DNA of 64,000 nt from an uncultured virus (IMG/VR IMGVR_UViG_3300021961_000064) (lineage: Duplodnaviria > Heunggongvirae > Uroviricota > Caudoviricetes): the IMG/VR virus record IMGVR_UViG_3300021961_000064. One strand, given 5' to 3'. Position 1 is the stretch's first letter; each line of letters starts with the position of its first letter. The notes below the pieces were generated by a model. The model was not told where the DNA came from. It did not search any database and saw only the letters and a program-made list of their open reading frames with translations. Of this stretch, positions 1 to 64,000 are shown piece by piece. A program made the position numbers and the translations under genes.

Positions 1-892
1 CTTCAAAGTTTTCAACGATTTTAATATCTACTACACCAGTCTTATAAATCTTGTCAACAAACTTTTCAAACTGAAGTTGATCAGACTTCTTACGAACAAT
101 AATCTTTACGATCTTGTCCTTGTAAGGTTCTGCATTGAATAGTTGTGGTTTATTATCTTCATAATAAATCCGTTCAAACATCGTATAAGGATTCTCAACA
201 AACTCCAAATCAAACGTTTCCGTATCAAAGAAGTTGAATCCACGTTTATCGTTTACATCATTCCAGAACAACTGATAAGGATTGCCAAGATAGAAAATTT
301 TACCGTTGTTAGAACGAGTGTGATAGTGTCCAGAACAAACAATTTGAAACTTGTCGAGGACATTAGTTTCCATACCATGTTGTTGAACATTACCAGGATA
401 AACTGCAAATCCTTGTAGTTCCAAGTGACCAAACGCAGCCTTTGCTTTAGTCTTAGAAAGTTTGGTAAGTGTTTCTTCTTGATTCTCTGCAGAAATCCAG
501 GGAATCATAAAGGTGTTCATTCCTGCAACATCGTATTCACCAGGACTAGAGATAGGAACAATGTTGTCATACTCTCTTAAAAGGGACTCGATGGAGTTGA
601 CTTCATTCGTGTTCTTATAATATGCGTCGTGGTTACCTACAATTTGATAAACAGTAACTCCAAGATCACGGAACCTGTCATAGACATTTTCTTTTGCCCA
701 GTTCAGACACCAGAAATCAATGGACTTACGGCTATCAAATGCATCACCAAGGTGAATACAGTGTTTAATATTTCTCTTCTCTAGTTCTGGGAAGAAAATA
801 TCTTCATAGAACTTTTTAAAATAATCATGAAAGGTTTTACTACCTTTTCTGGCACCATAATGGGTGTCAGTCACACATGCAACTAGGGTCAT
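1..892 (-). CDS. gp47: Recombination endonuclease subunit (Mre11/SbcD-like, T4 gp47); runs off the window; absent from the ORF track
   Basis: Manual translation from ATG 892, which overlaps the gp55 TGA: MTLVACVTDTHYGARKGS...HLGDAFDSRK...VGNHDAYYKN...FGHLE...SGHYHTRS...YLGNPYQ. These are metallophosphoesterase motifs, and the gp55-gp47 synteny is canonical. Confidence 0.95.
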   Translation of the reverse strand, partial: MTLVACVTDTHYGARKGSKTFHDYFKKFYEDIFFPELEKRNIKHCIHLGDAFDSRKSIDFWCLNWAKENVYDRFRDLGVTVYQIVGNHDAYYKNTNEVNSIESLLREYDNIVPISSPGEYDVAGMNTFMIPWISAENQEETLTKLSKTKAKAAFGHLELQGFAVYPGNVQQHGMETNVLDKFQIVCSGHYHTRSNNGKIFYLGNPYQLFWNDVNDKRGFNFFDTETFDLEFVENPYTMFERIYYEDNKPQLFNAEPYKDKIVKIIVRKKSDQLQFEKFVDKIYKTGVVDIKIVENFE

Positions 893-1362
893 TGATACAT
901 TTTTGTTTGAATAGAATCCTTAATGCTATTATAGTCGGAAGAGTTGCCATAGTCATCGTCTACCGTGAACACTTCGTCGTAACCAGACCTCTCAATGATT
1001 TTACTTCTGATCTCCATCTGTTTTTTCTCCTTCTGGATTCTACGGAGAAATGCGTAATGAATGATCTGCGTAAAGTAAGCAAAAGGATTCGAAGATTTCT
1101 CAGGATTAAAATTATGAATGTACTGAACACAATTCTCGATTCCGTCACAGATCATGTCCTCACGGAACATGTAATTGACAAAGTTTGGTTTGTATGAAAG
1201 GTGAGTAGCAATCTTCAGGAAACACTCGCCAAGGTAATTGGTAATACGAGGTTTTGGAAGTCCGTTTTCTTCAGCTCTCTTTACGTCAATTTTATATTGA
1301 ACAATTGCTTCTAAAAATTCCTTGTTGTTAACGTAATGTTCTGATCTCTTGCGTTTTTGCAT
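889..1362 (-). CDS. gp55: Late-transcription sigma factor
   Basis: HYVNNKEFL, KIATHLSYKPNFVNY, NFNPEKSSNPFAYFTQIIHYAFLRRIQKEKKQ. Confidence 0.96.
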   Translation of the reverse strand: MQKRKRSEHYVNNKEFLEAIVQYKIDVKRAEENGLPKPRITNYLGECFLKIATHLSYKPNFVNYMFREDMICDGIENCVQYIHNFNPEKSSNPFAYFTQIIHYAFLRRIQKEKKQMEIRSKIIERSGYDEVFTVDDDYGNSSDYNSIKDSIQTKMYQ

Positions 1363-1397
1363 AAGTCCATAAGTCCCTTTTATCTTAAGTTGTTTAA

Positions 1398-1426
1398 ATT
1401 ATAACATTATGAACAACTCTTGACAA
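1398..1426 (-). promoter_or_regulatory. Sigma70-type promoter for gp55/gp47
   Basis: Minus strand TTGTCA-N17-TATAAT with extended -10 TG, in the intergenic gap upstream of gp55. Confidence 0.7.
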
Positions 1427-1472
1427 GACCCCCCAATAACCGGTACAATTACTCTGTGGAGTTTCAAAGACA

Positions 1473-1883
1473 TCAGCTATCTTTAATATCTTTAGATCTA
1501 TAAAGCTTTTCAAATTGTGTCCTTGCTTCAGAAACTGAAGAAATATATCCCATTTCTCTACTTATTCCGTTGGGATTTTCGTCTTTAGTTTCTTGTTGAT
1601 TTAAAAACTTTTTATACATTTCAATAGTATCTTCATCTTTTACTTCACTAATAGTGACGACTCTATCCATATTCAATAAAAATGTATCGTCATCAGCGAA
1701 TTTAAGCCATGGATCTATTTTATATCCTTGCATTCCAATTTGTTTCATCATAATGACTTCTATGACAACAGGGTTGTGAAGAATCAAAAATAGTCTATCA
1801 TATTCCTCCGTTGGAGAAACAATGGAGAATATTTCTTCTCCAGTGACTAATTTTATTACTGCATAGAAATCTTCTTCCATCAT
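1473..1883 (-). CDS. Conserved cyanomyophage hypothetical protein (possible Sm-like fold)
   Basis: IKLVTGEEI N-terminal motif; usual position between uvsW and gp55. Confidence 0.75.
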   Translation of the reverse strand: MMEEDFYAVIKLVTGEEIFSIVSPTEEYDRLFLILHNPVVIEVIMMKQIGMQGYKIDPWLKFADDDTFLLNMDRVVTISEVKDEDTIEMYKKFLNQQETKDENPNGISREMGYISSVSEARTQFEKLYRSKDIKDS

Positions 1884-3343
1884 TCTTTTAAATTTACCTG
1901 TACAAATTCATAATTAAAATTCTCTTCATTGTAAATTTTTACTCTTTCAATGAGATGGTTTAGTGTGTAGTTTTTTCTTGAATTTTTTGTGCAATCATCA
2001 GCAATATCATAAAGAACTGCTTGGGTTTTATTATTTCCTTTTCTTAGAACCCTACCAATAGATTGAAGATTACGGATTCTTGATTTTGATGGTGATGCAA
2101 ATATAACGTTGTGTAGGTTTTTAATATTAATACCAGTTGAGAATGTCCCATAAGATGCAACAATAATTGCATTATCTTCTCTTTCAGTGATTTCTCGGAC
2201 TAATTCTCTTTCTCCAGCATCAACACCACCATGAACGTAAAAAACTTTACGTCCATCTTTTACAGAATTATTTATCGATTCGTATAAAGGTTGACCATGA
2301 GATTCGACTCTAGAGAATAAAATAAGAGTATTGCCTTTAAGATCTAATGCAAGATTCTTGATAAACTTGTTTCTCTTGGGATGTCCAATAATGAACTGAA
2401 CTTCATCTTCAAAGTTCTCAAAAGTTTGTGGATTGTGTTTGAGAATGATAATTTTAATTTGAAGTTTGGAGAGATGACCCTTGTCAATCAGTTCTTTGGT
2501 TTGAGTAACTTTATATGACGGCCCAAAGAGTCCTTCCAAAACCCATTTATGAGTTTGAGTACCGTCAAGAGTACCAGTAAATCCAAATCTATATTTTGTG
2601 TTGTCCATCTTGGTCATGATGTTGACCAGAGACTTTGATTTGAACTGATGAGCCTCATCTCCAATGACTACATCAAACGCATCGTAGAACCCTCTAGGCA
2701 GTTTGTAGATGGACTGCCAGGTAGTTATGACTACAGGGAACTCATTCGTCTTCTCACGACCACTGTAGATGCGGTGGCAGAAGTCCTCAGCGTTCCATCC
2801 ATAGTCCACAAAGTCTTTATACATTTGTTCCACCAGAGACGTTGTAGGAACGACCAGGAGGATCTTCTTATCTCTTTCTGCAAAGTACCTGACAACAGAG
2901 TAAATCATCAGAGATTTGCCTGATGCAGTTGGTGAGATTAGAAGTTTGCGATTGTATCTGAGTGCATCATAGACTGCATCAACCTGATAATCTCTAGGTT
3001 TATGTTTAGAGATCCGAGTCATGTAATCTTTAACTCCTTCACGAGAAATCATTTCATTCTCTTCTAAAGGAGTTCCGTAGAACTTATTATTTTCAAACTC
3101 AATATTGTAATCGTATTTCTTCGCCCATGCACAAACTTTATCTAACAAACCAACGTAAATTTCTCCAGTATGTGTTGAGAAAAGACGAATCTTTCCATCC
3201 CAATACTTACTTCTGTACTGAGGCATAAACTTTGCCCCTGGTACATCAAAAGTAAAGTGTTCGGATAGTTCCTGAAAGATATGCGGTTCTGCTTTAATCT
3301 TCAGGAAGACTTCGTTCTTTTTCGCAATTACAATATCAGTCAT
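1880..3343 (-). CDS. uvsW: RNA-DNA/DNA-DNA helicase UvsW
   Basis: SF2 motifs SPTASGKS, DEAH, GFTGT, QSIGRVLR, and WDGKIRLF. Start moved to ATG 3343, which has AGAGG upstream. Confidence 0.96.
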   Translation of the reverse strand: MTDIVIAKKNEVFLKIKAEPHIFQELSEHFTFDVPGAKFMPQYRSKYWDGKIRLFSTHTGEIYVGLLDKVCAWAKKYDYNIEFENNKFYGTPLEENEMISREGVKDYMTRISKHKPRDYQVDAVYDALRYNRKLLISPTASGKSLMIYSVVRYFAERDKKILLVVPTTSLVEQMYKDFVDYGWNAEDFCHRIYSGREKTNEFPVVITTWQSIYKLPRGFYDAFDVVIGDEAHQFKSKSLVNIMTKMDNTKYRFGFTGTLDGTQTHKWVLEGLFGPSYKVTQTKELIDKGHLSKLQIKIIILKHNPQTFENFEDEVQFIIGHPKRNKFIKNLALDLKGNTLILFSRVESHGQPLYESINNSVKDGRKVFYVHGGVDAGERELVREITEREDNAIIVASYGTFSTGINIKNLHNVIFASPSKSRIRNLQSIGRVLRKGNNKTQAVLYDIADDCTKNSRKNYTLNHLIERVKIYNEENFNYEFVQVNLKE

Positions 3344-3764
3344 AACCTCTAATAAATTTCTGCCACTCAATGGCATTTTTCAACTGGTATGTTCTATTTA
3401 ATATAGTTTTGATAATGCTGTCCAGATAGTTCAACATCATCTGGTAGTATTCGATTTTAGTCTGGCACTTGATTAGATCTTCATCTGCGTCCAGATATTT
3501 GTCCAGATCATTCTTGAGAACTTTATGATCAAAGGGTTTTTCAATATAAACATCTGGTTCTGCCTTTCCAGAGTAATATTGCCACTTTTCTTTTTTTAAA
3601 ATCTTATATTTGTTTTCCTGAGCCTTTTTAAGAGTCAGGATATTGTTGAACAACTTGTAGTATTTTGCGTGAAGACTGGGAATCTTTACTGATTCTGTGT
3701 GGAGATTGTCTTCATCAATTTTTGAGTCTTCTTCCCAAAGTCTTTGAATTTCATCAAGATTCAT
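3336..3764 (-). CDS. uvsY: Recombination mediator UvsY
   Basis: IPSLHAKYY, KWQYYSGKA, YLDADEDL, IKNAIEW-like end; synteny. Start taken at MNLDEIQ. Confidence 0.93.
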   Translation of the reverse strand: MNLDEIQRLWEEDSKIDEDNLHTESVKIPSLHAKYYKLFNNILTLKKAQENKYKILKKEKWQYYSGKAEPDVYIEKPFDHKVLKNDLDKYLDADEDLIKCQTKIEYYQMMLNYLDSIIKTILNRTYQLKNAIEWQKFIRGYD

Positions 3765-4287
3765 AATTAGCGATTTTATAAAGAGCATACTTAAAAGTTA
3801 CAGATGCGGTAACGTATTGTACATCTGTGTCAGAAGCGTCAAATTCTATACTTGATAGAGAAACTGGAAATAGTCCTTGGAACTTTACCATCGTTGATGG
3901 TTGAAAATTACTGTTGTATATGATTAGAGTTCCATCGGAAATATTTGGATCTTGTCCTGGATTATTTGGATCACTATCCTTCCACTCTATGTATTCGTAA
4001 ACACTTTCTGGATAACCAAGACCTCTCATCCAGTTTTGAACGATAGTATAGTTTTCAAGATTTTCATCCACATTAAATCTCATAGTGAAATCATCAAAAA
4101 CCAATTTATCTCCAGGAATCGGAATATCCTTCAGATATGTTGGTTGGATGGCTGCACCAAGATTTATGCCGGGAATGTTTGCAGAATTAGAAAAGAAATC
4201 AACTTTAGGAGCTCTTGTTAGATTAAACTTAAATCCAAGAGGGGTAAGAAAATTTCTATTTGCAATTTGTTTATCAAATGCGCTCAT
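3754..4287 (-). CDS. gp3: Tail completion / sheath stabilizer
   Basis: NRNFLTPLGFKF, PKVDFF, ANIPGINLG, VDENLENY, FPVSLS; synteny. Confidence 0.9.
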   Translation of the reverse strand: MSAFDKQIANRNFLTPLGFKFNLTRAPKVDFFSNSANIPGINLGAAIQPTYLKDIPIPGDKLVFDDFTMRFNVDENLENYTIVQNWMRGLGYPESVYEYIEWKDSDPNNPGQDPNISDGTLIIYNSNFQPSTMVKFQGLFPVSLSSIEFDASDTDVQYVTASVTFKYALYKIANYES

Positions 4288-4291
4288 ATTT

Positions 4292-4450
4292 TCATTCAGA
4301 AACAATCATGTTAAACCAAGCTTCACTCATACCAGTAATGATGTGATCTGCAGATTCTTTGTCTTCTGCATAACCTTCATTAATTAGATGGTCAACTACT
4401 TTTTCGTAGTTTTCATGAATTTCTTTAGTTTGTCTTGGGGATGGTTTCAT
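4292..4450 (-). CDS. 52-aa hypothetical protein (not in ORF track)
   Basis: MKPSPRQTKEIHENYEKVVDHLINEGYAEDKESADHIITGMSEAWFNMIVSE*; fills the gp23-gp3 gap and has a CTAAATA late-promoter-like site at 4474-4480. Confidence 0.8.
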   Translation of the reverse strand: MKPSPRQTKEIHENYEKVVDHLINEGYAEDKESADHIITGMSEAWFNMIVSE

Positions 4451-4482
4451 TTTTCAAACTTAATCCGATATTTTATTTAGAC

Positions 4483-4511
4483 AAAAAAAGAGACCCCCGA
4501 AGGAGTCTCTT
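4483..4511 (-). terminator. Rho-independent terminator after gp23
   Basis: AAGAGACTCC-TTCG-GGGGTCTCTT followed by a T run; C(UUCG)G tetraloop typical of T4-like phages. Confidence 0.92.
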
Positions 4512-4532
4512 GGTTTTTATGTGAACTATGGA

Positions 4533-5903
4533 TCACATTAGGTTTGCAACCTTTACTCTTCTGTAGTAACGGTTTGCGTTTACGGTTAGAGCACCGAGAC
4601 CAGCGTTGGTTCCTTCTGCAAATGGGTTTGCAACGATACCGTAACGGGTCTTGAATCCGATCTTAGGCTGGAAGGTGTCCTGACCAACGGCACGTACCAT
4701 CTGGAGAGGTACATATGGGCAGTAGAAGAGACCTGCGTCATAAGCGCTGGATCCCTTATAACCTACAACGTAGTACTGGTTGGAAGCATCTACGTTAGCA
4801 GCATAAGGATCGATGTATACACGATACTTACCTTGGAGTACACCTGCGAAGGTGTTACCGGTGTCATCAACGTTTAGGTTAGCGTTGAGTGCTGGGGTGT
4901 AATCAAGTACACCAGCCATGGTTAGAGCGGAAGCAACGTCTGCAGAGCAGATGATGGTGTTGCCCTTTCCTCTACGAGTTCTTTGTGCAATCGCGTTAGC
5001 GTCGCGCTCGATTTGGAATAGAAGTCCCTTGAACTTCTCAACAGACCAACGACCGTTGGAGTCAACGTCGAGGTCGAATGTACCAGCGTTAGCAACGTTT
5101 GATACAGCACCCTGCTCAGCAGTCTTGTAGATGGTTCTGATAACTTCGCGGTTGATCTCAGCAAGAATCTCGGTGGAGAGAATGTTTGCGAGTTCAGCCT
5201 CGGCGTTTAGACCGTGGATTGCCTTGAGGTCTTGAGCGAGCTCTAGGGAGTACTCAGCCTTGAGGGCACGTGACTTTGCAGTTACGGTTACCTTCTCGAT
5301 GCTGAATGCCATCTGGTTGAAAGCATTAGCACCACCATCTCCGAGTGCCTCAGCCTCAGCGGTGGTCATACCCTGACCAACGTTGTAAGCGGTCTGATCA
5401 GCAGAACCAGTTGGGTTTAGAACGCTAGGGTTGGATCCAGCCTGAGTGGTTGTACCCATACCAACAGCAGAAGCGGTGAATCCACCGGTTAGGTTACGGC
5501 TGTTGTTCTGAGCAGAGAATGCAGAATCTACTTCATCGTAGAAAGTCTCGTCTCCGGTCTGGGAGTCTCTGCGGGAGCGCATTGCGAAGATTAGTCCAGT
5601 AGGACCACTCATTGGTTGAACGCCACAAACGTCATAAGCAATGAGGTTAGGCATTGCACGACGAATTAGGCTGATTAGAACTGGATCGAATCCAGCTACG
5701 CCAGCACCAGCAGGGGCATGTCCAGAGTTAACTGGTGCAGCCTCTCCTAGGAAAGAAGCTTGCTCTTGTGCTTCTCTCTCTTGGTTCTCTAGGAGTTGAG
5801 CGGTTACAGCTCTTCTGTGTGCATCCTTAATAGATCCTAGACCTTCGAAGTCTAGAACTGGAGCCCACTTCTCCATTAATTGTTGGGTGTTAGTTCCTTC
5901 CAT
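4533..5903 (-). CDS. gp23: Major capsid protein
   Basis: EKWAPVLD, FDPVLISLIRRAMPNLIAYDVCGVQPMSGPTGLIFAMR, KSRALKAEYSLELAQDLKAIHGL, YCPYVPLQMVRA. Confidence 0.99.
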   Translation of the reverse strand: MEGTNTQQLMEKWAPVLDFEGLGSIKDAHRRAVTAQLLENQEREAQEQASFLGEAAPVNSGHAPAGAGVAGFDPVLISLIRRAMPNLIAYDVCGVQPMSGPTGLIFAMRSRRDSQTGDETFYDEVDSAFSAQNNSRNLTGGFTASAVGMGTTTQAGSNPSVLNPTGSADQTAYNVGQGMTTAEAEALGDGGANAFNQMAFSIEKVTVTAKSRALKAEYSLELAQDLKAIHGLNAEAELANILSTEILAEINREVIRTIYKTAEQGAVSNVANAGTFDLDVDSNGRWSVEKFKGLLFQIERDANAIAQRTRRGKGNTIICSADVASALTMAGVLDYTPALNANLNVDDTGNTFAGVLQGKYRVYIDPYAANVDASNQYYVVGYKGSSAYDAGLFYCPYVPLQMVRAVGQDTFQPKIGFKTRYGIVANPFAEGTNAGLGALTVNANRYYRRVKVANLM

Positions 5904-5960
5904 TTTTCTTTGATACCTCTTTAAGTGTTGTTAATCTGCGGTTTGAGTATTATCTAAAAA

Positions 5961-7118
5961 TCACTTTTTAGCAACGTTGGAAAGCGCTCTTAAATAAGCG
6001 TCCATAGAATGAGAACGAGTCTCTTCCTGGAAATTCGCTTCTTCTGATAGATTTTCCGTTTCGTCAGCTGGAGTACCAGCGTGCTCTGGGAAGTAAGACT
6101 TCCTTAGAGTTACCAGTTTCTGGTAATAGTCATCTTCACTCTCAAACTCAACACTTTCTACGAGGGATGCAAGCTTATCCTTTTGGGATAGAGCGAGACC
6201 TTCGGAAACTTGGTTGAAGATTCTGTCAGCGGCAGACTCTGCAAGTTTCGCGTTTAGAGCAATATTCTTCTGAATTTGCTCGTTGAGTTTAGTCTCCATA
6301 TCATCAAGTTTTTCTACCATGCTCTCAAGCACATCATATTTCTCTTCAGGCATTGATACATAATGTTCTTCAAAAAGACCCTTCATACCAGCGATGAAGG
6401 ACTCGGTAATTTCAGTCTTAAGACCTGCTTCAACAGCAAGTGCATTTTCTTCTAACCACTCGGATGCAACATACTCTAGGTATGAGTCAACACGCTCGGT
6501 TAGTTCTACTTTGATTTCTTCAACTTCCTCTGCAAGAGCAGCAGCATAGTGCTCTTCTAGAGTAGATTGAATTTCTTTGGTTTTAGAGTGAAGAGCAGCC
6601 TCGAATACGAGTTTTGCCTTCTCTCTAAATTCTTCGGAGAGTTCTTCGCCACCTAGAAGAGCATTTACATCCTCTTCAATGATTGCGTCAATGTTGGACT
6701 CTTCTACTACTTCTTCTTCCGTGGTCTCTTCTTCGGAAACAACCTCAGATTCTGTGGTTTCTTCTTCAGAAACAACTTCCTCTTCTGTTACTTCCTCTTC
6801 GGATTCAGCAACAACTTCCTGGTCGTCTTCAATCTCAACCTCGGCTTCCTCTTCTTTCAAACCAGCAGGCATTGCCTCTGCAGGTTTCGCTTTAGCATTT
6901 ACTACATCCTTAACTTGCTTAAGTGATGCGCCAGGTGTTTTCAGCATATTGCTGTTATCATCTGGCTTGCTATTTTCTGGAGTAGGACCGCCGAGGTCTT
7001 CAATCTGAGCACCAGATGGTTTTACCATTGGTTCACCAGCTTTTGCACCAGCATTAACAGCGGTTTTGGATTGTGTTGTGCCTACTTCCATTTCTTGTAA
7101 ATTTTTACCACGGGACAT
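5961..7118 (-). CDS. gp22: Prohead core scaffolding protein
   Basis: Acidic coiled coil; EELSEEFREKAKLVFEAA, VDSYLEYV, KGLFEEHYV. Confidence 0.95.
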   Translation of the reverse strand: MSRGKNLQEMEVGTTQSKTAVNAGAKAGEPMVKPSGAQIEDLGGPTPENSKPDDNSNMLKTPGASLKQVKDVVNAKAKPAEAMPAGLKEEEAEVEIEDDQEVVAESEEEVTEEEVVSEEETTESEVVSEEETTEEEVVEESNIDAIIEEDVNALLGGEELSEEFREKAKLVFEAALHSKTKEIQSTLEEHYAAALAEEVEEIKVELTERVDSYLEYVASEWLEENALAVEAGLKTEITESFIAGMKGLFEEHYVSMPEEKYDVLESMVEKLDDMETKLNEQIQKNIALNAKLAESAADRIFNQVSEGLALSQKDKLASLVESVEFESEDDYYQKLVTLRKSYFPEHAGTPADETENLSEEANFQEETRSHSMDAYLRALSNVAKK

Positions 7119-7150
7119 TTGTACTCTCCGATTACCTTTAGTATAATCTG

Positions 7151-7162
7151 TATTTATTTATA
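7151..7162 (-). promoter_or_regulatory. gp55-dependent late promoter (gp22)
   Basis: TATAAATAAATA upstream of gp22. Confidence 0.8.
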
Positions 7163-7164
7163 AA

Positions 7165-7815
7165 TTAAAGATTTGATAGAAACTCTTGGAACAGATTTAA
7201 TTTCTGTTCATCAAGTCTTTTCTGATCAACAAGAGTGTTAATTCTCTTTTGAGTTTTTTCTGCGAGTTGTTCACGGAGAATTCCTCCATCCCAAACCCAC
7301 TCTTTTCCTTCCATAATTCCTGAAACAAAAGCATCAGGAGCAGAAGGATCGGCAACGATATCAGCAGCAGTTGCTAACATGAAATCTTCACCAACAACTT
7401 TATGACCCTCATTTGTGGTCATTAAAGATCCAACACCACGAGAAGAAACACCAAGCATTACACCTTCATCAAGAAGGGAAGATGCAATCTTACCCATTGG
7501 GGTGTTGAGGATTTGTGCTTTTCCTTTAAAATTATTTCCCTCTTGAACGAGAGAAGTAATCTTATGAGATACACGATCAAGATTAACAGTAGGTCCATCT
7601 GGATGACCTAGTTCACCAAGAGCACGACCTTTAGCAACAAAATTTTCATTATAACGACTTACTTCACGAGCAAGAGTTTGAATGGGATACATTCTACCAT
7701 TACGGTTTTTAATCTCTCCCTGAAGAAATACACCTTCGATGTACAACTTCTTATTAGCACCTTCACCTTCGGTGATAATTTGTACGTTTGTTACTTCTTC
7801 TGTAATTAGTTTCAT
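7165..7815 (-). CDS. gp21: Prohead protease
   Basis: MKLITEE, NRNGRMYP, ALGELGHP, GVSSRGVGS, DIVADPSAPDAFV. Confidence 0.98.
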   Translation of the reverse strand: MKLITEEVTNVQIITEGEGANKKLYIEGVFLQGEIKNRNGRMYPIQTLAREVSRYNENFVAKGRALGELGHPDGPTVNLDRVSHKITSLVQEGNNFKGKAQILNTPMGKIASSLLDEGVMLGVSSRGVGSLMTTNEGHKVVGEDFMLATAADIVADPSAPDAFVSGIMEGKEWVWDGGILREQLAEKTQKRINTLVDQKRLDEQKLNLFQEFLSNL

Positions 7816-7841
7816 CACACTATTATACTTTGCTTATAATA

Positions 7842-7849
7842 TATTTATT
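7842..7849 (-). promoter_or_regulatory. Late promoter (gp21)
   Basis: AATAAATA about 27 nt upstream of the gp21 ATG. Confidence 0.7.
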
Positions 7850-7858
7850 AAAAAGAAG

Positions 7859-8128
7859 TTACGCAAGGATAGGATTATTATCCGAGTCGTGTCTTTGATA
7901 TGTACCTACACCAACTGGATTATTATTTGCATCGTGTCTTTGGTATGATGCTGGTGTTCTAGTTCCGATTCCGGCAGGACTATTATAGGTATACGCTACA
8001 TAATCGGAATTAAAGTCTTCATGTGTAACAGTAGACCATCCTTCAGTTCCACCAAACGTAGTTACGGTAGTAAATCCTGGTTGAGGTGAAACTGGATTAT
8101 TATCTGAATCGTGTCGAATGTAGGTCAT
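7859..8128 (-). CDS. Hypothetical protein with three YxRHDxxNNP repeats
   Basis: Tightly packed ORF in the head cluster; YIRHDSDNNPV, YQRHDANNNPV, YQRHDSDNNPI. Confidence 0.8.
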   Translation of the reverse strand: MTYIRHDSDNNPVSPQPGFTTVTTFGGTEGWSTVTHEDFNSDYVAYTYNSPAGIGTRTPASYQRHDANNNPVGVGTYQRHDSDNNPILA

Positions 8129-8133
8129 TTTTA

Positions 8134-8349
8134 TTATTCCTGATCTTCTTCCTCTTCGGTGTTCTCATCAGTTTCCGAATCAACTTCAGTTTCTTCGGAA
8201 TCTTCTGGCTGTTTGAACATTGAAGCTGCTACTACTGGTCTAACCGCTTCAATATTTTCTGCAGATTTTTGCATCAAAATTTCTTTAATCTTGTCGCTGA
8301 TCTCTGATGCAGATGCATCGGAAACCATCATGTTAATTAGATCATCCAT
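8134..8349 (-). CDS. Small acidic protein after portal (gp67-like prohead core position)
   Basis: SEISDKIKEILMQKSAENIEAVRPVVAASMF plus an acidic tail; AATAAATA at 8380-8387. Confidence 0.75.
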   Translation of the reverse strand: MDDLINMMVSDASASEISDKIKEILMQKSAENIEAVRPVVAASMFKQPEDSEETEVDSETDENTEEEEDQE

Positions 8350-8385
8350 GTTTTCGTAATTTCAAAGTTTGTTTAAATTTATTTA

Positions 8386-10089
8386 TTAGATCTTGCCACC
8401 CTTTGGCATCTTGAGTTTTGGCATTTCTTCAGTTGGTTCCATTTGAACTTCAGAAGAGTCTACTTCCGGATTCATAGGAACTTCTCCCATTACAGGTTGT
8501 TCTGCGGGAGGTTCTTCACCAACTGGCAATCCTGTATTTGGATCTACTGGTGGTGGAATGATTCCAGTTTCTTGTTCAAAAGCAATTCTTTCATCAATTT
8601 CTACAATCTCCAAATCAGTTTGCTTAAGAACATTTCTTCTGATGTAATCGACTGAGAAATATTTTCCAACATAAGGTTCTGCAGCAGCAAGAACACCAAG
8701 TCTATTCTGGATTAGTTCTGCTTCTTTAAGTTCTGCAAAGTGATTATCGTAAACAAAGTCAAACTGAATGTGATCTGAAAGAACTTTCCAATCTTCTGGT
8801 GTAACGATGTTCTTGAGAATAAGTTGAGTCTTCAACATATCCATGAAGAGATGTGAGAATCTCTTTCTCATTCTACCGACAAACTTGGTAAACTTGATTT
8901 CGTCTCTTAGAATTTCGGAAGAACGACCAAGATTGAAACCACCATTGCCACCTAAACGTGATTCGGGAACACCGAGAGCTCTGAGAAGTTTCTTTTGGAA
9001 GTATTCAACATCAGCAAGTTCCCCAAGATTTTGTCCACCAGGAAGTGTGGAGATTTCGGTTCCTCTACCACCCTCTCTTCTTGGAAGCCAGAAGTCTTCC
9101 AACATGGACATCATTTTTTTATCATCACGAATCTCACCAGTGTTCGCATCGTAAACTAACTTGTTACGATAACGAGTCATGACATCACGGAGATATTGTT
9201 CCGCTTTAATCTTTGGAAGATTGCCAACATCAATATAGAAAATTCTACGTTCTGGAGCTCTTGAAAGTCTGTAGATAACGAGAGAATCCTCAATCATGCG
9301 AAGTTGATTGAGTGCTTTAATTGCTTTATGGAGATATGAGAGAACACACTGTTTATTTCTATCTACCAAACCAGAATGGACATAGGTGATTGCATCTTTT
9401 GAAATTCTTGCAGCACCACCAAGTCCAGTTTTGAATTGCGAGACATTTACTGCGCCTCCTCTTAGATTTGGATTATATTCGTAAAATTCTTCTACTTCTG
9501 GACTTGAAAGTGATCCAGTGCCGTTGCCATTTCCACTTATTGAAAAAGCAGGATTTAATTGGTTTTTATCTTTCTTAATTTTTCTTACAAGTTTGATCTT
9601 CATGGGATCAATATATCTCAGTTCTTTGATCCCTTCCTGTGGTCTTTCTAAATCAATAACTTTATGATAGTAGATTCTTCCATCAACATACCAATTTCTT
9701 AGAATCTCATGACATCTCTTATCGAAATCGAGAATTTCTTTAAGATATCTAAACTCGTCTCTAATAATTGACTTTAATTTGTCTGAAGCTGGAGTATTTG
9801 AGAGATCTATCTGAACTGGAGAATCATTTTGATCAGAAACAATTGCTTCATTAATAATATCTTCGATTGCTCCATCAACTTCTGGATGAAGAGCCATTTC
9901 ACGATATCTTTTGATTAAATCAAACTCCGATTTATATACACCCTCAATATCAACATACTGTCCGTAAAATCCACTAGACACGTAAAAATCCGAAGAATCT
10001 TCTTGATTCTCCGGAACAGGAGAGACGATAGACCTCTTCGATCTATCGTCCTCCGAATCTTGGATTTTAAAACCAAATAATTTAGGCAT
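8386..10089 (-). CDS. gp20: Portal vertex protein
   Basis: IYRLSRAPERRIFYIDVGNLPK, EDFWLPRREGGRGTEISTLPGGQNLG. Confidence 0.99.
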   Translation of the reverse strand: MPKLFGFKIQDSEDDRSKRSIVSPVPENQEDSSDFYVSSGFYGQYVDIEGVYKSEFDLIKRYREMALHPEVDGAIEDIINEAIVSDQNDSPVQIDLSNTPASDKLKSIIRDEFRYLKEILDFDKRCHEILRNWYVDGRIYYHKVIDLERPQEGIKELRYIDPMKIKLVRKIKKDKNQLNPAFSISGNGNGTGSLSSPEVEEFYEYNPNLRGGAVNVSQFKTGLGGAARISKDAITYVHSGLVDRNKQCVLSYLHKAIKALNQLRMIEDSLVIYRLSRAPERRIFYIDVGNLPKIKAEQYLRDVMTRYRNKLVYDANTGEIRDDKKMMSMLEDFWLPRREGGRGTEISTLPGGQNLGELADVEYFQKKLLRALGVPESRLGGNGGFNLGRSSEILRDEIKFTKFVGRMRKRFSHLFMDMLKTQLILKNIVTPEDWKVLSDHIQFDFVYDNHFAELKEAELIQNRLGVLAAAEPYVGKYFSVDYIRRNVLKQTDLEIVEIDERIAFEQETGIIPPPVDPNTGLPVGEEPPAEQPVMGEVPMNPEVDSSEVQMEPTEEMPKLKMPKGGKI

Positions 10090-10115
10090 TACTCAAGTGT
10101 AAACTCTATTTCTAC

Positions 10116-10123
10116 TATTTATA
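10116..10123 (-). promoter_or_regulatory. Late promoter (gp20)
   Basis: Perfect TATAAATA overlapping the gp19 stop codon. Confidence 0.85.
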
Positions 10124-10814
10124 GAGGGTTCAATACTTGAGGATCTGTATTAAGTTGAGTATTGCCTTGTGGATCAAGTGCATCCCACCACTGAACTTGT
10201 AGATCAACGGTGAATTCTTCGATAGTATCGGAAGAATCATATGAAAGATCAATTGCACTAACTGAAGTTGGGAAAATTCCGTAGAACTTATATGCCTTAA
10301 GAACTGGAATAGCATCACCTGCGGATGTGATCGTTGGGTTAGCTACGTTGGAGTTCGCTGAAGCAAAGGAAGATCTGCCGAATTGTTTTACAATTGCATC
10401 TCTCTGATACTGAGCTGGATTGATTAGTCCAGAGTTATCATCATGCTTATTGATGGCGTTCATCCATCTTTCGAACGCAGTTCTGATTGAGAAATCAACG
10501 TCGTTGATTACGGTGATTGTCCAAACGTCAAAGGTTCTATCTCCAGCAATCTTGAGTTCTCTTCCTCTGAAAGGAACGTTGATAACACCGACGTTAGATG
10601 CTGGAAGGTTGGCGGTTTTAATCATGAATCTGGAAAGTTCACTAACCGTTCTGGTGTTATCAGTCGCATCAGCACCCGCATTGGATGCTGTAGCGAAGGC
10701 AGGGAAATTTAGTTCAACTTCAAAAAGATTTGGACGAGCAGCACCACCAATCAGTCTTGCTTTAAAATCCTCTAAAGTTCTAGAACTAAAACTTGGTGTG
10801 TTTGAAAAAGCCAT
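10119..10814 (-). CDS. gp19: Tail tube protein
   Basis: GGAARPNLFEV, VPFRGRELKIAGDRTFDVWTITVIND, IEEFTVDLQVQWW. Confidence 0.98.
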   Translation of the reverse strand: MAFSNTPSFSSRTLEDFKARLIGGAARPNLFEVELNFPAFATASNAGADATDNTRTVSELSRFMIKTANLPASNVGVINVPFRGRELKIAGDRTFDVWTITVINDVDFSIRTAFERWMNAINKHDDNSGLINPAQYQRDAIVKQFGRSSFASANSNVANPTITSAGDAIPVLKAYKFYGIFPTSVSAIDLSYDSSDTIEEFTVDLQVQWWDALDPQGNTQLNTDPQVLNPL

Positions 10815-10854
10815 TTGTTTTTACCTCGATAGGGATTGATGTTTTAATTTAAAA

Positions 10855-13272
10855 TTAAACGGTTCCAACAACCTCTTCAAAGCTAACTCCAGTTCTGTTA
10901 GCAACGAAGGTTAGACCAATGAAGTTGATTGATCTTGCTGGTTTTACGAAAATATCAGCCCTAAACTGATTTGCGTCAATAACATCTGGGGTGTTATTTG
11001 ACTCGTCGCAAACTACGAGGAAATCAGTGATTCCTCTCTTAGCTTTTACATCACGGAGGTATGGTTCAATGATATTGGTGAAGTTTGTTCTGGTGATTAC
11101 ATCATTGAATTCGAACAACTGTTGTCTTGCTGCTCTCTCGATCGTTGATTCGATTGTTAGGAACAAACGACGAACGTTGATTCTATCGAATGCTGATGCA
11201 TAGGATAGACCGGTTTTATCACCGAAGAGAATAATTCCTGCGCCAGGGGAGAAGATAACTGGGTTAATTCTCTTAGGATAGAGAAGATCTCTCTGTGCCT
11301 GGGTTGGATTGAATGCAAGTTTTACAGCATCATTAATAGTTCCTCTTGCAGCACCTGCAGGTGAGAACCATGGATAATTGTTGATAGATGTTCTTGCCAT
11401 CAATCCAGCGATATCTCCATTTAGAGGAATATATCTGAACTGATTGTTAAATCTATCAAACATGTACTTGTAACCGGAATCAAATACCGCATAGGAACTT
11501 GATGTTACAGAATCATAGAACTTGATAATGTTGGCAGTCTGAGAATCAGAACTTGTGATGTTGATGACTCCAGCTCTGTGTGGGGAAATAGTAACTACAC
11601 AGTCTTTTCTAGCCTCAGCAATAGAGATTAGTTTGTTCGCCTTTGCTTGGGATTCGAAAATTGTATCTCCACCACTTGGTCCACCAAGAATGAAGTTTAC
11701 ATCATATTCTGCTGGGTTTGACAGAATCTCATAAGATGTTAGGATGTTGCTTAGTCCAGCAGCAAAAGATCCTGCAGAACCGTAATCACTACCATTTTCG
11801 AGTTTATATGTCTTGTTACCAAGTAAACCGAAGTTGACTCCAGTTGTTTCTTGTCCCCAAGAAATAGATCCTCCACTAACTAGAGTGTATCCATCTAGAT
11901 CAGTATATTCTGCACCTAGAAGTGACCCTACTACACCAGCATAAACATACTGTGAGTTGGATGCTAGATAGTTCTTATAGTAGATTGCCTCTGTTGGAGA
12001 AATTCTTCCATCTGTGGCTTTAGAAAGATTGGTAAACTTCTCAAGGATGTTACCTGCAACTCCACTGATAGAACCCTTATCATCAACTACAACAACGTGT
12101 AGTTCATCGTTCTTGGAACTTCTCTCTAAGGAATACTGGGAGGTTCCTGGTTTTGGAGCAATGCTCTTCCAGTATACTGTTGTGTTATCTAGTCTGAGAG
12201 TTTGTTGATCATACCAATCAACAACTGGGTTTCTAGTTGTATCTGCATATAGTCCTTCACCGTATCCAAGAGTTCCATCTAAGGCACTTCTTGTATAAGT
12301 TACAACGAAAGTAGTTGAAGCATATGATACTGGAGCAGCTGTCTCTACAGTAATTGAGTTCGTGGAAACACCAGTTACTCTAGTAGAGAATTCGCTATTA
12401 AGAGTTTGGATTAAATCTCCAACTGCAACATCACCGATACTTCCAACGAGTCTTTGTGTAATATCAATTACGGTATTACCAATTCCGATTGTACCACCAT
12501 CAGAGAATCTTAGTTTTTCGAGGGAGTTTGCAACTCCAACGTTATTGAATACCTGATAGTATGCACCTTGACCAACGCCATCACTTGCAGATAGAATTCT
12601 GTTTAGTGTGTTATCGGAATATTCTACGGCGATTGTTGTACCTGTAGTTGCATCAGTTCTACTTACAACCTTTACATCAATGCTTCCTTGATTGACTTCT
12701 GTAATGATACCTTTTACATATCCATTGAAGTTTTCTACTGTTCCCTGTGGAGTTACATATGAAGTCTGTAGACCACAAGTAATTGCATAACCAACGGCTA
12801 GACCAAAAGTACCGATTGAGATTCTTTGATCTGCTTTGTTATCAATAACACAAACTTTTAGATTATTTGACCAACTTCCAGCTTCTCTTGAGGAAAAATA
12901 CCAGTCTGTTGCAGACTGATAGTTATTGAGGAAATCCTCATCAGAAGTAATCTTTAGAGGAACTGGTGAACTTACTGCTGCATGAGCATTAACAAGTCCA
13001 GCGTCATCTGTTCTGATTACTCTTAGGGTTCCACCGTAAGAAAGATAGGAAGAAGCCGTCAACCAATACTCATATTGAGCATCGTTGTTTGAAGGTTTTC
13101 CGAATTTTTTAATTAGATCTTGCTCAGTTTCAACCAAAACGGGAACGTTAACTGGTCCTCTTGCAAAAGGTCCTGCTATTGCACCTACTTGGTCGTTTAC
13201 TGCATCAATTCTGCCTACAGTAAGATCAACTTCCCTGATCTTCACTCCTGGCGATACTAGGTTTAGCGACAT
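10855..13272 (-). CDS. gp18: Tail sheath protein
   Basis: LVSPGVKIREVDLT, PWFSPAG, AFDRINVRRLFL, FVKPARSINFI; CTAAATA at 13311-13317. Confidence 0.98.
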   Translation of the reverse strand: MSLNLVSPGVKIREVDLTVGRIDAVNDQVGAIAGPFARGPVNVPVLVETEQDLIKKFGKPSNNDAQYEYWLTASSYLSYGGTLRVIRTDDAGLVNAHAAVSSPVPLKITSDEDFLNNYQSATDWYFSSREAGSWSNNLKVCVIDNKADQRISIGTFGLAVGYAITCGLQTSYVTPQGTVENFNGYVKGIITEVNQGSIDVKVVSRTDATTGTTIAVEYSDNTLNRILSASDGVGQGAYYQVFNNVGVANSLEKLRFSDGGTIGIGNTVIDITQRLVGSIGDVAVGDLIQTLNSEFSTRVTGVSTNSITVETAAPVSYASTTFVVTYTRSALDGTLGYGEGLYADTTRNPVVDWYDQQTLRLDNTTVYWKSIAPKPGTSQYSLERSSKNDELHVVVVDDKGSISGVAGNILEKFTNLSKATDGRISPTEAIYYKNYLASNSQYVYAGVVGSLLGAEYTDLDGYTLVSGGSISWGQETTGVNFGLLGNKTYKLENGSDYGSAGSFAAGLSNILTSYEILSNPAEYDVNFILGGPSGGDTIFESQAKANKLISIAEARKDCVVTISPHRAGVINITSSDSQTANIIKFYDSVTSSSYAVFDSGYKYMFDRFNNQFRYIPLNGDIAGLMARTSINNYPWFSPAGAARGTINDAVKLAFNPTQAQRDLLYPKRINPVIFSPGAGIILFGDKTGLSYASAFDRINVRRLFLTIESTIERAARQQLFEFNDVITRTNFTNIIEPYLRDVKAKRGITDFLVVCDESNNTPDVIDANQFRADIFVKPARSINFIGLTFVANRTGVSFEEVVGTV

Positions 13273-13358
13273 GTCTTTCCCTCTAAAGAAGTTTTCAACT
13301 TGACTACAAATATTTAGTATTTGCTAACTTTATATTGGGGAAACTGCCAATGAACAAT

Positions 13359-13589
13359 CTACCAGTCAGGATATTCCCATCTATCAAAAATTTTATTAGT
13401 CATTCTACTAACAGTTATTCTTTTTATAGTACAAACTTTACATTCGTATGAATATGCAGATGGTATAGTCCCTCTATCCTTTCTTGTTAAGTAAAAACCA
13501 TCTATAAGATCTTTTATTTCACCACAAGATCTACATTTTCTTTCTGTTAAAAACAGATGTTCTAATTCAAAAGAATCTTCTATATCCAT
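13359..13589 (-). CDS. Small CxxC-CxxC (zinc-finger-like) hypothetical protein
   Basis: RKCRSCG...YECKVC, ending EYPDW; TAATG coupling to the gp17 stop gives start 13589. Confidence 0.8.
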   Translation of the reverse strand: MDIEDSFELEHLFLTERKCRSCGEIKDLIDGFYLTRKDRGTIPSAYSYECKVCTIKRITVSRMTNKIFDRWEYPDW

Positions 13590-15238
13590 TATCGGTAATC
13601 CCACATATACTGCATATCACCATATTCATCTACATGCCACCTATCACCTTCTTCATCAACAAAACTACCAGTTGAATCTAAACCATCGGATATAAATCCA
13701 AAAGGTGCCATGTCTTGTTCAATTTGATTTTTCTGTTCTTCATAAATTCTCTTACGAACATCATTGTCCGTCATTTCTTTGAAGTATGGTTGCATCACCA
13801 ACCATGAGAAAATAACTAGACACATTGCAAGGTCATCATTACATCCATCTTCCGCTTCAAATGAATTTGATTTTTGAATAAATGTAGTGAGTTCACTAAT
13901 AATCTCATAATCTTTGATTATTAATTTATCATCTTCAAGTAGTGTCTTTAGGTTCATGCAACCAACTTTCTTGACAGTCTTGGACATCTTTACGCCCATC
14001 TGTGATTTTTTACCAGAAAATCCTTGACCTACTATTTGACCAGCACGTCCTCTCATAGAACACATAAGAACATTGTCATACTCCAAATCCATATGGAGAA
14101 TCTGACCGACTTGTTCTCCAATATCATTGACTTCAACTAATACGTATGCTTTGTTATATGCATTTGCAAGATCTTTAATAATACTCGGGAAGAGCATCGG
14201 TTTTATTTGATTATTTCTATACTTTGCAACCAAACGATATGGGAATGTTGTTGTATCTACTACCGTAAATGCGGAATAATCTTTTTCAACTCCACGAGCA
14301 ACGTCTACAGTAAGTACGTAGTTATGGTCATTCTGTGGTTCTTCATAAACATCCAAACCAGCGTTACGTTTGATTGGATCTTCGTATACCATCGAACGTA
14401 ATTTTGGAGCAGATATAAGTGTATCAACTGATCCTAAGAATTCGCACTCAAACTCAACCTTGAACTGTTGTTCGGATGTGTTTGCAATAGTCTGTTGTTT
14501 CCATTTTTCGTCTCTACCAGGAACTTCAGACCAGTGAACATCAGTTGGAATATATTCGTTCTTTCCTCTCTCCGCATCATGCCACATGCGGTAGAAATGA
14601 TTCATACCCTTTGGGGTAGAAACAATCAAGACCTTCGTGCTTTTACCTGACGAAATAGTAGGATATACAGAGGCAAAGAAGTCATCAGCAATGTGGTTCG
14701 GGATGAATGCGAACTCGTCCAGAAAGATGACATTGTACGATCCGCCACGGACAGCAGATGCAGAAGTAGACGCGGCGATAATCTTTGAACCATTTTCTAA
14801 TTCTAGAGAACGTTTATTCCATGATACGATACCTTGCTGCATCCACTTTGGCAGTTTCTCGTATGCAAATTGTAACCTACTGAGTAGATCCTGTGCAGTT
14901 GATGCTTTGTTCGCTAGAATAGCTATGTTAACATTATCGTTAAACACCGCATAATGTAACAAATATGAAACACAAGTTGTGGATTTACCTGTCTGACGAG
15001 GCATTCTACAAATGTTGAATCTATTTTCGTGGAAATTATTGATTAACTTCTCTTGGAATGGGTACATGTCAAAAGACACTTCACCATAGTCAAGAGAAAC
15101 GATCTTGATATAGTTACGTGCAAAATACACAGGATTTTGTTTGCACTTGATAAACTCAAGTACTTGTTCCTGTGTAAATTCAACGGCTACATTAGCCTTC
15201 TTTAGATTGGGATTACCAAGATATACCTGTTCACTCAT
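13589..15238 (-). CDS. gp17: Terminase large subunit
   Basis: YLGNPNLKKAN, PRQTGKST, FLDEFAF, DDLAMCLVIF. Confidence 0.99.
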   Translation of the reverse strand: MSEQVYLGNPNLKKANVAVEFTQEQVLEFIKCKQNPVYFARNYIKIVSLDYGEVSFDMYPFQEKLINNFHENRFNICRMPRQTGKSTTCVSYLLHYAVFNDNVNIAILANKASTAQDLLSRLQFAYEKLPKWMQQGIVSWNKRSLELENGSKIIAASTSASAVRGGSYNVIFLDEFAFIPNHIADDFFASVYPTISSGKSTKVLIVSTPKGMNHFYRMWHDAERGKNEYIPTDVHWSEVPGRDEKWKQQTIANTSEQQFKVEFECEFLGSVDTLISAPKLRSMVYEDPIKRNAGLDVYEEPQNDHNYVLTVDVARGVEKDYSAFTVVDTTTFPYRLVAKYRNNQIKPMLFPSIIKDLANAYNKAYVLVEVNDIGEQVGQILHMDLEYDNVLMCSMRGRAGQIVGQGFSGKKSQMGVKMSKTVKKVGCMNLKTLLEDDKLIIKDYEIISELTTFIQKSNSFEAEDGCNDDLAMCLVIFSWLVMQPYFKEMTDNDVRKRIYEEQKNQIEQDMAPFGFISDGLDSTGSFVDEEGDRWHVDEYGDMQYMWDYR

Positions 15239-15244
15239 AAAAAA

Positions 15245-15415
15245 TCACATTCTTGCTAAATCTGCAACTACCTCTTGTTGTTTGAGATATAATTTTAGAT
15301 AGGCCTTCGCAAAATTTATTGCTTGGTCTCTATCCATCTTATCTATGTCCCTTGCCTGTTGTTCATAGACTAACATTTTATTAATATCAGAAAGTTCAAT
15401 GTCGGAAGGGTTCAT
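15245..15415 (-). CDS. 56-aa NblA-like protein (not in ORF track)
   Basis: MNPSDIELSDINKMLVYEQQARDIDKMDRDQAINFAKAYLKLYLKQQEVVADLARM*; fills the gap between flanking genes exactly; size and IELS...M.xDQA..F pattern resemble NblA. Confidence 0.65.
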   Translation of the reverse strand: MNPSDIELSDINKMLVYEQQARDIDKMDRDQAINFAKAYLKLYLKQQEVVADLARM

Positions 15416-15420
15416 TTGGA

Positions 15421-17469
15421 TTACCTTTGAATAACTACAATTGGTTGTGTTGGATCAGATGGACTTGGATAGTAGTGAGTCAAAACTCCACCTGGGTAGA
15501 ACTTTTGGATTTCTGCCTTGACTTCTTCTCTTGATGGTCTCTTAGAACCAGAGAAGAACAGTTGCAAACGATAAGTTTTTCCTCTCCACATCAACATTAT
15601 ACTGAAAACATTACCAGTTGACTGTAATTTCTGATAATCTTCAGTTTTTAATTGTCCTGGATAGATGACTGAATCTGCGAGTGGAAGTGAAACTCCTCCA
15701 CCGAGTCTCTTTAACGCGGCTTGAGCAGCATCCTTTTCTCCACCAGTTGCACCTTTAGAGAGGTTACGGATTTTACCCATCTTCTGTGCTTTCTTGTGTC
15801 CTCCACCAATTTCAAAACTCAATCCCTCATTTGCGGGATGAACTTCGTTAGGATCATAAGCACCACCGCCACCTAATGATGGGGGTAGAGAGAACATTGT
15901 CCAATACTTCTCACCGTACTTACACTCTTTTTTCTTTTCATTCTTTTTGCACTTAGGGCAATATCTAATCTCCTCACTTTCTTTTAGAGGAGTTGGTTCA
16001 ACAATGTTAAAGGACTCATACTCAGTTGCTTTGAATTCATCTCTCCAATTGGAGAACTCATAACCTTCTTTCTTGGTCTTGTTACCCCAGTTCTTTGCAC
16101 CAACTTTACGACACTTGACTAGAGCACCAGATGCATATGCAGAAGGCCATACGGAGTAACGAGACTTTACTTTGGAATAACAGGCGTCTTTTTCTCCAGC
16201 CGCTTCCTTTGCCAAATAACCAGAAGCTGCATCCATATTGTGATCAGTATCAGTAATCTTTGCTTGAACCCAAGCTGGTATATTTTTTTCTTTTTTGCCT
16301 AGATCTTTTTTAAGTTGTTTGGCATTTGCAATTGTCTTATTCAATTGTTTGTGTGCCATTGACACTTCATGATCTTTTTCTTCTGTGGCAACGTTCTTTG
16401 CCTTACCCTTTTTATCGGGATTTGGGTCTTCCTGATTCTTACGACGGAATGCACTTTCCTCTTCCTTATCGGAGAGGGCTGCCTTCATTTTGCTGGAACC
16501 ACACTTTGGTTTTGTGGTTTGTCCTGGTTGTTTTGCACAGGGTTTTCCTGCGTATTTACCACCCAGTTGAACCCAACCAGGGGTGCCATCAGAAGCGCGA
16601 CTCTTAGTAAACCAGTCACGCAAAGAACTATCACCACTCTTGTTCCCCTCTTGGACTTCATATGATTCATCATAAACTTTCTTTCCATCTTTAATGTAAC
16701 CGGATCCTTTTTTATCGTAGAAACGAATGCCTTTAGTGAGTCTTTCTGCCGTTAGTTCCTCTTTTCTCTTTTTTGCTGTTTGTCTTTTCTCCCCTTCTTT
16801 TTCGGATCTTTCTTTATCAAGTTCTCTTTGATCTTCTGTACTAGAAATATCTCTGTACTTTCTACCAGTAACGGAAGAGGTAGAAATCATCTCTTCAATT
16901 TTTTTCTTACGACCTTGACAATGAGCTCTCTGAGAAAATCCTTTTGGATTATCGCAATCAATTGACTTCTTATATTTGTCAGACCACTCTTCTTTTACTT
17001 TCTCTACTTTCTTTAGTTTGGAGTAGTAGTTTGGAAGTTCGTCAAGATGTTGGAGTGCAATCTCTTTTGCTACTTGACTATCGGTAGTATGTTCTTTCTC
17101 TACCTTCATTCCCATTTCAAGTTGTTTTTCAATGTCCTCTTCGGACACCTTATGCTTTTTTGCGATTTCTTCTACCGACTTATATGACTTGAATGCTTCT
17201 TTTACTTCCTTTTTTCTTTCAGTGTCATCTTCTCCATGGGATAGATGATCAGCTACGGTATCAAGATACTCTGCAGCTTTTGTAATCTTTGACTGAACCC
17301 ACGCTTCAAGATCTCCTTCACCTTTAAGCTTAGTCATTAATCTAGTGATTGCAGCCTGTGCAGTCTTTAGTTCTCCACGAGCCATGGAAAACTCAAAGTC
17401 TTCTCCGAGTGGTGCGATTGTTTCTAGGTCTGCAAGAATAGACCATTCCTTAAAGGTGAGTTTGTCCAT
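15421..17469 (-). CDS. 682-aa mosaic Lys/Glu-rich protein, probable internal head (cargo) protein
   Basis: About 11 short modules separated by x-x-E junctions; one module is duplicated (aa 24-76 and 366-419). Confidence 0.6.
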   Translation of the reverse strand: MDKLTFKEWSILADLETIAPLGEDFEFSMARGELKTAQAAITRLMTKLKGEGDLEAWVQSKITKAAEYLDTVADHLSHGEDDTERKKEVKEAFKSYKSVEEIAKKHKVSEEDIEKQLEMGMKVEKEHTTDSQVAKEIALQHLDELPNYYSKLKKVEKVKEEWSDKYKKSIDCDNPKGFSQRAHCQGRKKKIEEMISTSSVTGRKYRDISSTEDQRELDKERSEKEGEKRQTAKKRKEELTAERLTKGIRFYDKKGSGYIKDGKKVYDESYEVQEGNKSGDSSLRDWFTKSRASDGTPGWVQLGGKYAGKPCAKQPGQTTKPKCGSSKMKAALSDKEEESAFRRKNQEDPNPDKKGKAKNVATEEKDHEVSMAHKQLNKTIANAKQLKKDLGKKEKNIPAWVQAKITDTDHNMDAASGYLAKEAAGEKDACYSKVKSRYSVWPSAYASGALVKCRKVGAKNWGNKTKKEGYEFSNWRDEFKATEYESFNIVEPTPLKESEEIRYCPKCKKNEKKKECKYGEKYWTMFSLPPSLGGGGAYDPNEVHPANEGLSFEIGGGHKKAQKMGKIRNLSKGATGGEKDAAQAALKRLGGGVSLPLADSVIYPGQLKTEDYQKLQSTGNVFSIMLMWRGKTYRLQLFFSGSKRPSREEVKAEIQKFYPGGVLTHYYPSPSDPTQPIVVIQR

Positions 17470-17473
17470 TTTA

Positions 17474-17899
17474 CTATTGATTGGCTAAGTTTTTCTTACC
17501 TTGTGCAATTACCTGGTCTCTAGTCATACCAGTCTTCTTCATTTTTGCTTCACCACCGCCAGCAGCAAAATCATCCATTGGTTTCTTTTCTGGTGCAGCT
17601 GCTGCAGGTCTATTCAATTTATTAGCAAAGTCTTGCTTTGCCTTTGCATCCATTGCTCTCCTACCTGCGTGAAGAACATCACTCACACTACTTCCAGACC
17701 TCAACGCTGCTTGACCACCACCAGCTTTTAGTGCAGCGTGACCACCTCTATCGGAGAACGTTTTTGAACCAATTCTATTTGCTTCTTTTTCTTTATTCAG
17801 TCTAATTTGATTAGCGACTACAGATTGAGGAACTTTACTTTGTTTCCAAGCCTCATCAATAGAATACGCTTCCGCACAGAACTCTTTGAAGGATTTCAT
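17474..17899 (-). CDS. Basic protein with capsid-targeting-like N-terminus
   Basis: MKSFKEFCAE resembles the T4 internal-protein CTS (MKTYQEFIAE); CTAAATA at 17923-17929. Confidence 0.65.
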   Translation of the reverse strand: MKSFKEFCAEAYSIDEAWKQSKVPQSVVANQIRLNKEKEANRIGSKTFSDRGGHAALKAGGGQAALRSGSSVSDVLHAGRRAMDAKAKQDFANKLNRPAAAAPEKKPMDDFAAGGGEAKMKKTGMTRDQVIAQGKKNLANQ

Positions 17900-17921
17900 A
17901 TTACTTTTAGTGGTCTATATT

Positions 17922-18353
17922 TTATTTAGGGAGATCCCCACCCATAGACCCTTTAAGGAACTTTTGTAGTTCTGCTGTAGACCCTAAGAACACTGCGTTA
18001 TTAGTGACACTAGTGGGCGCAGAAGACTTTTGTTCTTGGTTGATATCTTTCATTTTCTTTTGAAGATCAACCAATTTATCCGTAACATCTCCAACATTCT
18101 TAATCAGTTGTCCTGCAACTTCATAGGCTCTTGGAGAGTCAGATTCTTGTGCAAGTTCTAGAATACCGTTGATTGCTTCTTGACCCTTTTCAATAATTGA
18201 ATAGAGTTGGCCTCTAGAGTACTCATAGTCTTTTTGGAGTTGATCTACAGCCTCTGCAGGTTTTTTTATTTCAGCAGGTTCTGTCTTGACAATCTCTGAT
18301 TTAATCGGAGTTGTCTCAATATCTAGAGCCTTATCAATGTCTTCAAAACTCAT
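17922..18353 (-). CDS. gp16: Terminase small subunit
   Basis: DYEYSRGQLYSIIEKGQEA, SPRAYEVAGQLIK, NNAVFLGSTAELQK. Confidence 0.95.
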   Translation of the reverse strand: MSFEDIDKALDIETTPIKSEIVKTEPAEIKKPAEAVDQLQKDYEYSRGQLYSIIEKGQEAINGILELAQESDSPRAYEVAGQLIKNVGDVTDKLVDLQKKMKDINQEQKSSAPTSVTNNAVFLGSTAELQKFLKGSMGGDLPK

Positions 18354-19402
18354 ACATCAGTTCCCTTAGTGGTACTATAAATTTTACCGTCACCAAAATC
18401 ATAACGGGATTCACTAAATCCAAAGTCATCATCTAGATCTATCAATAGATCATCAGCAGAATTAATAACATTTAATGCAGTTCCTTCGGCATGAGTTGTT
18501 ATTTGAGTTCCGTCTTGACCTCTATTTACAAGTAAAGTATTGCCATTAATTTCACGAATATACATTGATTCATCATCAATCTGGATGTATGAATTAACAA
18601 TTAATGGTGTTGCATCAGATACTTGGAATTCGGTTACTTCTTCCGAAATGTTCTCTACAATGACCGCTGTTTCATCATTATTATAATCTTTCAGAGCCCT
18701 AGGTTCTGCAGCATATCTTAACTGTCTAGATGCATTGGATCTATTTGTATCAGTATAATAATCGACCTGTACCTGTTTGATCAGAGAATCATTTCCTGTT
18801 GCAATTGGACCAAATAAGTATGTTTTTGCAACAAAATCTAATGTGTAGATTAAGACCCGTCTTGTAGTATAATCTCCTTCATATTGATCATCCATTGAAA
18901 TATTTTCAAGTATCATTGGAATGTCTCTTTTCTCTCCAATACTAGAAACCAAATCTACAGTTAAGTTGAGATGTGGTTGAAAATATGGTAGAATTTGTTC
19001 AATTATTTGTAGAGCATCCTCATTTAGTTTAGACATTATTGAAAGTCTAAAATTGACATTATATGGAACCGGCATAAAACTTCTGGTAATTTCATTACCA
19101 TTTTCTCTATTAACTGCCTTAAAAGTCTGCATAGTAGAAGACTTTCTTGATGGATCATATCTTATTCCCATCATTTCAAAAGACATTCTAGGAAGAGTAA
19201 TTGCAACTCTCTTTCTTAAATCCGGAACTTGTTCAATTCTTGCTAAAAATTTCTGTATAGGCCCATAAGCTATAGGAACAGTAATAATACTAAAATCATC
19301 TCCAGCATTATCTTTGTGTTTGATTTTAATATCATTAAAGAGAGTACCAAAAGATACAATGGTTTTTCTCAGTATTTCGTGATAAAAATAATTAGATATC
19401 AT
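18350..19402 (-). CDS. gp15: Proximal tail sheath stabilizer / tail terminator
   Basis: YFYHEILRKTIVSFGTLFN, VPIAYGP, LPRMSFE, QIIEQILPYFQP. Confidence 0.96.
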   Translation of the reverse strand: MISNYFYHEILRKTIVSFGTLFNDIKIKHKDNAGDDFSIITVPIAYGPIQKFLARIEQVPDLRKRVAITLPRMSFEMMGIRYDPSRKSSTMQTFKAVNRENGNEITRSFMPVPYNVNFRLSIMSKLNEDALQIIEQILPYFQPHLNLTVDLVSSIGEKRDIPMILENISMDDQYEGDYTTRRVLIYTLDFVAKTYLFGPIATGNDSLIKQVQVDYYTDTNRSNASRQLRYAAEPRALKDYNNDETAVIVENISEEVTEFQVSDATPLIVNSYIQIDDESMYIREINGNTLLVNRGQDGTQITTHAEGTALNVINSADDLLIDLDDDFGFSESRYDFGDGKIYSTTKGTDV

Positions 19403-19432
19403 TACGACAAAATATTATACGTTAATAATTAT

Positions 19433-20863
19433 TTAGTACTCACCAAAAGGGTTCTTTTGACTGAAATCCAAAATAGAATCTGCTTCCAGTTCTATCTCTA
19501 CATTTTCTGCATAAGCATCTAGGAATTCATTAGTTTGTACTGAAGATATTTTATAACTACCTGCAGCACCAACAATAGACTCACCTTTAGCAAAATTGCC
19601 ATCAACAATTGCAACTTTAAGAATTCTATTAATATGATCCCAATTTTTAACATATGCAGTTGTTCCAGTTTTAGTACCAGTTACAACTTCATTGTAGGTG
19701 TAATCCCCATATGTCGTAGCAGTAGGATCTGTAAATTCTATCGAAGGTGTAAATGTGTATCCAGCACCAGCGTTTGAATACCTAACAGAAACAACTTGTC
19801 CTTCGGTGTTGAGAACGACCTCTCCTTGTGCGTTATTAATATTTGAAGATACTCCAACACTAGAGGGTATGAATACTCTTTGTATAGATACTTGTGGGAC
19901 AGTTGTATACCCAACGCCGCCAGAAGAAATTCCAACCACGCCAAGTACTTTTGTATTGATTATTGCAGTTGCAATTCCACCCTGTCCTCCACCTCCAGAA
20001 ATACTAACAAGAGGTGGTTGAGTGTATCCAAATCCAGGATTGGTAATTAAAATTCTATCAATAGCAAGTTTTTGATTTGGAGATCTACTGGTCATTATTG
20101 CAACTGCAGTAGCTGTCAATCCACCTGATGGCGCTGTAGATATTGATACTGTAGGTGCATAATTATAACCATATCCATCATGGATAAGATCAATATATTG
20201 TACAGATTTGGAGTTTGGATCATTAGTTGCAAGTCCTACTGATGCAACAGCGGTTGTGGCACCAGATCCAACCATTTGAATACTATAAACATTACCAAGA
20301 TTTTTTATAGATTCATTAATGGATCTTCCCGATTCATCTACCTCCGGAATGTCAATAATTTCATCTTCATATTCAAATCTTTCACATCTCAATTCATAAA
20401 CATAAAGATTATTTAATTGATAAAATGGTTTTTTATACTCTACGTATTTTATTTCAAATAAAGAGTCATCAAGAGGAAACCAAACCAGATCTCCTTCTTG
20501 TGGTCTAAATGCTAACTTTCTTTCCTCTAGTGGCCATAATTTTAAAAGAGGAGATATGAAATCGTCATATCTTTCTCTCGAAATAACTAAATTAATTTCA
20601 TCATTATTTCTTACACCAAATTTAGTTAGTAAATCTCCATTACCACTAAATCCTTCAAAATTCATTAAGTAGGCTTCAATACGAAAACTATCGTCAAATT
20701 TAGAAGCAATAACCTCTTTTATTACAGTATTTTCGCCAACAATTCTTCTGGGTAGATATAGAACATCCTGCCCATACATTTTTAACTGTTCATTTATGAG
20801 ATCCTGAATAAGTCTTTGTTCTCCAGGAGATCCTTGTAAAAAATAAGAATTTAGTGGTGACAT
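19433..20863 (-). CDS. gp14: Neck protein with inserted G-x-GY repeats
   Basis: EQRLIQDLINEQLKMYG, RPQEGDLVWFP, LFEIKYVE, ending DFSQKNPFGEY. Confidence 0.95.
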   Translation of the reverse strand: MSPLNSYFLQGSPGEQRLIQDLINEQLKMYGQDVLYLPRRIVGENTVIKEVIASKFDDSFRIEAYLMNFEGFSGNGDLLTKFGVRNNDEINLVISRERYDDFISPLLKLWPLEERKLAFRPQEGDLVWFPLDDSLFEIKYVEYKKPFYQLNNLYVYELRCERFEYEDEIIDIPEVDESGRSINESIKNLGNVYSIQMVGSGATTAVASVGLATNDPNSKSVQYIDLIHDGYGYNYAPTVSISTAPSGGLTATAVAIMTSRSPNQKLAIDRILITNPGFGYTQPPLVSISGGGGQGGIATAIINTKVLGVVGISSGGVGYTTVPQVSIQRVFIPSSVGVSSNINNAQGEVVLNTEGQVVSVRYSNAGAGYTFTPSIEFTDPTATTYGDYTYNEVVTGTKTGTTAYVKNWDHINRILKVAIVDGNFAKGESIVGAAGSYKISSVQTNEFLDAYAENVEIELEADSILDFSQKNPFGEY

Positions 20864-20864
20864 A

Positions 20865-21695
20865 TCAACCTATGAGATCGAGTGGTGGTAATTCGTATTC
20901 ATCTTTTAGTTGTTGTTCCAGTTTTTCTACTTCTGCAACTCCATCGTCATAAATTTGTCTACCATTGAGTTGCACTCCACCTGGAAGTAGAACTCCTTGG
21001 AACTTACTCATGTTTTGACCCCACTGTTTTTTGATGAGAGCGGTGAGGTATTTTTTTAACCACCAGTCATTATAGAGTTTTGGTGCATCAGATGGGTCAA
21101 CAATTCTATAACAATCGATAATTACATATTCATTTTCACCAACCTCAGACCAGTCAATATCAAGATATAACTTGTGATTCTTTTTATTAAAACGGATTTG
21201 TGCGTGGGGATTCAAAAGGAAGTCTAAATCTTCAAGATATCTTTTGACCATAGCATAATTTAGGAGATCTAACGCACCATAATAATAAACATCATTCAAG
21301 AATAATTGATATTTAATATTGAAAAGACCGTCCGAAACCGTACTCGAATTTATTTTGAGGATATTATTAACACCAATAATAGAATCTGGGAGAGGTAGAT
21401 AGTTTACACCTTCAACATAAGTGAGTGAAGTTAATCCAGCGCCAACGACTGTGGCTGATGTTGTTGCAGACCCTACGGGTGTGGATTCTGCAATGGTTGT
21501 CTTAGTTGCGGGAGTGAGTCTATGTTTTAGAAATACTCTATCAATTCCATCGTAGTGACGTTCATGATAATACTGAATCGCATCATCAATTAGATTGTCA
21601 ATCTGGTCATCATCTACGTTTATCTCTAAAACTGGTTTGCCCAATTGTTTGAGGCAGTACTCTTTCAACTCCGCTCTACTAGATGGCTGCGCCAT
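20865..21695 (-). CDS. gp13: Neck protein
   Basis: LKEYCLKQLGKPVLEINVDDDQ, KKQWGQNMSKF, LPGGVQLNG. Confidence 0.96.
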   Translation of the reverse strand: MAQPSSRAELKEYCLKQLGKPVLEINVDDDQIDNLIDDAIQYYHERHYDGIDRVFLKHRLTPATKTTIAESTPVGSATTSATVVGAGLTSLTYVEGVNYLPLPDSIIGVNNILKINSSTVSDGLFNIKYQLFLNDVYYYGALDLLNYAMVKRYLEDLDFLLNPHAQIRFNKKNHKLYLDIDWSEVGENEYVIIDCYRIVDPSDAPKLYNDWWLKKYLTALIKKQWGQNMSKFQGVLLPGGVQLNGRQIYDDGVAEVEKLEQQLKDEYELPPLDLIG

Positions 21696-21730
21696 AAAAA
21701 AATACCCCTAGCCTTATAGAGGTATTTATA
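21696..21730 (-). promoter_or_regulatory. Late promoter overlapping a terminator/RBS hairpin upstream of gp13
   Basis: TATAAATACCTCTA-TAAGGC-TAGGGGTATTTTTTT-ATG. Confidence 0.75.
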
Positions 21731-21732
21731 AT

Positions 21733-22374
21733 TTAGTAAGGAGAAACTCTAAATCCGTACTGGCCAGTACTTAGAACCTTTGGCATAAAGTTCATTGATA
21801 TGGAAATTCTATCATCAGCATTATTATCAAAATGTCCATGCAGTATATGTGACTGCCAAAGAATTAAATCTCCATTCTGAGGGAAACAGACTGTATCACT
21901 ATTATATGGAGTTTCTTTAACTTTTGCTAAACTTATAGCTTGTTTACCAATATAAGTGCAATTTGATGGAGATTGAAAAACTAGAGGAGAATGTCCAAGA
22001 TCTTTATCATAATTTACATAATATGTTCCGGAAATAAAAGAGTTTGTATGAAAATGTGGATGTTGAAATCCACCAATATTACAAACATTTATCCAACTAT
22101 CAGTAACAAAAACCCCATCTTCCAATTCATACCCAAGAGTTTCAGTTATGAATTTTTCACAAGATTTTTCACACCACCGTTTAAAATCTCTAAATTCTTT
22201 GTTTTTGAATATTGAAGTTTCTGTAGTGTTTCCGTAATGAACTAATTCTGGTGAACATAAATGTGGTTCTGGTTTTAATTTTTTTATTTGTTTTGAAACT
22301 AAGTTTTTTACGGTGTTTTGTTCTTTATAGTTATCTACGTATATTGGTGTAGCAAAAATGTCAGCAATACTCAT
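21733..22374 (-). CDS. Putative 2OG-Fe(II) oxygenase (TIGR02466-like)
   Basis: DSWIN, HPHFHTNSFISGTYYV, GDLILWQSHILHG, RISISMNF. Confidence 0.85.
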   Translation of the reverse strand: MSIADIFATPIYVDNYKEQNTVKNLVSKQIKKLKPEPHLCSPELVHYGNTTETSIFKNKEFRDFKRWCEKSCEKFITETLGYELEDGVFVTDSWINVCNIGGFQHPHFHTNSFISGTYYVNYDKDLGHSPLVFQSPSNCTYIGKQAISLAKVKETPYNSDTVCFPQNGDLILWQSHILHGHFDNNADDRISISMNFMPKVLSTGQYGFRVSPY

Positions 22375-23078
22375 TTTTTAAGTTCGTCAAAGAAAAATAC
22401 CTGAATTAATCTGCTATCTTGGGGAGTAGATCCAAAATATTTTGTTGCAGAATGAAATTGTTTTGCATCAAAAATGATACATCTATTATAGACATTTTCC
22501 GCATATTCTACAAGTTCCCACTTATCAAAATCTTCTGCTTCAGTTTTTGGAAACACAAAACTTCCATCAATAGTAGCCCTGTCACATCCATTTTCTTTGT
22601 ATTTAAAGAACCCTGTCCCGCTACCTTCTTCAGGATCTGGAGTTAGATATATAACCGCCGCGTATTCGTTTCGACTATCCGCATGTATCCACATGTCCGA
22701 TTTTTCATCACAATATTGAAAACATCCATTTGATAAAGTTCCTTCCATATTGAGAGATAGGTCAGTATCTCGTATTTTCATAGTCATTGATTGAAAATCA
22801 AATCCCAATAAATGATTATTTTCTTCATAATCTGATGAAGCCGCAAAAACCCATCTATTTGGATCTATTTTCAGTTCAGAATAATTTTCTATTTTTTGTC
22901 TATTTTCTACTAGATTTAAAATAGATGATTTTGTTCTATATCCTGGATATGTAGAATATCCATTCTCTTGCATTTTTTCTTTACCAGAAGAAGAATAGTC
23001 AGAGAATTTGCGAATAGCAAACTCTCTGACTTGATCTGGATCATTGTACCAGTTGTCTATAATTTTCAAACTAAACAT
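22371..23078 (-). CDS. Putative 2OG-Fe(II) oxygenase (DUF6445-like)
   Basis: IIDNWYNDPDQVR, YPGYRT, WIHAD, AAVIYLTP, YNRCIIFD...FHSA, RLIQVFFF. Confidence 0.8.
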   Translation of the reverse strand: MFSLKIIDNWYNDPDQVREFAIRKFSDYSSSGKEKMQENGYSTYPGYRTKSSILNLVENRQKIENYSELKIDPNRWVFAASSDYEENNHLLGFDFQSMTMKIRDTDLSLNMEGTLSNGCFQYCDEKSDMWIHADSRNEYAAVIYLTPDPEEGSGTGFFKYKENGCDRATIDGSFVFPKTEAEDFDKWELVEYAENVYNRCIIFDAKQFHSATKYFGSTPQDSRLIQVFFFDELKK

Positions 23079-23100
23079 AATTACTATAAAATATTACTAA

Positions 23101-23508
23101 TTAAGCGTCCTCTCCGAGGGGATCTACATCTGGATTAAAAGTTCCTGGTGGATACTGTTCTTTAATTCCTTTGATCAAAGCAAACCACTCAGAAGTTTCC
23201 GCACCGGGAAGTCTTCCTGCAGCCATATCATCATAAATCATTGCAAGTTGAACTTCGATTTCTGGGTATGCTAGATATCTATGCCTTCTAAAATCGGCAA
23301 CTTCCCATTCGGCAATAAGTTCTTCTAGTTTTGCTTTAATTTCTTCTTCAGTTGGAGGAACGGATGATTCATCTTGCCAATCGATGGAAGTATAATCATT
23401 CATAATAATTCCAAAAGGAGCTCCTGGACGCAATTTTGCAATTGCATCCGAATATTCTGGAAATCTTGGAAATTCCTGTTTGAACTTTACTAATTTATGT
23501 GTTGCCAT
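23101..23508 (-). CDS. Tail-fibre-associated / XkdW-like assembly protein
   Basis: AIAKLRPGA, IDW...PPTEEEIKAKL, RYLAYPEIEVQLAMIYDD, IKEQYP. Confidence 0.65.
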   Translation of the reverse strand: MATHKLVKFKQEFPRFPEYSDAIAKLRPGAPFGIIMNDYTSIDWQDESSVPPTEEEIKAKLEELIAEWEVADFRRHRYLAYPEIEVQLAMIYDDMAAGRLPGAETSEWFALIKGIKEQYPPGTFNPDVDPLGEDA

Positions 23509-23533
23509 AATAGAAACAAACCTCTTATGAAAA

Positions 23534-23541
23534 TATTTATA
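23534..23541 (-). promoter_or_regulatory. Late promoter
   Basis: Perfect TATAAATA about 26 nt upstream of ATG 23508. Confidence 0.8.
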
Positions 23542-23551
23542 TGGATAAAAA

Positions 23552-24112
23552 TTAAGTTCCTATTTCGAATAGGTAACCCATGGAACAAGTTCTTTCATAA
23601 TTACCTTGTCCATTACTATCCCAAGTTCTATTAAATCTCCACCAGTTTTCCGAACTCTGCGAAGATCTAACTGCAGGAGTAAAGTAGAGTGGACTGGTTG
23701 TGTTTGCCGTACAATGATAAGTCAATTTAAAACTTGCTGGAGTTGAACTATTGTTCATGTCATACCATCCAGCAATAAGTCCAGACCAACGGTTATTTCC
23801 TGCCTGAGAGTTGTACCCCTGTTGGCCGCCATCAGTAATTAATGAATCATTTCGGTGGAGGAGTAAAACTTCGTCCCAACTTACTTCACCAGTCAATACC
23901 CATTGCATGATTAGAATATTACTAGACTTCTTTGGAGTTACGCTTAAAGAAAGCGCATTGAATCTAGTGCCATTGCCAGAATTTCTGCAATAGACGAGAT
24001 ATGGATCGCAGTTTTGAACACAATCAAAACCAACAACATTTCCTACGCCAGAAGCAGAAATTCTCTTGCCGGCGAGATTATAAATGTCATTAACTTGTAA
24101 TTCTGCGCTCAT
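23552..24112 (-). CDS. Fibre-tip-like beta-sandwich protein, paralog 3
   Basis: Shares QW.xTGE, NSSTP, NR...S.GQ..E with its two neighbours. Confidence 0.7.
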   Translation of the reverse strand: MSAELQVNDIYNLAGKRISASGVGNVVGFDCVQNCDPYLVYCRNSGNGTRFNALSLSVTPKKSSNILIMQWVLTGEVSWDEVLLLHRNDSLITDGGQQGYNSQAGNNRWSGLIAGWYDMNNSSTPASFKLTYHCTANTTSPLYFTPAVRSSQSSENWWRFNRTWDSNGQGNYERTCSMGYLFEIGT

Positions 24113-24702
24113 TGTCCCTGTCCTCCAGAAGTGTGAGATATCTCAAATGCAACTCCCGTACAAACACCAGTCTCAAAACTATCTTGTCCAGAACTACTCC
24201 AACAACGATTAATGTAAATATTTGAGTTACTGTCACTTGAATGTTGAGCTACAATATCAAAATTAATATTGCCAGTTTGACCAGCTCTACACATATACAT
24301 TAACTGATAATTTGAAGGAGTACTGGAGTTATCTTGATCATGATATGCACAGAGTAATCCTCTCCAATACCACTCTTCACTATGACCATAAACGGAGTTG
24401 TTGGTTCCAAAACTGTCATCGTACCAACTACCATTCTTCAAGACTTTGAAGACAATGTTATTATCTGTCTCCATAGTTAATTGCCAAGAACAAACTATAA
24501 TGTTGTTTGGATGTTGTACATTTTGTGCAGTAAGTCGTAAAGCAAATAATGTGCCATTATTATCGTACTGAATCCAACCCCTAGTCCAATACTGAGGTCT
24601 TCCATCATATCGCATTGTACTGGTATTGATTACTGATCCATATTGTGGAACAATAACCTGCCCAGATGTATTTTTAACCTGACTAGAATAAACGTAGCTC
24701 AT
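24109..24702 (-). CDS. Fibre-tip-like beta-sandwich protein, paralog 2
   Basis: DQDNSSTP, INRCWSSSGQDSFE; GGAGG RBS. Confidence 0.7.
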   Translation of the reverse strand: MSYVYSSQVKNTSGQVIVPQYGSVINTSTMRYDGRPQYWTRGWIQYDNNGTLFALRLTAQNVQHPNNIIVCSWQLTMETDNNIVFKVLKNGSWYDDSFGTNNSVYGHSEEWYWRGLLCAYHDQDNSSTPSNYQLMYMCRAGQTGNINFDIVAQHSSDSNSNIYINRCWSSSGQDSFETGVCTGVAFEISHTSGGQGQ

Positions 24703-24714
24703 TTTAAGATCCTC

Positions 24715-25272
24715 CTATCGGGTAATTTCATACATCACACCAGTGCTGACTTGACATTCATATCCATTTTGACCATTACTTCCTTGAGTTCTATTTAGAT
24801 AAAGAGTTCTATTATTTCCGTTGGAGGATCTAACAGCTGGAGCATAATTTCTACTAGAAGTATTTTCTGCGTTACAGAAATATTGAATAAACCAGTGGTG
24901 CGGGGTAGAACTGTTATCCGTATCATAAGTTGAACTAATAAAACCAGACCATCTGGCATTACCAGTTTCGGCATTATATCCTTGTTCACCACCGGTAGTT
25001 ATAAGACCACCATTTTTGAAGATAGTAAAAACACAGTCATTGTGCAGTTCTCCTGTAACAACCCATTGACACAAAAGCAAATTTCCACTATGTCTAGGGC
25101 TCATAGTCATTCTGAGAGCACTAATCTCAGTGCCATTTCCACTATTGTTTGCTGATATTGTAGTTCTGGGGTCATAACGAACCCGTGTCATTTGAACAAT
25201 ATTTCCAGTATTCTTTAGAATTGGGGAACCGGTTATGGGATTGATAATATAATCCGTATTTAATCTACTCAT
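24715..25272 (-). CDS. Fibre-tip-like beta-sandwich protein, paralog 1
   Basis: DTDNSSTP, LNRTQGSNGQNGYE; GGAGG RBS. Confidence 0.7.
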   Translation of the reverse strand: MSRLNTDYIINPITGSPILKNTGNIVQMTRVRYDPRTTISANNSGNGTEISALRMTMSPRHSGNLLLCQWVVTGELHNDCVFTIFKNGGLITTGGEQGYNAETGNARWSGFISSTYDTDNSSTPHHWFIQYFCNAENTSSRNYAPAVRSSNGNNRTLYLNRTQGSNGQNGYECQVSTGVMYEITR

Positions 25273-25287
25273 CTGAATAACCTCCTA

Positions 25288-25461
25288 TCAGTATATTGTC
25301 CAATAGGCACCACTATTAACAGTGACAGTTACTCCGCTGTTAATCGTAATTGGCCCAATACTAGCCCAATTCTGACTGGTATCTAGAGTAGTGTTGGAAG
25401 TCACATTCCTGTTATTGGACATGATTACTCCACCACCACCTTGACCTATAGTTACCGCCAT
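25288..25461 (-). CDS. 57-aa stand-alone fibre C-terminal adaptor-like peptide (not in ORF track)
   Basis: MAVTIGQGGGGVIMSNNRNVTSNTTLDTSQNWASIGPITINSGVTVTVNSGAYWTIY*; GGGAG RBS and CATAAATA promoter at 25489-25496. Confidence 0.8.
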   Translation of the reverse strand: MAVTIGQGGGGVIMSNNRNVTSNTTLDTSQNWASIGPITINSGVTVTVNSGAYWTIY

Positions 25462-25497
25462 CGGTTACTCCCAAGCTATCTATACTGTTATTTATGC

Positions 25498-25794
25498 CTA
25501 TTGATCAGTAGGCTCCTCAACAGAGTCTCTTAGATCTGTTGTTGGAGCTTCATATGGTGTTTCTGGTTCCGAGGAAGGTTCAGAAAACTCTACCATACCC
25601 AAAGCTAACTTATTATTAACATTTCTCAGTTGTCCTTCTAGAATTTCATGCCAATAAGATTCATCTAGAGATCCATCGGGAGAATAGGGGACATTGACAA
25701 CTTTTGCAAATTCAAGTCCGTTTTCATCAACGAACTTAACAGTTGCTGTTTTTTGCCCCTCTGACAATTCGGGAACTGTATATGTTACTGACAT
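25498..25794 (-). CDS. Hypothetical fibre-associated protein
   Basis: 98-aa ORF tightly packed downstream of the fibre operon. Confidence 0.7.
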   Translation of the reverse strand: MSVTYTVPELSEGQKTATVKFVDENGLEFAKVVNVPYSPDGSLDESYWHEILEGQLRNVNNKLALGMVEFSEPSSEPETPYEAPTTDLRDSVEEPTDQ

Positions 25795-25797
25795 TTA

Positions 25798-26232
25798 TCA
25801 AACCTCCGTTGCATCCTTATAGAAATCGGTAGTTAGGAGATGATTGTATGCTTGTGTAAGAATACTGTCGGAACTATCGGGATTGATGAAGAATTCGATT
25901 CTCCAATCTTTACCCTTTGTAGCCCACTGAGAATCTACTCCGGCTTCAATTGGATTTGCACCAATAACTCCAATTGGTTTCTTTCCAGAATCTCTAGCAT
26001 CTTTTGAAGAATAAACTTCAAGGGAAATTCTACCGATGTAACCAGACTTCCAATAAACCCATTGGGCTTCGTCTTCATCATCTCTAGCAGTTAATTGCTC
26101 TGGTCTGGAGTGGTCGGGTGGGGGTGCGATGTCTGCAAGTCTTTTCTCAGTTGTTACGTTGATGATTACATGATATGCATCTTCAACCACTACCCCCGTT
26201 TCAGGAATTTCCCAATCTCTAATTAGTGCCAT
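25798..26232 (-). CDS. Hypothetical fibre-associated protein (possible chaperone)
   Basis: MAL...DAYH.I, ending QAYNHLLT...KDATEV; directly after the fibre gene. Confidence 0.7.
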   Translation of the reverse strand: MALIRDWEIPETGVVVEDAYHVIINVTTEKRLADIAPPPDHSRPEQLTARDDEDEAQWVYWKSGYIGRISLEVYSSKDARDSGKKPIGVIGANPIEAGVDSQWATKGKDWRIEFFINPDSSDSILTQAYNHLLTTDFYKDATEV

Positions 26233-26233
26233 C

Positions 26234-29200
26234 TTATTCTCCTAATTTTAACTTGAGTGTTTCGATTTCGGCTCTCATGGTATTTATAATCTGTTGTTGC
26301 TCCTTGACTGCCTCGATTAGGAGTGCGGTCATGTTGCCATATTCAACAGAGTACTCATCAACATCTGCAGCGTAGGTTACGACTTCAGGAATGATTGGCT
26401 CAACTTCTTGAGCGATCACACCCATCTTAACGCCTTCCTTACGTCCCTTAGCCTTAGTTAGATCCCACTCATAAGTTACACCGCGCAACGCGAGAACTTT
26501 TTCTAGAGCGTTTTCAATGGTATTAATATTGGTCTTGAGTCTAAGGTCAGATGCAGCGGTGATTGTTCCTGTTGCATAAATGTCACCAGAAACATAAAGT
26601 TCATACGTAGCGGAAGTGGTGGATCCTGTAACAGCAAGGCAATTGTTAGAGTAGCTGTAATATATGTTCCATCTTCCACCTGTTTGGTGATAGATACCAC
26701 CATTACCAGATCCATCAAACATGACATGTGGTAGGTTACCTGCGTTAAATGCAAGTCCATAATAACCACTTCTAGAACCTGTGCAATACCAAGGACAATA
26801 CGAAGTAGAAGTATTTACGTAGAAGTTTGCACCATTGGTGGCGTTGTAAATACCTGGATCAGTTCTCAACCAGTTAAAGGAGTAGTTATAGTTCGAACCA
26901 CCATTAATTTGGAATCTTACGGTATCGCTGTTATAGTCATTCTTAAATCTAATACCCTCATAACTTGAGTTAGCGGCAAGAGTGACGCCTGTGTGATACT
27001 GAAGAACCAAATCTGGAATAGCTCCAGACCATCCACCGGATTCCTGGAAACCAAATGCATATGGATAACTGGATCTTGCGTTACCACTATTAGATCCAGC
27101 GATTCCTGGGGTGAAGTATGCAGCGGTTAAACCTGCAGAACCGTCTCTGACTGCAACAGTACTGCCGCCACGGCCTGTTGAAGTGCCATATCCATCAACC
27201 GTATCCGCATCAAGACCAGATCCAGAACCATCGTTTCCGTCGTTCCACATCTTTCTCCAAGATGTGAATGATGATCCCCATGTTCCTCTGATATAGGTGA
27301 GAGAAGGATCACCAGCACCAACAACCATCTGCCAACCATAACGGTTTGAAGCGTTGGTATAGTGCATTGCCTGAACACCAACCCAGTGAGAAGTACCGGA
27401 AGGTTGGTTTGCTGGGTTAGACCAAGCATCAATGAATCCGGAACCATAATCAAAGAGGGTGTTGAGGTTTATGTTGCTCCAACCCATTACTCCAGTGAAG
27501 TAATTAGAGTCGGTGGTGAAGTCTCTTCTATCAGTATCATACTTACCACTAAGTCCAAGTTGAACCTTAATGGAGTTTCTGCTCAGATATCTTAGATATG
27601 CATCATTAGATGCTGTATATCTAACAGTTCCATTACCCCAATCGCCAAGTTCTCCAGAGGAACTATTAATAAAACCACACTGAATATATCCACTACCATC
27701 AGTTCTTACGACCCTATTTGCCTGATTGTTTACTCCGGTATGGAGTTGTAATCCATCAAGGAGATCAGCGTTTAGGTTAGTAACAACAGTTGAAGATGTA
27801 ACTGAAAGTGGTGCTGTACCATTTGCGACGTTAGAGATGAGTCTGGTTCCTGTTACGGTTCCAGAAACACTCATATTTCCACTGGTGTCTAGTGTGAATC
27901 TGTTAGATCCACCACTATTTCTCATGTAGAGGTTTGTTGTGTACTGTAGATAGAGGTTATTGGAATAAGCCTGAATCTTAAAGGATTTCTCACCAGACCA
28001 AGTTGAACCACTGCTCATTGTAATGTCGCCATTCGCGTTTAGCGTAATAGCACCACTGCCACCATTAAATGCAACATCTCCCGTGAATGTTGGAGTTGTG
28101 GTTAGGTTATAGGAAGAACCATTACCAATTAAAATTGCACCGGCAGATGGTAAGGCTTGTAATCCAGTACCACCTCTGGTGATAGGAATATTACCCTGAA
28201 TATTGTTGATGTCCAGGTAGTATGCAGGAGCATTACCACCGAATGTGGAAGCATCAACGTCACCGCCTCCGGCGGCACTCTTGATTTGAACTTCACCATC
28301 ACTACCAATTAAGAACGTGCTGTTCTTGAACTTGGAAACACCGAGAGTAGAATAAAGATCTACAGTTGTTTGAACTCTGTTTAGAGTTATATTTACATTT
28401 CCATAGTAAGTATTGATTCCAACACCACTAGGAGCAAAATCAACACTGGTTGCAGTTACACCAATTGGTTGAGTTGTACCAATACCAACAGACATTACGA
28501 CCTTCTGATATGAAGAGTCGCCTCTTAGGAATGTTTGGCTATTTGCAGTTCCATTACCAAGTCTTGAAGGAGCAATGATTCCACTGACAATGTTAGCAGC
28601 GTCTACAGTATTGGTTGCGAGTAGTGCCCAATTATTCTCATCAGTTGATGATGTGTTAACTGTAGATGTGTATGTAATATTCTGTTTCGTGAAGGAAACA
28701 ATTCCTGCGCCATTTACTGCTTCAATATCAATAGCATTATAAAGAAGACCATTAGCGGATAGTAAAGAATCGGATCTTGTTAGGTGTAAGGTGAACGTAT
28801 TGTCGGTTCTGGATCCAATAAAGTAGAATGAATCGGTTGTAATTCCAGTTGGTAGAGAACCAGGTGATGTTACCTGAACAGGATCGCCCTGAGCAAATCC
28901 GTGATTTACGAATGTAATTTGATCTGTTGATGTATTAATGCCAAGTCTGGTAAGAGTATGTGATCCAGTACCACTGCTTTGTAGATTTACTCTACTGGAT
29001 AGTGCGTAAGAATCATAAAGTTCTACAGAACTTAGTCCAACTTTCTTGACCCAATAAGTGTCAAGTAGAACTAGAGGTCCTACTTCATTACCCGTTGAGT
29101 AGTATCTTACTGCATCACCATCACCGAAGATAGAGTTATCTCCGATTACGATTCTATCATTAGTAAAGTCAACAGCGCCACCAACGTCAATGCCAGTACC

Positions 29201-32200
29201 AGTAAAGGTTGTTGTTACTGCAAGGCCAACGTTAGTAGAAATTGCAACAGCAGTATTATCAGAAATATAGTCGGGCAGAGATGTAGATCCTTGGAACTTC
29301 TGGTTGTTTGTTAGAGATACATAGAGTCTTGTTTCTACAGTTCCAACTCTTACTGTAAAGTCAGAACCACCACTTCTTCCTCCAATAGATGCAGGAGCAA
29401 CAGTGACATAATCGCCACCATTATAGTATCTACCACCAGTTTCAATAGCGACTTGAGAAACTGTTCCACCAGCACTAACTGTAATCGTTAGTGACATTCC
29501 AGTACCAATACCTGTTGTTCTTAGGGCTTGTACTCCACTATAGATACCTGCAGAAGTATATCCAGAACCACCAGCGAGTGTATTGAGGTTTAGAGCAACA
29601 CCCTTAACCAAACCAGTAGTACCATAACCAATATTTCCAGAGAAGTATGTTGGAGCCGTTATAATACCAACGGCGCCGCCCTGGGAAACAGTACCTCTGA
29701 TCGTATCTCCATTACTGAAATTATAAGTTCCAGAGTTATCCAGAATGATGTACTGGCTGATTAGATCACTAATCAATACATAAGCATTTGTTGGTTCAAC
29801 TACTGTATCACCACTCTGAATATCCGCCGCTGGAATTCTATTTGCTAGAGATGTCTTACCACCTTCATAGATTGTTCTATAGTAATTGACAACTTTTGGT
29901 GGAATTAGGTCAGCATTAATTTGACCGATAGAGTTCAACTGAACAACCGAGTTAGGAACTGCGTTTGTCGATACGGTCTTATCAATGAAGGATCCTAGTC
30001 TGTTGTTTAAGAAAGCTCTTACAGCTAACTGAGTAGAAACTCTCTTATCTTGTGGGCCACCAAGTTCATTATCTCCTAGGCCTGCGTCTACAGAGAATTC
30101 CTCAATCTGAACACCACCAGAGAGTGATAGTCGGATAGAATCCAGAGTACCAATCGTAACAGTGTTGTTAAAGATAATGTTACCAGTTCTGTTATACGCG
30201 GTAATGAAGTCACCGATCTTGAAGTCTCCAAGTTCGTTTGTACCAGAGGAGTAAACACGACCACCAAGTTCGGAAACCTGTTCAGAAGATGCAACTGTTC
30301 TACCACCATTCTGAGGTAAAGCGTTGTAGTCAATACCTGAACCAGAATATTCCCATGTATGTGAGGAAGAGTTAATGATGGATGGTCTATGGAAGTGAAG
30401 TTTGTAATCCTCTGGAAGATTAGCAATACCAGTAATTGTTGTACCAGGATCAGTAGAATCTACCTTGAATTCCAAACTCCAGTAGGTAGTGATGCCTGCT
30501 ACGTTTGTAACAGCGATTCCAATTGGAACTGGACTATGATCACTAATAACTCCATTAGAACCACCAGTAATCTGGAAGTTTCTTCTTATTCCTGCTGCCT
30601 CTTCAACAGAAAGAACAAGTTCTCTGGTTGTAGAGTTATAGGTATATGCATAACCTACGGCCTGACCACCAGAGACGTTCTGAGTAACTTCTCTACCAGA
30701 AACGAATCTAATGGTATCAGTTGTAGATGCAAGAGAAACTCTCTGATAGTTGTTGTGAGAATCAATGATTTCCTTAACGAAGAATTCTTGGTTATTCTTA
30801 GTAAAGGTATGAATACCAGTTGATACAGAAGTGAGGTCTACTAGTCTTGAGAAACTATCATCTTCATAAAGTTTGAAGCTGTTTGCATCAATATACTGTA
30901 CAAAATACTGGTTTTGGTTAACAAGTCCACCAATAATTCTAGGTGGAACCGCTTGTTCATCACCGAAGTAAACTACACTATCTCCTTGTGAGAATGGGTG
31001 TGCAGTAATATTAATTGTTTCAGTATTAGTATCAACACCAACTGCAGCATTAAACTCAGAAGTTACTAGAAGTGGTTTGAAGAGGTTGGTTGAGTCGTTA
31101 TTATTATTATCATAGAAACGACATACATATAGATCCTGATCACTTCTACCAACACCAACAACTCTTAGAGTCTGTAAACCACCAGAAGTACCAGTTGCAG
31201 CAATTCTGGAACGGTCGAAGATGAAGGAATTCTGACTGAATCCAGTAGATCTTAGAGCATAGAAACCGAAGTTAGTTGCAGAGTTGGTAATGGATAGATA
31301 ACCACCAGACTGTGCAAGTGAACCATATCTACAGAAGATTTGGAAACAAGAAACAACCTGTGAGTAACCATCGTTGATAACACGCCAACCAATACCACCG
31401 AAGGAAACCATGGTAAATGCCGCAGCAACCATGGACTTACCTTGTTCTGGTTGTACTAAGTCTGGGTTTATTTCAGCTTCTTCTGGAATAATTGGAATGT
31501 TTGGACTTAATACCTTAGATCCGTCAACCAACATTCCATTACCACCGAGGAACGATAGAATAGAACAGTTCTGGATATAAGGAGATCTGGTGATGATTGA
31601 TTTACCAGTCTTGACTGCATATCCTTCTCTTGATACAAATGGATCGGAAGGATCGTCAAATGCAACAGCGTTATCAAATGTATATTGTGGAACACCAGCA
31701 TCATCAACATAGTCCTTCATTGCAAATCCAGTTAGGTAGCAACCGTTTCTGACTCTTAGAAGGTCTTTGCCTGCATTTCCTGGTCGGATAATGGTATTTC
31801 TTAGGTTATCACCAAGAACAGCAACGTCTTCATAAAGGATAATTGGGTTGTCCTCAACATATTCACCAGCCTCAACGATAATTGCAACAGGAGTTGACTT
31901 AGCGGTTGGAGCAATGACTTCCGGAGCAGAAGTAGTACCAACACCAACGATTGTTGTAATAATTCCAACGAGGTTGCTGATTGTTGACTGAACGTTAGCG
32001 CAGCAAGATTCGTGGTATGAATTTGTGTATCCAGAACAGGTTACATCATAAACAACTTCAAAGTCAAAAGCTTGTCCTACTGTATTCTGGAAGTTTCCTG
32101 TTGGACTTACAACTACTGGAGCAGCATTTCCAAAGATTGCAGTTCCACCAGAGACGTAAGTGTGAGCAATTGTAGAAATACCAGCAGCAAATGTAATTAC

Positions 32201-35200
32201 ATTTCCGTCTACGGATGTTGCAGTGAATGTATCTCCGTATGGGCTAGAACCGTATGGATCTACTGGATATGGGAATGTGGTTGTTGTAATTCCTGGAGTT
32301 GCAGTTCCACCAGAGACGTAAGTGTGAGCGATAGTGGATACGCCACAGTTAACTACAATTTGAGCACCGAAAGTTCCATCTACACAACGGAATACATCAT
32401 AGGTTCCATATAGTGCATTGTTATTGTGTAGTGGAGTTGGGAAGATAGTTGTGGAAATTCCAGCATGTTCTGAATCACAGGAGAATTCGATTCCTTCAAG
32501 TTTTACAGTATCGTCTGGAGATAGTCCATGGTTTGCATCAAGAGTGATCGTGCAAATACCAACAACTTCATTATAATCAACATTAGTAATATTAATGTCG
32601 TTGGTGGTATAACTATCACAGGACATCGTTAGTCCAGAAAGTTTGAATCTAGATCCAGTTGTAATTCCTAGACTCGAATCTAAAGTTACAGTTGCAATAC
32701 CAGAAGTTGCTGTATACTCTAGTCCAGATACTGTAGTACTTGTTCCAGATCCAACGATAGAAGTTACAATACCAACTAGGTTTACAATTGCGGATTGTAC
32801 ACTTGCACAACAGTTTGAACTATATGCTGATGGACTGCAAGTAGAATCAAAAGCAATAGAACTATCAAATGCCTGTGATACAGTTCCTGCAACACCTGTC
32901 TGATAGTGTGTTGGAACTCCTACGTTGTTGATGACGTATGGAGAAATTTCATAGATGTATTGGAACGCAGCGATTGTTTCAGTTACTTCTCCACTTACGC
33001 TATTATTTGTACCAGTCCAATAAGAAACACCAGCTCCAACAGTCTTAGTATTACCACCGAATGATAGGTCGTATGAAACGGCCTCAATGATATGACCCAT
33101 GTCTCTTAGACACTTGGTTCTATCATAATCTGGATTTGATAGTAATGATGGATAAGTTGCGGTGATAAATCCTACAGCTTCTGCAGCGATAAAGTCTTTG
33201 TTTAGAAGTAGCAGGGTTCTTGCATCGTTATAAATGCCACTAGGACCAGCAACAGGAACGTTGTTAATTACATACTTAGATAGATTGACGATGTGATTAA
33301 ATCCAGCGATTGTTTCAGTCTTTTCACCATCAACATAGTTTGTACCAATTCCACTGTAGTATGCTAAACCTGCCTCAACAGATTTGGAGTTACCGTTATA
33401 AGTTAGGTCATACTCGATAGCATCAACGATGTAACCAACATCTCGTTTGCAAATTTCCCTATCCCAATCTAAAGCGGTAGAGAATCCAGGGAATGTTGCA
33501 GTAATAAATCCTACAACTTCTTCTTGGATGAATTCTCTGTTAGCTTTGAGTAGTTTCGCACCATCTAGATATTCTGCTCCAGGTAGAACGAATGATTCGA
33601 AAGATGCTAACTGAGCCGCACGCTTGAGTGTCTTAACTGGTTTTGTCTTACCGTCATCATTGTCATTACCATTAGCACCAGAAACATAAAGTCTATTTTC
33701 ATACAAACCACCTGGGTTTGTGGAGAATCCGAGATTACCGAATCCATCAACAATTAGAGACATACCATCTCTACCTGGGTTTGGTGGTAGAGTTAGTGTA
33801 TAGTTTGTCGCAATAGCAACTCTTGATTGTTGGAATGTTACTGTTTGATCTAGTCCAGTATAAGTATTAACTCCGACAAAACTTAATTCAGTTAGACTGG
33901 TGTCATTGAAAGTTTGAATTCCAGTGTAGTTTAGATTAGAACCGGTTAAGTTTGTAGCGATTCCAGAATCTACTTGTAAATCCTTAACACCGTGAATTGC
34001 ATCAAATCTTCCATCAATAGTCATTCCATCAGTTGTTGATGTTAGACCAACGGTTAGAATTCCTGTGAGTCTTCCATTTCCATCAACAATAAATGTTGTT
34101 TGACCAGCACCAATACGTACATTTCCTAAAGTAGCGATTCCAGTATACTCAATATTAGTACCAGAAAGCTCAGTAACAATACCAGAAGCAACTTCAATCT
34201 GGTTTAGAGTTGAAATACCAGGAACAACAAAGTTATTAACAGTTAGGTCAGAAGTAATGATAGTCCTTCTGGCAATAACAGTATCAAAACTACCAATTCC
34301 TGTAAAGTTTGCATTTTTACCTTTTAAGGAAGGAATTGTACTAATTCCCGATACAGAGTCTTCAAAATAGAAGTCTTGAGTTATTACAGCTCCTTCTTCA
34401 TAAGTAAATACATATTCACTGACTCTTCTAAAGACATAAGATTGTGTCTGAATTCCAACGTTTGTAGCTGCCTGGGAAAGTGTAATCGAACTTACACCAA
34501 TTCCAGCAACTGTTGTTCCAGCGAGAATGTATGTTGGTGCAATAATTACATGACCGATATCAATATTTGCCGTTGCAATACCTGTGATAGTACTTACACC
34601 AGTTGACGCTAAAGTACCTTGGTAGATACTTTCACCATATGGTTCGGAACTTGCTACAGAAACAGTTACCGATCCAATACCGATACTGATAACGGTGACT
34701 CCGGATCCAACATACTCACCACTTACCGCAGAACCTACGCGAATATTGTTAGTTGTTACTCCAGCAATCTTATCTCCATTAATCGTTTCAATATAACCAT
34801 TCGTTGTTTGGATTGGTACGGTGTTTAGAGCAAATCTGCTAATTTCAACACTACTATTTCCGATAGATACAACTTCTGTTCCTGTAGGCAGATATTCGTT
34901 TGTTACGGCATAACCTACTTGAACACCATCAGTAGCAACGCCACTAATGTAATTAGTATTTCCTACAGCAAGTGTTCCTTGATATACTACTGAAAGAGGA
35001 TTGTTTACAACGATTCTCTGTAGAGCATTAATCTCTGTAGCGGTAAGATGCTCGATTCCACTTACACTAGAGTTACCACCATTCAGTGTAATGGAAGAAA
35101 CTCCAACAGTAAGAATTCCGGTTACTCTTGCATTTCCTGTTACGTCTAGATTAATAGTACTTCTCGAAGCACTTTCAAATGTCTGTAGAGGAACTACTTC

Positions 35201-37168
35201 AGTATTTGTTGAGAATTGGTTAATAGTAACTTCATTAGTACCTACACCAGAAATTACTGTTCCTGGTAGTAGATTTTCTCCAGCAAGACGATTACCTACA
35301 GCTAAAGTAGAAACACCGGCTACAACAATTGATTTAGTTGACGATAATCCAAGTGTTGGTGGAGTCAATCCTACACCTGCTGCAGCAGCATCCAAATAGA
35401 TAACATCTCCAATCAGATATCCTCTACCACCACGTTCTACATTAATAGATAAAATATCATTGTTGAAAATTTCTAGGTTAAATCTTGCACCAACACCACT
35501 TCCGGAACTTGTAGATGCGACACTGACATAAGTACCATCAGAATATTCGGTAGCAATTCCAAGGGGCTCAATACTTCTTACAATTCTATTTGTGTCAATT
35601 CCGGTAATAGTGTCTGTACCAACTCCTGCTATAAATTCTGTTCCTACTCCCGTATAAGAAGTACCTAAAGTACCAGCAACTACATGAATATTATATGGTC
35701 TACCCAATCCAATGGTTACGTTGCTATTTGGATCGGGCACTCCATTGACATAATTAGCTATTGTCGTAAATCCACTTACGTTGAAATAAGTAGCTAGACC
35801 AGAGCTAACAAATGCATCATCTAGTCTTGCACTAGAAATACCTACTGTAGTACCAATACCAACAGAAATATAAGCTTCATCTAGTCTTGCACTAGAAATA
35901 CCTACTGTAGTACCAATACCAACATTGATATATGCCAAATCTACATTTGATGCCGCAACGACCATAGTAGTTGCAATACCAACATTCATGTAGTTGTTAT
36001 CGACGATCATTGTCGTCGCAATACCAACGTTGATATTACCTGCATTAATATAAGCTGTTGTTGTAAATCCTTGATTGACAAGAGCTACATTAGTATTTGT
36101 TGCACTTAGATTTAAATTTCCACCATTTAATTCGGTTAGGTTTAACCTTTGAATTACAGCCTGATTAACATTAAGTACATCAGCGTTCACTTGACCCATT
36201 TTTTGGTCAACAAAAGCAAATTCTGTTGTAAATCCTGGGTTAATGAACGTTAAAGTTACAGTTCTGGAGAATGTAAGAGGAATTCCAGCACCAAATGTAC
36301 TAATTCCACTTGAAATTTCTACGCCACCTGGTACAACTGTGGATGCTAAAGATACAATAGTTGCTGGAGAACTTGAGATAAACTCACTTTCTACCTCATC
36401 ACCTACTTGAAGTCCTGTTGTATCGAGTCCAGTTACAGTACTATATCCTATATCACTTACACCATCCAAAACAGTACAGGATCTGGTACTAATACCAAGA
36501 GTTCCTGTAGAATTTTGTGAAATAACTACGTAATATGGATCTAAAAGGGCATCAGTACCACCAACCCCAGTTACTGTAGTATCTGATAAAATATTTCCGG
36601 GTAAAGTTACTGCATATCCAATAGTAATTGCATTAGTACTAGCAATAGAAACTAATGTGTCGCCATTAGAAGTCAAGAATTTCGCAGTTGTCTGCGTAGT
36701 AAAATCTTGAGTTAAAGTAGTTAGTCCTACAAATCCAATACCAATAGAAGCTACACTGGATCCAACAGCAATATGAGTTCCAGATACTGCATAACCAACT
36801 CTAATATTATTTGTTGCAACTCCAGAAATAATATCTGATGGTGTTCCAGTAATAATACCACTTCTAAGTGGTGGTTCTTCATACCTTACTGTAACACTTC
36901 TAGCATTAACGTCGCCTTTTACTACTGTATCACCAATAACTCTGAGTTCATAATCATTTTGGATCGAACTTGTTCCGATTCCAACACCAGTTTTATTTGT
37001 TATTTGCTGTGTTGCGGCTGCACCAACTAGGGGGTGGCCTCCAACAGATGAACCGTCGTGGACAACAGCAATGTCTAGAGTGGTGTCAATTGTTAATTCA
37101 CCTTCCGCTCCAGTAAATATTGCGTGCTCAGCTGTCGTGCCCCTTCTTAGTTGTACCTGTTTAGTCAT
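26234..37168 (-). CDS. Giant modular tail fibre with N-terminal Mtd-N-like anchor and C-terminal peptidase S74 intramolecular chaperone
   Basis: N-terminus QVQLRRGTTAEH...GELTIDT...HDG; beta-helix region (IIVEAGEYVEDNP, GDNLR, SPYIQNCS); NADLLDG and GSGLDAD junctions; C-terminal SDLRLKTNI...GVIAQEVE; GATAAATA at 37206-37213. Confidence 0.9.
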   Translation of the reverse strand: MTKQVQLRRGTTAEHAIFTGAEGELTIDTTLDIAVVHDGSSVGGHPLVGAAATQQITNKTGVGIGTSSIQNDYELRVIGDTVVKGDVNARSVTVRYEEPPLRSGIITGTPSDIISGVATNNIRVGYAVSGTHIAVGSSVASIGIGFVGLTTLTQDFTTQTTAKFLTSNGDTLVSIASTNAITIGYAVTLPGNILSDTTVTGVGGTDALLDPYYVVISQNSTGTLGISTRSCTVLDGVSDIGYSTVTGLDTTGLQVGDEVESEFISSSPATIVSLASTVVPGGVEISSGISTFGAGIPLTFSRTVTLTFINPGFTTEFAFVDQKMGQVNADVLNVNQAVIQRLNLTELNGGNLNLSATNTNVALVNQGFTTTAYINAGNINVGIATTMIVDNNYMNVGIATTMVVAASNVDLAYINVGIGTTVGISSARLDEAYISVGIGTTVGISSARLDDAFVSSGLATYFNVSGFTTIANYVNGVPDPNSNVTIGLGRPYNIHVVAGTLGTSYTGVGTEFIAGVGTDTITGIDTNRIVRSIEPLGIATEYSDGTYVSVASTSSGSGVGARFNLEIFNNDILSINVERGGRGYLIGDVIYLDAAAAGVGLTPPTLGLSSTKSIVVAGVSTLAVGNRLAGENLLPGTVISGVGTNEVTINQFSTNTEVVPLQTFESASRSTINLDVTGNARVTGILTVGVSSITLNGGNSSVSGIEHLTATEINALQRIVVNNPLSVVYQGTLAVGNTNYISGVATDGVQVGYAVTNEYLPTGTEVVSIGNSSVEISRFALNTVPIQTTNGYIETINGDKIAGVTTNNIRVGSAVSGEYVGSGVTVISIGIGSVTVSVASSEPYGESIYQGTLASTGVSTITGIATANIDIGHVIIAPTYILAGTTVAGIGVSSITLSQAATNVGIQTQSYVFRRVSEYVFTYEEGAVITQDFYFEDSVSGISTIPSLKGKNANFTGIGSFDTVIARRTIITSDLTVNNFVVPGISTLNQIEVASGIVTELSGTNIEYTGIATLGNVRIGAGQTTFIVDGNGRLTGILTVGLTSTTDGMTIDGRFDAIHGVKDLQVDSGIATNLTGSNLNYTGIQTFNDTSLTELSFVGVNTYTGLDQTVTFQQSRVAIATNYTLTLPPNPGRDGMSLIVDGFGNLGFSTNPGGLYENRLYVSGANGNDNDDGKTKPVKTLKRAAQLASFESFVLPGAEYLDGAKLLKANREFIQEEVVGFITATFPGFSTALDWDREICKRDVGYIVDAIEYDLTYNGNSKSVEAGLAYYSGIGTNYVDGEKTETIAGFNHIVNLSKYVINNVPVAGPSGIYNDARTLLLLNKDFIAAEAVGFITATYPSLLSNPDYDRTKCLRDMGHIIEAVSYDLSFGGNTKTVGAGVSYWTGTNNSVSGEVTETIAAFQYIYEISPYVINNVGVPTHYQTGVAGTVSQAFDSSIAFDSTCSPSAYSSNCCASVQSAIVNLVGIVTSIVGSGTSTTVSGLEYTATSGIATVTLDSSLGITTGSRFKLSGLTMSCDSYTTNDINITNVDYNEVVGICTITLDANHGLSPDDTVKLEGIEFSCDSEHAGISTTIFPTPLHNNNALYGTYDVFRCVDGTFGAQIVVNCGVSTIAHTYVSGGTATPGITTTTFPYPVDPYGSSPYGDTFTATSVDGNVITFAAGISTIAHTYVSGGTAIFGNAAPVVVSPTGNFQNTVGQAFDFEVVYDVTCSGYTNSYHESCCANVQSTISNLVGIITTIVGVGTTSAPEVIAPTAKSTPVAIIVEAGEYVEDNPIILYEDVAVLGDNLRNTIIRPGNAGKDLLRVRNGCYLTGFAMKDYVDDAGVPQYTFDNAVAFDDPSDPFVSREGYAVKTGKSIITRSPYIQNCSILSFLGGNGMLVDGSKVLSPNIPIIPEEAEINPDLVQPEQGKSMVAAAFTMVSFGGIGWRVINDGYSQVVSCFQIFCRYGSLAQSGGYLSITNSATNFGFYALRSTGFSQNSFIFDRSRIAATGTSGGLQTLRVVGVGRSDQDLYVCRFYDNNNNDSTNLFKPLLVTSEFNAAVGVDTNTETINITAHPFSQGDSVVYFGDEQAVPPRIIGGLVNQNQYFVQYIDANSFKLYEDDSFSRLVDLTSVSTGIHTFTKNNQEFFVKEIIDSHNNYQRVSLASTTDTIRFVSGREVTQNVSGGQAVGYAYTYNSTTRELVLSVEEAAGIRRNFQITGGSNGVISDHSPVPIGIAVTNVAGITTYWSLEFKVDSTDPGTTITGIANLPEDYKLHFHRPSIINSSSHTWEYSGSGIDYNALPQNGGRTVASSEQVSELGGRVYSSGTNELGDFKIGDFITAYNRTGNIIFNNTVTIGTLDSIRLSLSGGVQIEEFSVDAGLGDNELGGPQDKRVSTQLAVRAFLNNRLGSFIDKTVSTNAVPNSVVQLNSIGQINADLIPPKVVNYYRTIYEGGKTSLANRIPAADIQSGDTVVEPTNAYVLISDLISQYIILDNSGTYNFSNGDTIRGTVSQGGAVGIITAPTYFSGNIGYGTTGLVKGVALNLNTLAGGSGYTSAGIYSGVQALRTTGIGTGMSLTITVSAGGTVSQVAIETGGRYYNGGDYVTVAPASIGGRSGGSDFTVRVGTVETRLYVSLTNNQKFQGSTSLPDYISDNTAVAISTNVGLAVTTTFTGTGIDVGGAVDFTNDRIVIGDNSIFGDGDAVRYYSTGNEVGPLVLLDTYWVKKVGLSSVELYDSYALSSRVNLQSSGTGSHTLTRLGINTSTDQITFVNHGFAQGDPVQVTSPGSLPTGITTDSFYFIGSRTDNTFTLHLTRSDSLLSANGLLYNAIDIEAVNGAGIVSFTKQNITYTSTVNTSSTDENNWALLATNTVDAANIVSGIIAPSRLGNGTANSQTFLRGDSSYQKVVMSVGIGTTQPIGVTATSVDFAPSGVGINTYYGNVNITLNRVQTTVDLYSTLGVSKFKNSTFLIGSDGEVQIKSAAGGGDVDASTFGGNAPAYYLDINNIQGNIPITRGGTGLQALPSAGAILIGNGSSYNLTTTPTFTGDVAFNGGSGAITLNANGDITMSSGSTWSGEKSFKIQAYSNNLYLQYTTNLYMRNSGGSNRFTLDTSGNMSVSGTVTGTRLISNVANGTAPLSVTSSTVVTNLNADLLDGLQLHTGVNNQANRVVRTDGSGYIQCGFINSSSGELGDWGNGTVRYTASNDAYLRYLSRNSIKVQLGLSGKYDTDRRDFTTDSNYFTGVMGWSNINLNTLFDYGSGFIDAWSNPANQPSGTSHWVGVQAMHYTNASNRYGWQMVVGAGDPSLTYIRGTWGSSFTSWRKMWNDGNDGSGSGLDADTVDGYGTSTGRGGSTVAVRDGSAGLTAAYFTPGIAGSNSGNARSSYPYAFGFQESGGWSGAIPDLVLQYHTGVTLAANSSYEGIRFKNDYNSDTVRFQINGGSNYNYSFNWLRTDPGIYNATNGANFYVNTSTSYCPWYCTGSRSGYYGLAFNAGNLPHVMFDGSGNGGIYHQTGGRWNIYYSYSNNCLAVTGSTTSATYELYVSGDIYATGTITAASDLRLKTNINTIENALEKVLALRGVTYEWDLTKAKGRKEGVKMGVIAQEVEPIIPEVVTYAADVDEYSVEYGNMTALLIEAVKEQQQIINTMRAEIETLKLKLGE
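35817..35924. repeat. Tandem duplication with 60-bp period (48 bp identical)
   Basis: tcatctagtcttgcactagaaatacctactgtagtaccaataccaaca at 35817-35864 and 35877-35924. Confidence 0.95.
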
Positions 37169-37223
37169 AGTACTATACGACCCAAAATTACTATTTCTTC
37201 TGATATATTTATCAGGATCGAAA

Positions 37224-40200
37224 TTAAATAATCACAACGTATGTTCTTGGGATCTGGTACTTGTTCAGTTCTGTAATAGATTCGATCTCTTGGATAGTAA
37301 TATTTCCGATTCCAACATAAGTTGCATAAGAAATAGACTCTGTTCCACCAGAAATGGTGAATAGTGATCCAAGTGTTTGTACATAATTCTTGACGAGAGA
37401 TTCTGTTGCGGTTCCATTGATAAATGTTGTTCCACTTCCATCTGGAGATGGAATAAATCTGACATCTGGATAAACAAGTTCCCCAGAAAGACTGATAATT
37501 GCGAGTCCTTCCTGAGAATATGTTGCGATCTCTCTTGTAGATGCATTTCCGGAAACAGAGAAGAGACCAATACCAACATTTTCGTATGTCTGTTCGATCT
37601 TCGTGGAAGCGGAACCAGACAGAGTATAAAGAACCTCGGTTTCTGGAGTTTGTGCAGAGAACGATTCCGAAGAACCGGAAACTGCAAATATAGTTCCAGA
37701 TCCAATGTAAATTTCTGTCTCGGAATCTGATCCAGAAGAAATTGTAGATACGGAACCAGAACCATGATATCCAAATGTTCTGTGGACATCTGAAGCAAAT
37801 ACGGAAATAATAATATCCGAAGGAATTGCAACAAAAGTACTGAGTTCTGTTTTGGAGGTTTCTCCAGATCCAGAAATATCGAAGAGTTGCGTATTTTCTG
37901 GAGGATTTGCAGTGAAACTTATGTGTGCAGATTCAATATAATCAGAAGTGAAGATCTCCTGATCACAAGTGTCATACTCATTATCGCAAGTATGAGTTAC
38001 AAATCTCGCATTTCCACGTCCAACATAATTTACAATGGATATTACATATGCGTTTCCACTTGTATCAAGTTGTCCTATACCTACTTCAGACTTAGAACTT
38101 CTGATTTCGATAGTTCCATTAAATCCATATAGAACTTCTGTTTCTGGAGTTTGTGCAGAATAGGATTCGAATCCAATACCAGAAATAACAAAGAGTTGAG
38201 TATCTTCTGGTGTTTGTGCGGAATAAGCTTCAGATGCGCCAGTAAGGGATAGTAAAGAACCAGTTCCTGCATATGCATCGGTTTCTGTATAATATGCAGA
38301 AGAGTAGATGTAATCAACTCCTTCAGTATCAAATGTTGGCCAAAGTTGATCAAATGTCTGTGAGAGGGAATCAATTGTGACTCTACCAAGTCTACCAATA
38401 CTAATTTCTCCACCTGCGACATAACTTTCAACTTCTTTCTCGATTGAACCACTAGAGATTGTGAAGAGTCCGGAAGTTCCAGGATCCCTATCATCTCCAT
38501 AATATCCATAAACATTAACTTCTTGAGTAATTGCAGCTGAAGGTGTGAATAGGGAACCAGATGCAATATAAGTAGACCTTGTAAAACTCCAGGATTTTCC
38601 AATTCCAAGTGGAGCATATGGATAAACTTCTTGTGGACTATATCCCGTTGATGCATAGAATGTACCAAGACCAGCATATGGAGTAAGAACACCATATTTT
38701 GCCGTATCTCTAATCTGATCAAAGAGGATCGTTCCGATCCCGGTTCCAGGAACTTTATCGTTGATTGGGTATCTGTTGGAATAAGTTTCAGCATCACGAG
38801 GAATACCTTCACTATCTGGACTTGTACCAACTCCAATTCTAAAGAGAATGCCAGTTGTACCGATACCGATGTTCTTCTCAATACCATAATGTGGAGTATA
38901 ATCAATATCTGGATGATTGAGTTCTCCAGAAATAGTGATGAGACCACCACTAAAGTCTGCTGGTTGTGGATATAGGTGATCTCCAGGGTTAATGCCATAT
39001 ACCTGGATTTCCTTAGTGGATCCAATACCAGATACATCAAATAGTTGTGTATTATCTGGGGTATCAAATCTGACTTTTTCAATCGCTGTTCCTGTAAGAG
39101 CAACTGTTCCGACACCGACATAATTAAATCCGACTTTTTCGGTAATGTATCCAAAAGTCTGGAATAGTTGAGTATCTTCTGGTGGGTTGAATACAACTCT
39201 CTTCTCAGCGGTAACAATACCGACGAATTGGAATAGTTGTGTATTTTCTGGTGGATTTGCAGTAAATTTCTCTATTCCAGAAGAAGTTCCTGTAATTTGA
39301 ATACCGGTTGTACCAATACCAATATTCTTCTCAATACCATAATGTGGTGTAAGATCAATAAGTGGATGAACCAGTTCTCCAGAAATTCTCTTAGATGCAT
39401 ATAGTTCGTTGATATTACCAAGCAATCCAAAAGTTTCTTCTACAAAATCTGGTAACTTAAATGCAATACCCGCCTGAGCACCTATCTGGAATGGTGCATA
39501 TGAATATTCATCAGTTAACTCAGAAAGATCTGTTATAAGAGTTGTTGAAGCTAGTTTGTATCCAGAACTCCATTTAGCAGCAGGACCAAAGTCAAAGTTT
39601 ACATAATCTCTCTTACCAACAACTGCATTTGCAATGAACTGGTTAAGGAGATTTTGTCCAGCAATGTTTGCAACATAAGTTACTACATAATCATCAATTA
39701 CAATATAACCGCCGTTTGCAGCTCCACCAAATCCAGTTCCATTACAGAAGTTCTTCCACTGATCTGTCCAATTTGTGGATAGTTCACCACTATCGACCCA
39801 ACCAGTAACAAAGTCAACACCATAAATCTTGAGTGTTTCATAGATGGCTTGATCTGTTCCAAGTCCAGAGATAGAAACATTACCAACTCCAGTATAAAGA
39901 CCTTTGGAGAAACTCCAAGATCTTCCAACACCAGGCTCTGGAAGCCATGGATAGGATTCTTGTGGACTGAGGCCATTGACAATATTGAAGAGGCCGAATG
40001 GATATGTAGTAACAGCGGGGAGACTTGGGATAAAGCTTCCAAATCCAATGATTGGGCCCCAAACCTCTGCTGGATCGTGTATTACTGTGATTGAACCCCA
40101 GTCATCATAACCATTGTAAGCTGGAGTATCAAGAATACCTTCATAATTAATTTCATCTACGATTACTACATCATATTCATCATAAACCTTGGTAATAGAC

Positions 40201-41669
40201 TCTGCAGCACCACTGAGTAGTGGAATAGTTCCAGATGCAACATAATCACGAATTCTATCGGTATCAGCAACGTCAGATAGACGGAATGCATAGGTTCCGA
40301 TACCGATATTCTTCTCAATACCATAATGTGGGGTATAATCAACAAATGGATGTATAAGTGGAGTTCCAGAAATGGTAACAATACCACTACTAATATCTAA
40401 TGGTTGTGGATATAGGTGATCTCCAGGATTGATTCCATATACCTGAATCTCTCTTGTTGCAGCATTTCCAGCAAATGTAAGAGCAACGCCATAGCTGAGT
40501 GGATTTGTTGATCCAGTTCCGGTTAGTGGATAGACAGACTCGGTAAATCCAAATCCAACTAATTGTTCAAAGTCAAGTTGTCCCTCTGCTCCAGCGGAGA
40601 TAAATCCCCAATCACCAAATTCTGGATCATAAACTGGTACATCTAAAATTGTACCAAGTGAAGCCTCGCTGAATATCTTGATTGACGATTCATTATAAGA
40701 ATAAGTAGCAGATTCAATTTTTTCACCAAACTTGAGAATTGTGCCAGATCCTGAGTAATTTCCTTTACTAAAGTTATATGTTCTACCAACTCCTGGTTCT
40801 GGTAACCATGGATAGGATTCTTGTGGACTATATCCTGTAACTACATCAAATAGTCCTGTACCTGCTAAACTTGGTACAAAGTATAAAGTTCCATCTTGAC
40901 CACTTAAAGCGGTTTGTGGGACTTTCAGGGACGCTCTGGATAGGTTTATATCGCCGAGGTTACCATTGGTAGAATTTAATACAAAGTCTGGTAACTTAAA
41001 TACTGCTCCAGTCTCTCCACCAAGTCCAACAAATATACCCCAACTGTATATTTCAGTTAGATCATCAAAACTAGTTACTTGACCCTTATAAACGTACTCT
41101 GAAGACCACTGAGCAATAATGCCACTATCAAAGTTTACATAATGATGGTCTCCGTCAGTGGAATTTGTTAAAACATGATTTATCCAGTCCAGTCCAGATG
41201 CATCATTAATATAAGCGAAAGCCTTATCATCTTCGGTTGCATACTTGCCGGTAATGCCTGTTCCAGATCCTAAGGCATTACAATAATCTTTTAATTGCAG
41301 TGTTGTGTTTACGCCAACACCAGTATCTCTAGTACCAGTTACAAAATCTACAGCGTAAACATTTACGTCTTGAGTCGTAGATTGTAATACTGAAAGTACG
41401 GAACCAAATGGAACAATAGTAGATGTTGCAATTTGTTCTACTGTTCCAAGGTCTTCTACAGGTCCGTTAAAATCTGTTACTTGACCGTAATCTTCTATAG
41501 AAGTTACAACTGATAATCCATCCCCACCAAGAGTGAAGTCTGTGGCAGTAAACAAATTTATAGAATCAACGTTATAATCAAATAGTCTTGAAATATTTCC
41601 TAAACTTTCTGCGGTTCCAGAAAAACCTAGTTTAACTTCTCCAGATGGAGTATATGTATATGTGGCCAT
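37224..41669 (-). CDS. 1481-aa acidic repeat-rich putative virion protein
   Basis: Repeats TPHYGIEKNIGIGT x3, SPQE.YP x3, EIQVYGINPGDHLYPQP x2, many P(P)E.TQLF. Confidence 0.8.
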   Translation of the reverse strand: MATYTYTPSGEVKLGFSGTAESLGNISRLFDYNVDSINLFTATDFTLGGDGLSVVTSIEDYGQVTDFNGPVEDLGTVEQIATSTIVPFGSVLSVLQSTTQDVNVYAVDFVTGTRDTGVGVNTTLQLKDYCNALGSGTGITGKYATEDDKAFAYINDASGLDWINHVLTNSTDGDHHYVNFDSGIIAQWSSEYVYKGQVTSFDDLTEIYSWGIFVGLGGETGAVFKLPDFVLNSTNGNLGDINLSRASLKVPQTALSGQDGTLYFVPSLAGTGLFDVVTGYSPQESYPWLPEPGVGRTYNFSKGNYSGSGTILKFGEKIESATYSYNESSIKIFSEASLGTILDVPVYDPEFGDWGFISAGAEGQLDFEQLVGFGFTESVYPLTGTGSTNPLSYGVALTFAGNAATREIQVYGINPGDHLYPQPLDISSGIVTISGTPLIHPFVDYTPHYGIEKNIGIGTYAFRLSDVADTDRIRDYVASGTIPLLSGAAESITKVYDEYDVVIVDEINYEGILDTPAYNGYDDWGSITVIHDPAEVWGPIIGFGSFIPSLPAVTTYPFGLFNIVNGLSPQESYPWLPEPGVGRSWSFSKGLYTGVGNVSISGLGTDQAIYETLKIYGVDFVTGWVDSGELSTNWTDQWKNFCNGTGFGGAANGGYIVIDDYVVTYVANIAGQNLLNQFIANAVVGKRDYVNFDFGPAAKWSSGYKLASTTLITDLSELTDEYSYAPFQIGAQAGIAFKLPDFVEETFGLLGNINELYASKRISGELVHPLIDLTPHYGIEKNIGIGTTGIQITGTSSGIEKFTANPPENTQLFQFVGIVTAEKRVVFNPPEDTQLFQTFGYITEKVGFNYVGVGTVALTGTAIEKVRFDTPDNTQLFDVSGIGSTKEIQVYGINPGDHLYPQPADFSGGLITISGELNHPDIDYTPHYGIEKNIGIGTTGILFRIGVGTSPDSEGIPRDAETYSNRYPINDKVPGTGIGTILFDQIRDTAKYGVLTPYAGLGTFYASTGYSPQEVYPYAPLGIGKSWSFTRSTYIASGSLFTPSAAITQEVNVYGYYGDDRDPGTSGLFTISSGSIEKEVESYVAGGEISIGRLGRVTIDSLSQTFDQLWPTFDTEGVDYIYSSAYYTETDAYAGTGSLLSLTGASEAYSAQTPEDTQLFVISGIGFESYSAQTPETEVLYGFNGTIEIRSSKSEVGIGQLDTSGNAYVISIVNYVGRGNARFVTHTCDNEYDTCDQEIFTSDYIESAHISFTANPPENTQLFDISGSGETSKTELSTFVAIPSDIIISVFASDVHRTFGYHGSGSVSTISSGSDSETEIYIGSGTIFAVSGSSESFSAQTPETEVLYTLSGSASTKIEQTYENVGIGLFSVSGNASTREIATYSQEGLAIISLSGELVYPDVRFIPSPDGSGTTFINGTATESLVKNYVQTLGSLFTISGGTESISYATYVGIGNITIQEIESITELNKYQIPRTYVVII

Positions 41670-42043
41670 CAGACTCCACCTCCCGACTTATCTGGAACTA
41701 CTAATCTTTCTAATCCATTATTAAGTTCAAAGAATGTTCCATAACCAAACCAAGTAATGTATAGGCCGTTGAGAATAATTGACTTCTTATTAAGATCCTC
41801 AAGTTTAATAGCCCAAACAGAAATTTTCTTATAATTTGATTTAACTGTTTTTGGATTGACTTTAATAGTCCCAAAAGGAACGATTGTTTCCGTGTTTGTA
41901 ATTAAAGAATGATTTTCAATATCATCAGAACAATCGGATATTTTTCCACAATCGAGTACTTCATTTGGAGAACCGGAAAGAAGTCCGTAAGAATCCTCCA
42001 AATATTCATTTATAGATGATAAGTTGTACTCGTAAATAGCCAT
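41669..42043 (-). CDS. Hypothetical protein sharing the YNxxSI...IVPFG module with the 1481-aa protein
   Basis: YEYNLSSINEY...ETIVPFG versus FDYNVDSINLF...STIVPFG; TGATG coupling. Confidence 0.7.
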   Translation of the reverse strand: MAIYEYNLSSINEYLEDSYGLLSGSPNEVLDCGKISDCSDDIENHSLITNTETIVPFGTIKVNPKTVKSNYKKISVWAIKLEDLNKKSIILNGLYITWFGYGTFFELNNGLERLVVPDKSGGGV

Positions 42044-42067
42044 CCGTAACTACAACGAAGTAGATAG

Positions 42068-42101
42068 AAAAAAATAGGGGATTGTGTTTGAAACAATCCC
42101 C
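42068..42101 (-). terminator. Rho-independent terminator
   Basis: Perfect 9-bp stem GGGGATTGT/ACAATCCCC followed by TATTTTTTT. Confidence 0.85.
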
Positions 42102-42130
42102 AAAAGTTCAATAATATATTTATTTAGATA

Positions 42131-43138
42131 TCAGTCAAGAGCAACGTTTAGAGTGATCTTGATTTGGTCTCCATTGTTCTGAATGGTGTAAGGACCGTTT
42201 GTGAATCTCTCAGCATACATGATGCTGCTGTATAGAGTGGCGGTTCCTACTCCAGCGAGAGCATTTTCTGTTGGGTTGAGTGCTGGAGTTGTGTAGAACT
42301 CATCAGCATTTGGTACTGAGAATACTGTATAAGTATTTGACTCAGTTGTGGTGTTTGCAGTACCTGCTGCAACGTATAGGATGTCTCCAGCAACTAGTTG
42401 GTGACCAACTGCGGTGATCTTACCGTAATTGAATTCTACGCTAGGATCGGTTGCAACCTGAATGTTGTCAACAAGAGGTTTATCGAGATAGATGACCTTA
42501 AGAGCTCTATCAATACCGATTACCTTCGTTCCTGCTTGAATACCTGCGTTACCACCTACAACCATTCCTAGTGTAAGATCATCGATACTTACGTCTGGGT
42601 CAACGGTGATATATCTGTTACCAACGACACCAATTGTTGGGTCGGTGTTATTTCCTTTGGTTACGGTGGTTCCGATACCAACTGAAGCAGCGTGAACAAC
42701 ACCCTGTACAGCGATAGGCATGTTGTTTGCTCTAGTTACATAGTAACCATAAACATCGCCTGCGTCACCAGTGAAAGTAAATGTTTGTTCTGGGTATGTT
42801 GCGGTAGTTCCAGATCCTACCTGATTGATCTGCCAACGTGAACCATTTAAAAGAATACCTGTTTGTGAGGTATAATCTTGATCCGTTCTATTATTTACAC
42901 AATATGGATAGCCTGTATAAGGAGCATATCCATAAGCATTGGTATTACCAATTCCGTATGGTTCATAATATGCGGAGGCTGATGGAACATCAGATTCAGC
43001 TGGAGTGGTATTACTAGTAAAAAGTTTTAAAACTAGATTTCTGGGAGACTGATCAGCAAGACTCGCTGTGTGGTTGTTCTGTGCAACCAGGTATCTGAGT
43101 GACTCAAGTTCTCCAATGTTTGGGACTAATAGTGCCAT
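42131..43138 (-). CDS. Putative abundant virion structural protein
   Basis: MALLVPNIGE, LKLFTSNTTPAESD, VYGYYVT, YAERFTNGPY.IQNNGDQIKIT; has its own TATAAATA (43183-43190), GGAG RBS and terminator. Confidence 0.75.
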   Translation of the reverse strand: MALLVPNIGELESLRYLVAQNNHTASLADQSPRNLVLKLFTSNTTPAESDVPSASAYYEPYGIGNTNAYGYAPYTGYPYCVNNRTDQDYTSQTGILLNGSRWQINQVGSGTTATYPEQTFTFTGDAGDVYGYYVTRANNMPIAVQGVVHAASVGIGTTVTKGNNTDPTIGVVGNRYITVDPDVSIDDLTLGMVVGGNAGIQAGTKVIGIDRALKVIYLDKPLVDNIQVATDPSVEFNYGKITAVGHQLVAGDILYVAAGTANTTTESNTYTVFSVPNADEFYTTPALNPTENALAGVGTATLYSSIMYAERFTNGPYTIQNNGDQIKITLNVALD

Positions 43139-43185
43139 GTAAACAACTCCTTCTACAGGTTATGATTTTTGATAACTATCTTTAT

Positions 43186-43860
43186 TTATAATTTTAATTT
43201 TAAAGAGATTAGAAATCTCTTTATGTTGCTCACTGCAACAACATCAAAAGTTAATATATCGCCAGCGGTGATGGTCTTATTCCAACCTATTAGGTTATCA
43301 TCCCTAAGTTTTCTAGCGTTTGTCATTATCTGATATGATGGCGATATTGAACTGAATGTCGGGAAGTCATTATAATTTGATTTTTTAATATCAAGAGTCA
43401 AGTCACCCTGTTGATCAGAAAGAATGACAAAAGACTCCAAAACACCAGTAACATCTATTGTAACCGATCCCTTATTTCCAGAAAGCATATCAATAGATCC
43501 ACTATCCACAACGTAATTAACAGTTCTAGTTAAATCCGCAGCTGTGGCTAATGCAATTATAAAAACATCATCAAGTGAAGTTGGTGGGACGGTGAATATT
43601 ATATTACTTGTTGACAATGTAAAGTCTTCACCTGGTTCCAGCATTAAATTGTTTTTGACAACTATAAGTTGCTGGTCATTTATTGGTGTATATGCGGAAC
43701 CATTTTTAGTAAGAGCAAAAGTTTGACCTATTCCTGTGAATTGTCCGTTTAACTCATCTAGAATAATATTTCCATATTGAATTGACTTGTATGGAATTTC
43801 ATACTCAACTCCAATAGCATATGGATTTGGATCGTTAACTGATACTAGGTAATTTGTCAT
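43186..43860 (-). CDS. Putative virion structural protein
   Basis: LDELNGQFTGIGQTFAL...LEPGEDFTL...IIFTVPP module also seen in gp7. Confidence 0.7.
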   Translation of the reverse strand: MTNYLVSVNDPNPYAIGVEYEIPYKSIQYGNIILDELNGQFTGIGQTFALTKNGSAYTPINDQQLIVVKNNLMLEPGEDFTLSTSNIIFTVPPTSLDDVFIIALATAADLTRTVNYVVDSGSIDMLSGNKGSVTIDVTGVLESFVILSDQQGDLTLDIKKSNYNDFPTFSSISPSYQIMTNARKLRDDNLIGWNKTITAGDILTFDVVAVSNIKRFLISLKLKL

Positions 43861-44192
43861 TGTGATACTCCTGGTGTTACAAGAACGTTACCTTGTACCG
43901 CTCTAGTCCTATAATAATTTGGAGAAATAAGAATCACATCATAGACATATCGACCACCTTCAATAGCATCTGTTGCTGTATGACCCATGGAAACAGAAAT
44001 TTTTCCATTTAATCTATCTTCAAAAAATAAATCCAACGGATATGATGTGGAAGAACTTGGGTGTTTCTTAATAGAAGATATTCCTGTGTAACCAGTCAAA
44101 TTTAATGGTCTATTGTACTGATTACGAATGGTAAAGGAGGCAGTAAAATTTACGCCTTGTTCAAGAACTAGATTTACTACTGCTGCTGCCAT
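43857..44192 (-). CDS. Small Ig/BppU-like virion protein
   Basis: NLVLEQG..F, LNLTGY, GRYVYDV, QGNVLVTPGV; CATAAATA at 44213-44220. Confidence 0.75.
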   Translation of the reverse strand: MAAAVVNLVLEQGVNFTASFTIRNQYNRPLNLTGYTGISSIKKHPSSSTSYPLDLFFEDRLNGKISVSMGHTATDAIEGGRYVYDVILISPNYYRTRAVQGNVLVTPGVSQ

Positions 44193-44215
44193 TACTAGAA
44201 CGTCTTTCTAACTAT

Positions 44216-44428
44216 TTATGAGTTGATATCTAATTTAGATATAATAATCCTCATCATATCTTTCAATTCACCTACTTCATTTTTTAAATCTTCAAATTCT
44301 TTCTTCTCGGACATCTTCTTTTTCTTAGCTTCCAAGTAAGAATCAAATTCTGAGTCTGAACAATTAATAATAGCTCCAGACTCGGAATCTCTAAAAAGCC
44401 CAGGATTTCCTTCTACGGGTATTCTCAT
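44216..44428 (-). CDS. Conserved small coiled-coil protein after VrlC
   Basis: IPVEGNPGLFRDSESGAIIN plus a coiled coil; start taken at ATG 44428. Confidence 0.8.
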   Translation of the reverse strand: MRIPVEGNPGLFRDSESGAIINCSDSEFDSYLEAKKKKMSEKKEFEDLKNEVGELKDMMRIIISKLDINS

Positions 44429-44429
44429 T

Positions 44430-47400
44430 TTATACAGTTGCAATTACTCTCAAATCCTTCAATAGTGGAACATTGGCACTATTAGTACCAGACATTAGAA
44501 TTTTAATCTGGAATCCATTGAACAATGATAGGTTTTTGGCAGAAAACTCATAAGAATTGAATTCGTCAGAAGTTGTCGAAGCGGCCACAAATCTATCTGG
44601 TCTTCCATTATTATTCGATTCACTGATAACTTCACCATTTTGATCCAAGTTGTCATATCCTGGGAATAGTTGCCATAACTGAGTGTTTTCATCCCCATCA
44701 ACCCTAAAGAGTCTATAGAGGACTCTAATATCATTGGTGGAGTGTCTATACGCATCAAATAAAACTTTCAAGGAATCAGAGTTTCTGGCCAGTTTAACAA
44801 TCTTACTAATGTAGATGGATGCACTTGGATCAGCGACCAAAGAATTGACTCTTGCATCAGAAACATAACTACTAATCTTAGAATTAATCCTGTTTGAAAC
44901 AGTAATCAAACTAACTCTATCCAAATCGATCATAGGTGAAACTTTAGAGTCTGTTGTAGACAGAGAAATTTCCATAGTAAGAGATTTCTTTCCAGGATAG
45001 TCCTGTAGGTAGGTCTCTTCATTAATTTTTGAACAAATTATTCTTGGTGTTTGGAAGTAATTATCAGAAGTTAGTGAAATATCTTGGAATCCCTGATCAA
45101 CAAATGACGAAATAGTTGTATTATCAACTGATCCACCGGAGAAAGTTCTGACTTTTGCAGAAACCGATGTTGCTTGTGGAGTTAGTGTTTGGATATTTGG
45201 TCTCATAACACTAAATGGAATATTTTGTGATGCTTTAGGTCCTCTACCACCACCAACGGATGGTATCAGATCATATGAACCACAAGATTTGGTATCTGAG
45301 AAGAATAATTCTGGGTATCCATTAGCATTACCAGTAGTTCTATCAACCCCATTTGTTGACATTCCCACTTTTACATGATAATAGTCCAAATCAATATCAT
45401 ACTTGGAATAATCGACATTTCCTAGGTTATGTGTTGTATTAATTCTTCTCAATGAAACTCCATTCATTTCATATTTAAAGACGTTAGTGGAGTTATTATG
45501 AGCTCCAGCAACAGTATTATCTGACGCTCTAACGATTCCTGTCAAACTACTTGTCGAAGTGTTTACTCCAGTATATTTAATTATTTCATCATTAATTTTA
45601 ACGTATCCTGGGTTTACAGAATTAACTGGAAGTCCTTCGAAACTAGTAAAGATTCCTACAGAACTTAATACCATATTTTCTGTGGTTGAAGCTCCATAAT
45701 TTGAATTCAATCTACTTGGCCTTAAGTCAGACTCCATTCCATTAATTGAAACGTAGTTATTTCTTGAATACATTCCATGATTGTTATGTTTGACTTTAAA
45801 GTGAAGACCATCAGTAAGGTCTCTTGTATAACGAACTGTAGCTCCAGATAATGCGGAAGTTCCACCAGCACCAACATAGAACAAACTGGATGTCGAATCC
45901 TGAACTATATTTCCTGAAACGGAGGTGAGAATTAGAGAATTGAATGATGAAATGATTCCAATATTATTAGGTATGGATAGAATCAAATTCTTACCAAATC
46001 CACCAGTTTCAGATGCATTAATTGTTAGCGCATCTCCATATGAATAACCCGTTCCACCAATAGAAACTGTAGCAGCAACTGCAACTCCACCAGAAACAGT
46101 TAAATTAACTTTTGCACCAGAACCTTCACCAGTCAAAGAAGTGAGATTTACATTACTATAAACTGTGGAAGAACTTGTGTATCCAGTTCCAGCTGAGGTA
46201 ATCGTTAAGGTACTGTTAATTCCAATTGCTCCAGCAACATTTTGAAGTTTCGACTTAAAGTTTCCATTTCCATTCTGAAGAATAGTTACACCTGGAGTAA
46301 GATTAGAAGTTTCTGTGGATGACAAACTTCTCGCAATACCAACAATAACAGATTTGGAATATGAATCGATTGGATTTACTCTCAACGAAGCAACTTGTCT
46401 ATTTCCAATATTTAAATCAGGATTATAGAATCTAACATTAGATGTTCCTCTATAAAATTCTGCTCTATAAATTTTCAACTTAAGGTCTTCAAGTTGACTT
46501 GGATCCCATGTAGCTCCATTTTGAGATTTAAATAAAGATCCCAAAAGTGGTTGTTGAGAAACAATGATTTTTTGTGATTCTGATAGATTTGTTGTGGAGA
46601 TATCTTCCTCACCCATTCTGGATATCCAAACAGTGTAACTATTGGAAGCAGATAGAAGAACCACACAATATGCATTACCAGTCTCCAAATAAACTGGAGA
46701 TGGGAATGTGAATGTTGTTGGTCTAGTTGCATCATCAGAAGTATCAACTTGAGATGGCTCGAGTACAACTTCACCAAATGGCAATATTGTCTGAGTTGGT
46801 AGACCAGTTTGCATGGTTCTTACCTGTAAAGTTACAGGAAGTCCATTAGTATCTTTAGTTCTGAAATAAACATCAACTTTAGTGATGAAAACACCATTTG
46901 GATCAGGAACTTCAAAAGATTGGGCCAGTGGATCTACCCATCTAGTTTGTTGTGTAGTTCTATTTGTAAAGGATGTATTTGCTACTAATTCAGTACTTCT
47001 ATCTCTTAGAGTTCTATTCTGAGTTTGAACTTCTCTGGAAATATCAGCATTTCTAATTCTTAAAGTAGATTCTTCAACATTATTAAGAGTTCCCGATGAA
47101 GTAAAGTTCGTTTCCGCACTACTATCAGAAGTACCAGAAATGGTGGAATTTGTGCTGCTTGTGGTCAAAGTGAATGTTTTTGTTCCAGTTTCAAAAGTTG
47201 GAGCAGAAGGTTGTAATGGATCAGGTAAATAAAGTGAACCAATTAATGTTCCTGCATTATCGGAAATCAATCTAACCCTTGAAATTCTTGCAACAGCACC
47301 ACTAGTTTGTCCAACCAATGTCATATTTGGAACAACATAACCATAGTATCCAGATTCGGACTGAAGTTCTAGACTTGCAGTATCAATATTCAGAATGGAT

Positions 47401-50400
47401 GATGTAGTCGAATATGATGTTGATACATTTTCACTTGGGTTATACGGATTTTCAACATAAACTTGTGTTGGATTTCTGTAAGGTCCATATTTGTGATCGG
47501 CCTTTGCAAGTCTAAATCTTACAGTAGCTGATCCATAAGTACCGAAAACAGTTTCACCCGTAGTAAAAGTACCAGAAGTCATTGCAACTTCCAATAATTT
47601 TGGCAAAATATAAGAAGTAATATCAACGTTATCGAAGAATCCATAGAATCTTGTTCTTGGTTTCAATCTTCTAGAAATAAATTCAATATTCCTAGATCTC
47701 ATAGTGTGGATAACATCAGTAGATACTACTCTTGGACCAAGGTTTGTAGTATCGAATCTTTCGCCAACTCTATACTGAATTCCTTGTCTTGCTTGATTTG
47801 TGGTGGTAAGAGTAGTTACGTTTTGGAAGTTGGTGAACTGATCCCTAAATGTATTTGTAGTTGTAATAGGAATTCCTCTTCCATGTTGGAATCCACCTCT
47901 GGAAGAGCTACTAGATACTAACTGTGATCCAACCTGAATTCTTCCCATACTTTGTCTAGAAAGAACTTCAGTACCAGTCCAGGTTGTTTCCCAAGCACCC
48001 CAATCAATTGGAGATAATCCACTATTACTATCCACTCCAAGTTGTTGTACAGCAGATTGATAACTACCCTCCATATCAATAGTTCTTTGGCTGGTTCTAG
48101 TTTCAATCCATGTGTCTGTAGATGGATTTAATTCTATTGCACCAATCCAATTTACTACAGCAAATGGGTTTACATTTTCAGATCTTGTTGCAAAATTATT
48201 CTGCACATAAACTCTGTCCGAATAATTCAAACATACAACATCTCCAACTCTTTTGGTGTTGGGAGAAGTTAGATTAGTGACGAATCTAAGATCTGCATCT
48301 GGATTTGATGTATTTCCAACACCAACAACAGCTTCGGAACCAAGTAGTAAATCTACTGCTGTAGTGTAGTGGCTAGATCTTAAGTGTCCATTTGTGGTAT
48401 CAATACTACACTTATATGAAGGGTCTGATAAAGATCCACCAAATATGGATTTAAAATTATCTACAAAAAATCCACACTTGAATCTATCTAATTGAGTTTG
48501 GGCATCTCTTATGGAAAGATTTCTGGTATCACTCTCTAGTAAAGATAGTGAAGTATAATACTCAACATTTTTCAATCTATCTTCCAGAGCAGAGATATCT
48601 TGCATTCTATATCTCTTATGTGGAGAAATTACAACTTTTACATCAGATGCATTATGTACATATGGAGGCAAATTAATTGTTCCAATTTCCAAAGAATTTT
48701 CTATATCACTAGGAGTCTTTGGAGTTAGGGATGGTACTCCATTATTAACAAAGAATCTCCCATCTTTATTAACAAATAATTTATCTATTCTTCCAACATA
48801 ATAAGAGTAATCGATATTTATTGCTTTATCTTTGGCAAAATTATATGGAGAAGAACTAGAAGAATAATTAAATCTTCTAGATGTGAACTCAAATGGGGAA
48901 TAAGTGTCTGAAGATGGATTATATGGAACTACCCTTGGTCTTAAGTCAATAATATCAGAAGAAGAATTCGTTCCAATAAGGGGTAGGTTATTTGCATACT
49001 GATCTGAAGAATATGAACTTACGGTTACAAAATCTCCAGTATCGGAAGAATCTAAAACATAGTTGTTGAAAATGACTTTTATTTTTCTGGTAGGTGCAGA
49101 AGCTGTGGATTTTCTTAGGATTGAAGAATAGTCCGCGTATTCTGGTTTTTGTCCATGATCTAGAGTGAAATCGGATAAAATATCCCTATCACCCTCAGAT
49201 ATAGCATCAACTGTTGCAGATACGGAAGATTCTTCAAAAATAATGTTTTCGCCAAGAATAAAACTATTTTCATTTGAATAAACGAACTCTACATTATTTG
49301 TACCATTACTTAAAACATAATATCCAACACTACCACTAGTTTGTCCGATTATTTTTTCACCACGAATTGCATTAAGAATATTAGAATTTAAATTTGTGAG
49401 AGTTAGAGTAGGTAATGCAGGATCATCACTATCTACGGATTCATAAACAGCTAAAATTTCCTGTACATCTGGTACATTTAATGAAATTCTAGAATCTTGC
49501 ACTCTAGTTCCGTATATAGAATTATACGTTAGTCCATCATTAGTAGTTGTTGTACCTATTCCAGAAGAAGCCTCTGCAGATCTATCAACTACTAAAGTAT
49601 TACATCTAGAATAAATTTTATTTTTTGACTTAAGGTTTGTTTTCTTAAACGCAACTGTTAATAATGCTGCACCATTTGCACTAATATTTTGCAACGTTAC
49701 TGTTCTTCCGGAAACGGTCAGTTTCTGAGAATTTAAGGCTTCTACAACTCCATTTGAAAATGTAAGATTATAATCTTCTTCATCAAATGGCTCTAAAGTT
49801 AGACTCGAATTGGTTTCTAAAGTTTGTACTAGTCCACCCGAAGAGACCGTAACTGGATATGATTTTCTGATAACTATATCGGATCCGGTTAAATCAACGT
49901 TCTCTATATTCTTCTGACCAAGAATAGAGAACATGAATGCTCGATCCGTATTGAAAACTTCCGGAGTAACCTTAACTAGATTATTGACCGTGGTAGTGGA
50001 TACTGGTAAAGCGGAGTTATTAACACCGGTTACAGATGTTGTTGCTTCAATTATAATAGAATTCGAAGCTAATGATACTGTTTTTACTCTATTATAAGTT
50101 GGTAAAGATTCTCCATTTTTTGTATACTTTACAATATCTCCGGTATTAATGCCAACAAAAAATGTTGAACTGGATGTTGTAATTGTACTTACACCCGCAG
50201 AAGCTGGACTAATAGTAAATGCTGAACCACCTGGAGCTAAATTTACAGTTCTTGAAAGACTAAAATCTGCGGAAAATGCAGAAGTATTTGTTGCATATAC
50301 TTGTTTTACATCAGAAATTCCATAATCTCTAAATGAATTAATAGTTCTAGATACGTCTTTGCCATTAATTTTTATCTGTTCATTCCGAGAGAATGTACCT

Positions 50401-51935
50401 GATGTTTGATAAAGAATTAATTGATTTGTATTAGTTGCACTTTGATAAAGATACCCAGAGGCAGAACTATTTTTTCCTTCAACATATGCAGGAGTATTTT
50501 GTGTAATTGTTGCATTCAAATTTAAATATACAAATGTTTGAATATCATAAAATGTACCTTCAAACTTTGTGGATGCATTCGAATACTCGGCATTTTTTAA
50601 TTTTAAATCATATATTCTACCAACACCTATCTGAATACCAGATGTTGATCCTGGAGAAGAAGTTCTATTTGAATATAATTTAACAATGTTTGTTGTACCG
50701 ACTCCAACAGGAGTTGATCCATAAACATTATCTAGTTCTAATTGTTTTCCAAGAGTGAATGGGATTGATTCATTTACGGTATCTTCAGTAGTTCTAGGTT
50801 TTTCTAAATCTATCGAAAGAGTGTTAATTGTTTGTACTTCATATCCTCTAACATATGCTTTACCTGGAGAAACCTGAAGGCACAATAAATCCTTTGATGG
50901 TACGTTTCCCTGTTGTGTAATTTGTGATGGTAAATAAATGCCATTATTACCAACTCTATCATTTAAAGATTCTTTTGCAACTACTTTGAATGGAGTTACA
51001 TAATAATCTCCAGATTCATCATATGTCCTTCTAGCTAATTCGTCTCTAATTAAATTATAGTTGCTATCTGTTACAAATTTTACTATAACTCCGTCTTCTA
51101 CTCTTAAGAGTTCAATGAAGTTTTCATCATTGAAGTCTTCTATAGATTTTTTTATTAAATTCGCTTGAAGTTTAAATCTATCTGCACCTGGAGCTGCAAA
51201 ATTAGAAAATCCTCTAGCATTATCATAAAGATCGGGATTCGATTGCGAAGCAACAGAAATAGATTCTTCTACAGAAAGTCCAATCCTGTATGATGGACTA
51301 CTTGTATATTGATCTAGAATTACTGTTTGAGTGGGAACTTCTACAAAAAATCCTCTAATGAAATAAACACCCTGTTCAATTTTTGCAGCTGATCCAGAAC
51401 CAACAGAATCAACAACTACTGTTGTAGCAAATGTAGAATTTTCTCTTATTACTGATAAAGAGTAAGTTAAGTCATCAAGAAGAACTAAGTTCTCACCATC
51501 AACAAAAGTACTAGTACTAAAATCATTCTCACTCGAACTTTGGTATTTTACATAAAGAGTATAATTTCCATTCTCCGACTGAGAATCGACGATATAATTT
51601 TCTACAACAGCGGTTACTCCGCTACTTTCTCCTTTAATATACTTTCCTACTAACTGAGAAATATAAAATGAAACTGGAACACCCAAATGAGTTGGGTCAA
51701 TTTGAACATAAAAATAATCAGGATCGTAAGCAATGTTACCTGGAATTACTACAGATCCCTCTTTGAAAAAGTGTTTACCAAATTTTTCAATTTGATTTTG
51801 AAGAATTGATTGTAATGTAGTTAGTTCTCTGGCCTGAATAGGTACACCAGGTTTAAAAAGTACCCTTTGATAATTTTTAGTTATGTCAAAATCATCAAAG
51901 TATGGGGAAGCATTTAAATTAGTGTTTTGTGCCAT
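44430..51935 (-). CDS. vrlC: VrlC-like (DUF4815) large virion/baseplate protein
   Basis: NTNLNASPYFDDFD, QARELTTLQSILQNQIE, APGADR, ELARRTYDESGDY, DPLAQSF, GSLFKSQNGATW. Confidence 0.9.
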   Translation of the reverse strand: MAQNTNLNASPYFDDFDITKNYQRVLFKPGVPIQARELTTLQSILQNQIEKFGKHFFKEGSVVIPGNIAYDPDYFYVQIDPTHLGVPVSFYISQLVGKYIKGESSGVTAVVENYIVDSQSENGNYTLYVKYQSSSENDFSTSTFVDGENLVLLDDLTYSLSVIRENSTFATTVVVDSVGSGSAAKIEQGVYFIRGFFVEVPTQTVILDQYTSSPSYRIGLSVEESISVASQSNPDLYDNARGFSNFAAPGADRFKLQANLIKKSIEDFNDENFIELLRVEDGVIVKFVTDSNYNLIRDELARRTYDESGDYYVTPFKVVAKESLNDRVGNNGIYLPSQITQQGNVPSKDLLCLQVSPGKAYVRGYEVQTINTLSIDLEKPRTTEDTVNESIPFTLGKQLELDNVYGSTPVGVGTTNIVKLYSNRTSSPGSTSGIQIGVGRIYDLKLKNAEYSNASTKFEGTFYDIQTFVYLNLNATITQNTPAYVEGKNSSASGYLYQSATNTNQLILYQTSGTFSRNEQIKINGKDVSRTINSFRDYGISDVKQVYATNTSAFSADFSLSRTVNLAPGGSAFTISPASAGVSTITTSSSTFFVGINTGDIVKYTKNGESLPTYNRVKTVSLASNSIIIEATTSVTGVNNSALPVSTTTVNNLVKVTPEVFNTDRAFMFSILGQKNIENVDLTGSDIVIRKSYPVTVSSGGLVQTLETNSSLTLEPFDEEDYNLTFSNGVVEALNSQKLTVSGRTVTLQNISANGAALLTVAFKKTNLKSKNKIYSRCNTLVVDRSAEASSGIGTTTTNDGLTYNSIYGTRVQDSRISLNVPDVQEILAVYESVDSDDPALPTLTLTNLNSNILNAIRGEKIIGQTSGSVGYYVLSNGTNNVEFVYSNENSFILGENIIFEESSVSATVDAISEGDRDILSDFTLDHGQKPEYADYSSILRKSTASAPTRKIKVIFNNYVLDSSDTGDFVTVSSYSSDQYANNLPLIGTNSSSDIIDLRPRVVPYNPSSDTYSPFEFTSRRFNYSSSSSPYNFAKDKAINIDYSYYVGRIDKLFVNKDGRFFVNNGVPSLTPKTPSDIENSLEIGTINLPPYVHNASDVKVVISPHKRYRMQDISALEDRLKNVEYYTSLSLLESDTRNLSIRDAQTQLDRFKCGFFVDNFKSIFGGSLSDPSYKCSIDTTNGHLRSSHYTTAVDLLLGSEAVVGVGNTSNPDADLRFVTNLTSPNTKRVGDVVCLNYSDRVYVQNNFATRSENVNPFAVVNWIGAIELNPSTDTWIETRTSQRTIDMEGSYQSAVQQLGVDSNSGLSPIDWGAWETTWTGTEVLSRQSMGRIQVGSQLVSSSSSRGGFQHGRGIPITTTNTFRDQFTNFQNVTTLTTTNQARQGIQYRVGERFDTTNLGPRVVSTDVIHTMRSRNIEFISRRLKPRTRFYGFFDNVDITSYILPKLLEVAMTSGTFTTGETVFGTYGSATVRFRLAKADHKYGPYRNPTQVYVENPYNPSENVSTSYSTTSSILNIDTASLELQSESGYYGYVVPNMTLVGQTSGAVARISRVRLISDNAGTLIGSLYLPDPLQPSAPTFETGTKTFTLTTSSTNSTISGTSDSSAETNFTSSGTLNNVEESTLRIRNADISREVQTQNRTLRDRSTELVANTSFTNRTTQQTRWVDPLAQSFEVPDPNGVFITKVDVYFRTKDTNGLPVTLQVRTMQTGLPTQTILPFGEVVLEPSQVDTSDDATRPTTFTFPSPVYLETGNAYCVVLLSASNSYTVWISRMGEEDISTTNLSESQKIIVSQQPLLGSLFKSQNGATWDPSQLEDLKLKIYRAEFYRGTSNVRFYNPDLNIGNRQVASLRVNPIDSYSKSVIVGIARSLSSTETSNLTPGVTILQNGNGNFKSKLQNVAGAIGINSTLTITSAGTGYTSSSTVYSNVNLTSLTGEGSGAKVNLTVSGGVAVAATVSIGGTGYSYGDALTINASETGGFGKNLILSIPNNIGIISSFNSLILTSVSGNIVQDSTSSLFYVGAGGTSALSGATVRYTRDLTDGLHFKVKHNNHGMYSRNNYVSINGMESDLRPSRLNSNYGASTTENMVLSSVGIFTSFEGLPVNSVNPGYVKINDEIIKYTGVNTSTSSLTGIVRASDNTVAGAHNNSTNVFKYEMNGVSLRRINTTHNLGNVDYSKYDIDLDYYHVKVGMSTNGVDRTTGNANGYPELFFSDTKSCGSYDLIPSVGGGRGPKASQNIPFSVMRPNIQTLTPQATSVSAKVRTFSGGSVDNTTISSFVDQGFQDISLTSDNYFQTPRIICSKINEETYLQDYPGKKSLTMEISLSTTDSKVSPMIDLDRVSLITVSNRINSKISSYVSDARVNSLVADPSASIYISKIVKLARNSDSLKVLFDAYRHSTNDIRVLYRLFRVDGDENTQLWQLFPGYDNLDQNGEVISESNNNGRPDRFVAASTTSDEFNSYEFSAKNLSLFNGFQIKILMSGTNSANVPLLKDLRVIATV

Positions 51936-51941
51936 TTTGAA

Positions 51942-53537
51942 TTAGAACTCCAGTACAACTTTAATATCTTCTTTTTGGCTCACTGATCTAGGAATTGGTG
52001 GTCTATTATCTATGTAGATAACTTCACCGGATCTCTTATTAAACTCTGCAGAACCAATTCCAGATACAAAATCAATTCCCAGTTGATATATTCTATTATT
52101 TATTGTGGTGGTTATACCACTAAAGTTTGTATCAATATTCAATTCTGGACCAACTACAGAACTTCCATTTATAGTTGTACCATATCCAACATCTGGTTGA
52201 GAAGTAAATTTTAAAATTTTATATCCAGTTTCACTGGAGGCTAATCCGGTGGGTTGGTAATATTTGAGAACACCAGTGACATTATCCCATGATGCTACAT
52301 AACCAATTGCAGTAGATCCCAGTCCAACAGTTTGTTTAATGACAGAATCCACAGCATACGTGGTATTTGTGGTAACGCCAGATAATTTTAACGCCTGTAA
52401 ACCACTAACTAGTGAAACATTTAAAATTTCTGTGTCACTATTTGGTATTGTGGGGTTTTTCATTATCCCAACTCTAGCGAAATCATTTCCCAGAATAATA
52501 TCTGGATTACTTTCCAAGGTTTCGAATCTAGAATAAAGAAGAACTCTGTAAGCACCGAGTTCTCTATAAATATCATATCCATGACCACCTTTTGGTGGGA
52601 TAACAACGTTAAAAGCAGCTACTGAAGTTGTTCCAATTCCCGTATTTGATAAATTACTTATGACTCCGCCACTTTCAGATCCAGGAGCTCCTGGATAAAA
52701 CTGGATTGTTCCATATGTATATCCAGATCCCCCTTCAGTCACAAATACTTCGGAAACCTTTCCAAAAGAATCAATAGTAATTGTAGCTCTTCCACCAGAA
52801 CCATCACCCAAAATAGGGACATTTGAGAATGAAGTAGAAATTGGTTGATAATTAGAACCTCTATTGTCGATCAATACAACTTCAACTTTTCCATCAATTG
52901 CATTATTTTTAGTAGAAATGCTTTCCCCAGATCTACCCCAATCTTCAGGAACGGGGATATATTCGATTGAATCGAACTTAACAATTTCAGATGGTTTAAT
53001 AGTATACAAATACTTCCAGGTATATCCATCACCAGATGTACCTGCAGCTCTAGGTTCTAGATCAATAAAGGTTGGTTGATCATAAGAAGGTCTACCTTTT
53101 GGATTCTCTGGATCAGTTCCATTTTGCAAACAAATATACACTCTCAGATCTTCATTAATTACATAATAGTTTGATTCATATAATGAAGATGCAGATGTAA
53201 CTGGACTTGTATTGTAAATGCTGTAGTCGTGTCTATACATCTCATAAGTATTACCAGCTACCCATTCAACCTTTCTAACCAATCTTCTCACATCTTGGGA
53301 AGATATTTGTTTCATAGCAATGATGGTGTCTTTTATTTGGTTTTCTTCCTTAAATCCATCCAAAGGCGAAGGAGTGTTGGTAATCCAAGTTGGAGTACCG
53401 CCAGCAGCTTCACTCAAGGAATTTGGAAGTCCAATAAAAGTATAATACTTATCAGTTGTGTTTGCTGAACCTACAACATTTTTTACAAAGTTTTCAGCAT
53501 TCAATATTCTAAATTGATCCGATATAATTGCAGGCAT
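51942..53537 (-). CDS. gp8: Baseplate wedge subunit
   Basis: AIISDQFRILNA, YEMYRHDY, VYICLQNG, DGYTWKYLY, QKEDIKVVLEF; CTAAATA at 53561-53567. Confidence 0.92.
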   Translation of the reverse strand: MPAIISDQFRILNAENFVKNVVGSANTTDKYYTFIGLPNSLSEAAGGTPTWITNTPSPLDGFKEENQIKDTIIAMKQISSQDVRRLVRKVEWVAGNTYEMYRHDYSIYNTSPVTSASSLYESNYYVINEDLRVYICLQNGTDPENPKGRPSYDQPTFIDLEPRAAGTSGDGYTWKYLYTIKPSEIVKFDSIEYIPVPEDWGRSGESISTKNNAIDGKVEVVLIDNRGSNYQPISTSFSNVPILGDGSGGRATITIDSFGKVSEVFVTEGGSGYTYGTIQFYPGAPGSESGGVISNLSNTGIGTTSVAAFNVVIPPKGGHGYDIYRELGAYRVLLYSRFETLESNPDIILGNDFARVGIMKNPTIPNSDTEILNVSLVSGLQALKLSGVTTNTTYAVDSVIKQTVGLGSTAIGYVASWDNVTGVLKYYQPTGLASSETGYKILKFTSQPDVGYGTTINGSSVVGPELNIDTNFSGITTTINNRIYQLGIDFVSGIGSAEFNKRSGEVIYIDNRPPIPRSVSQKEDIKVVLEF

Positions 53538-53563
53538 TTTTTAATTAGAATCCTTTTACTTAT

Positions 53564-56500
53564 TTAGACCGGTCTTGTACGGAAAGCTTGTGGATTTGTT
53601 TGAATTCCGACTATTCCGTTATCATTATAAACTTCAAATGTTTCTGGGGCTCCCAAAACTCTATTTTGATAATCGTATAATTTACCCCAACTATAATTTC
53701 CATAGAAAGGAAGTGTTCCACTAGAACCATTGGTATTGATTCCAGAGTTATCTGCTCCTCTCTTGTAAATTTCAACATAATTATCATTTGGAGATTTTGG
53801 TGCCAAATTGCAAGTAACGGTTGTTACGCCGGCAGATGCGCCAACTCCAACAGAAGTTTGAACATCCTCTACTCTATAAACACCGTCTAAGAAAGTGGTA
53901 GCAGTACCAATCTTAGAAGTCGGATAGTTAGCCATTCCACCAAGAGAAGTAGTAATACCGATAATTGGATGTCCAGTAGTTACATTGGAATTCCTTATAA
54001 CAAAATAATCTCCTTTGGATAGTTGACTATAAGTTACATTAAACGAATTCAGTGAAGAATATCCTATCCCAAGAGTACTATTATCATAATAATCGGATTG
54101 CAGTATAAATTGTACTTTTGGTGTGGTTGTTCCTATTCCTGGAGTACCAGCAAGGAATGTATTAATTCCAATCACTCTACCAAAATCACCCAGGGCCTTA
54201 ACTGACTTGACAAGTTCTGTCTTGACTGGATCAGGTTCTATCAATACAGATGGAGGATTACTTGTTGAATATCCAAATCCACCATCCAGAATAGAAATCG
54301 AGGTAACAACTCCAGCGGTTACGTTGGATACAGCCGTCGCTCTATTAAAGATGGGTTCCGCATAAATTGCAGTATTTACTCCAACAGAAACATATCTACC
54401 CTCAAGACCAACCTCGGAAACAAATCTAATAGAGTTCAACGAATTAAGTTGATCTGTTGGTCTATAAACCCAATTTATCAGATCGAAGGAATAATACAAA
54501 TCACCAATGGAGTTTAGAGCAACATAGAAATCATTATAGAAAATATCAACAATATCACCCGGAATCAAGGAAGTTCCTAATAATTCGAAAGATGATGGAT
54601 CGGGGACACCAGGTTGTCCAGAATAATCCGCAGTTCTAATAATAGTTCCATTATTTCCGACAGCAATAAATCTATCACCAACAAAAATAACTTTATTCAA
54701 TTTTGCAAAAGTAACCGATCCAAGAGTATCCCAGATAGAATTGTTTGTAGATCTAATGACTACTCCATCATCTCCCACTGCAACGATTTGCGATAATCCA
54801 ACTGCAAGACTATTGAGTGACTTTGTTGTTCCAGTAAATCTTCTAGTAAAGACACTGGTTCCAATACCCGATGCTCCAAACACTGCTCCTATAGCAGTGG
54901 CAACACCAACCATTGTCCAAGTATCAAGTTGAGGATTATAGACTATATCATTTATTGTTTCATTATAAGTACTGGAAGTGAATCCAATTACCCCAAACTG
55001 AGGTACAAATATTTCTTCAATTATATTTAATTTTTCCCAAGAAGTGATAGTTTGTGCGTATCCAACAGACTTAACAACATAACCATATCCGCCTCCAGCC
55101 ATGAAGATATTTGTTCCACCACAAGAAACTACTCCAAATGAAACTGTATTTCCGTATCCAATATAATCGGATTGCCAATCGGCACCATCATAACTATAAG
55201 CAAAAGCACCACTATTTCCAACAGAAACAAATACATTTCCATGATCAACGGAATTTAAAATATGTGTAGTAGAAAGTCCAGAAACTGTTCTCCAATTCTT
55301 AATTGGATCTTTTTTAGTAATCGCAGACTGAGAAACAGTTATTACTGGATTTGATGTATAAGCATATCCCACTCCACCAGACGAAATTTGAATAGAAGAA
55401 ATCGTTGAAGATGACGAAACTACACATGTTCCAATTGCTGGAGAAATTTCTCTTGTTTCGCATATTTTAATATTTCTCTTATCCTCACTGAGGGTATCAA
55501 TATCAGTGAAAATTGGGAAGGCATTATCTACATATATTTCTACATCATCTGGTAGAACTTTCTTAATTACATACGCATTTGGAACAATTCTACTATTCAG
55601 GGATGGTCTGGCCTTAGAATAAAGAACACCGCTTATTACTCTATCTCTAGTCTGTTTTTGCCACTTCAGTGGTCTTATCTTAGTGGGGTTGGTATTAATT
55701 CCAAGACTATCATATGTAAATGTATCAAGTTGATCGGAAGAAACAATAGTCTTTACGACTCTATCAAACTGATCGGTATCTAAAAGATCATCTTTATTTT
55801 CTCTAATTTGAATAAAGTCACCTTCCTTAATAGTCTTTGGTGGTTCTACGTCTTCAACGTCCACAGATGATCCTCTGAAATAGAGGATTGTGCAAGTTGA
55901 ATTCTCTTTTGGAGCTTCTTTAAATGAAACTCTAGATCCAGAGAATGTATAAGAATCTCCAGGAGATTGTAAAATATCATTTACGTAAATGAAGATATTA
56001 TTAGTAATATCCAAATCAGATCCTTGAGGGGTTCTCAAACTTATAACTTCTTTTACGTTATTATTTGTTATGGATAGAGTAAACTTCTTCCTAAATCCAT
56101 TGAAATATTGAGATATATCATCAAATTTTATAAATTGTCCAGGATACAATCCAGTAAATTTGTCCGTTTGTACTTCTTCAACTTCAAAAGTAAACTCTTC
56201 AAACTGTCTGAAGCTTACAATTCCAGACTGAGTATAATAATGAGATATTGTTGAACCAGCAGATAGGAAAGTGAATTGATTTGTAGATCCAACACTCGTT
56301 ACACGGAAATCATAAGCTCCATCAGTACTTACATCTGGGAATCTAAGGACTCTTTGGGTTGTGGGAACTTTCTTGGTTATAGAAACTTTTTGTGCTGTAC
56401 CACCAGAGACATAATTATGTGCGATAGTGGATATGCCAGCATTAAATGTGAATGATTTGTTGGAAGCTACATATGAAACGAGGAATGTCTTACCATAAGG

Positions 56501-59500
56501 TGAAGTGCCATCTGGGAAGATAGTGGTTGTTATTCCCGCATGTTCAACTGCACAAGAGAATTCTAAACCGTCTAAGGTTACATAATCTCCAACAGATAAT
56601 CCATGAGAAGTGGATGTAACTACGGTAGAGATTCCTGTGGACTCTGTATAAGTGAATGTAGATACACCAACCTGTCCATATCCCAAGAATTCATGTGGAA
56701 TTGTTGAAATACCAGAATTAATTGTAAATGTTGTTGAAGAACCAACACCTGTTACTCTGAATGTATAACCATATTCACTTGTTCCATCTGGGAAGATACT
56801 TGTAGTAACACCAAGAACAGCAGTTCCACCAGAAACATAAGTATGTGCAATAGTGGAAACTCCAACAAATATATTAAACTTATTAGTAGTTGGAACACCC
56901 ACTATCTCGAAAGTATCATATGAATTGAAGGCAAAACTTGTTGAAGATCCAACATATGGGAAAATAGTTGACGTGATTCCTGCAGTTGCAGTTCCGCCAG
57001 AGACGTATGTATGTGCAATGGTTGAGACGCCAACATCCACAACGATTGTATTGCCAGAAGTTCCAGATGTAGTCTTGAATACATTATTTGTACCGGTCAA
57101 TGATTTTTGACTTGAACCATCATATGGGAATAGAGTTGTAGAAATACCAATGGTAACTGTTCCACCAGAAACATAAGTATGATCAATTGTTGATATTCCT
57201 GCATTAATCGTGATGGTGCTTCCTGCAGTACCAGCGACAGTTTTGAAAACATTATATGTATTTGCCAAAGTATTGGGGCTACTTTGTGGGTATGGATTTC
57301 CAAAAGTATTGATTCCTGCGGGATATGGGAATAAAGTTGAAGTTAATCCAGCTGTTACTGGAGGGCATGATAGAAGTATATTTTCAACCCTCACATATTC
57401 CCCTGGTTCTATGCCATGATCACCGGAAAGAGTTAATGTGCAAAGTCCAACAAAATTTAAATAATCGAAATTAACAACATTTAATGTTGAGATTCCTGTC
57501 CAAGAGTCACATGATAATTGTATTCCATCTAGTTTTACATAACCACCAGCATCGATTCCATGATTTGCATCAGTTGTAACGGTAACGATTCCAGAAACCT
57601 CATCATAAGTCAAATTAGTTATGTTGGAGGTAGAAATTCCCAACCAAGAATCACAACTAAACTCAATGTCAGCCAAACGAGCATAATCGCCAACCAAATA
57701 TCCATGATCAGAATCTAGTATAATTGTAGTGATTCCAGCGTAATTATTATAATCTACTCCAATAATGTTGAATGTGGATCCAATGCTGGTGCAACTGAAA
57801 GGTAGATCCTTCAGAGTTACCATATCATTTGCGTTGATTTGGTGTGGTTGAACTGTAGTTACTGTAGAAATACCTGTTAGATTATCATAAACGAATGTAC
57901 TAATTCCTATTTCGGGCCAACCAACGAATATGTGTGGGATGGTCGAAACACCAGCATTAATGGTAAATACTGTATTACCTATGGATGTTAATGCTGGGAA
58001 AACTTTTCCATAAGGAGAAGTTCCATCTGGGAAGATAGTTGTTGTGATTCCAGAATGTTCTTCAGCGCAAGCGAATGGAAGATTATGTAAGAATACTTCT
58101 GTACTTGTCTTGTTCTCATCAACATCTGTTCTTAATACTCCATGTGGAGAATATGTTGTTACTGTGCATATGCCAGTTGCATTATCATATGAGAATGACT
58201 TAATTCCAACTTCATCATAACCACACGTAAATGCAGCACCAGCAAGTCTAACGACATCATTCTGGGATAGCCCATGGACATCTGTTGTTGTAACGGTGTT
58301 TATTCCAGTAATATTGTCGTAAGTAAAATTGGATATGTTTAAAATGTCCGATCTGAAACCAGTTCTCGTTAGTAGATCAGGTACTTTTAAGATATCACCA
58401 ACTTTGTAACCTATGCCAGGATTATCAATCTTAAATGAAATGACACTAGATCCTTGACCAACAACTACAGAAACTTTTGCGTTTTGGCCAACACCAGAAG
58501 TTCCTCCAGTGTAAGCCACGCCAAGATTACTGTAACCTGTAGGAATTCCAATAACAACTTCTGGTGGCGAAGATGTGGTATACCCGGAACCAGCATTTAC
58601 AATAGTAAATCCAGTAATAGTTCCAGAAGCTCCAACAGAAGCAGTAGCACTTGCACCATATCCAATTGTGGAAGCGATACTCACTGAAGGTGGCAATCTA
58701 TATCCAGAACCTATTCCAATAATATCAATCGAAGAAATGGTTCCTGCAACAGAAACATTTGCTACTGCTGTTGCACCCTTAAATGGTATATATCCATAGT
58801 TTGAACTCTGAGTTACCTTGGAAATTCTACCTGCGCTAGGAGTTCCCGTTAAGAATCTTATTACATTCTCACTGGTTCCATCAATAGTGTAATCAGTTCT
58901 TGGTTCTTGGAATACATTGTTTATCAATAGGATAGGATTGTTATTAATATCAACACCACTATTGACATCATTGAAAAGTGATGTTGTAGTATTTCCATTT
59001 ACCTTAACAGTAAACTCTGTTGCGGCAATTCCAGTAAATGATAGAGAAATATCATCTAAAATAACATTCTTATCTTGTGGTTTGGATGGATCAAACTGTC
59101 TGGATAGAACCCTACCGGCAAATATGGATCCAGTTTGCAAACCTGCTGGACCAATTTTACCATATGGAGGAGTAGTGAAGTATAAAGTATCCCCAACAAT
59201 ATTAAAATCTCCATTTAATACTGTTGAAGCAGCTCCAATAGTGTGAACTCCACTATTTGTTCCAAGATAACCTCTCTCAACCTCAACCTTATCTTCAGCA
59301 ATAACTCCAATAGTTTTGATGGAAACATACTCTTGATCGATATTAATAACATCTCCATTAGAAAGAGAATTTATTCCAGAAGAGATAGTAAGTACTGTTG
59401 TAGAAGCGCTGGATACGGGATCACCTAAAGAAACTTCTAAAGATTTTCTACGGAGAGGTCCCTGAATTACTCCATCTACCGTAATTACAACGCTACTATT

Positions 59501-62500
59501 TGGTTCTTTATATTCTAATGTGTGTGTTCCTGTACCATAACTTAATAAGTCAACAAATACACTTGTGGATAATCCAGAAACTTTGAATTTATTATCATCA
59601 ATTTTATAAACAAATAGGGATCTTGGTAATTTATTTGTTCCTAAGAAAGATGGATAAAAACTAATATCATCATTTGGGGCCACTCCACCAATATAAGTTC
59701 CAGCAATAGAAACTAAGGAAGTTGAAGCATATCCAGAACCACCATTAACAATAAACACATTTTCGAGTCTTCCATCATTATCTCTAGTTACTGTAAATAA
59801 TGCTTCAGAACCAACACCGGTAACGGAAGATGGAATATTAACATAAGAAGCATTTGCTTGAGCCTGTATCTGAGTAGCCGTTGTAGATGTAACAACAAAG
59901 CTCAAATCATTAGTTGGGGTGGCTCCACCCATATAAGTTCCGGCAATAGAGACCGTTTCTCCAACAACAAACTGGCTTCCACCCGTTTTAAGAGTAATAC
60001 TCGTACTTAAAGCATTACCAGTAGATGCAGAGTATGTAATAAGAACATCAAAAGTAGCATTTACTCCAGACAAATCTCCGTTTCCAATTGCACTCAAAAC
60101 TACTTTACTTGTGGGTCCTACTGGAACCAATACCGTAGAAATACCAATCTCTGCACCAACATCATTATTATATCCATTTTGAAGTATGGCTCCACCATTT
60201 ATTGACCCTATTCCAGTAATAACATCAACGTCACCAGAAACATAAGATGTTGTTGCAATTCCAATAGGATTTCCAGTATAAGAGTAAATTAATTCTTGTC
60301 CAGATTGGAAATTGTGATTTGGCAATACGAACTGATTTCCTTGCAGATCAATGACTGTTGTACTTAATCCACTAAATTCTCTCTTAAAGAGTGGGAATCC
60401 CTTATTCTTTAATTTGAATGTAGATAGTCCAACTATAGAACCACCTCTGGAAAGAGAAGGATATGTAATGGATGTAGGAGCAAAATTGGATCCGAGTCCT
60501 ACTATGGTAGTCACAATTCCAACATAATTTACAATAGCAGATCTAACATCCGCACAATCAGTCGAACCAATATTAGTTGTAGGGATCCCCGATAAACTTC
60601 CAGATATAACTGCTGATGTTAAAATTCCAACCAAGTTGGATATATTTGATCGTATATTTGCACAGGAATTTGGATCGGTATTAAATCCAGTAACAGGATC
60701 TGCAACAATAGTCAAATCTCTAACGTTTAATTGATTGGTAACAGCTTTACTGCAATAATCTCTTAGAGAATGGAAAGCGACCACAGATTCCTGTTCTTCA
60801 CCTATTAATCCTGTTGTTAATGCAACTCCCGCTCCACTAAAATACTTCTTCGTTGCATAAATTATATGTTGATTTGTGCCATAATTAACATCCTCAGCAA
60901 CTGCATCAATAATATATCCAAGGTCTCTATAACATTTCAATCCACCTGTAGTATAAGTTCCAACATTTATTGATGGTAAACTTGCAGTGTTTCCTGCGCC
61001 AATAACAATGGTTACAAGAGATACTAACGTGGAAATATTATTTTGGACATCTTGACATGCTGAAGTACTTGTATTGGATACTGTAGATCCAACTCCGACC
61101 ACCGGTGGGCCTGCTGTTACAGTTAGATCTTTAATTGTCAATCCGTTTCTAACAGCAGACTTCATCAAATCTCTTGCCTGTTCAAAAGCATAGATTGATT
61201 GAGTCTCTTCTCCAACTAGTCCATTACTGATAGGAGTAGTACCCGAAACATCAAAATACTTTTGAACAAACTCTCTAGAATATTTGTTGCCACCAGTAAA
61301 TATATCAGTGGATATTGCATCAACAAAATAACCAATATCTCTCTTACACTTATCTTGTGTACTGGAAACATCTGGGTAAGTCAGTATTAAATTACTCCAT
61401 GTTGTATCGATAATTTCTTGTCTATTTTGTTGAATTAATCTATATCCATCATAATATCTTGATCTACCATTAGTTTGGTTGTCTCCAGGGAAATAAAAAT
61501 CTGGGAAACTGACTGCTATAGAAGCAAGAGATTTATCTAAAATTTCTTTTTTATTAGCTACAATTAGATTTCTAGCATCTTTATTTCTATAGAGAGTTTC
61601 ATTTGTTGGATCTTGTATTAGAGCAAAGTTAAATTCTTGGTCAACGGCAGTTTGATATAAAGTTGGTGGGGATTGATTGTTGATAACATATTGTGATAAG
61701 AATTTAACATAATTATAAGCAAATAGTGTCTCTTCAGTTTCATTGGAAACGTAAGAGGATCCCGCATTCCAATAAGCTAACCCAGCTTCAACTGACTTAT
61801 TATTGGAATTATATTTTATATCATGTGCAATTGCATCAATGATATATCCAACATCTCTCTTACAAGTTTCTCTGTCATATGTGGAATTTGAACCAATATT
61901 TGGATAGTTATACTCAACAAAGGAAACTACTTCCTCTTGAATAAATTCCCTATTAAGGTTCAACATATCTGATGCGTCTGCATATCTTCCTCTCAAAGCC
62001 TGAGATGAAGTTCCGTCAAATTGATTAGAAATATCATCAATCTTCAAAACTTTATTTGTTTTATTGAGAATATAATTTCTAAGTGCAACTCCTTCATTAA
62101 AATAAACCCTTTCAACAGCACCATCAGGTAAGAAATCTTCTTCATATACTAATGCAAAATTATCTCTCTGATTTAAAGAAGCTACATTATCTAAATTAAC
62201 AAGGAACTGAGAAGCACTTGCAAGAACAGATGGTTTTAAATTGGTAGATTTAGATATACCAACATTCGTTGACTCTAATGATGGTTTTGTTATTAGTTCA
62301 AGATCGGAGAATTCTTTGAATCCAGATGGGTGAATAATAGACCTAACGGATTCTCTCCACTTTGAATATGGAATTGTACTCTTAATCGAATAAGAGAACT
62401 TTTGATAGTAGAAGTTATCTGCGATTCTTTGTTGGAACTCATTCAGGATACCAACGGCATTATCAATTTGACCAACCTTATCTCTTGAAACTCCCAAAGT

Positions 62501-64000
62501 TGCATTTAGAGTAAATGTATCAAAATACTCTACTGTACCTGTAATCTTAGAAGATTCTCCAGTTATTTTATCTCCCAAACGAAGTTGTCCATAAGACTCG
62601 GATATTCTCAATTGATTTAGATCATTATTCCAACCATCCTCCATTGCTACGCCGTAGAAAGTAGGAGCCGTAACTTTTTCTTTAGAGAAATATTTTACAT
62701 CATCTGACAAATTCATTTCGAGGATAGGCATATCCTTCTTATTGATAACATACCCTAAAGTAATATCAGAATCGTATGTACCAAATGCACCTGTAGAAAT
62801 GCCTGCCATACTATAGGTTACTGTTCCGTTATTTTCATTAACAGATGTAACTGTAAAGAAAGCATAATCATAAGCAGAAGAATTATAGTTTGCAAGATGT
62901 CTTGTTGAAGCAGTTAATCTACAAGACTCAACAAAAATTTCATCTCCAACAGCAAATGGGAATACAGTTTCAGTTCTACCAAAACCAATAGGGATTAGAT
63001 CCAAATTGGTCAATTCTAATGTAACATTATCTCCACTAGTTTGGATGAAGTCAATATCATATCCATTTGAATTATACAAAGAATATATTTCAAGTGGGCT
63101 GCTGAGATTTGTAACATTTTGCAAAATATTCACATTGGTAATTGACCCGCCAGAAACTTCTGCGGATAATTTTATATCCGTATTATCCTTTACATATAAT
63201 TTTGGTGGATTATTATAATTTCGGCCCCCAGTTTGAATTCCAATACTTTCTATTGTTCTTATATCTTTTACTCCAACAATAGTTGGAACACTTAATGAAG
63301 GTGTAAGAGTTGGATCGGTTGGATAATCAAATCCATCTTTAACCCTTTCATATGTCTCCACAGATCCAATTCTTGGAGAAGTCAATTTTACAATTGCATT
63401 TTTTCCATTATCGGAAATAATACCATTAACATATGGTAAAGAAGAATATCCCTTTCCACCAAAGTTGATTTTAAGTTTATCGATAGGACCGGATGCAGAT
63501 TTGGAGTCCGTGCTGTAAGAAATATTTGTGGCGTTATAAGAAAGTTCTTCCTCGGGAGTGGCCTTGCCTTTCAAGTTTACTGAGAATGTTTTATCGGAAG
63601 ATACATTGATTTGGAATCTTCTCTGCAAAATATGTGGTCTCAATACAATCTTATTGTATCCGTTAACTTCCTTATCGGAAGATATTTGATTCTTTCTTTC
63701 ATCAATTGGACTCTTTGGAATCAAAGTATAATAAATTAATTGTGGAAATAGTTCATTGGCAGTATTCAAAGTTACATTAGAATCAACATTTCCAGGGATT
63801 CCCTGTCGAACAACTGAGAACGTGTTTCTTGTTGCACCAATAAGTTCGATTCTTCTTTGGAAATCGGGATCTTCAAAAAATTCCAAGTCCATATCAAGTA
63901 GACTCGAATCTGAGAGATCAAATTTAAGAATATCATTCTTAACCGCAGTGATTGGAGGATTTAATGAATATAGATAGTGGGTTCCGCCAGCAGGAGCAGT
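53564..64000 (-). CDS. gp7: Giant baseplate wedge initiator (gp7-like); 5' end lies beyond the window
   Basis: Frame is open from 64000 (TAPAGGTHYLYSLNPP...) into the tracked ORF; DNFYYQKFSYSIKS...HPSGF wedge motif; directly upstream of gp8. Confidence 0.8.
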   Translation of the reverse strand, partial: TAPAGGTHYLYSLNPPITAVKNDILKFDLSDSSLLDMDLEFFEDPDFQRRIELIGATRNTFSVVRQGIPGNVDSNVTLNTANELFPQLIYYTLIPKSPIDERKNQISSDKEVNGYNKIVLRPHILQRRFQINVSSDKTFSVNLKGKATPEEELSYNATNISYSTDSKSASGPIDKLKINFGGKGYSSLPYVNGIISDNGKNAIVKLTSPRIGSVETYERVKDGFDYPTDPTLTPSLSVPTIVGVKDIRTIESIGIQTGGRNYNNPPKLYVKDNTDIKLSAEVSGGSITNVNILQNVTNLSSPLEIYSLYNSNGYDIDFIQTSGDNVTLELTNLDLIPIGFGRTETVFPFAVGDEIFVESCRLTASTRHLANYNSSAYDYAFFTVTSVNENNGTVTYSMAGISTGAFGTYDSDITLGYVINKKDMPILEMNLSDDVKYFSKEKVTAPTFYGVAMEDGWNNDLNQLRISESYGQLRLGDKITGESSKITGTVEYFDTFTLNATLGVSRDKVGQIDNAVGILNEFQQRIADNFYYQKFSYSIKSTIPYSKWRESVRSIIHPSGFKEFSDLELITKPSLESTNVGISKSTNLKPSVLASASQFLVNLDNVASLNQRDNFALVYEEDFLPDGAVERVYFNEGVALRNYILNKTNKVLKIDDISNQFDGTSSQALRGRYADASDMLNLNREFIQEEVVSFVEYNYPNIGSNSTYDRETCKRDVGYIIDAIAHDIKYNSNNKSVEAGLAYWNAGSSYVSNETEETLFAYNYVKFLSQYVINNQSPPTLYQTAVDQEFNFALIQDPTNETLYRNKDARNLIVANKKEILDKSLASIAVSFPDFYFPGDNQTNGRSRYYDGYRLIQQNRQEIIDTTWSNLILTYPDVSSTQDKCKRDIGYFVDAISTDIFTGGNKYSREFVQKYFDVSGTTPISNGLVGEETQSIYAFEQARDLMKSAVRNGLTIKDLTVTAGPPVVGVGSTVSNTSTSACQDVQNNISTLVSLVTIVIGAGNTASLPSINVGTYTTGGLKCYRDLGYIIDAVAEDVNYGTNQHIIYATKKYFSGAGVALTTGLIGEEQESVVAFHSLRDYCSKAVTNQLNVRDLTIVADPVTGFNTDPNSCANIRSNISNLVGILTSAVISGSLSGIPTTNIGSTDCADVRSAIVNYVGIVTTIVGLGSNFAPTSITYPSLSRGGSIVGLSTFKLKNKGFPLFKREFSGLSTTVIDLQGNQFVLPNHNFQSGQELIYSYTGNPIGIATTSYVSGDVDVITGIGSINGGAILQNGYNNDVGAEIGISTVLVPVGPTSKVVLSAIGNGDLSGVNATFDVLITYSASTGNALSTSITLKTGGSQFVVGETVSIAGTYMGGATPTNDLSFVVTSTTATQIQAQANASYVNIPSSVTGVGSEALFTVTRDNDGRLENVFIVNGGSGYASTSLVSIAGTYIGGVAPNDDISFYPSFLGTNKLPRSLFVYKIDDNKFKVSGLSTSVFVDLLSYGTGTHTLEYKEPNSSVVITVDGVIQGPLRRKSLEVSLGDPVSSASTTVLTISSGINSLSNGDVINIDQEYVSIKTIGVIAEDKVEVERGYLGTNSGVHTIGAASTVLNGDFNIVGDTLYFTTPPYGKIGPAGLQTGSIFAGRVLSRQFDPSKPQDKNVILDDISLSFTGIAATEFTVKVNGNTTTSLFNDVNSGVDINNNPILLINNVFQEPRTDYTIDGTSENVIRFLTGTPSAGRISKVTQSSNYGYIPFKGATAVANVSVAGTISSIDIIGIGSGYRLPPSVSIASTIGYGASATASVGASGTITGFTIVNAGSGYTTSSPPEVVIGIPTGYSNLGVAYTGGTSGVGQNAKVSVVVGQGSSVISFKIDNPGIGYKVGDILKVPDLLTRTGFRSDILNISNFTYDNITGINTVTTTDVHGLSQNDVVRLAGAAFTCGYDEVGIKSFSYDNATGICTVTTYSPHGVLRTDVDENKTSTEVFLHNLPFACAEEHSGITTTIFPDGTSPYGKVFPALTSIGNTVFTINAGVSTIPHIFVGWPEIGISTFVYDNLTGISTVTTVQPHQINANDMVTLKDLPFSCTSIGSTFNIIGVDYNNYAGITTIILDSDHGYLVGDYARLADIEFSCDSWLGISTSNITNLTYDEVSGIVTVTTDANHGIDAGGYVKLDGIQLSCDSWTGISTLNVVNFDYLNFVGLCTLTLSGDHGIEPGEYVRVENILLSCPPVTAGLTSTLFPYPAGINTFGNPYPQSSPNTLANTYNVFKTVAGTAGSTITINAGISTIDHTYVSGGTVTIGISTTLFPYDGSSQKSLTGTNNVFKTTSGTSGNTIVVDVGVSTIAHTYVSGGTATAGITSTIFPYVGSSTSFAFNSYDTFEIVGVPTTNKFNIFVGVSTIAHTYVSGGTAVLGVTTSIFPDGTSEYGYTFRVTGVGSSTTFTINSGISTIPHEFLGYGQVGVSTFTYTESTGISTVVTSTSHGLSVGDYVTLDGLEFSCAVEHAGITTTIFPDGTSPYGKTFLVSYVASNKSFTFNAGISTIAHNYVSGGTAQKVSITKKVPTTQRVLRFPDVSTDGAYDFRVTSVGSTNQFTFLSAGSTISHYYTQSGIVSFRQFEEFTFEVEEVQTDKFTGLYPGQFIKFDDISQYFNGFRKKFTLSITNNNVKEVISLRTPQGSDLDITNNIFIYVNDILQSPGDSYTFSGSRVSFKEAPKENSTCTILYFRGSSVDVEDVEPPKTIKEGDFIQIRENKDDLLDTDQFDRVVKTIVSSDQLDTFTYDSLGINTNPTKIRPLKWQKQTRDRVISGVLYSKARPSLNSRIVPNAYVIKKVLPDDVEIYVDNAFPIFTDIDTLSEDKRNIKICETREISPAIGTCVVSSSSTISSIQISSGGVGYAYTSNPVITVSQSAITKKDPIKNWRTVSGLSTTHILNSVDHGNVFVSVGNSGAFAYSYDGADWQSDYIGYGNTVSFGVVSCGGTNIFMAGGGYGYVVKSVGYAQTITSWEKLNIIEEIFVPQFGVIGFTSSTYNETINDIVYNPQLDTWTMVGVATAIGAVFGASGIGTSVFTRRFTGTTKSLNSLAVGLSQIVAVGDDGVVIRSTNNSIWDTLGSVTFAKLNKVIFVGDRFIAVGNNGTIIRTADYSGQPGVPDPSSFELLGTSLIPGDIVDIFYNDFYVALNSIGDLYYSFDLINWVYRPTDQLNSLNSIRFVSEVGLEGRYVSVGVNTAIYAEPIFNRATAVSNVTAGVVTSISILDGGFGYSTSNPPSVLIEPDPVKTELVKSVKALGDFGRVIGINTFLAGTPGIGTTTPKVQFILQSDYYDNSTLGIGYSSLNSFNVTYSQLSKGDYFVIRNSNVTTGHPIIGITTSLGGMANYPTSKIGTATTFLDGVYRVEDVQTSVGVGASAGVTTVTCNLAPKSPNDNYVEIYKRGADNSGINTNGSSGTLPFYGNYSWGKLYDYQNRVLGAPETFEVYNDNGIVGIQTNPQAFRTRPV

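Follow-up and report, generated by a model that had tools for sequence, protein, structure and literature searches.

The analysed stretch, here called the window, comprises 64,000 nucleotides of an uncultured virus (IMG/VR IMGVR_UViG_3300021961_000064) and carries the late module of structural genes from a T4-like cyanophage. The closest sequenced relative is S-SCSM2R, with a terminase that is 89% identical. The features considered here, including domains resembling phycobiliproteins (PBPs), are the following.

15245..15415, minus strand: 56-aa ORF, the 'NblA-like' gene of the original prediction, immediately upstream of the gene for the large terminase
26234..37168, minus strand: giant tail-fibre-type protein, 3644 aa, with matches to Mtd_N, Peptidase_S74 and tail-fibre PHROGs
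32897..33250, minus strand: fibre PBP-like domain 2, aa 1307-1424, site KCLRDMGH, Cys1353 codon 33110-33112
33242..33586, minus strand: fibre PBP-like domain 1, aa 1195-1309, site ICKRDVGY, Cys1240 codon 33449-33451
51942..53537, minus strand: gp8-like baseplate wedge subunit
53564..63892, minus strand: giant baseplate-wedge protein of gp7 type, 3442 aa, with PBP-like domains 1-3 within aa 629-1062
60707..61087, minus strand: C-terminal part of baseplate PBP-like domain 3 carrying the site, aa 936-1062, site KCYRDLGY, Cys987 codon 60932-60934
61121..61486, minus strand: baseplate PBP-like domain 2, aa 803-924, site KCKRDIGY, Cys849 codon 61346-61348
61496..61606, minus strand: detached N-terminal half belonging to the outer member of the nested pair, aa 763-799, profile positions 6-42
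61649..62008, minus strand: baseplate PBP-like domain 1, aa 629-748, site TCKRDVGY, Cys677 codon 61862-61864

The 3644-aa fibre protein consists of an N-terminal Mtd_N domain, the two PBP-like domains, a beta-helix-like centre and a C-terminal Peptidase_S74 chaperone domain. It matches the tail fibre family phrog_5342 (E 3.1e-202) and is 61% identical over 1497 aa to ORF112 of S-SCSM2R. The 3442-aa protein matches the baseplate wedge family phrog_2885 (E 3.8e-269) and shares 46% identity with S-SCSM2R ORF104 across 2475 aa; relatives under the domain match are annotated as 'gp7' or 'baseplate wedge initiator'. As its gene is located directly upstream of the gp8 homologue, it can be placed in the baseplate module. 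Both ORF104 and ORF112 are reported in PMC12801897 to have been detected by mass spectrometry in CsCl-purified virions of S-SCSM2R. Homology to these proteins supports the assignment of both domain-bearing giants as virion proteins, in agreement with the predicted location of the domains on fibre and baseplate wedge.

In the four giant proteins of the window, the motif C-x-R-D occurs exactly five times, twice in the fibre and three times in the baseplate protein, as compared to about 0.04 occurrences per protein expected from composition. Each motif lies inside a helical domain of about 110 aa, and an alignment of the five copies contains 12 invariant columns. A profile built from 30 relatives, none of them from the window, recovered all five copies; for a database size of 1.84e9, their domain E-values ranged from 1.8e-32 to 2.2e-12. 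Thus, the five PBP-like domains postulated originally, each with its CxRD, were found again by independent means. Baseplate domain 2 is inserted inside baseplate domain 3, so that one copy is nested in another. Half-matches like the detached N-terminal half are also present in S-PM2, S-RIM32 and others.

The relationship of these domains to phycobiliproteins was assessed by three methods. With fibre domain 2 alone, the copy that was also used for structure modelling, the Pfam family PF00502 (Phycobilisome protein) reached 26.8 bits against a curated cut-off of 22.2 (E 5.8e-6). This is the only one of the five single copies above the cut-off; baseplate domain 2 scores just below it (20.5 bits) and three copies gave no match. 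On the whole fibre protein PF00502 reached 24.0 bits, and five of eight other family members scanned matched it at E<=2.4e-4. A search with a 35-sequence profile against 177,635 PDB sequences yielded 117 matches at E<=10, the best 60 of which are all phycobiliproteins or proteins engineered from phycobiliproteins. The domain Cys falls on Cys84 and the R-D pair on Arg86/Asp87, and the best E-value improved from 6.4e-3 to 2.4e-5 when the alignment was deepened; with a single sequence the best PDB match had an E-value of only 0.13. A 20-residue stretch has C, R, D, G, Y, Y, L, G and G in common with C-phycocyanin alpha. When an AlphaFold model of fibre domain 2 (pLDDT 85, pTM 0.78) was submitted to Foldseek, all of the matches listed were phycobiliproteins (probability 0.99-1.00, TM 0.48-0.73 on the query, best E 1.2e-2). 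The best 10 matches of VIA-align, which is independent of Foldseek, were PBPs, ApcE and bilin-binding photocobilins with Z-scores of 9.9-11.4, headed by an allophycocyanin-type chain (Z 11.4, rmsd 3.1 A, 114 residues aligned); other globin-like sensors followed at a Z of about 8, below the PBPs. Taken together, Pfam, the PDB profile search and the fold search with the model support the view that the window domains are true phycobiliprotein relatives with a PBP fold. By alignment, the conserved Cys is the counterpart of PBP Cys84 and the R-D pair that of Arg86/Asp87. The methods agree in family and register, and the kinship with retention of the chromophore-site triad stands as predicted. We conclude that a host antenna protein has been captured into virion genes of T4-like cyanophages and multiplied there, in the tail fibre and the gp7-like baseplate protein, in tandem and by nesting.

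The phage domain and the PBP alpha and beta subunits (CpcA/B, CpeA/B, ApcA/B) have in common a globin-like helical core and, where the long helix begins, the motif K-C-x-R-D-x-G-Y, followed by a G-G turn 18 residues on. At about 110 aa the phage domain is shorter than the PBPs (160-177 aa); according to the model, which aligns to chain residues of about 20-144, it probably lacks the last helix and the N-terminal X helix, which is involved in alpha-beta pairing. Whereas a PBP is a free antenna subunit, the phage domain, typically with one Cys only, is embedded in tandem or nested copies in virion proteins of 2000-8500 aa. It also has the additional conserved residues Asp63, Asp68, Asn74 and Tyr84, which, to judge from the alignments, are not conserved in PBPs. 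The bilin-binding domain of ApcE is likewise a PBP fold within a much larger multidomain protein (Z 10.8 to the model), but ApcE is a cellular antenna component. It attaches its bilin without a lyase, and the attachment Cys is located elsewhere in the domain. Photocobilins (Z 10.5-10.6) and globin-coupled sensors (Z about 8) also contain a helical globin-like sensory module in a larger protein; unlike the phage domain, they are cytoplasmic signalling proteins with other ligand sites, and there is no sequence match between them and the phage domain.

Conservation of the site was analysed in a family set of 1652 copies from 152 proteins with a mean pairwise identity of 0.30 and between 2 and about 35 copies per protein. 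The Cys is conserved in 93%, the Arg in 92% and the Asp in 95% of the copies. Among 1580 full copies, 48 are without the Cys. These have kept the Arg in 48%, the Asp in 69% and Tyr84 in 77% of cases, as compared to 98%, 100% and 100%, respectively, in copies with the Cys; at Asp68, Asn74 and Asn24 there is no such change. Cys, Arg and Asp are thus lost together, arguing that the triad acts as one separable site under selection. In S-SCSM2R, three of the six copies have lost the Cys; two of these (W-x-K-D and L-x-S-E) are also altered at Arg/Asp and the third (Y-x-R-E) has otherwise lost only the Asp, with the fold residues kept in all three. As this phage is viable with half of its copies siteless, no single copy appears to be essential.

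A second Cys, which the original prediction ascribed to all five domains, is not a feature of the family. Four of the five window copies contain one Cys only, the exception being baseplate domain 3 with Cys1044, and exactly one Cys is present in 1289 (78%) of the 1652 copies, two or more in 262 and none in 101. Beyond the Cys84-type column, no column in these copies has Cys among its three commonest residues. T-type lyases serve beta-Cys153/155 of host PBPs, according to the review PMC10452541. The domain was accordingly rejected as a T-type lyase substrate via a Cys of the beta-153/155 type, since its conserved Cys aligns with Cys84 and a conserved second Cys in the G-H region is missing, and the earlier argument from these lyases has to be given up.

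A tblastn search of 50,697 phage records returned 400 matching records, all of them from cyanophages or marine viruses. Among records holding a gp8 homologue, the domain is present in 332 of 373 'Synechococcus', 57 of 61 'Cyanophage' and 10 of 24 'Prochlorococcus' records and in none of 11 from phages of heterotrophs. CpeT (PF06206), PebS, PcyA and HO1 are encoded in the same phage family as the domain; in the window itself, none of the 40 ORFs matched the Pfam families of CpeT, bilin reductase or haem oxygenase, as had been stated. Of 27 complete genomes, 19 have both domain and cpeT, one (B3) has the domain without cpeT, none has cpeT without the domain and seven have neither. Hence cpeT is always accompanied by the domain (19 of 19). 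On the terminase tree both traits need just three changes, corresponding to 1 to 3 independent contrasts, so that no significance can be claimed and the association seen in these sequences is suggestive only. In S-PM2, cpeT is located 1.4 kb upstream of a domain-bearing fibre gene, and S-RIM32 is arranged alike. The anticipated co-occurrence with bilin genes therefore holds for cpeT, in the predicted direction and through about three events on the tree, but not for bilin reductase and haem oxygenase, which do not track the domain. P-SSM2 contains both of the latter genes and neither domain nor cpeT; thus, phage bilin synthesis cannot exist only for these domains. In the work of Gasper et al. 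(2017), the P-HM1 protein (CpeT) reportedly bound phycoerythrobilin tightly and showed no direct transfer to a host subunit.

According to PMC6628666 and PMC7112961, P-HM1 and P-HM2 fail to adsorb in darkness and adsorption of S-PM2 is light-dependent and independent of photosynthesis, while P-SSM2 and P-SSP7 adsorb in the dark. The domain is present in the first three phages and absent from the last two. The light-dependent adsorption invoked originally is therefore documented for some cyanophages, and the reported phenotype tracks the domain in five of five phages, which belong to about four lineages and include podoviruses that differ in everything else.

We tentatively favour an account, to which we give slightly less than an even chance, in which a phycobiliprotein was captured, its site binds bilin and adsorption is favoured by light. 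Late in infection, with free bilin abundant in the cell, bilin would bind in the domain pocket and form a thioether link to the Cys, either autocatalytically as in ApcE or after being handed over by the small CpeT of the phage. The released particle would then bear some tens of chromophores, distributed over fibres and baseplate. More speculatively, light absorbed by the bilins might change fibre conformation or deployment and favour adsorption in daylight, when the host could pay for replication. The whiskers and long tail fibres of phage T4 follow the same idea of an adsorption apparatus deployed according to the surroundings, with no homology implied; T4 fibre retraction responds to pH, temperature and ionic strength and involves no chromophore. 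The more specific version, in which bilins attached by the orphan lyase CpeT to the PBP-derived domains of fibre and baseplate make the particles photoreceptive and gate adsorption, we regard as unlikely. Several observations speak against bilin binding, all steps beyond the conserved site being what we infer. B3 has the domain without cpeT, and the cpeT link amounts to about three evolutionary events. T-type lyases serve a Cys of another type, and the shortened domain may be missing parts that complete the pocket in PBPs. Asp63, Asp68, Asn74 and Tyr84 could mark a different ligand, and S-SCSM2R tolerates siteless copies. Against light gating, the small number of phages and lineages behind the phenotype match has to be considered.

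Structural exaptation without pigment is a serious possibility, although we consider it improbable on balance. Here, the PBP core would serve as a rigid, compact helical unit from which long fibres and baseplate arms are built, and the Cys-Arg-Asp site would be used to bind a metal or a small ligand, for contact or covalent cross-linking between chains of the assembled fibre, or for contact with a molecule on the host surface. High copy number and nesting are typical of spacer modules, in S-SCSM2R the fold persists in copies without the site, the domain falls short of PBP length and has the extra conserved Asp, Asp, Asn and Tyr near the site, and no report of a coloured or fluorescent cyanophage particle was found in the searchable full-text literature. 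However, exaptation leaves unexplained why the best-conserved positions are exactly the three bilin-contacting residues of PBPs, why these are lost jointly, why the family occurs only in phages whose hosts make bilins and why its distribution mirrors that of cpeT.

That pigment is bound without light sensing appears rather improbable to us. It could quench or screen light damage to the particle, mop up phototoxic bilin from the dismantled phycobilisome or mimic host proteins. For bilin binding, this view draws on the evidence of the favoured account, and proteins with 20-35 copies resemble a sink rather than a sensor. Bilin-protein would be set free when the phycobilisome is broken down, and the late module contains the 56-aa ORF, which is 59% identical to S-SCSM2R ORF118, labelled NblA by its depositors. 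The size and this label are what remains of the predicted NblA-like gene, as the ORF had no Pfam match to NblA (PF04485) at E<=1 and no match to solved NblA in the PDB at E<=10, and its sole PHROG is phrog_27081, of unknown function. Moreover, a sink needs no place on adsorption organelles, and the match with dark adsorption would be a coincidence. Finally, a convergent or merely common helical fold with a coincidental CxRD, as might be suspected from the weak single-sequence matches, a Foldseek E-value of only about 1e-2 and Z-scores in a middling range frequent for helical bundles, is very improbable given that three independent methods agree on family and register, that the profile E-value improves on deepening the alignment, that the stretch in common with C-phycocyanin alpha is found and that PBPs outrank all other globin-like folds.

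Phage genes for pigment lyase and bilin synthesis are usually assumed to boost the host antenna (PMC10452541, PMC2984593), and several cyanomyoviruses are reported to adsorb only in light, independently of host photosynthesis. With the domains real and the pigment-attachment site kept, virion pigment and light sensing become testable, and the two questions of light-dependent adsorption and of the pigment genes can be addressed directly with named residues and proteins. A published description of these domains or of the idea itself, for which the original prediction knew of no description, was not found in the open full-text literature, a body of text that leaves subscription journals mostly outside, and we know of no precedent for a virus particle with its own photoreceptor pigment. 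If true, a photoreceptive particle would account for the phage cpeT gene, long unexplained, as well as for the light dependence of S-PM2 and P-HM2 adsorption, and a pigment-bearing particle would be relevant to diel rhythms of infection in the ocean. Even without pigment, the family clearly shows how an antenna protein of the host became a structural component of virions, which current annotation has not recognised.

Every long ORF of the window is on the minus strand, and together these genes form the late gene module of a T4-like cyanophage. It encodes the major capsid protein gp23, scaffold, prohead protease and portal on the capsid side, the tail sheath, large and small terminase and neck proteins on the tail and packaging side, a gp8-like baseplate wedge protein and four giant proteins of 3644, 1481, 2501 and 3442 aa. 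The closest sequenced phage is Synechococcus phage S-SCSM2R (PQ898602.1), with 79.7% nucleotide identity across the sheath-terminase stretch and 89% identity of the terminase protein. Across the four giant proteins the motif C-x-R-D occurs five times and is confined to two of them, at a chance expectation from composition of about 0.04 per protein. These motifs mark five copies of a helical domain of about 110 aa:

26234-37168, minus strand: fibre-type protein, 3644 aa; domain copies 1 and 2 at aa 1195-1309 and 1307-1424
53564-63892, minus strand: gp7-like baseplate protein, 3442 aa; domain copies 1, 2 and 3 at aa 629-748, 803-924 and 936-1062

A profile built from 30 relatives of other sources, with the window excluded, recovered all five copies with domain E-values of 1.8e-32 to 2.2e-12 (search space 1.84 billion proteins). 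Copy 2 of the baseplate protein is preceded by a separate N-terminal half-domain at aa 763-799 and followed by that part of copy 3 which bears the site. Flanked in this way by the two halves, copy 2 is inserted inside copy 3. Isolated N-terminal and C-terminal halves of the domain were seen in other phages as well.

The identity of the domain was assessed with sequence profiles and structure models. The Pfam phycobilisome protein family PF00502 matches fibre copy 2 with 26.8 bits (curated cut-off 22.2) and baseplate copy 2 with 20.5 bits, just short of the cut-off, and finds nothing in the remaining three window copies; it matches five of eight family members from outside the window. In searches of the PDB, a profile of the five window copies gave a best E-value of 6.4e-3, with 48 of 49 matches being phycobiliproteins (PBPs) or PBP-derived, and a 35-sequence profile reached 2.4e-5, with PBPs or PBP-derived proteins making up all of the best 60 of 117 matches. 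The alignment register places the phage Cys on Cys84 and the R-D on Arg86/Asp87 of the PBPs; the following G-Y, a Tyr 13 residues on and a G-G turn are also common to both. An AlphaFold model of fibre copy 2 (pLDDT 85, pTM 0.78) retrieved PBP chains first with Foldseek, with probabilities of 0.99-1.00 and TM scores up to 0.73, at E-values of only about 1e-2. A structure search independent of Foldseek returned PBPs, ApcE and the bilin-binding photocobilins at Z scores of 9.9-11.4, and other globin-like sensors at about 8. The ESM Atlas look-up of the same copy was uninformative (best score 0.77, every match an unrelated outer-membrane family). Since the model spans PBP residues of about 20-144, the domain corresponds to a shortened PBP core that lacks the first and the last helix. 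Pfam, PDB profile and AlphaFold model agree on the identity of the domain, and motif count and 30-relative profile bear out five copies with CxRD on fibre and baseplate, as in the original prediction. The second Cys that had been described as a feature of these domains is absent from four of the five window copies and is not conserved in the family alignment.

Past the PBP-like arrays another motif recurs, a helix that contains a Cys and reads C-x2-[VI]-[QR]-x-x-[IL]-x-N-[LY]-V-G-I-[VL]-T. It is located at 32740-32830 and 31930-32010 in the fibre protein (aa ~1447-1475 and ~1717-1745) and within 60500-61060 in the baseplate protein (aa ~945-970, ~1074-1095 and ~1108-1130). This helix may be the source of the second Cys.

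Furthermore, the conservation of the site was analyzed across the family. Searched against 1.84 billion representative proteins, the profile of the five copies matched 1434 clusters; single proteins hold up to about 35 copies. In a set of 1652 copies, taken from the 150 best-scoring proteins and the two window proteins, the triad is conserved at 93% (Cys), 92% (Arg) and 95% (Asp) at a mean pairwise identity of 0.30; Asp68 (95%), Tyr84 (95%), Asn74 (78%) and Asp63 (76%) are conserved as well. The Cys is missing from 48 of 1580 full copies. Arg is found in 98% of the copies with Cys and in 48% of those without, Asp57 in 100% and 69%, and Tyr84 in 100% and 77%, respectively. Asp68 (99% and 100%), Asn74 (81% and 85%) and Asn24 (67% and 79%) are essentially the same with or without the Cys. 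The site is intact in all five window copies versus three of six in the S-SCSM2R homologues ORF104 (baseplate) and ORF112 (fibre), where the Cys is replaced by W, L and Y; Arg and Asp are also gone in two of these Cys-less copies and Asp alone in the third, while all three retain the fold residues. As the fold residues are kept where the triad is lost, the triad is dispensable for folding, and its residues are retained or lost together, a pattern that would be expected of a ligand site. The fibre and the baseplate of this cyanophage carry five true phycobiliprotein-fold domains in which the Cys84-type site is intact and selectively maintained.

The record nearest to the window's own genome, a 27-kb fragment, carries no copy of the domain. 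With the two fibre domains as tblastn queries, 400 of 50,697 phage records matched, namely 332 of Synechococcus phages, 57 labelled 'Cyanophage', 10 of Prochlorococcus phages and one labelled 'Marine', with gp8-homologue denominators of 373, 61, 24 and 5, respectively. The domain was found in none of 11 gp8-bearing records of heterotroph or unnamed-host phages (Methylophilales, Pelagibacter, Pseudomonas, Ochrobactrum and one 'Phage'). As far as sampled, the family is thus confined to phages of bilin-making hosts. A scan of 185,579 species genomes with a narrow pattern gave one locus, the sole case found outside T4-like phages. It lies on a contig of 155 kb binned as Saprospiraceae and codes for a tail fibre of 2096 aa, which keeps CxRD in both full copies and has one degenerate copy in addition. 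The contig resembles a complete large siphophage, with genes for a tape measure protein of 4410 aa, portal, capsid, DnaB, primase, RNR and TnpB as well as the type I-C Cas genes Cas3, Cas7 and Csd1. Searches of the contig for psbA and a T4-type terminase gave no match, and none of the phage records has a relative of its capsid. The contig counts neither for nor against the restriction to cyanophages.

The original prediction also expected the domain to go together with lyase and bilin genes. This was analyzed in 27 complete GenBank genomes with the domain profile and Pfam families. Seventeen genomes were hand-picked, one per named phage, from an evenly spread list of gp8 matches (60 rows), omitting near-duplicates and 17 further named phages; the other ten, selected by accession number, comprise five well-studied phages and five further phages of Prochlorococcus. 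IMG/VR contigs were dropped as a sample (80 terminase loci, nearly all on short fragments and only two above 150 kb), and a tblastn search with S-PM2 CpeT, which gave only 113 records and missed divergent cpeT, was not used. The domain is present in 20 of the 27 genomes. CpeT was detected at E<=1e-3 in 16, and in three more (ACG-2014d, S-RIM14 and P-SSM7) as a short ORF with two matches summing above the Pfam cut-off. Thus, 19 genomes have both, one (B3) has the domain without cpeT, none has cpeT without the domain, and seven have neither (P-SSM2, S-8S56, S-SM2, Bellamy, P-TIM68, MA10 and Melnitz); these seven gave no CpeT candidate even at a loose first-look threshold. A raw Fisher test on these counts (about 9e-6, by hand) was rejected as evidence because the genomes are related. 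In a terminase tree one clade holds four of the seven negatives, with P-SSM2 next to it in an unresolved polytomy, and the long branches of MA10 and Melnitz are basal. Three changes suffice for each trait, and the one to three independent contrasts are too few for any test of association. The direction is as predicted, but its weight is small, and the co-distribution of domain and cpeT is suggestive. Bilin reductase is found in nine of the 27 genomes and haem oxygenase in four; P-SSM2 has both of these and lacks both the domain and cpeT. In S-PM2, cpeT is located 1.4 kb upstream of the domain-bearing 'short tail fiber' gene (3779 aa), an arrangement shared by its sister S-RIM32; in the remaining genomes they lie far from each other. 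The S-PM2 record (NC_006820.1, 168556-173383) places 16 tRNA features with the same locus tag within the 11-kb fibre CDS, which looks like an annotation artefact of the record.

For adsorption, published phenotypes were compared, with P-SSP7 added later for this purpose only. Liu et al. 2019 (PMC6628666) report that neither P-HM2 nor P-HM1 adsorbs without light, that P-SSM2 does so with fewer phages than in the light, and that dark adsorption occurs for the podoviruses P-SSP7 and P-GSP1; they also cite Jia et al. 2010 for a light-dependent adsorption of S-PM2 for which photosynthesis is not needed. The results for P-HM2 and P-SSP7 are confirmed by Demory et al. 2020 (PMC7112961). The domain is present in P-HM1, P-HM2 and S-PM2 and absent from P-SSM2 and P-SSP7, and thus matches the published light dependence of adsorption in five of five phages, which represent only about four lineages. 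This co-distribution is suggestive.

The fibre protein shares 61% identity over 1497 aa with ORF112 of S-SCSM2R, and the baseplate protein 46% over 2475 aa with ORF104; according to PMC12801897, both ORFs were found by mass spectrometry in CsCl-purified virions. A prolyl dihydroxylase and ORF111 were also found among the virion proteins. ORF111, annotated as 'TolB', occupies the syntenic position of the 1481-aa protein at 37224-41669, which has no Pfam match. Two 2OG-Fe(II) oxygenase-type genes (21733-22374 and 22371-23078) lie within the structural module and may serve in virion-protein modification; in S-PM2 one such gene immediately precedes, on its upstream side, the fibre gene that bears the domain. 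Between 23552 and 25272 lie three consecutive paralogous ORFs of 185-197 aa; each matches only the C-terminal ~170 residues of the tail-fibre family phrog_6942, and they look like alternative fibre tips or adhesins. A Lys- and Glu-rich 682-aa protein with a DUF5661 match (15421-17469) sits between the small terminase region and the ORF at 15245-15415; its positional counterpart is the hypothetical ORF117 of S-SCSM2R. The ORF at 15245-15415, taken in the original prediction as NblA-like, matched neither the NblA family in Pfam nor a solved NblA structure, the sole support for this label being the depositors' annotation of its S-SCSM2R homologue.

The proposed route of chromophore attachment by a T-type lyase through a Cys of the beta-153/155 type fails, as the Cys of the phage domains corresponds to Cys84. 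According to PMC10452541, T-type lyases serve beta-Cys153/155. CpeT would need to modify a site of a new kind, or only hand over the bilin. In work by Gasper and colleagues from 2017, the CpeT of P-HM1 reportedly bound phycoerythrobilin tightly, with no direct transfer to a host subunit.

No published description of PBP-like virion domains was found in full-text searches of a mostly open-access literature, and an AlphaFold 3 preprint on cyanophages makes no mention of 'phycobili', 'phycocyanin', 'globin' or 'tail fiber'. From the sequences we infer that bilin may be attached to the domains, and regard the chances that they bind it as roughly balanced. Light gating by the domains is speculative, and a fully light-gated virion appears unlikely. 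With five of five and three of six sites intact, the window phage and S-SCSM2R offer a natural pair in which pigment content or light dependence could be compared.

Follow-up and report, generated by a model that had tools for sequence, protein, structure and literature searches.

Seven self-nested FCCH-like beta-barrels predicted in a giant structural protein of a T4-like cyanophage

A giant structural protein encoded in a 64,000-nucleotide stretch of DNA from an uncultured virus (the whole stretch is called the window below) very probably contains seven self-nested barrels of the FCCH/RIFT type, with sibling domains apparently attached at a second insertion site, that together would make a stiff, branched arm. 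The whole structural case for nesting comes from predicted models. In the architecture that we propose, the array consists of seven copies of one small six-stranded barrel, in which an N-half would supply strands 1-3 and a C-half strands 4-6. Rather than following one another in tandem, complete copies would sit inside another copy, in the loop that joins its strands 3 and 4, right after a near-invariant Cys, giving the bracket tree N1[ N2Ca ][ N3[ N4[ N5[ N6Cb ]Cc ]Cd ]Ce ][ N7Cf ]Cg. Passing outward via the N-halves and back via the C-halves, the chain would cross every inter-domain junction twice, and both ends of the array would exit from one barrel, N1-Cg. The product would be a branched and doubly connected projection on a giant protein whose gene probably takes the place of gp7 in the baseplate module of a T4-like cyanophage.

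The nested array is encoded on the minus strand, within an open reading frame that the scan places at 53564..63892; the plus strand of 56213-58345 contains many stops. The minus-strand frame is still open at the window end (64000), so the protein is cut there, and a 100%-identical database protein (P0002) has a full length of 5334 amino acids. The array corresponds to residues 1850-2560 of the window's translation (P0001), and the HMM envelopes of the whole array span residues 1851-2560, i.e., positions 56213-58342. The giant protein matches phrog_2885, “baseplate wedge subunit” (E-value 3.8e-269), and the downstream gene (51942-53537) is phrog_438, also a baseplate wedge subunit. In phage S-T4, the giant gene at a weak blastn match (71% identity, 6% of the query) sits between gp6 and a wedge gene; the upstream neighbour of the window's own giant gene lies beyond the window end. 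The protein is likened to T4 gp7 by this position between gp6-like and wedge genes and by the PHROG label alone, and it is five times longer. The nested array is also common to proteins annotated as tail fibres. Much of a cyanophage structural module is taken up by giant genes of this kind. The features of the gene and the array are as follows (evidence in parentheses).

53564..64000, minus strand: giant structural gene, its 5' part cut off at the end of the window (probable gp7 place in a T4-like baseplate module)
58223..58342, minus strand: N1, N-half of the predicted outermost barrel, residues 1851-1890 (HMM envelope; partner Cg by bracket matching only)
58067..58210, minus strand: N2, N-half, residues 1895-1942, contiguous with Ca (HMM envelope)
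57905..58057, minus strand: Ca, C-half, residues 1946-1996, last strand shortened, IPHIFVGW (HMM envelope, translation)
57791..57910, minus strand: N3, N-half, residues 1995-2034, predicted partner Ce (VIA-align on the nest model)
57653..57772, minus strand: N4, N-half, residues 2041-2080, predicted partner Cd (FCCH alignment to the nest model)
57509..57628, minus strand: N5, N-half, residues 2089-2128, predicted partner Cc (nest model range 94..315)
57365..57484, minus strand: N6, N-half of the predicted innermost barrel, residues 2137-2176, contiguous with Cb (nest model range 139..261)
57152..57355, minus strand: Cb, C-half, residues 2180-2247, in which FPYP is followed by a long variable loop (HMM envelope)
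56984..57154, minus strand: Cc, C-half, residues 2247-2303 (HMM envelope, nest model)
56816..56986, minus strand: Cd, C-half, residues 2303-2359 (HMM envelope, nest model)
56666..56818, minus strand: Ce, C-half, residues 2359-2409, last strand shortened, IPHEFLGY (HMM envelope, nest model)
56552..56671, minus strand: N7, N-half, residues 2408-2447, contiguous with Cf (unit model)
56390..56542, minus strand: Cf, C-half, residues 2451-2501, last strand full, NYVSGGTAQKV (unit model, HMM envelope)
56348..56383, minus strand: SITKKV and PTTQRV, a pair of additional short return strands (sequence, linkers of homologs)
56213..56347, minus strand: Cg, divergent C-half, residues 2516-2560, predicted to close the outermost barrel with N1 (HMM envelope)

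HMMs recover seven N-halves and seven C-halves in the window protein, in the order NNCNNNNCCCCNCC, which is the exactly closing order claimed in an earlier, sequence-only reading of this DNA. The initial HMMs used the halves of the window protein, and those of a second round used 1077 N-halves and 1044 C-halves of homologs. A strict regular expression finds six halves of each type, and STIxH occurs seven times. The same reading had described two C-halves lacking the final strand, three stacked final strands (TAQKV, ITKKV, TTQRV), and a His, a Cys and a His kept in each domain. All of these are present in the translation: IPHIFVGW closes Ca and IPHEFLGY closes Ce, GGTAQKV-SITKKV-PTTQRV follows Cf, and each of the seven window domains has a His and a terminal Cys in its N-half and the STIxH His in its C-half. 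Across approximately 1300 halves, the N-half Cys is conserved in 95% and the C-half His in 96%, the N-half His in only 70%; a His-Cys-His metal site in each barrel is an unproven candidate. Closure of the window order alone is weak evidence, since a random order of seven N and seven C closes with a probability of 429/3432 = 1/8, and the weight comes from the homologs.

The halves of 122 related giant cyanophage proteins form 56 distinct words, in which 52 of 1644 half-domain letters are unpaired. When these words are shuffled (2000 shuffles), the mean number of unpaired letters is 309 and the minimum 230. Exactly balanced words number 22 of the 56 (shuffle mean 3.1, maximum 9), and 74 of the 122 proteins carry one. 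The N and C counts change together, as was expected in the sequence-only reading if homologs gain or lose matched pairs. We took the whole protein as the unit for a word because splitting at gaps over 45 amino acids breaks true nests with a central foreign insert, e.g., NCNNNNCNN then CCCCCNNNCCC. Counted as contiguous runs in 80 loci, without de-duplication, 84 of 100 are balanced. The largest arrays have 34 pairs at a depth of 8, and one fragment has ten successive N-halves. The spacing is mostly 7-9 amino acids from N to N, 3-4 from N to C, and 0-3 from C to C. An outer-type N ('...FTCGYD') and an outer-type C (Cg) occur together in 21 related arrays sharing Cg, regardless of the interior, while two further arrays (L180, L194) have different ends. 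A search for related loci starting from a single 4-nest protein gave 22 pattern matches, none of which was confirmed; a query with an alignment succeeded.

What fold does a single unit adopt? The AlphaFold2 model of the contiguous N7+Cf unit (pLDDT 79, pTM 0.73) has six strands, three from each half. It superposes on the FCCH domain of UBA6 (residues 213-300) with a Z-score of 10.0 (rmsd 2.6; 85 of 108 residues aligned; 22-24% identity) and on 2v31 with Z 8.6, and Foldseek gives an E-value of 1.8e-4 against E1 FCCH. As modelled, the unit is a closed six-stranded beta-barrel that can be superposed on solved FCCH domains, the E1 FCCH domain (PF16190) being the same six-stranded barrel. A Pfam search of the 3442-amino-acid sequence found nothing significant; the match of PF16190 to residues 2418-2503 (N7+Cf) lies below the gathering score (16.9 bits, E-value 0.0068, cut-off 29.5), and precomputed PF16190 hits exist for three homologs (P0004, P0024, P0044). 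A sequence search of the PDB found no relative (best E-value 0.36). In E1 enzymes, the FCCH domain is itself an inserted domain. Siphophage tail tubes are described as decorated by FCCH-type domains in PMC13576161. E1 enzymes and siphophage tail tube proteins are without the self-nesting predicted for the phage array, which in turn is without the E1 context.

For the nested part we folded only the block N3..Ce with AlphaFold2, because the full 727-amino-acid array lacked a usable alignment: a MAFFT alignment of the full array piles rows on N7Cf or mis-pairs the halves, leaving one or two rows over the nest. For the alignment behind the nest model we selected rows that are N^kC^k blocks. Of its 78 rows, between 3 and 23 cover the outermost layer in any block of 20 residues (20, 3 and 23 across N3; approximately 20 across Ce). 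The model has a pLDDT of 76.8 and a pTM of only 0.44, so the relative positions of its domains are uncertain. Block means of pLDDT over 10 residues are 67-93 over the four N-halves (85-93 in the outermost, N3) and lower in the loops, and the loop of Cb has low pLDDT at model residues 202-219. The FCCH domains of UBA6 and UBA1, each approximately 80 contiguous residues of chain, align to model residues 46..370 (protein residues 2037..2361) with Z 9.6 and rmsd 2.1; as 77-82 residues are aligned across this range, N4 and Cd are predicted to form one barrel around approximately 220 intervening residues. N6-Cb (139..261) is matched by E1 FCCH chains (Z 7.4-8.2) and by 4hiz_A (Z 7.6). For the other two barrels, both returned by the VIA-align search without Foldseek, the scores of 5-6 are middling on the VIA-align scale, and a range marks no more than where an alignment starts and stops: N5-Cc (94..315) is matched by four chains (1ddg_A, Z 5.5; 1f20_A, Z 5.2; 4e0f_A, Z 5.2; 1j9z_A, Z 5.0), and N3-Ce (1..417 or 3..417) by nine chains at Z 5.0-5.9, among them 8c4l_B (Z 5.9, 73 residues aligned), 1hze_A (Z 5.3, 69 aligned) and 1sqr (Z 5.1).

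The sequence-only reading had proposed an AlphaFold check of the pairings N6-Cb, N5-Cc, N4-Cd and N3-Ce, and the barrels in the model lie at exactly these pairings. Barrels built from distant halves, together with the joint movement of N and C counts in homologs, also favor the recursive self-insertion that it had put forward. In the model, a host domain that is split by a complete guest domain still forms one fold, which is recursive insertion as defined in PMC13114784. The guest is predicted to be itself a host over several levels, with four concentric placements, the outer levels of which depend on the alignments at Z 5.0-5.9.

Siblings within one parent may be chained via a second insertion site at the GG bulge, midway along the last strand, and SITKKV and PTTQRV after Cf would then supply what the shortened last strands of Ce and Ca lack. 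In the homologs, the linker past the last inner C is 16 amino acids long with no separate return strand where there is one inner unit (a single NNCC protein), 19 amino acids with two strands where there are two inner siblings, and 25 amino acids with three strands where there are three. This trend holds in all listed linkers but one 10-amino-acid parse artefact. The rise of return-strand number with sibling number supports, at the level of sequence, a second insertion site, as suggested from the sequence at the outset.

Fourteen of the 22 balanced words are not reverse-complement palindromes, yet they are Dyck words, which argues against antiparallel pairing between chains. Such pairing belongs to an arrangement that we consider distinctly improbable, in which the N runs of one subunit and the C runs of another would form composite barrels in a domain-swapped dimeric or trimeric fibre, although phage fibres are usually oligomers, the window word is itself such a palindrome (which would be required for an antiparallel swap), and the nest model was made for a monomer only. 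That monomer model closes all four barrels, with the strands at high pLDDT, and the linkers of 0-4 residues from inner domain ends to outer halves fit insertion into a loop.

A less clean picture is given by an independent set of 145 cluster representatives: among the 113 with arrays clear of protein ends, only 50 are balanced, and 26 of the remaining 63 have one unmatched letter. Some distant proteins contain runs of N with no detectable C-half (e.g., P0136, with 16 N and 0 C). A similarity-congruence (mirror-tree) test of the pairing was attempted on the window protein and on 12 others, three of which had too few nested pairs. The window protein gives a weak signal (r = 0.22, 1008th among 5040 permutations), and the signal is weak and mixed in the other nine, where between 12 and 2579 of 5000 permutations score at least as high as the actual data; in P0006, sequential pairing outscores nested pairing. 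Co-loss of Cys and His (two double losses against a permutation mean of 0.8; 353 of 2000 permutations reach the observed value) is uninformative on pairing because both residues are too conserved. Imperfect balance, N-only runs and a weak mirror-tree signal would suit N and C segments that are independent three-stranded modules, like beads on a string, whose balance reflects inherited history and not structure, but this is hardly credible when the prediction for a contiguous N+C is a single closed six-stranded barrel that superposes at Z 10 on one domain of known structure, the nest model builds barrels from distant halves, unmatched letters rise six-fold under shuffling, and a 'C..DG....SYP' segment with unit-like spacing, suggesting a divergent C part missed by the HMM, follows each N in the N-only runs.

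Given seven self-nested barrels, the projection would, by analogy, most likely act as a lectin-like adhesion or spacer arm, with candidate binding surfaces in the variable loops that follow the FP(D/Y)G motif. The endosialidase barrels of K1F endoNF (1v0e 424-509, aligned over 424-506) and phi92 (4hiz 255-341), as well as 3gvj, align to the nest model with Z 8.6-8.9 and rmsd 1.8-2.1 (76-82 residues aligned, 16% sequence identity). The endosialidase barrel is described as a polysialic-acid binding site whose loops discriminate between hosts (PMC12632334). Phage endosialidases have the fold of the array unit in a host-recognition protein; they differ in having a single barrel without nesting, and the likeness to the array is one of fold.

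Recursive self-insertion has a precedent in the SBHM domains of Si3 in cyanobacterial RNA polymerase, which are nested six levels deep according to PMC13114784. In both Si3 (in the beta' subunit) and the phage array, one small beta domain is recursively inserted into itself, the domains are formed from distant chain stretches, and an elongated arm has both ends leaving one point. The two differ in fold (SBHM versus an FCCH/RIFT-like six-stranded barrel) and in setting, Si3 sitting in a polymerase and the phage array in a virion protein and known from prediction alone. The phage relatives are far larger in scale, a single chain reaching 34 pairs and a depth of 8, and the phage array has return strands and what looks like a second insertion site. 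A growth mode distinct from tandem duplication, as the sequence-only reading had it, is supported by nesting in the model but is not unprecedented, given Si3 as that paper describes it. In our literature search of open-access papers and bioRxiv, no account of phage proteins with nested FCCH-like barrels turned up.

A bolder generalization, to which we would give not quite an even chance, is that T4-like marine cyanophages build monomeric, tree-shaped virion arms by recursive nesting of FCCH-like domains with two (perhaps three) permissive insertion sites. If this is true, the window protein has seven barrels at a depth of 5 and S-CAM7-like proteins reach 34 barrels and a depth of 8, so that no other protein would match them in how deeply and extensively a domain is nested in itself, and the arms are an alternative to the trimeric-fibre principle for long, stiff receptor-binding structures. 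The array would be a second, much larger natural case of recursive domain self-insertion after SBHM in Si3, and its relatives would offer many independent architectures for studying how a nest grows without misfolded, unbalanced intermediates. Annotation pipelines that assume contiguous domains will miss or mis-segment such proteins. The giant cyanophage genes are probably host-range determinants, and a correct domain map would indicate which loops to mutate and which fragments are able to fold alone, namely only balanced blocks.

The half-repeats lie in a giant open reading frame on the minus strand; translation of the plus strand over the same stretch gives stops only. Four features of the window are discussed here:

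53564..63892, minus strand: array-bearing ORF, its frame open up to the window end
44430-51935, minus strand: 2501-aa ORF with an end-to-end match to phrog_358 (unknown function)
32135-32737, minus strand: small nest, NNCC, built of the barrel found in the array and at its minimum of two levels (residues 1478-1678 of ORF 26234..37168)
23552-25272, minus strand: three small neighbouring ORFs (186, 197 and 185 aa), each with a match to the C-terminus of phrog_6942 "tail fiber protein"

The giant ORF extends past the window end (63892-64000 and beyond). Since a database protein 100% identical to it is 5334 amino acids long and has a precomputed PF14240 hit, the window carries only the C-terminal approximately 3478 residues, and the first ATG, at 63892, is a false start. 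With genes for the major head protein, portal, sheath and terminase, the window represents a T4-like cyanomyovirus structural module; its DNA matches Synechococcus phages. The "gp7 position" of the giant gene is a reasonable assignment by gene order and PHROG label, because it matches phrog_2885 "baseplate wedge subunit" and is followed by a wedge-subunit gene, and because a giant gene of S-T4, hit weakly by blastn (71% identity across 6% of the query), lies between gp6 and a wedge gene. The S-T4 gene at the relative position of the 2501-aa ORF is annotated "virulence-associated VriC protein." The three small ORFs look like tandem paralogs.

In the window translation, P0001, the nested array takes up residues 1850-2560. 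A strict regular expression finds six N-halves and six C-halves in this protein. Profile HMMs, built first on the window halves and in a second round on 1077 N- and 1044 C-halves from homologs, recover seven N-halves and seven C-halves, ordered NNCNNNNCCCCNCC, which bears out the order proposed in the sequence-only reading. Also present in the translation, as claimed there, are the shortened ends of the first and fifth C-halves (Ca, IPHIFVGW; Ce, IPHEFLGY) and the strand run GGTAQKV-SITKKV-PTTQRV after the sixth (Cf). Read as brackets, the order is N1[ N2Ca ][ N3[ N4[ N5[ N6Cb ]Cc ]Cd ]Ce ][ N7Cf ]Cg. Seven N and seven C letters placed at random have a 1/8 chance of closing, so closure in the window protein alone is not significant.

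N7+Cf was folded after an alignment of 42 contiguous N+C units, drawn partly from the window and partly from related viral contigs. In the resulting model (pLDDT 79, pTM 0.73), which has six strands, three per half, the contiguous unit is one domain. It resembles the FCCH domain of E1 (Foldseek E 1.8e-4; VIA-align Z 10.0, rmsd 2.6, 85 aligned), described as a closed antiparallel barrel of six strands (PMC13576161), and further matches are the phage endosialidase barrel and, in T1-like tail tube proteins, the outer domain. Siphophage tail tubes are reported to carry FCCH-type domains on their exterior (PMC13576161). The same fold is found in many cyanophage "fibre" proteins (BFVD). The Pfam FCCH model scores 16.9 bits on the window protein, below its threshold of 29.5.

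Are distant halves joined into single barrels? We modelled the 417-residue N3..Ce block of the array. Another 143 loci supplied N^kC^k blocks, and 78 of these blocks were aligned to N3..Ce. The model has a pLDDT of 76.8 and a pTM of 0.44; 10-residue pLDDT block means are 67-93 over the four N-halves and 85-93 in the outermost, N3, with low values in variable loops. Barrel pairings were read from VIA-align ranges, which report just the two outermost aligned residues. The UBA6/UBA1 FCCH domain (about 80 contiguous residues) is placed on model 46..370 (residues 2037-2361), that is N4 ... Cd, with Z 9.6 and rmsd 2.1, and other E1 chains on 139..261, N6+Cb (Z 7.4-8.2). A wider search of 48,161 representatives adds two placements with middling Z only: 1ddg_A, 1f20_A, 4e0f_A and 1j9z_A on 94..315, N5 ... 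Cc (Z 5.0-5.5), and 8c4l_B, 6geh_A, 8iyk_J, 1hze_A, 8ftm_B, 2pia_A, 1sqr and 6e0v_A on 1..417 or 3..417, N3 ... Ce (Z 5.0-5.9). Small single-barrel chains could not otherwise span such ranges, so the range ends pack into one barrel in the model. These four placements match exactly the pairings that had been predicted from sequence (N6-Cb, N5-Cc, N4-Cd, N3-Ce). On the predicted structure, the barrels are very probably composite, with halves from distant stretches nested within one chain.

The order of halves in homologs can be written as N/C words, balanced when every N is closed by a C. Exact balance is found in 74 of 122 whole proteins; the 56 distinct words comprise 22 that are balanced, 22 with one unmatched letter and 10 with two. 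Together these 56 words hold 52 unmatched letters in 1644, compared with a shuffle mean of 309 and minimum of 230 (2000 shuffles). Balanced words include NNCNCC, NNCNCNCC, NNNNCCCC, NNCNCNNCCC and NNNCCNCC, as well as those of S-CAM7-like proteins (62-68 letters, 31-34 pairs, depth 8). Contiguous runs are balanced in 84 of 100 cases in 80 loci, duplicates included. Antiparallel swapping of N- and C-halves between chains fits less well as an alternative: 14 of the 22 balanced words lack reverse-complement palindromy, which is better accommodated by intrachain nesting. Two further tests of nested pairing added little. When halves are paired by bracket, N-N and C-C similarities agree weakly in the window protein (r = 0.22, rank 1008 of 5040), and nine other proteins giving a result show a mixed picture; Cys/His co-loss is uninformative.

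Out of 1.84 billion cluster representatives, just 400 contain the barrel unit in an exhaustive profile search. Among 145 new ones, 113 arrays are clear of protein ends, of which 50 close exactly and 26 leave a single letter unmatched, a less clean result than in the 122-protein set. Several distant proteins have runs of N-halves alone; on inspection, a divergent segment "C..DG....SYP" follows each N at unit-like spacing, and the C-half model probably misses divergent C parts here. In distant giant proteins (P0136, P0173, L171/L174/L184-L186/L191), many N-like halves ("HDVTNATYD..TG.M.LTIG.H...") are followed by this segment and the C-half model detects none. Either the N-half motif extends wider than the window-type family, or a second C-half type may exist.

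The second giant protein of the window, encoded by ORF 26234..37168 (3644 aa) and carrying the NNCC nest, has tail-fibre PHROG matches. The S-CAM7-like proteins (P0005-P0028, L135-L137; approximately 4000 aa) carry 31-34 N/C pairs per chain, and a branched 15-pair block, NNNNNNNNCCCNNCCNCNCNCCCNCCNCCC, 8 levels deep, is common to 23 sequences. In P0127, a 1292-aa representative and possibly a fragment, residues 325-1227 hold ten N-halves in a row and then seven C-halves, pointing to a nest of ten levels or more; its N-halves are mostly 6-7 aa apart, with two gaps of 35-38 aa.

The stacked strands had been taken to imply a second insertion site, and linker lengths fit this, the strand number rising with the number of inner units. 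After the last inner C-half the linker is 16 aa without a separate return strand in the sole NNCC protein (one inner unit), 19 aa with two strands for two units (NNCNCC, NCNNCNCC), and 25 aa with three strands for three (NNCNCNCC, NNCNCNNCCC, NNCNNCCNCC and the window); the sole exception among the listed linkers is a 10-aa parse artefact. Each next sibling would be inserted mid-way in the last strand of the preceding one, and the return strand would complete the strand so interrupted. Truncated N-halves with the first hairpin only (about 23 aa), each with a complete N-half directly after it, occur at L159 1785-1807, L183 3406-3428 and L197 357-380 (protein coordinates in frame translations of these loci), in arrays whose outer C-halves are very divergent. 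They hint at a possible third point of insertion, located between strands 2 and 3.

A His-Cys-His metal site in each domain had also been suggested. Across the family the Cys (95%) and the C-half His (96%) are strongly conserved, but the N-half His only to 70%; a putative site is possible, its support limited to the first two residues.

That one domain family can nest recursively within itself is already known. Si3 of cyanobacterial RNA polymerase is described as eight SBHM domains, four of them from distant chain stretches (PMC10895346), and as a six-level recursive insertion in a survey that took in ECOD-classified domains, both solved and AlphaFold-predicted (PMC13114784). In contrast to Si3, the phage array is built on another fold, reaches greater size and depth in relatives, and seemingly uses more than one insertion site. 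We found no description of a phage nested-barrel array in the open-access literature.

From the nested topology, both array ends would leave from the N1-Cg barrel and the chain would run out and then back, making the array a branched, doubly connected projection. In K1F endosialidase the same fold is reported as a host-discriminating polysialic-acid binding site (PMC12632334). The most variable, low-confidence loops follow the FP(D/Y)G motif. By analogy, the array is most likely a lectin-like adhesion or spacer arm.
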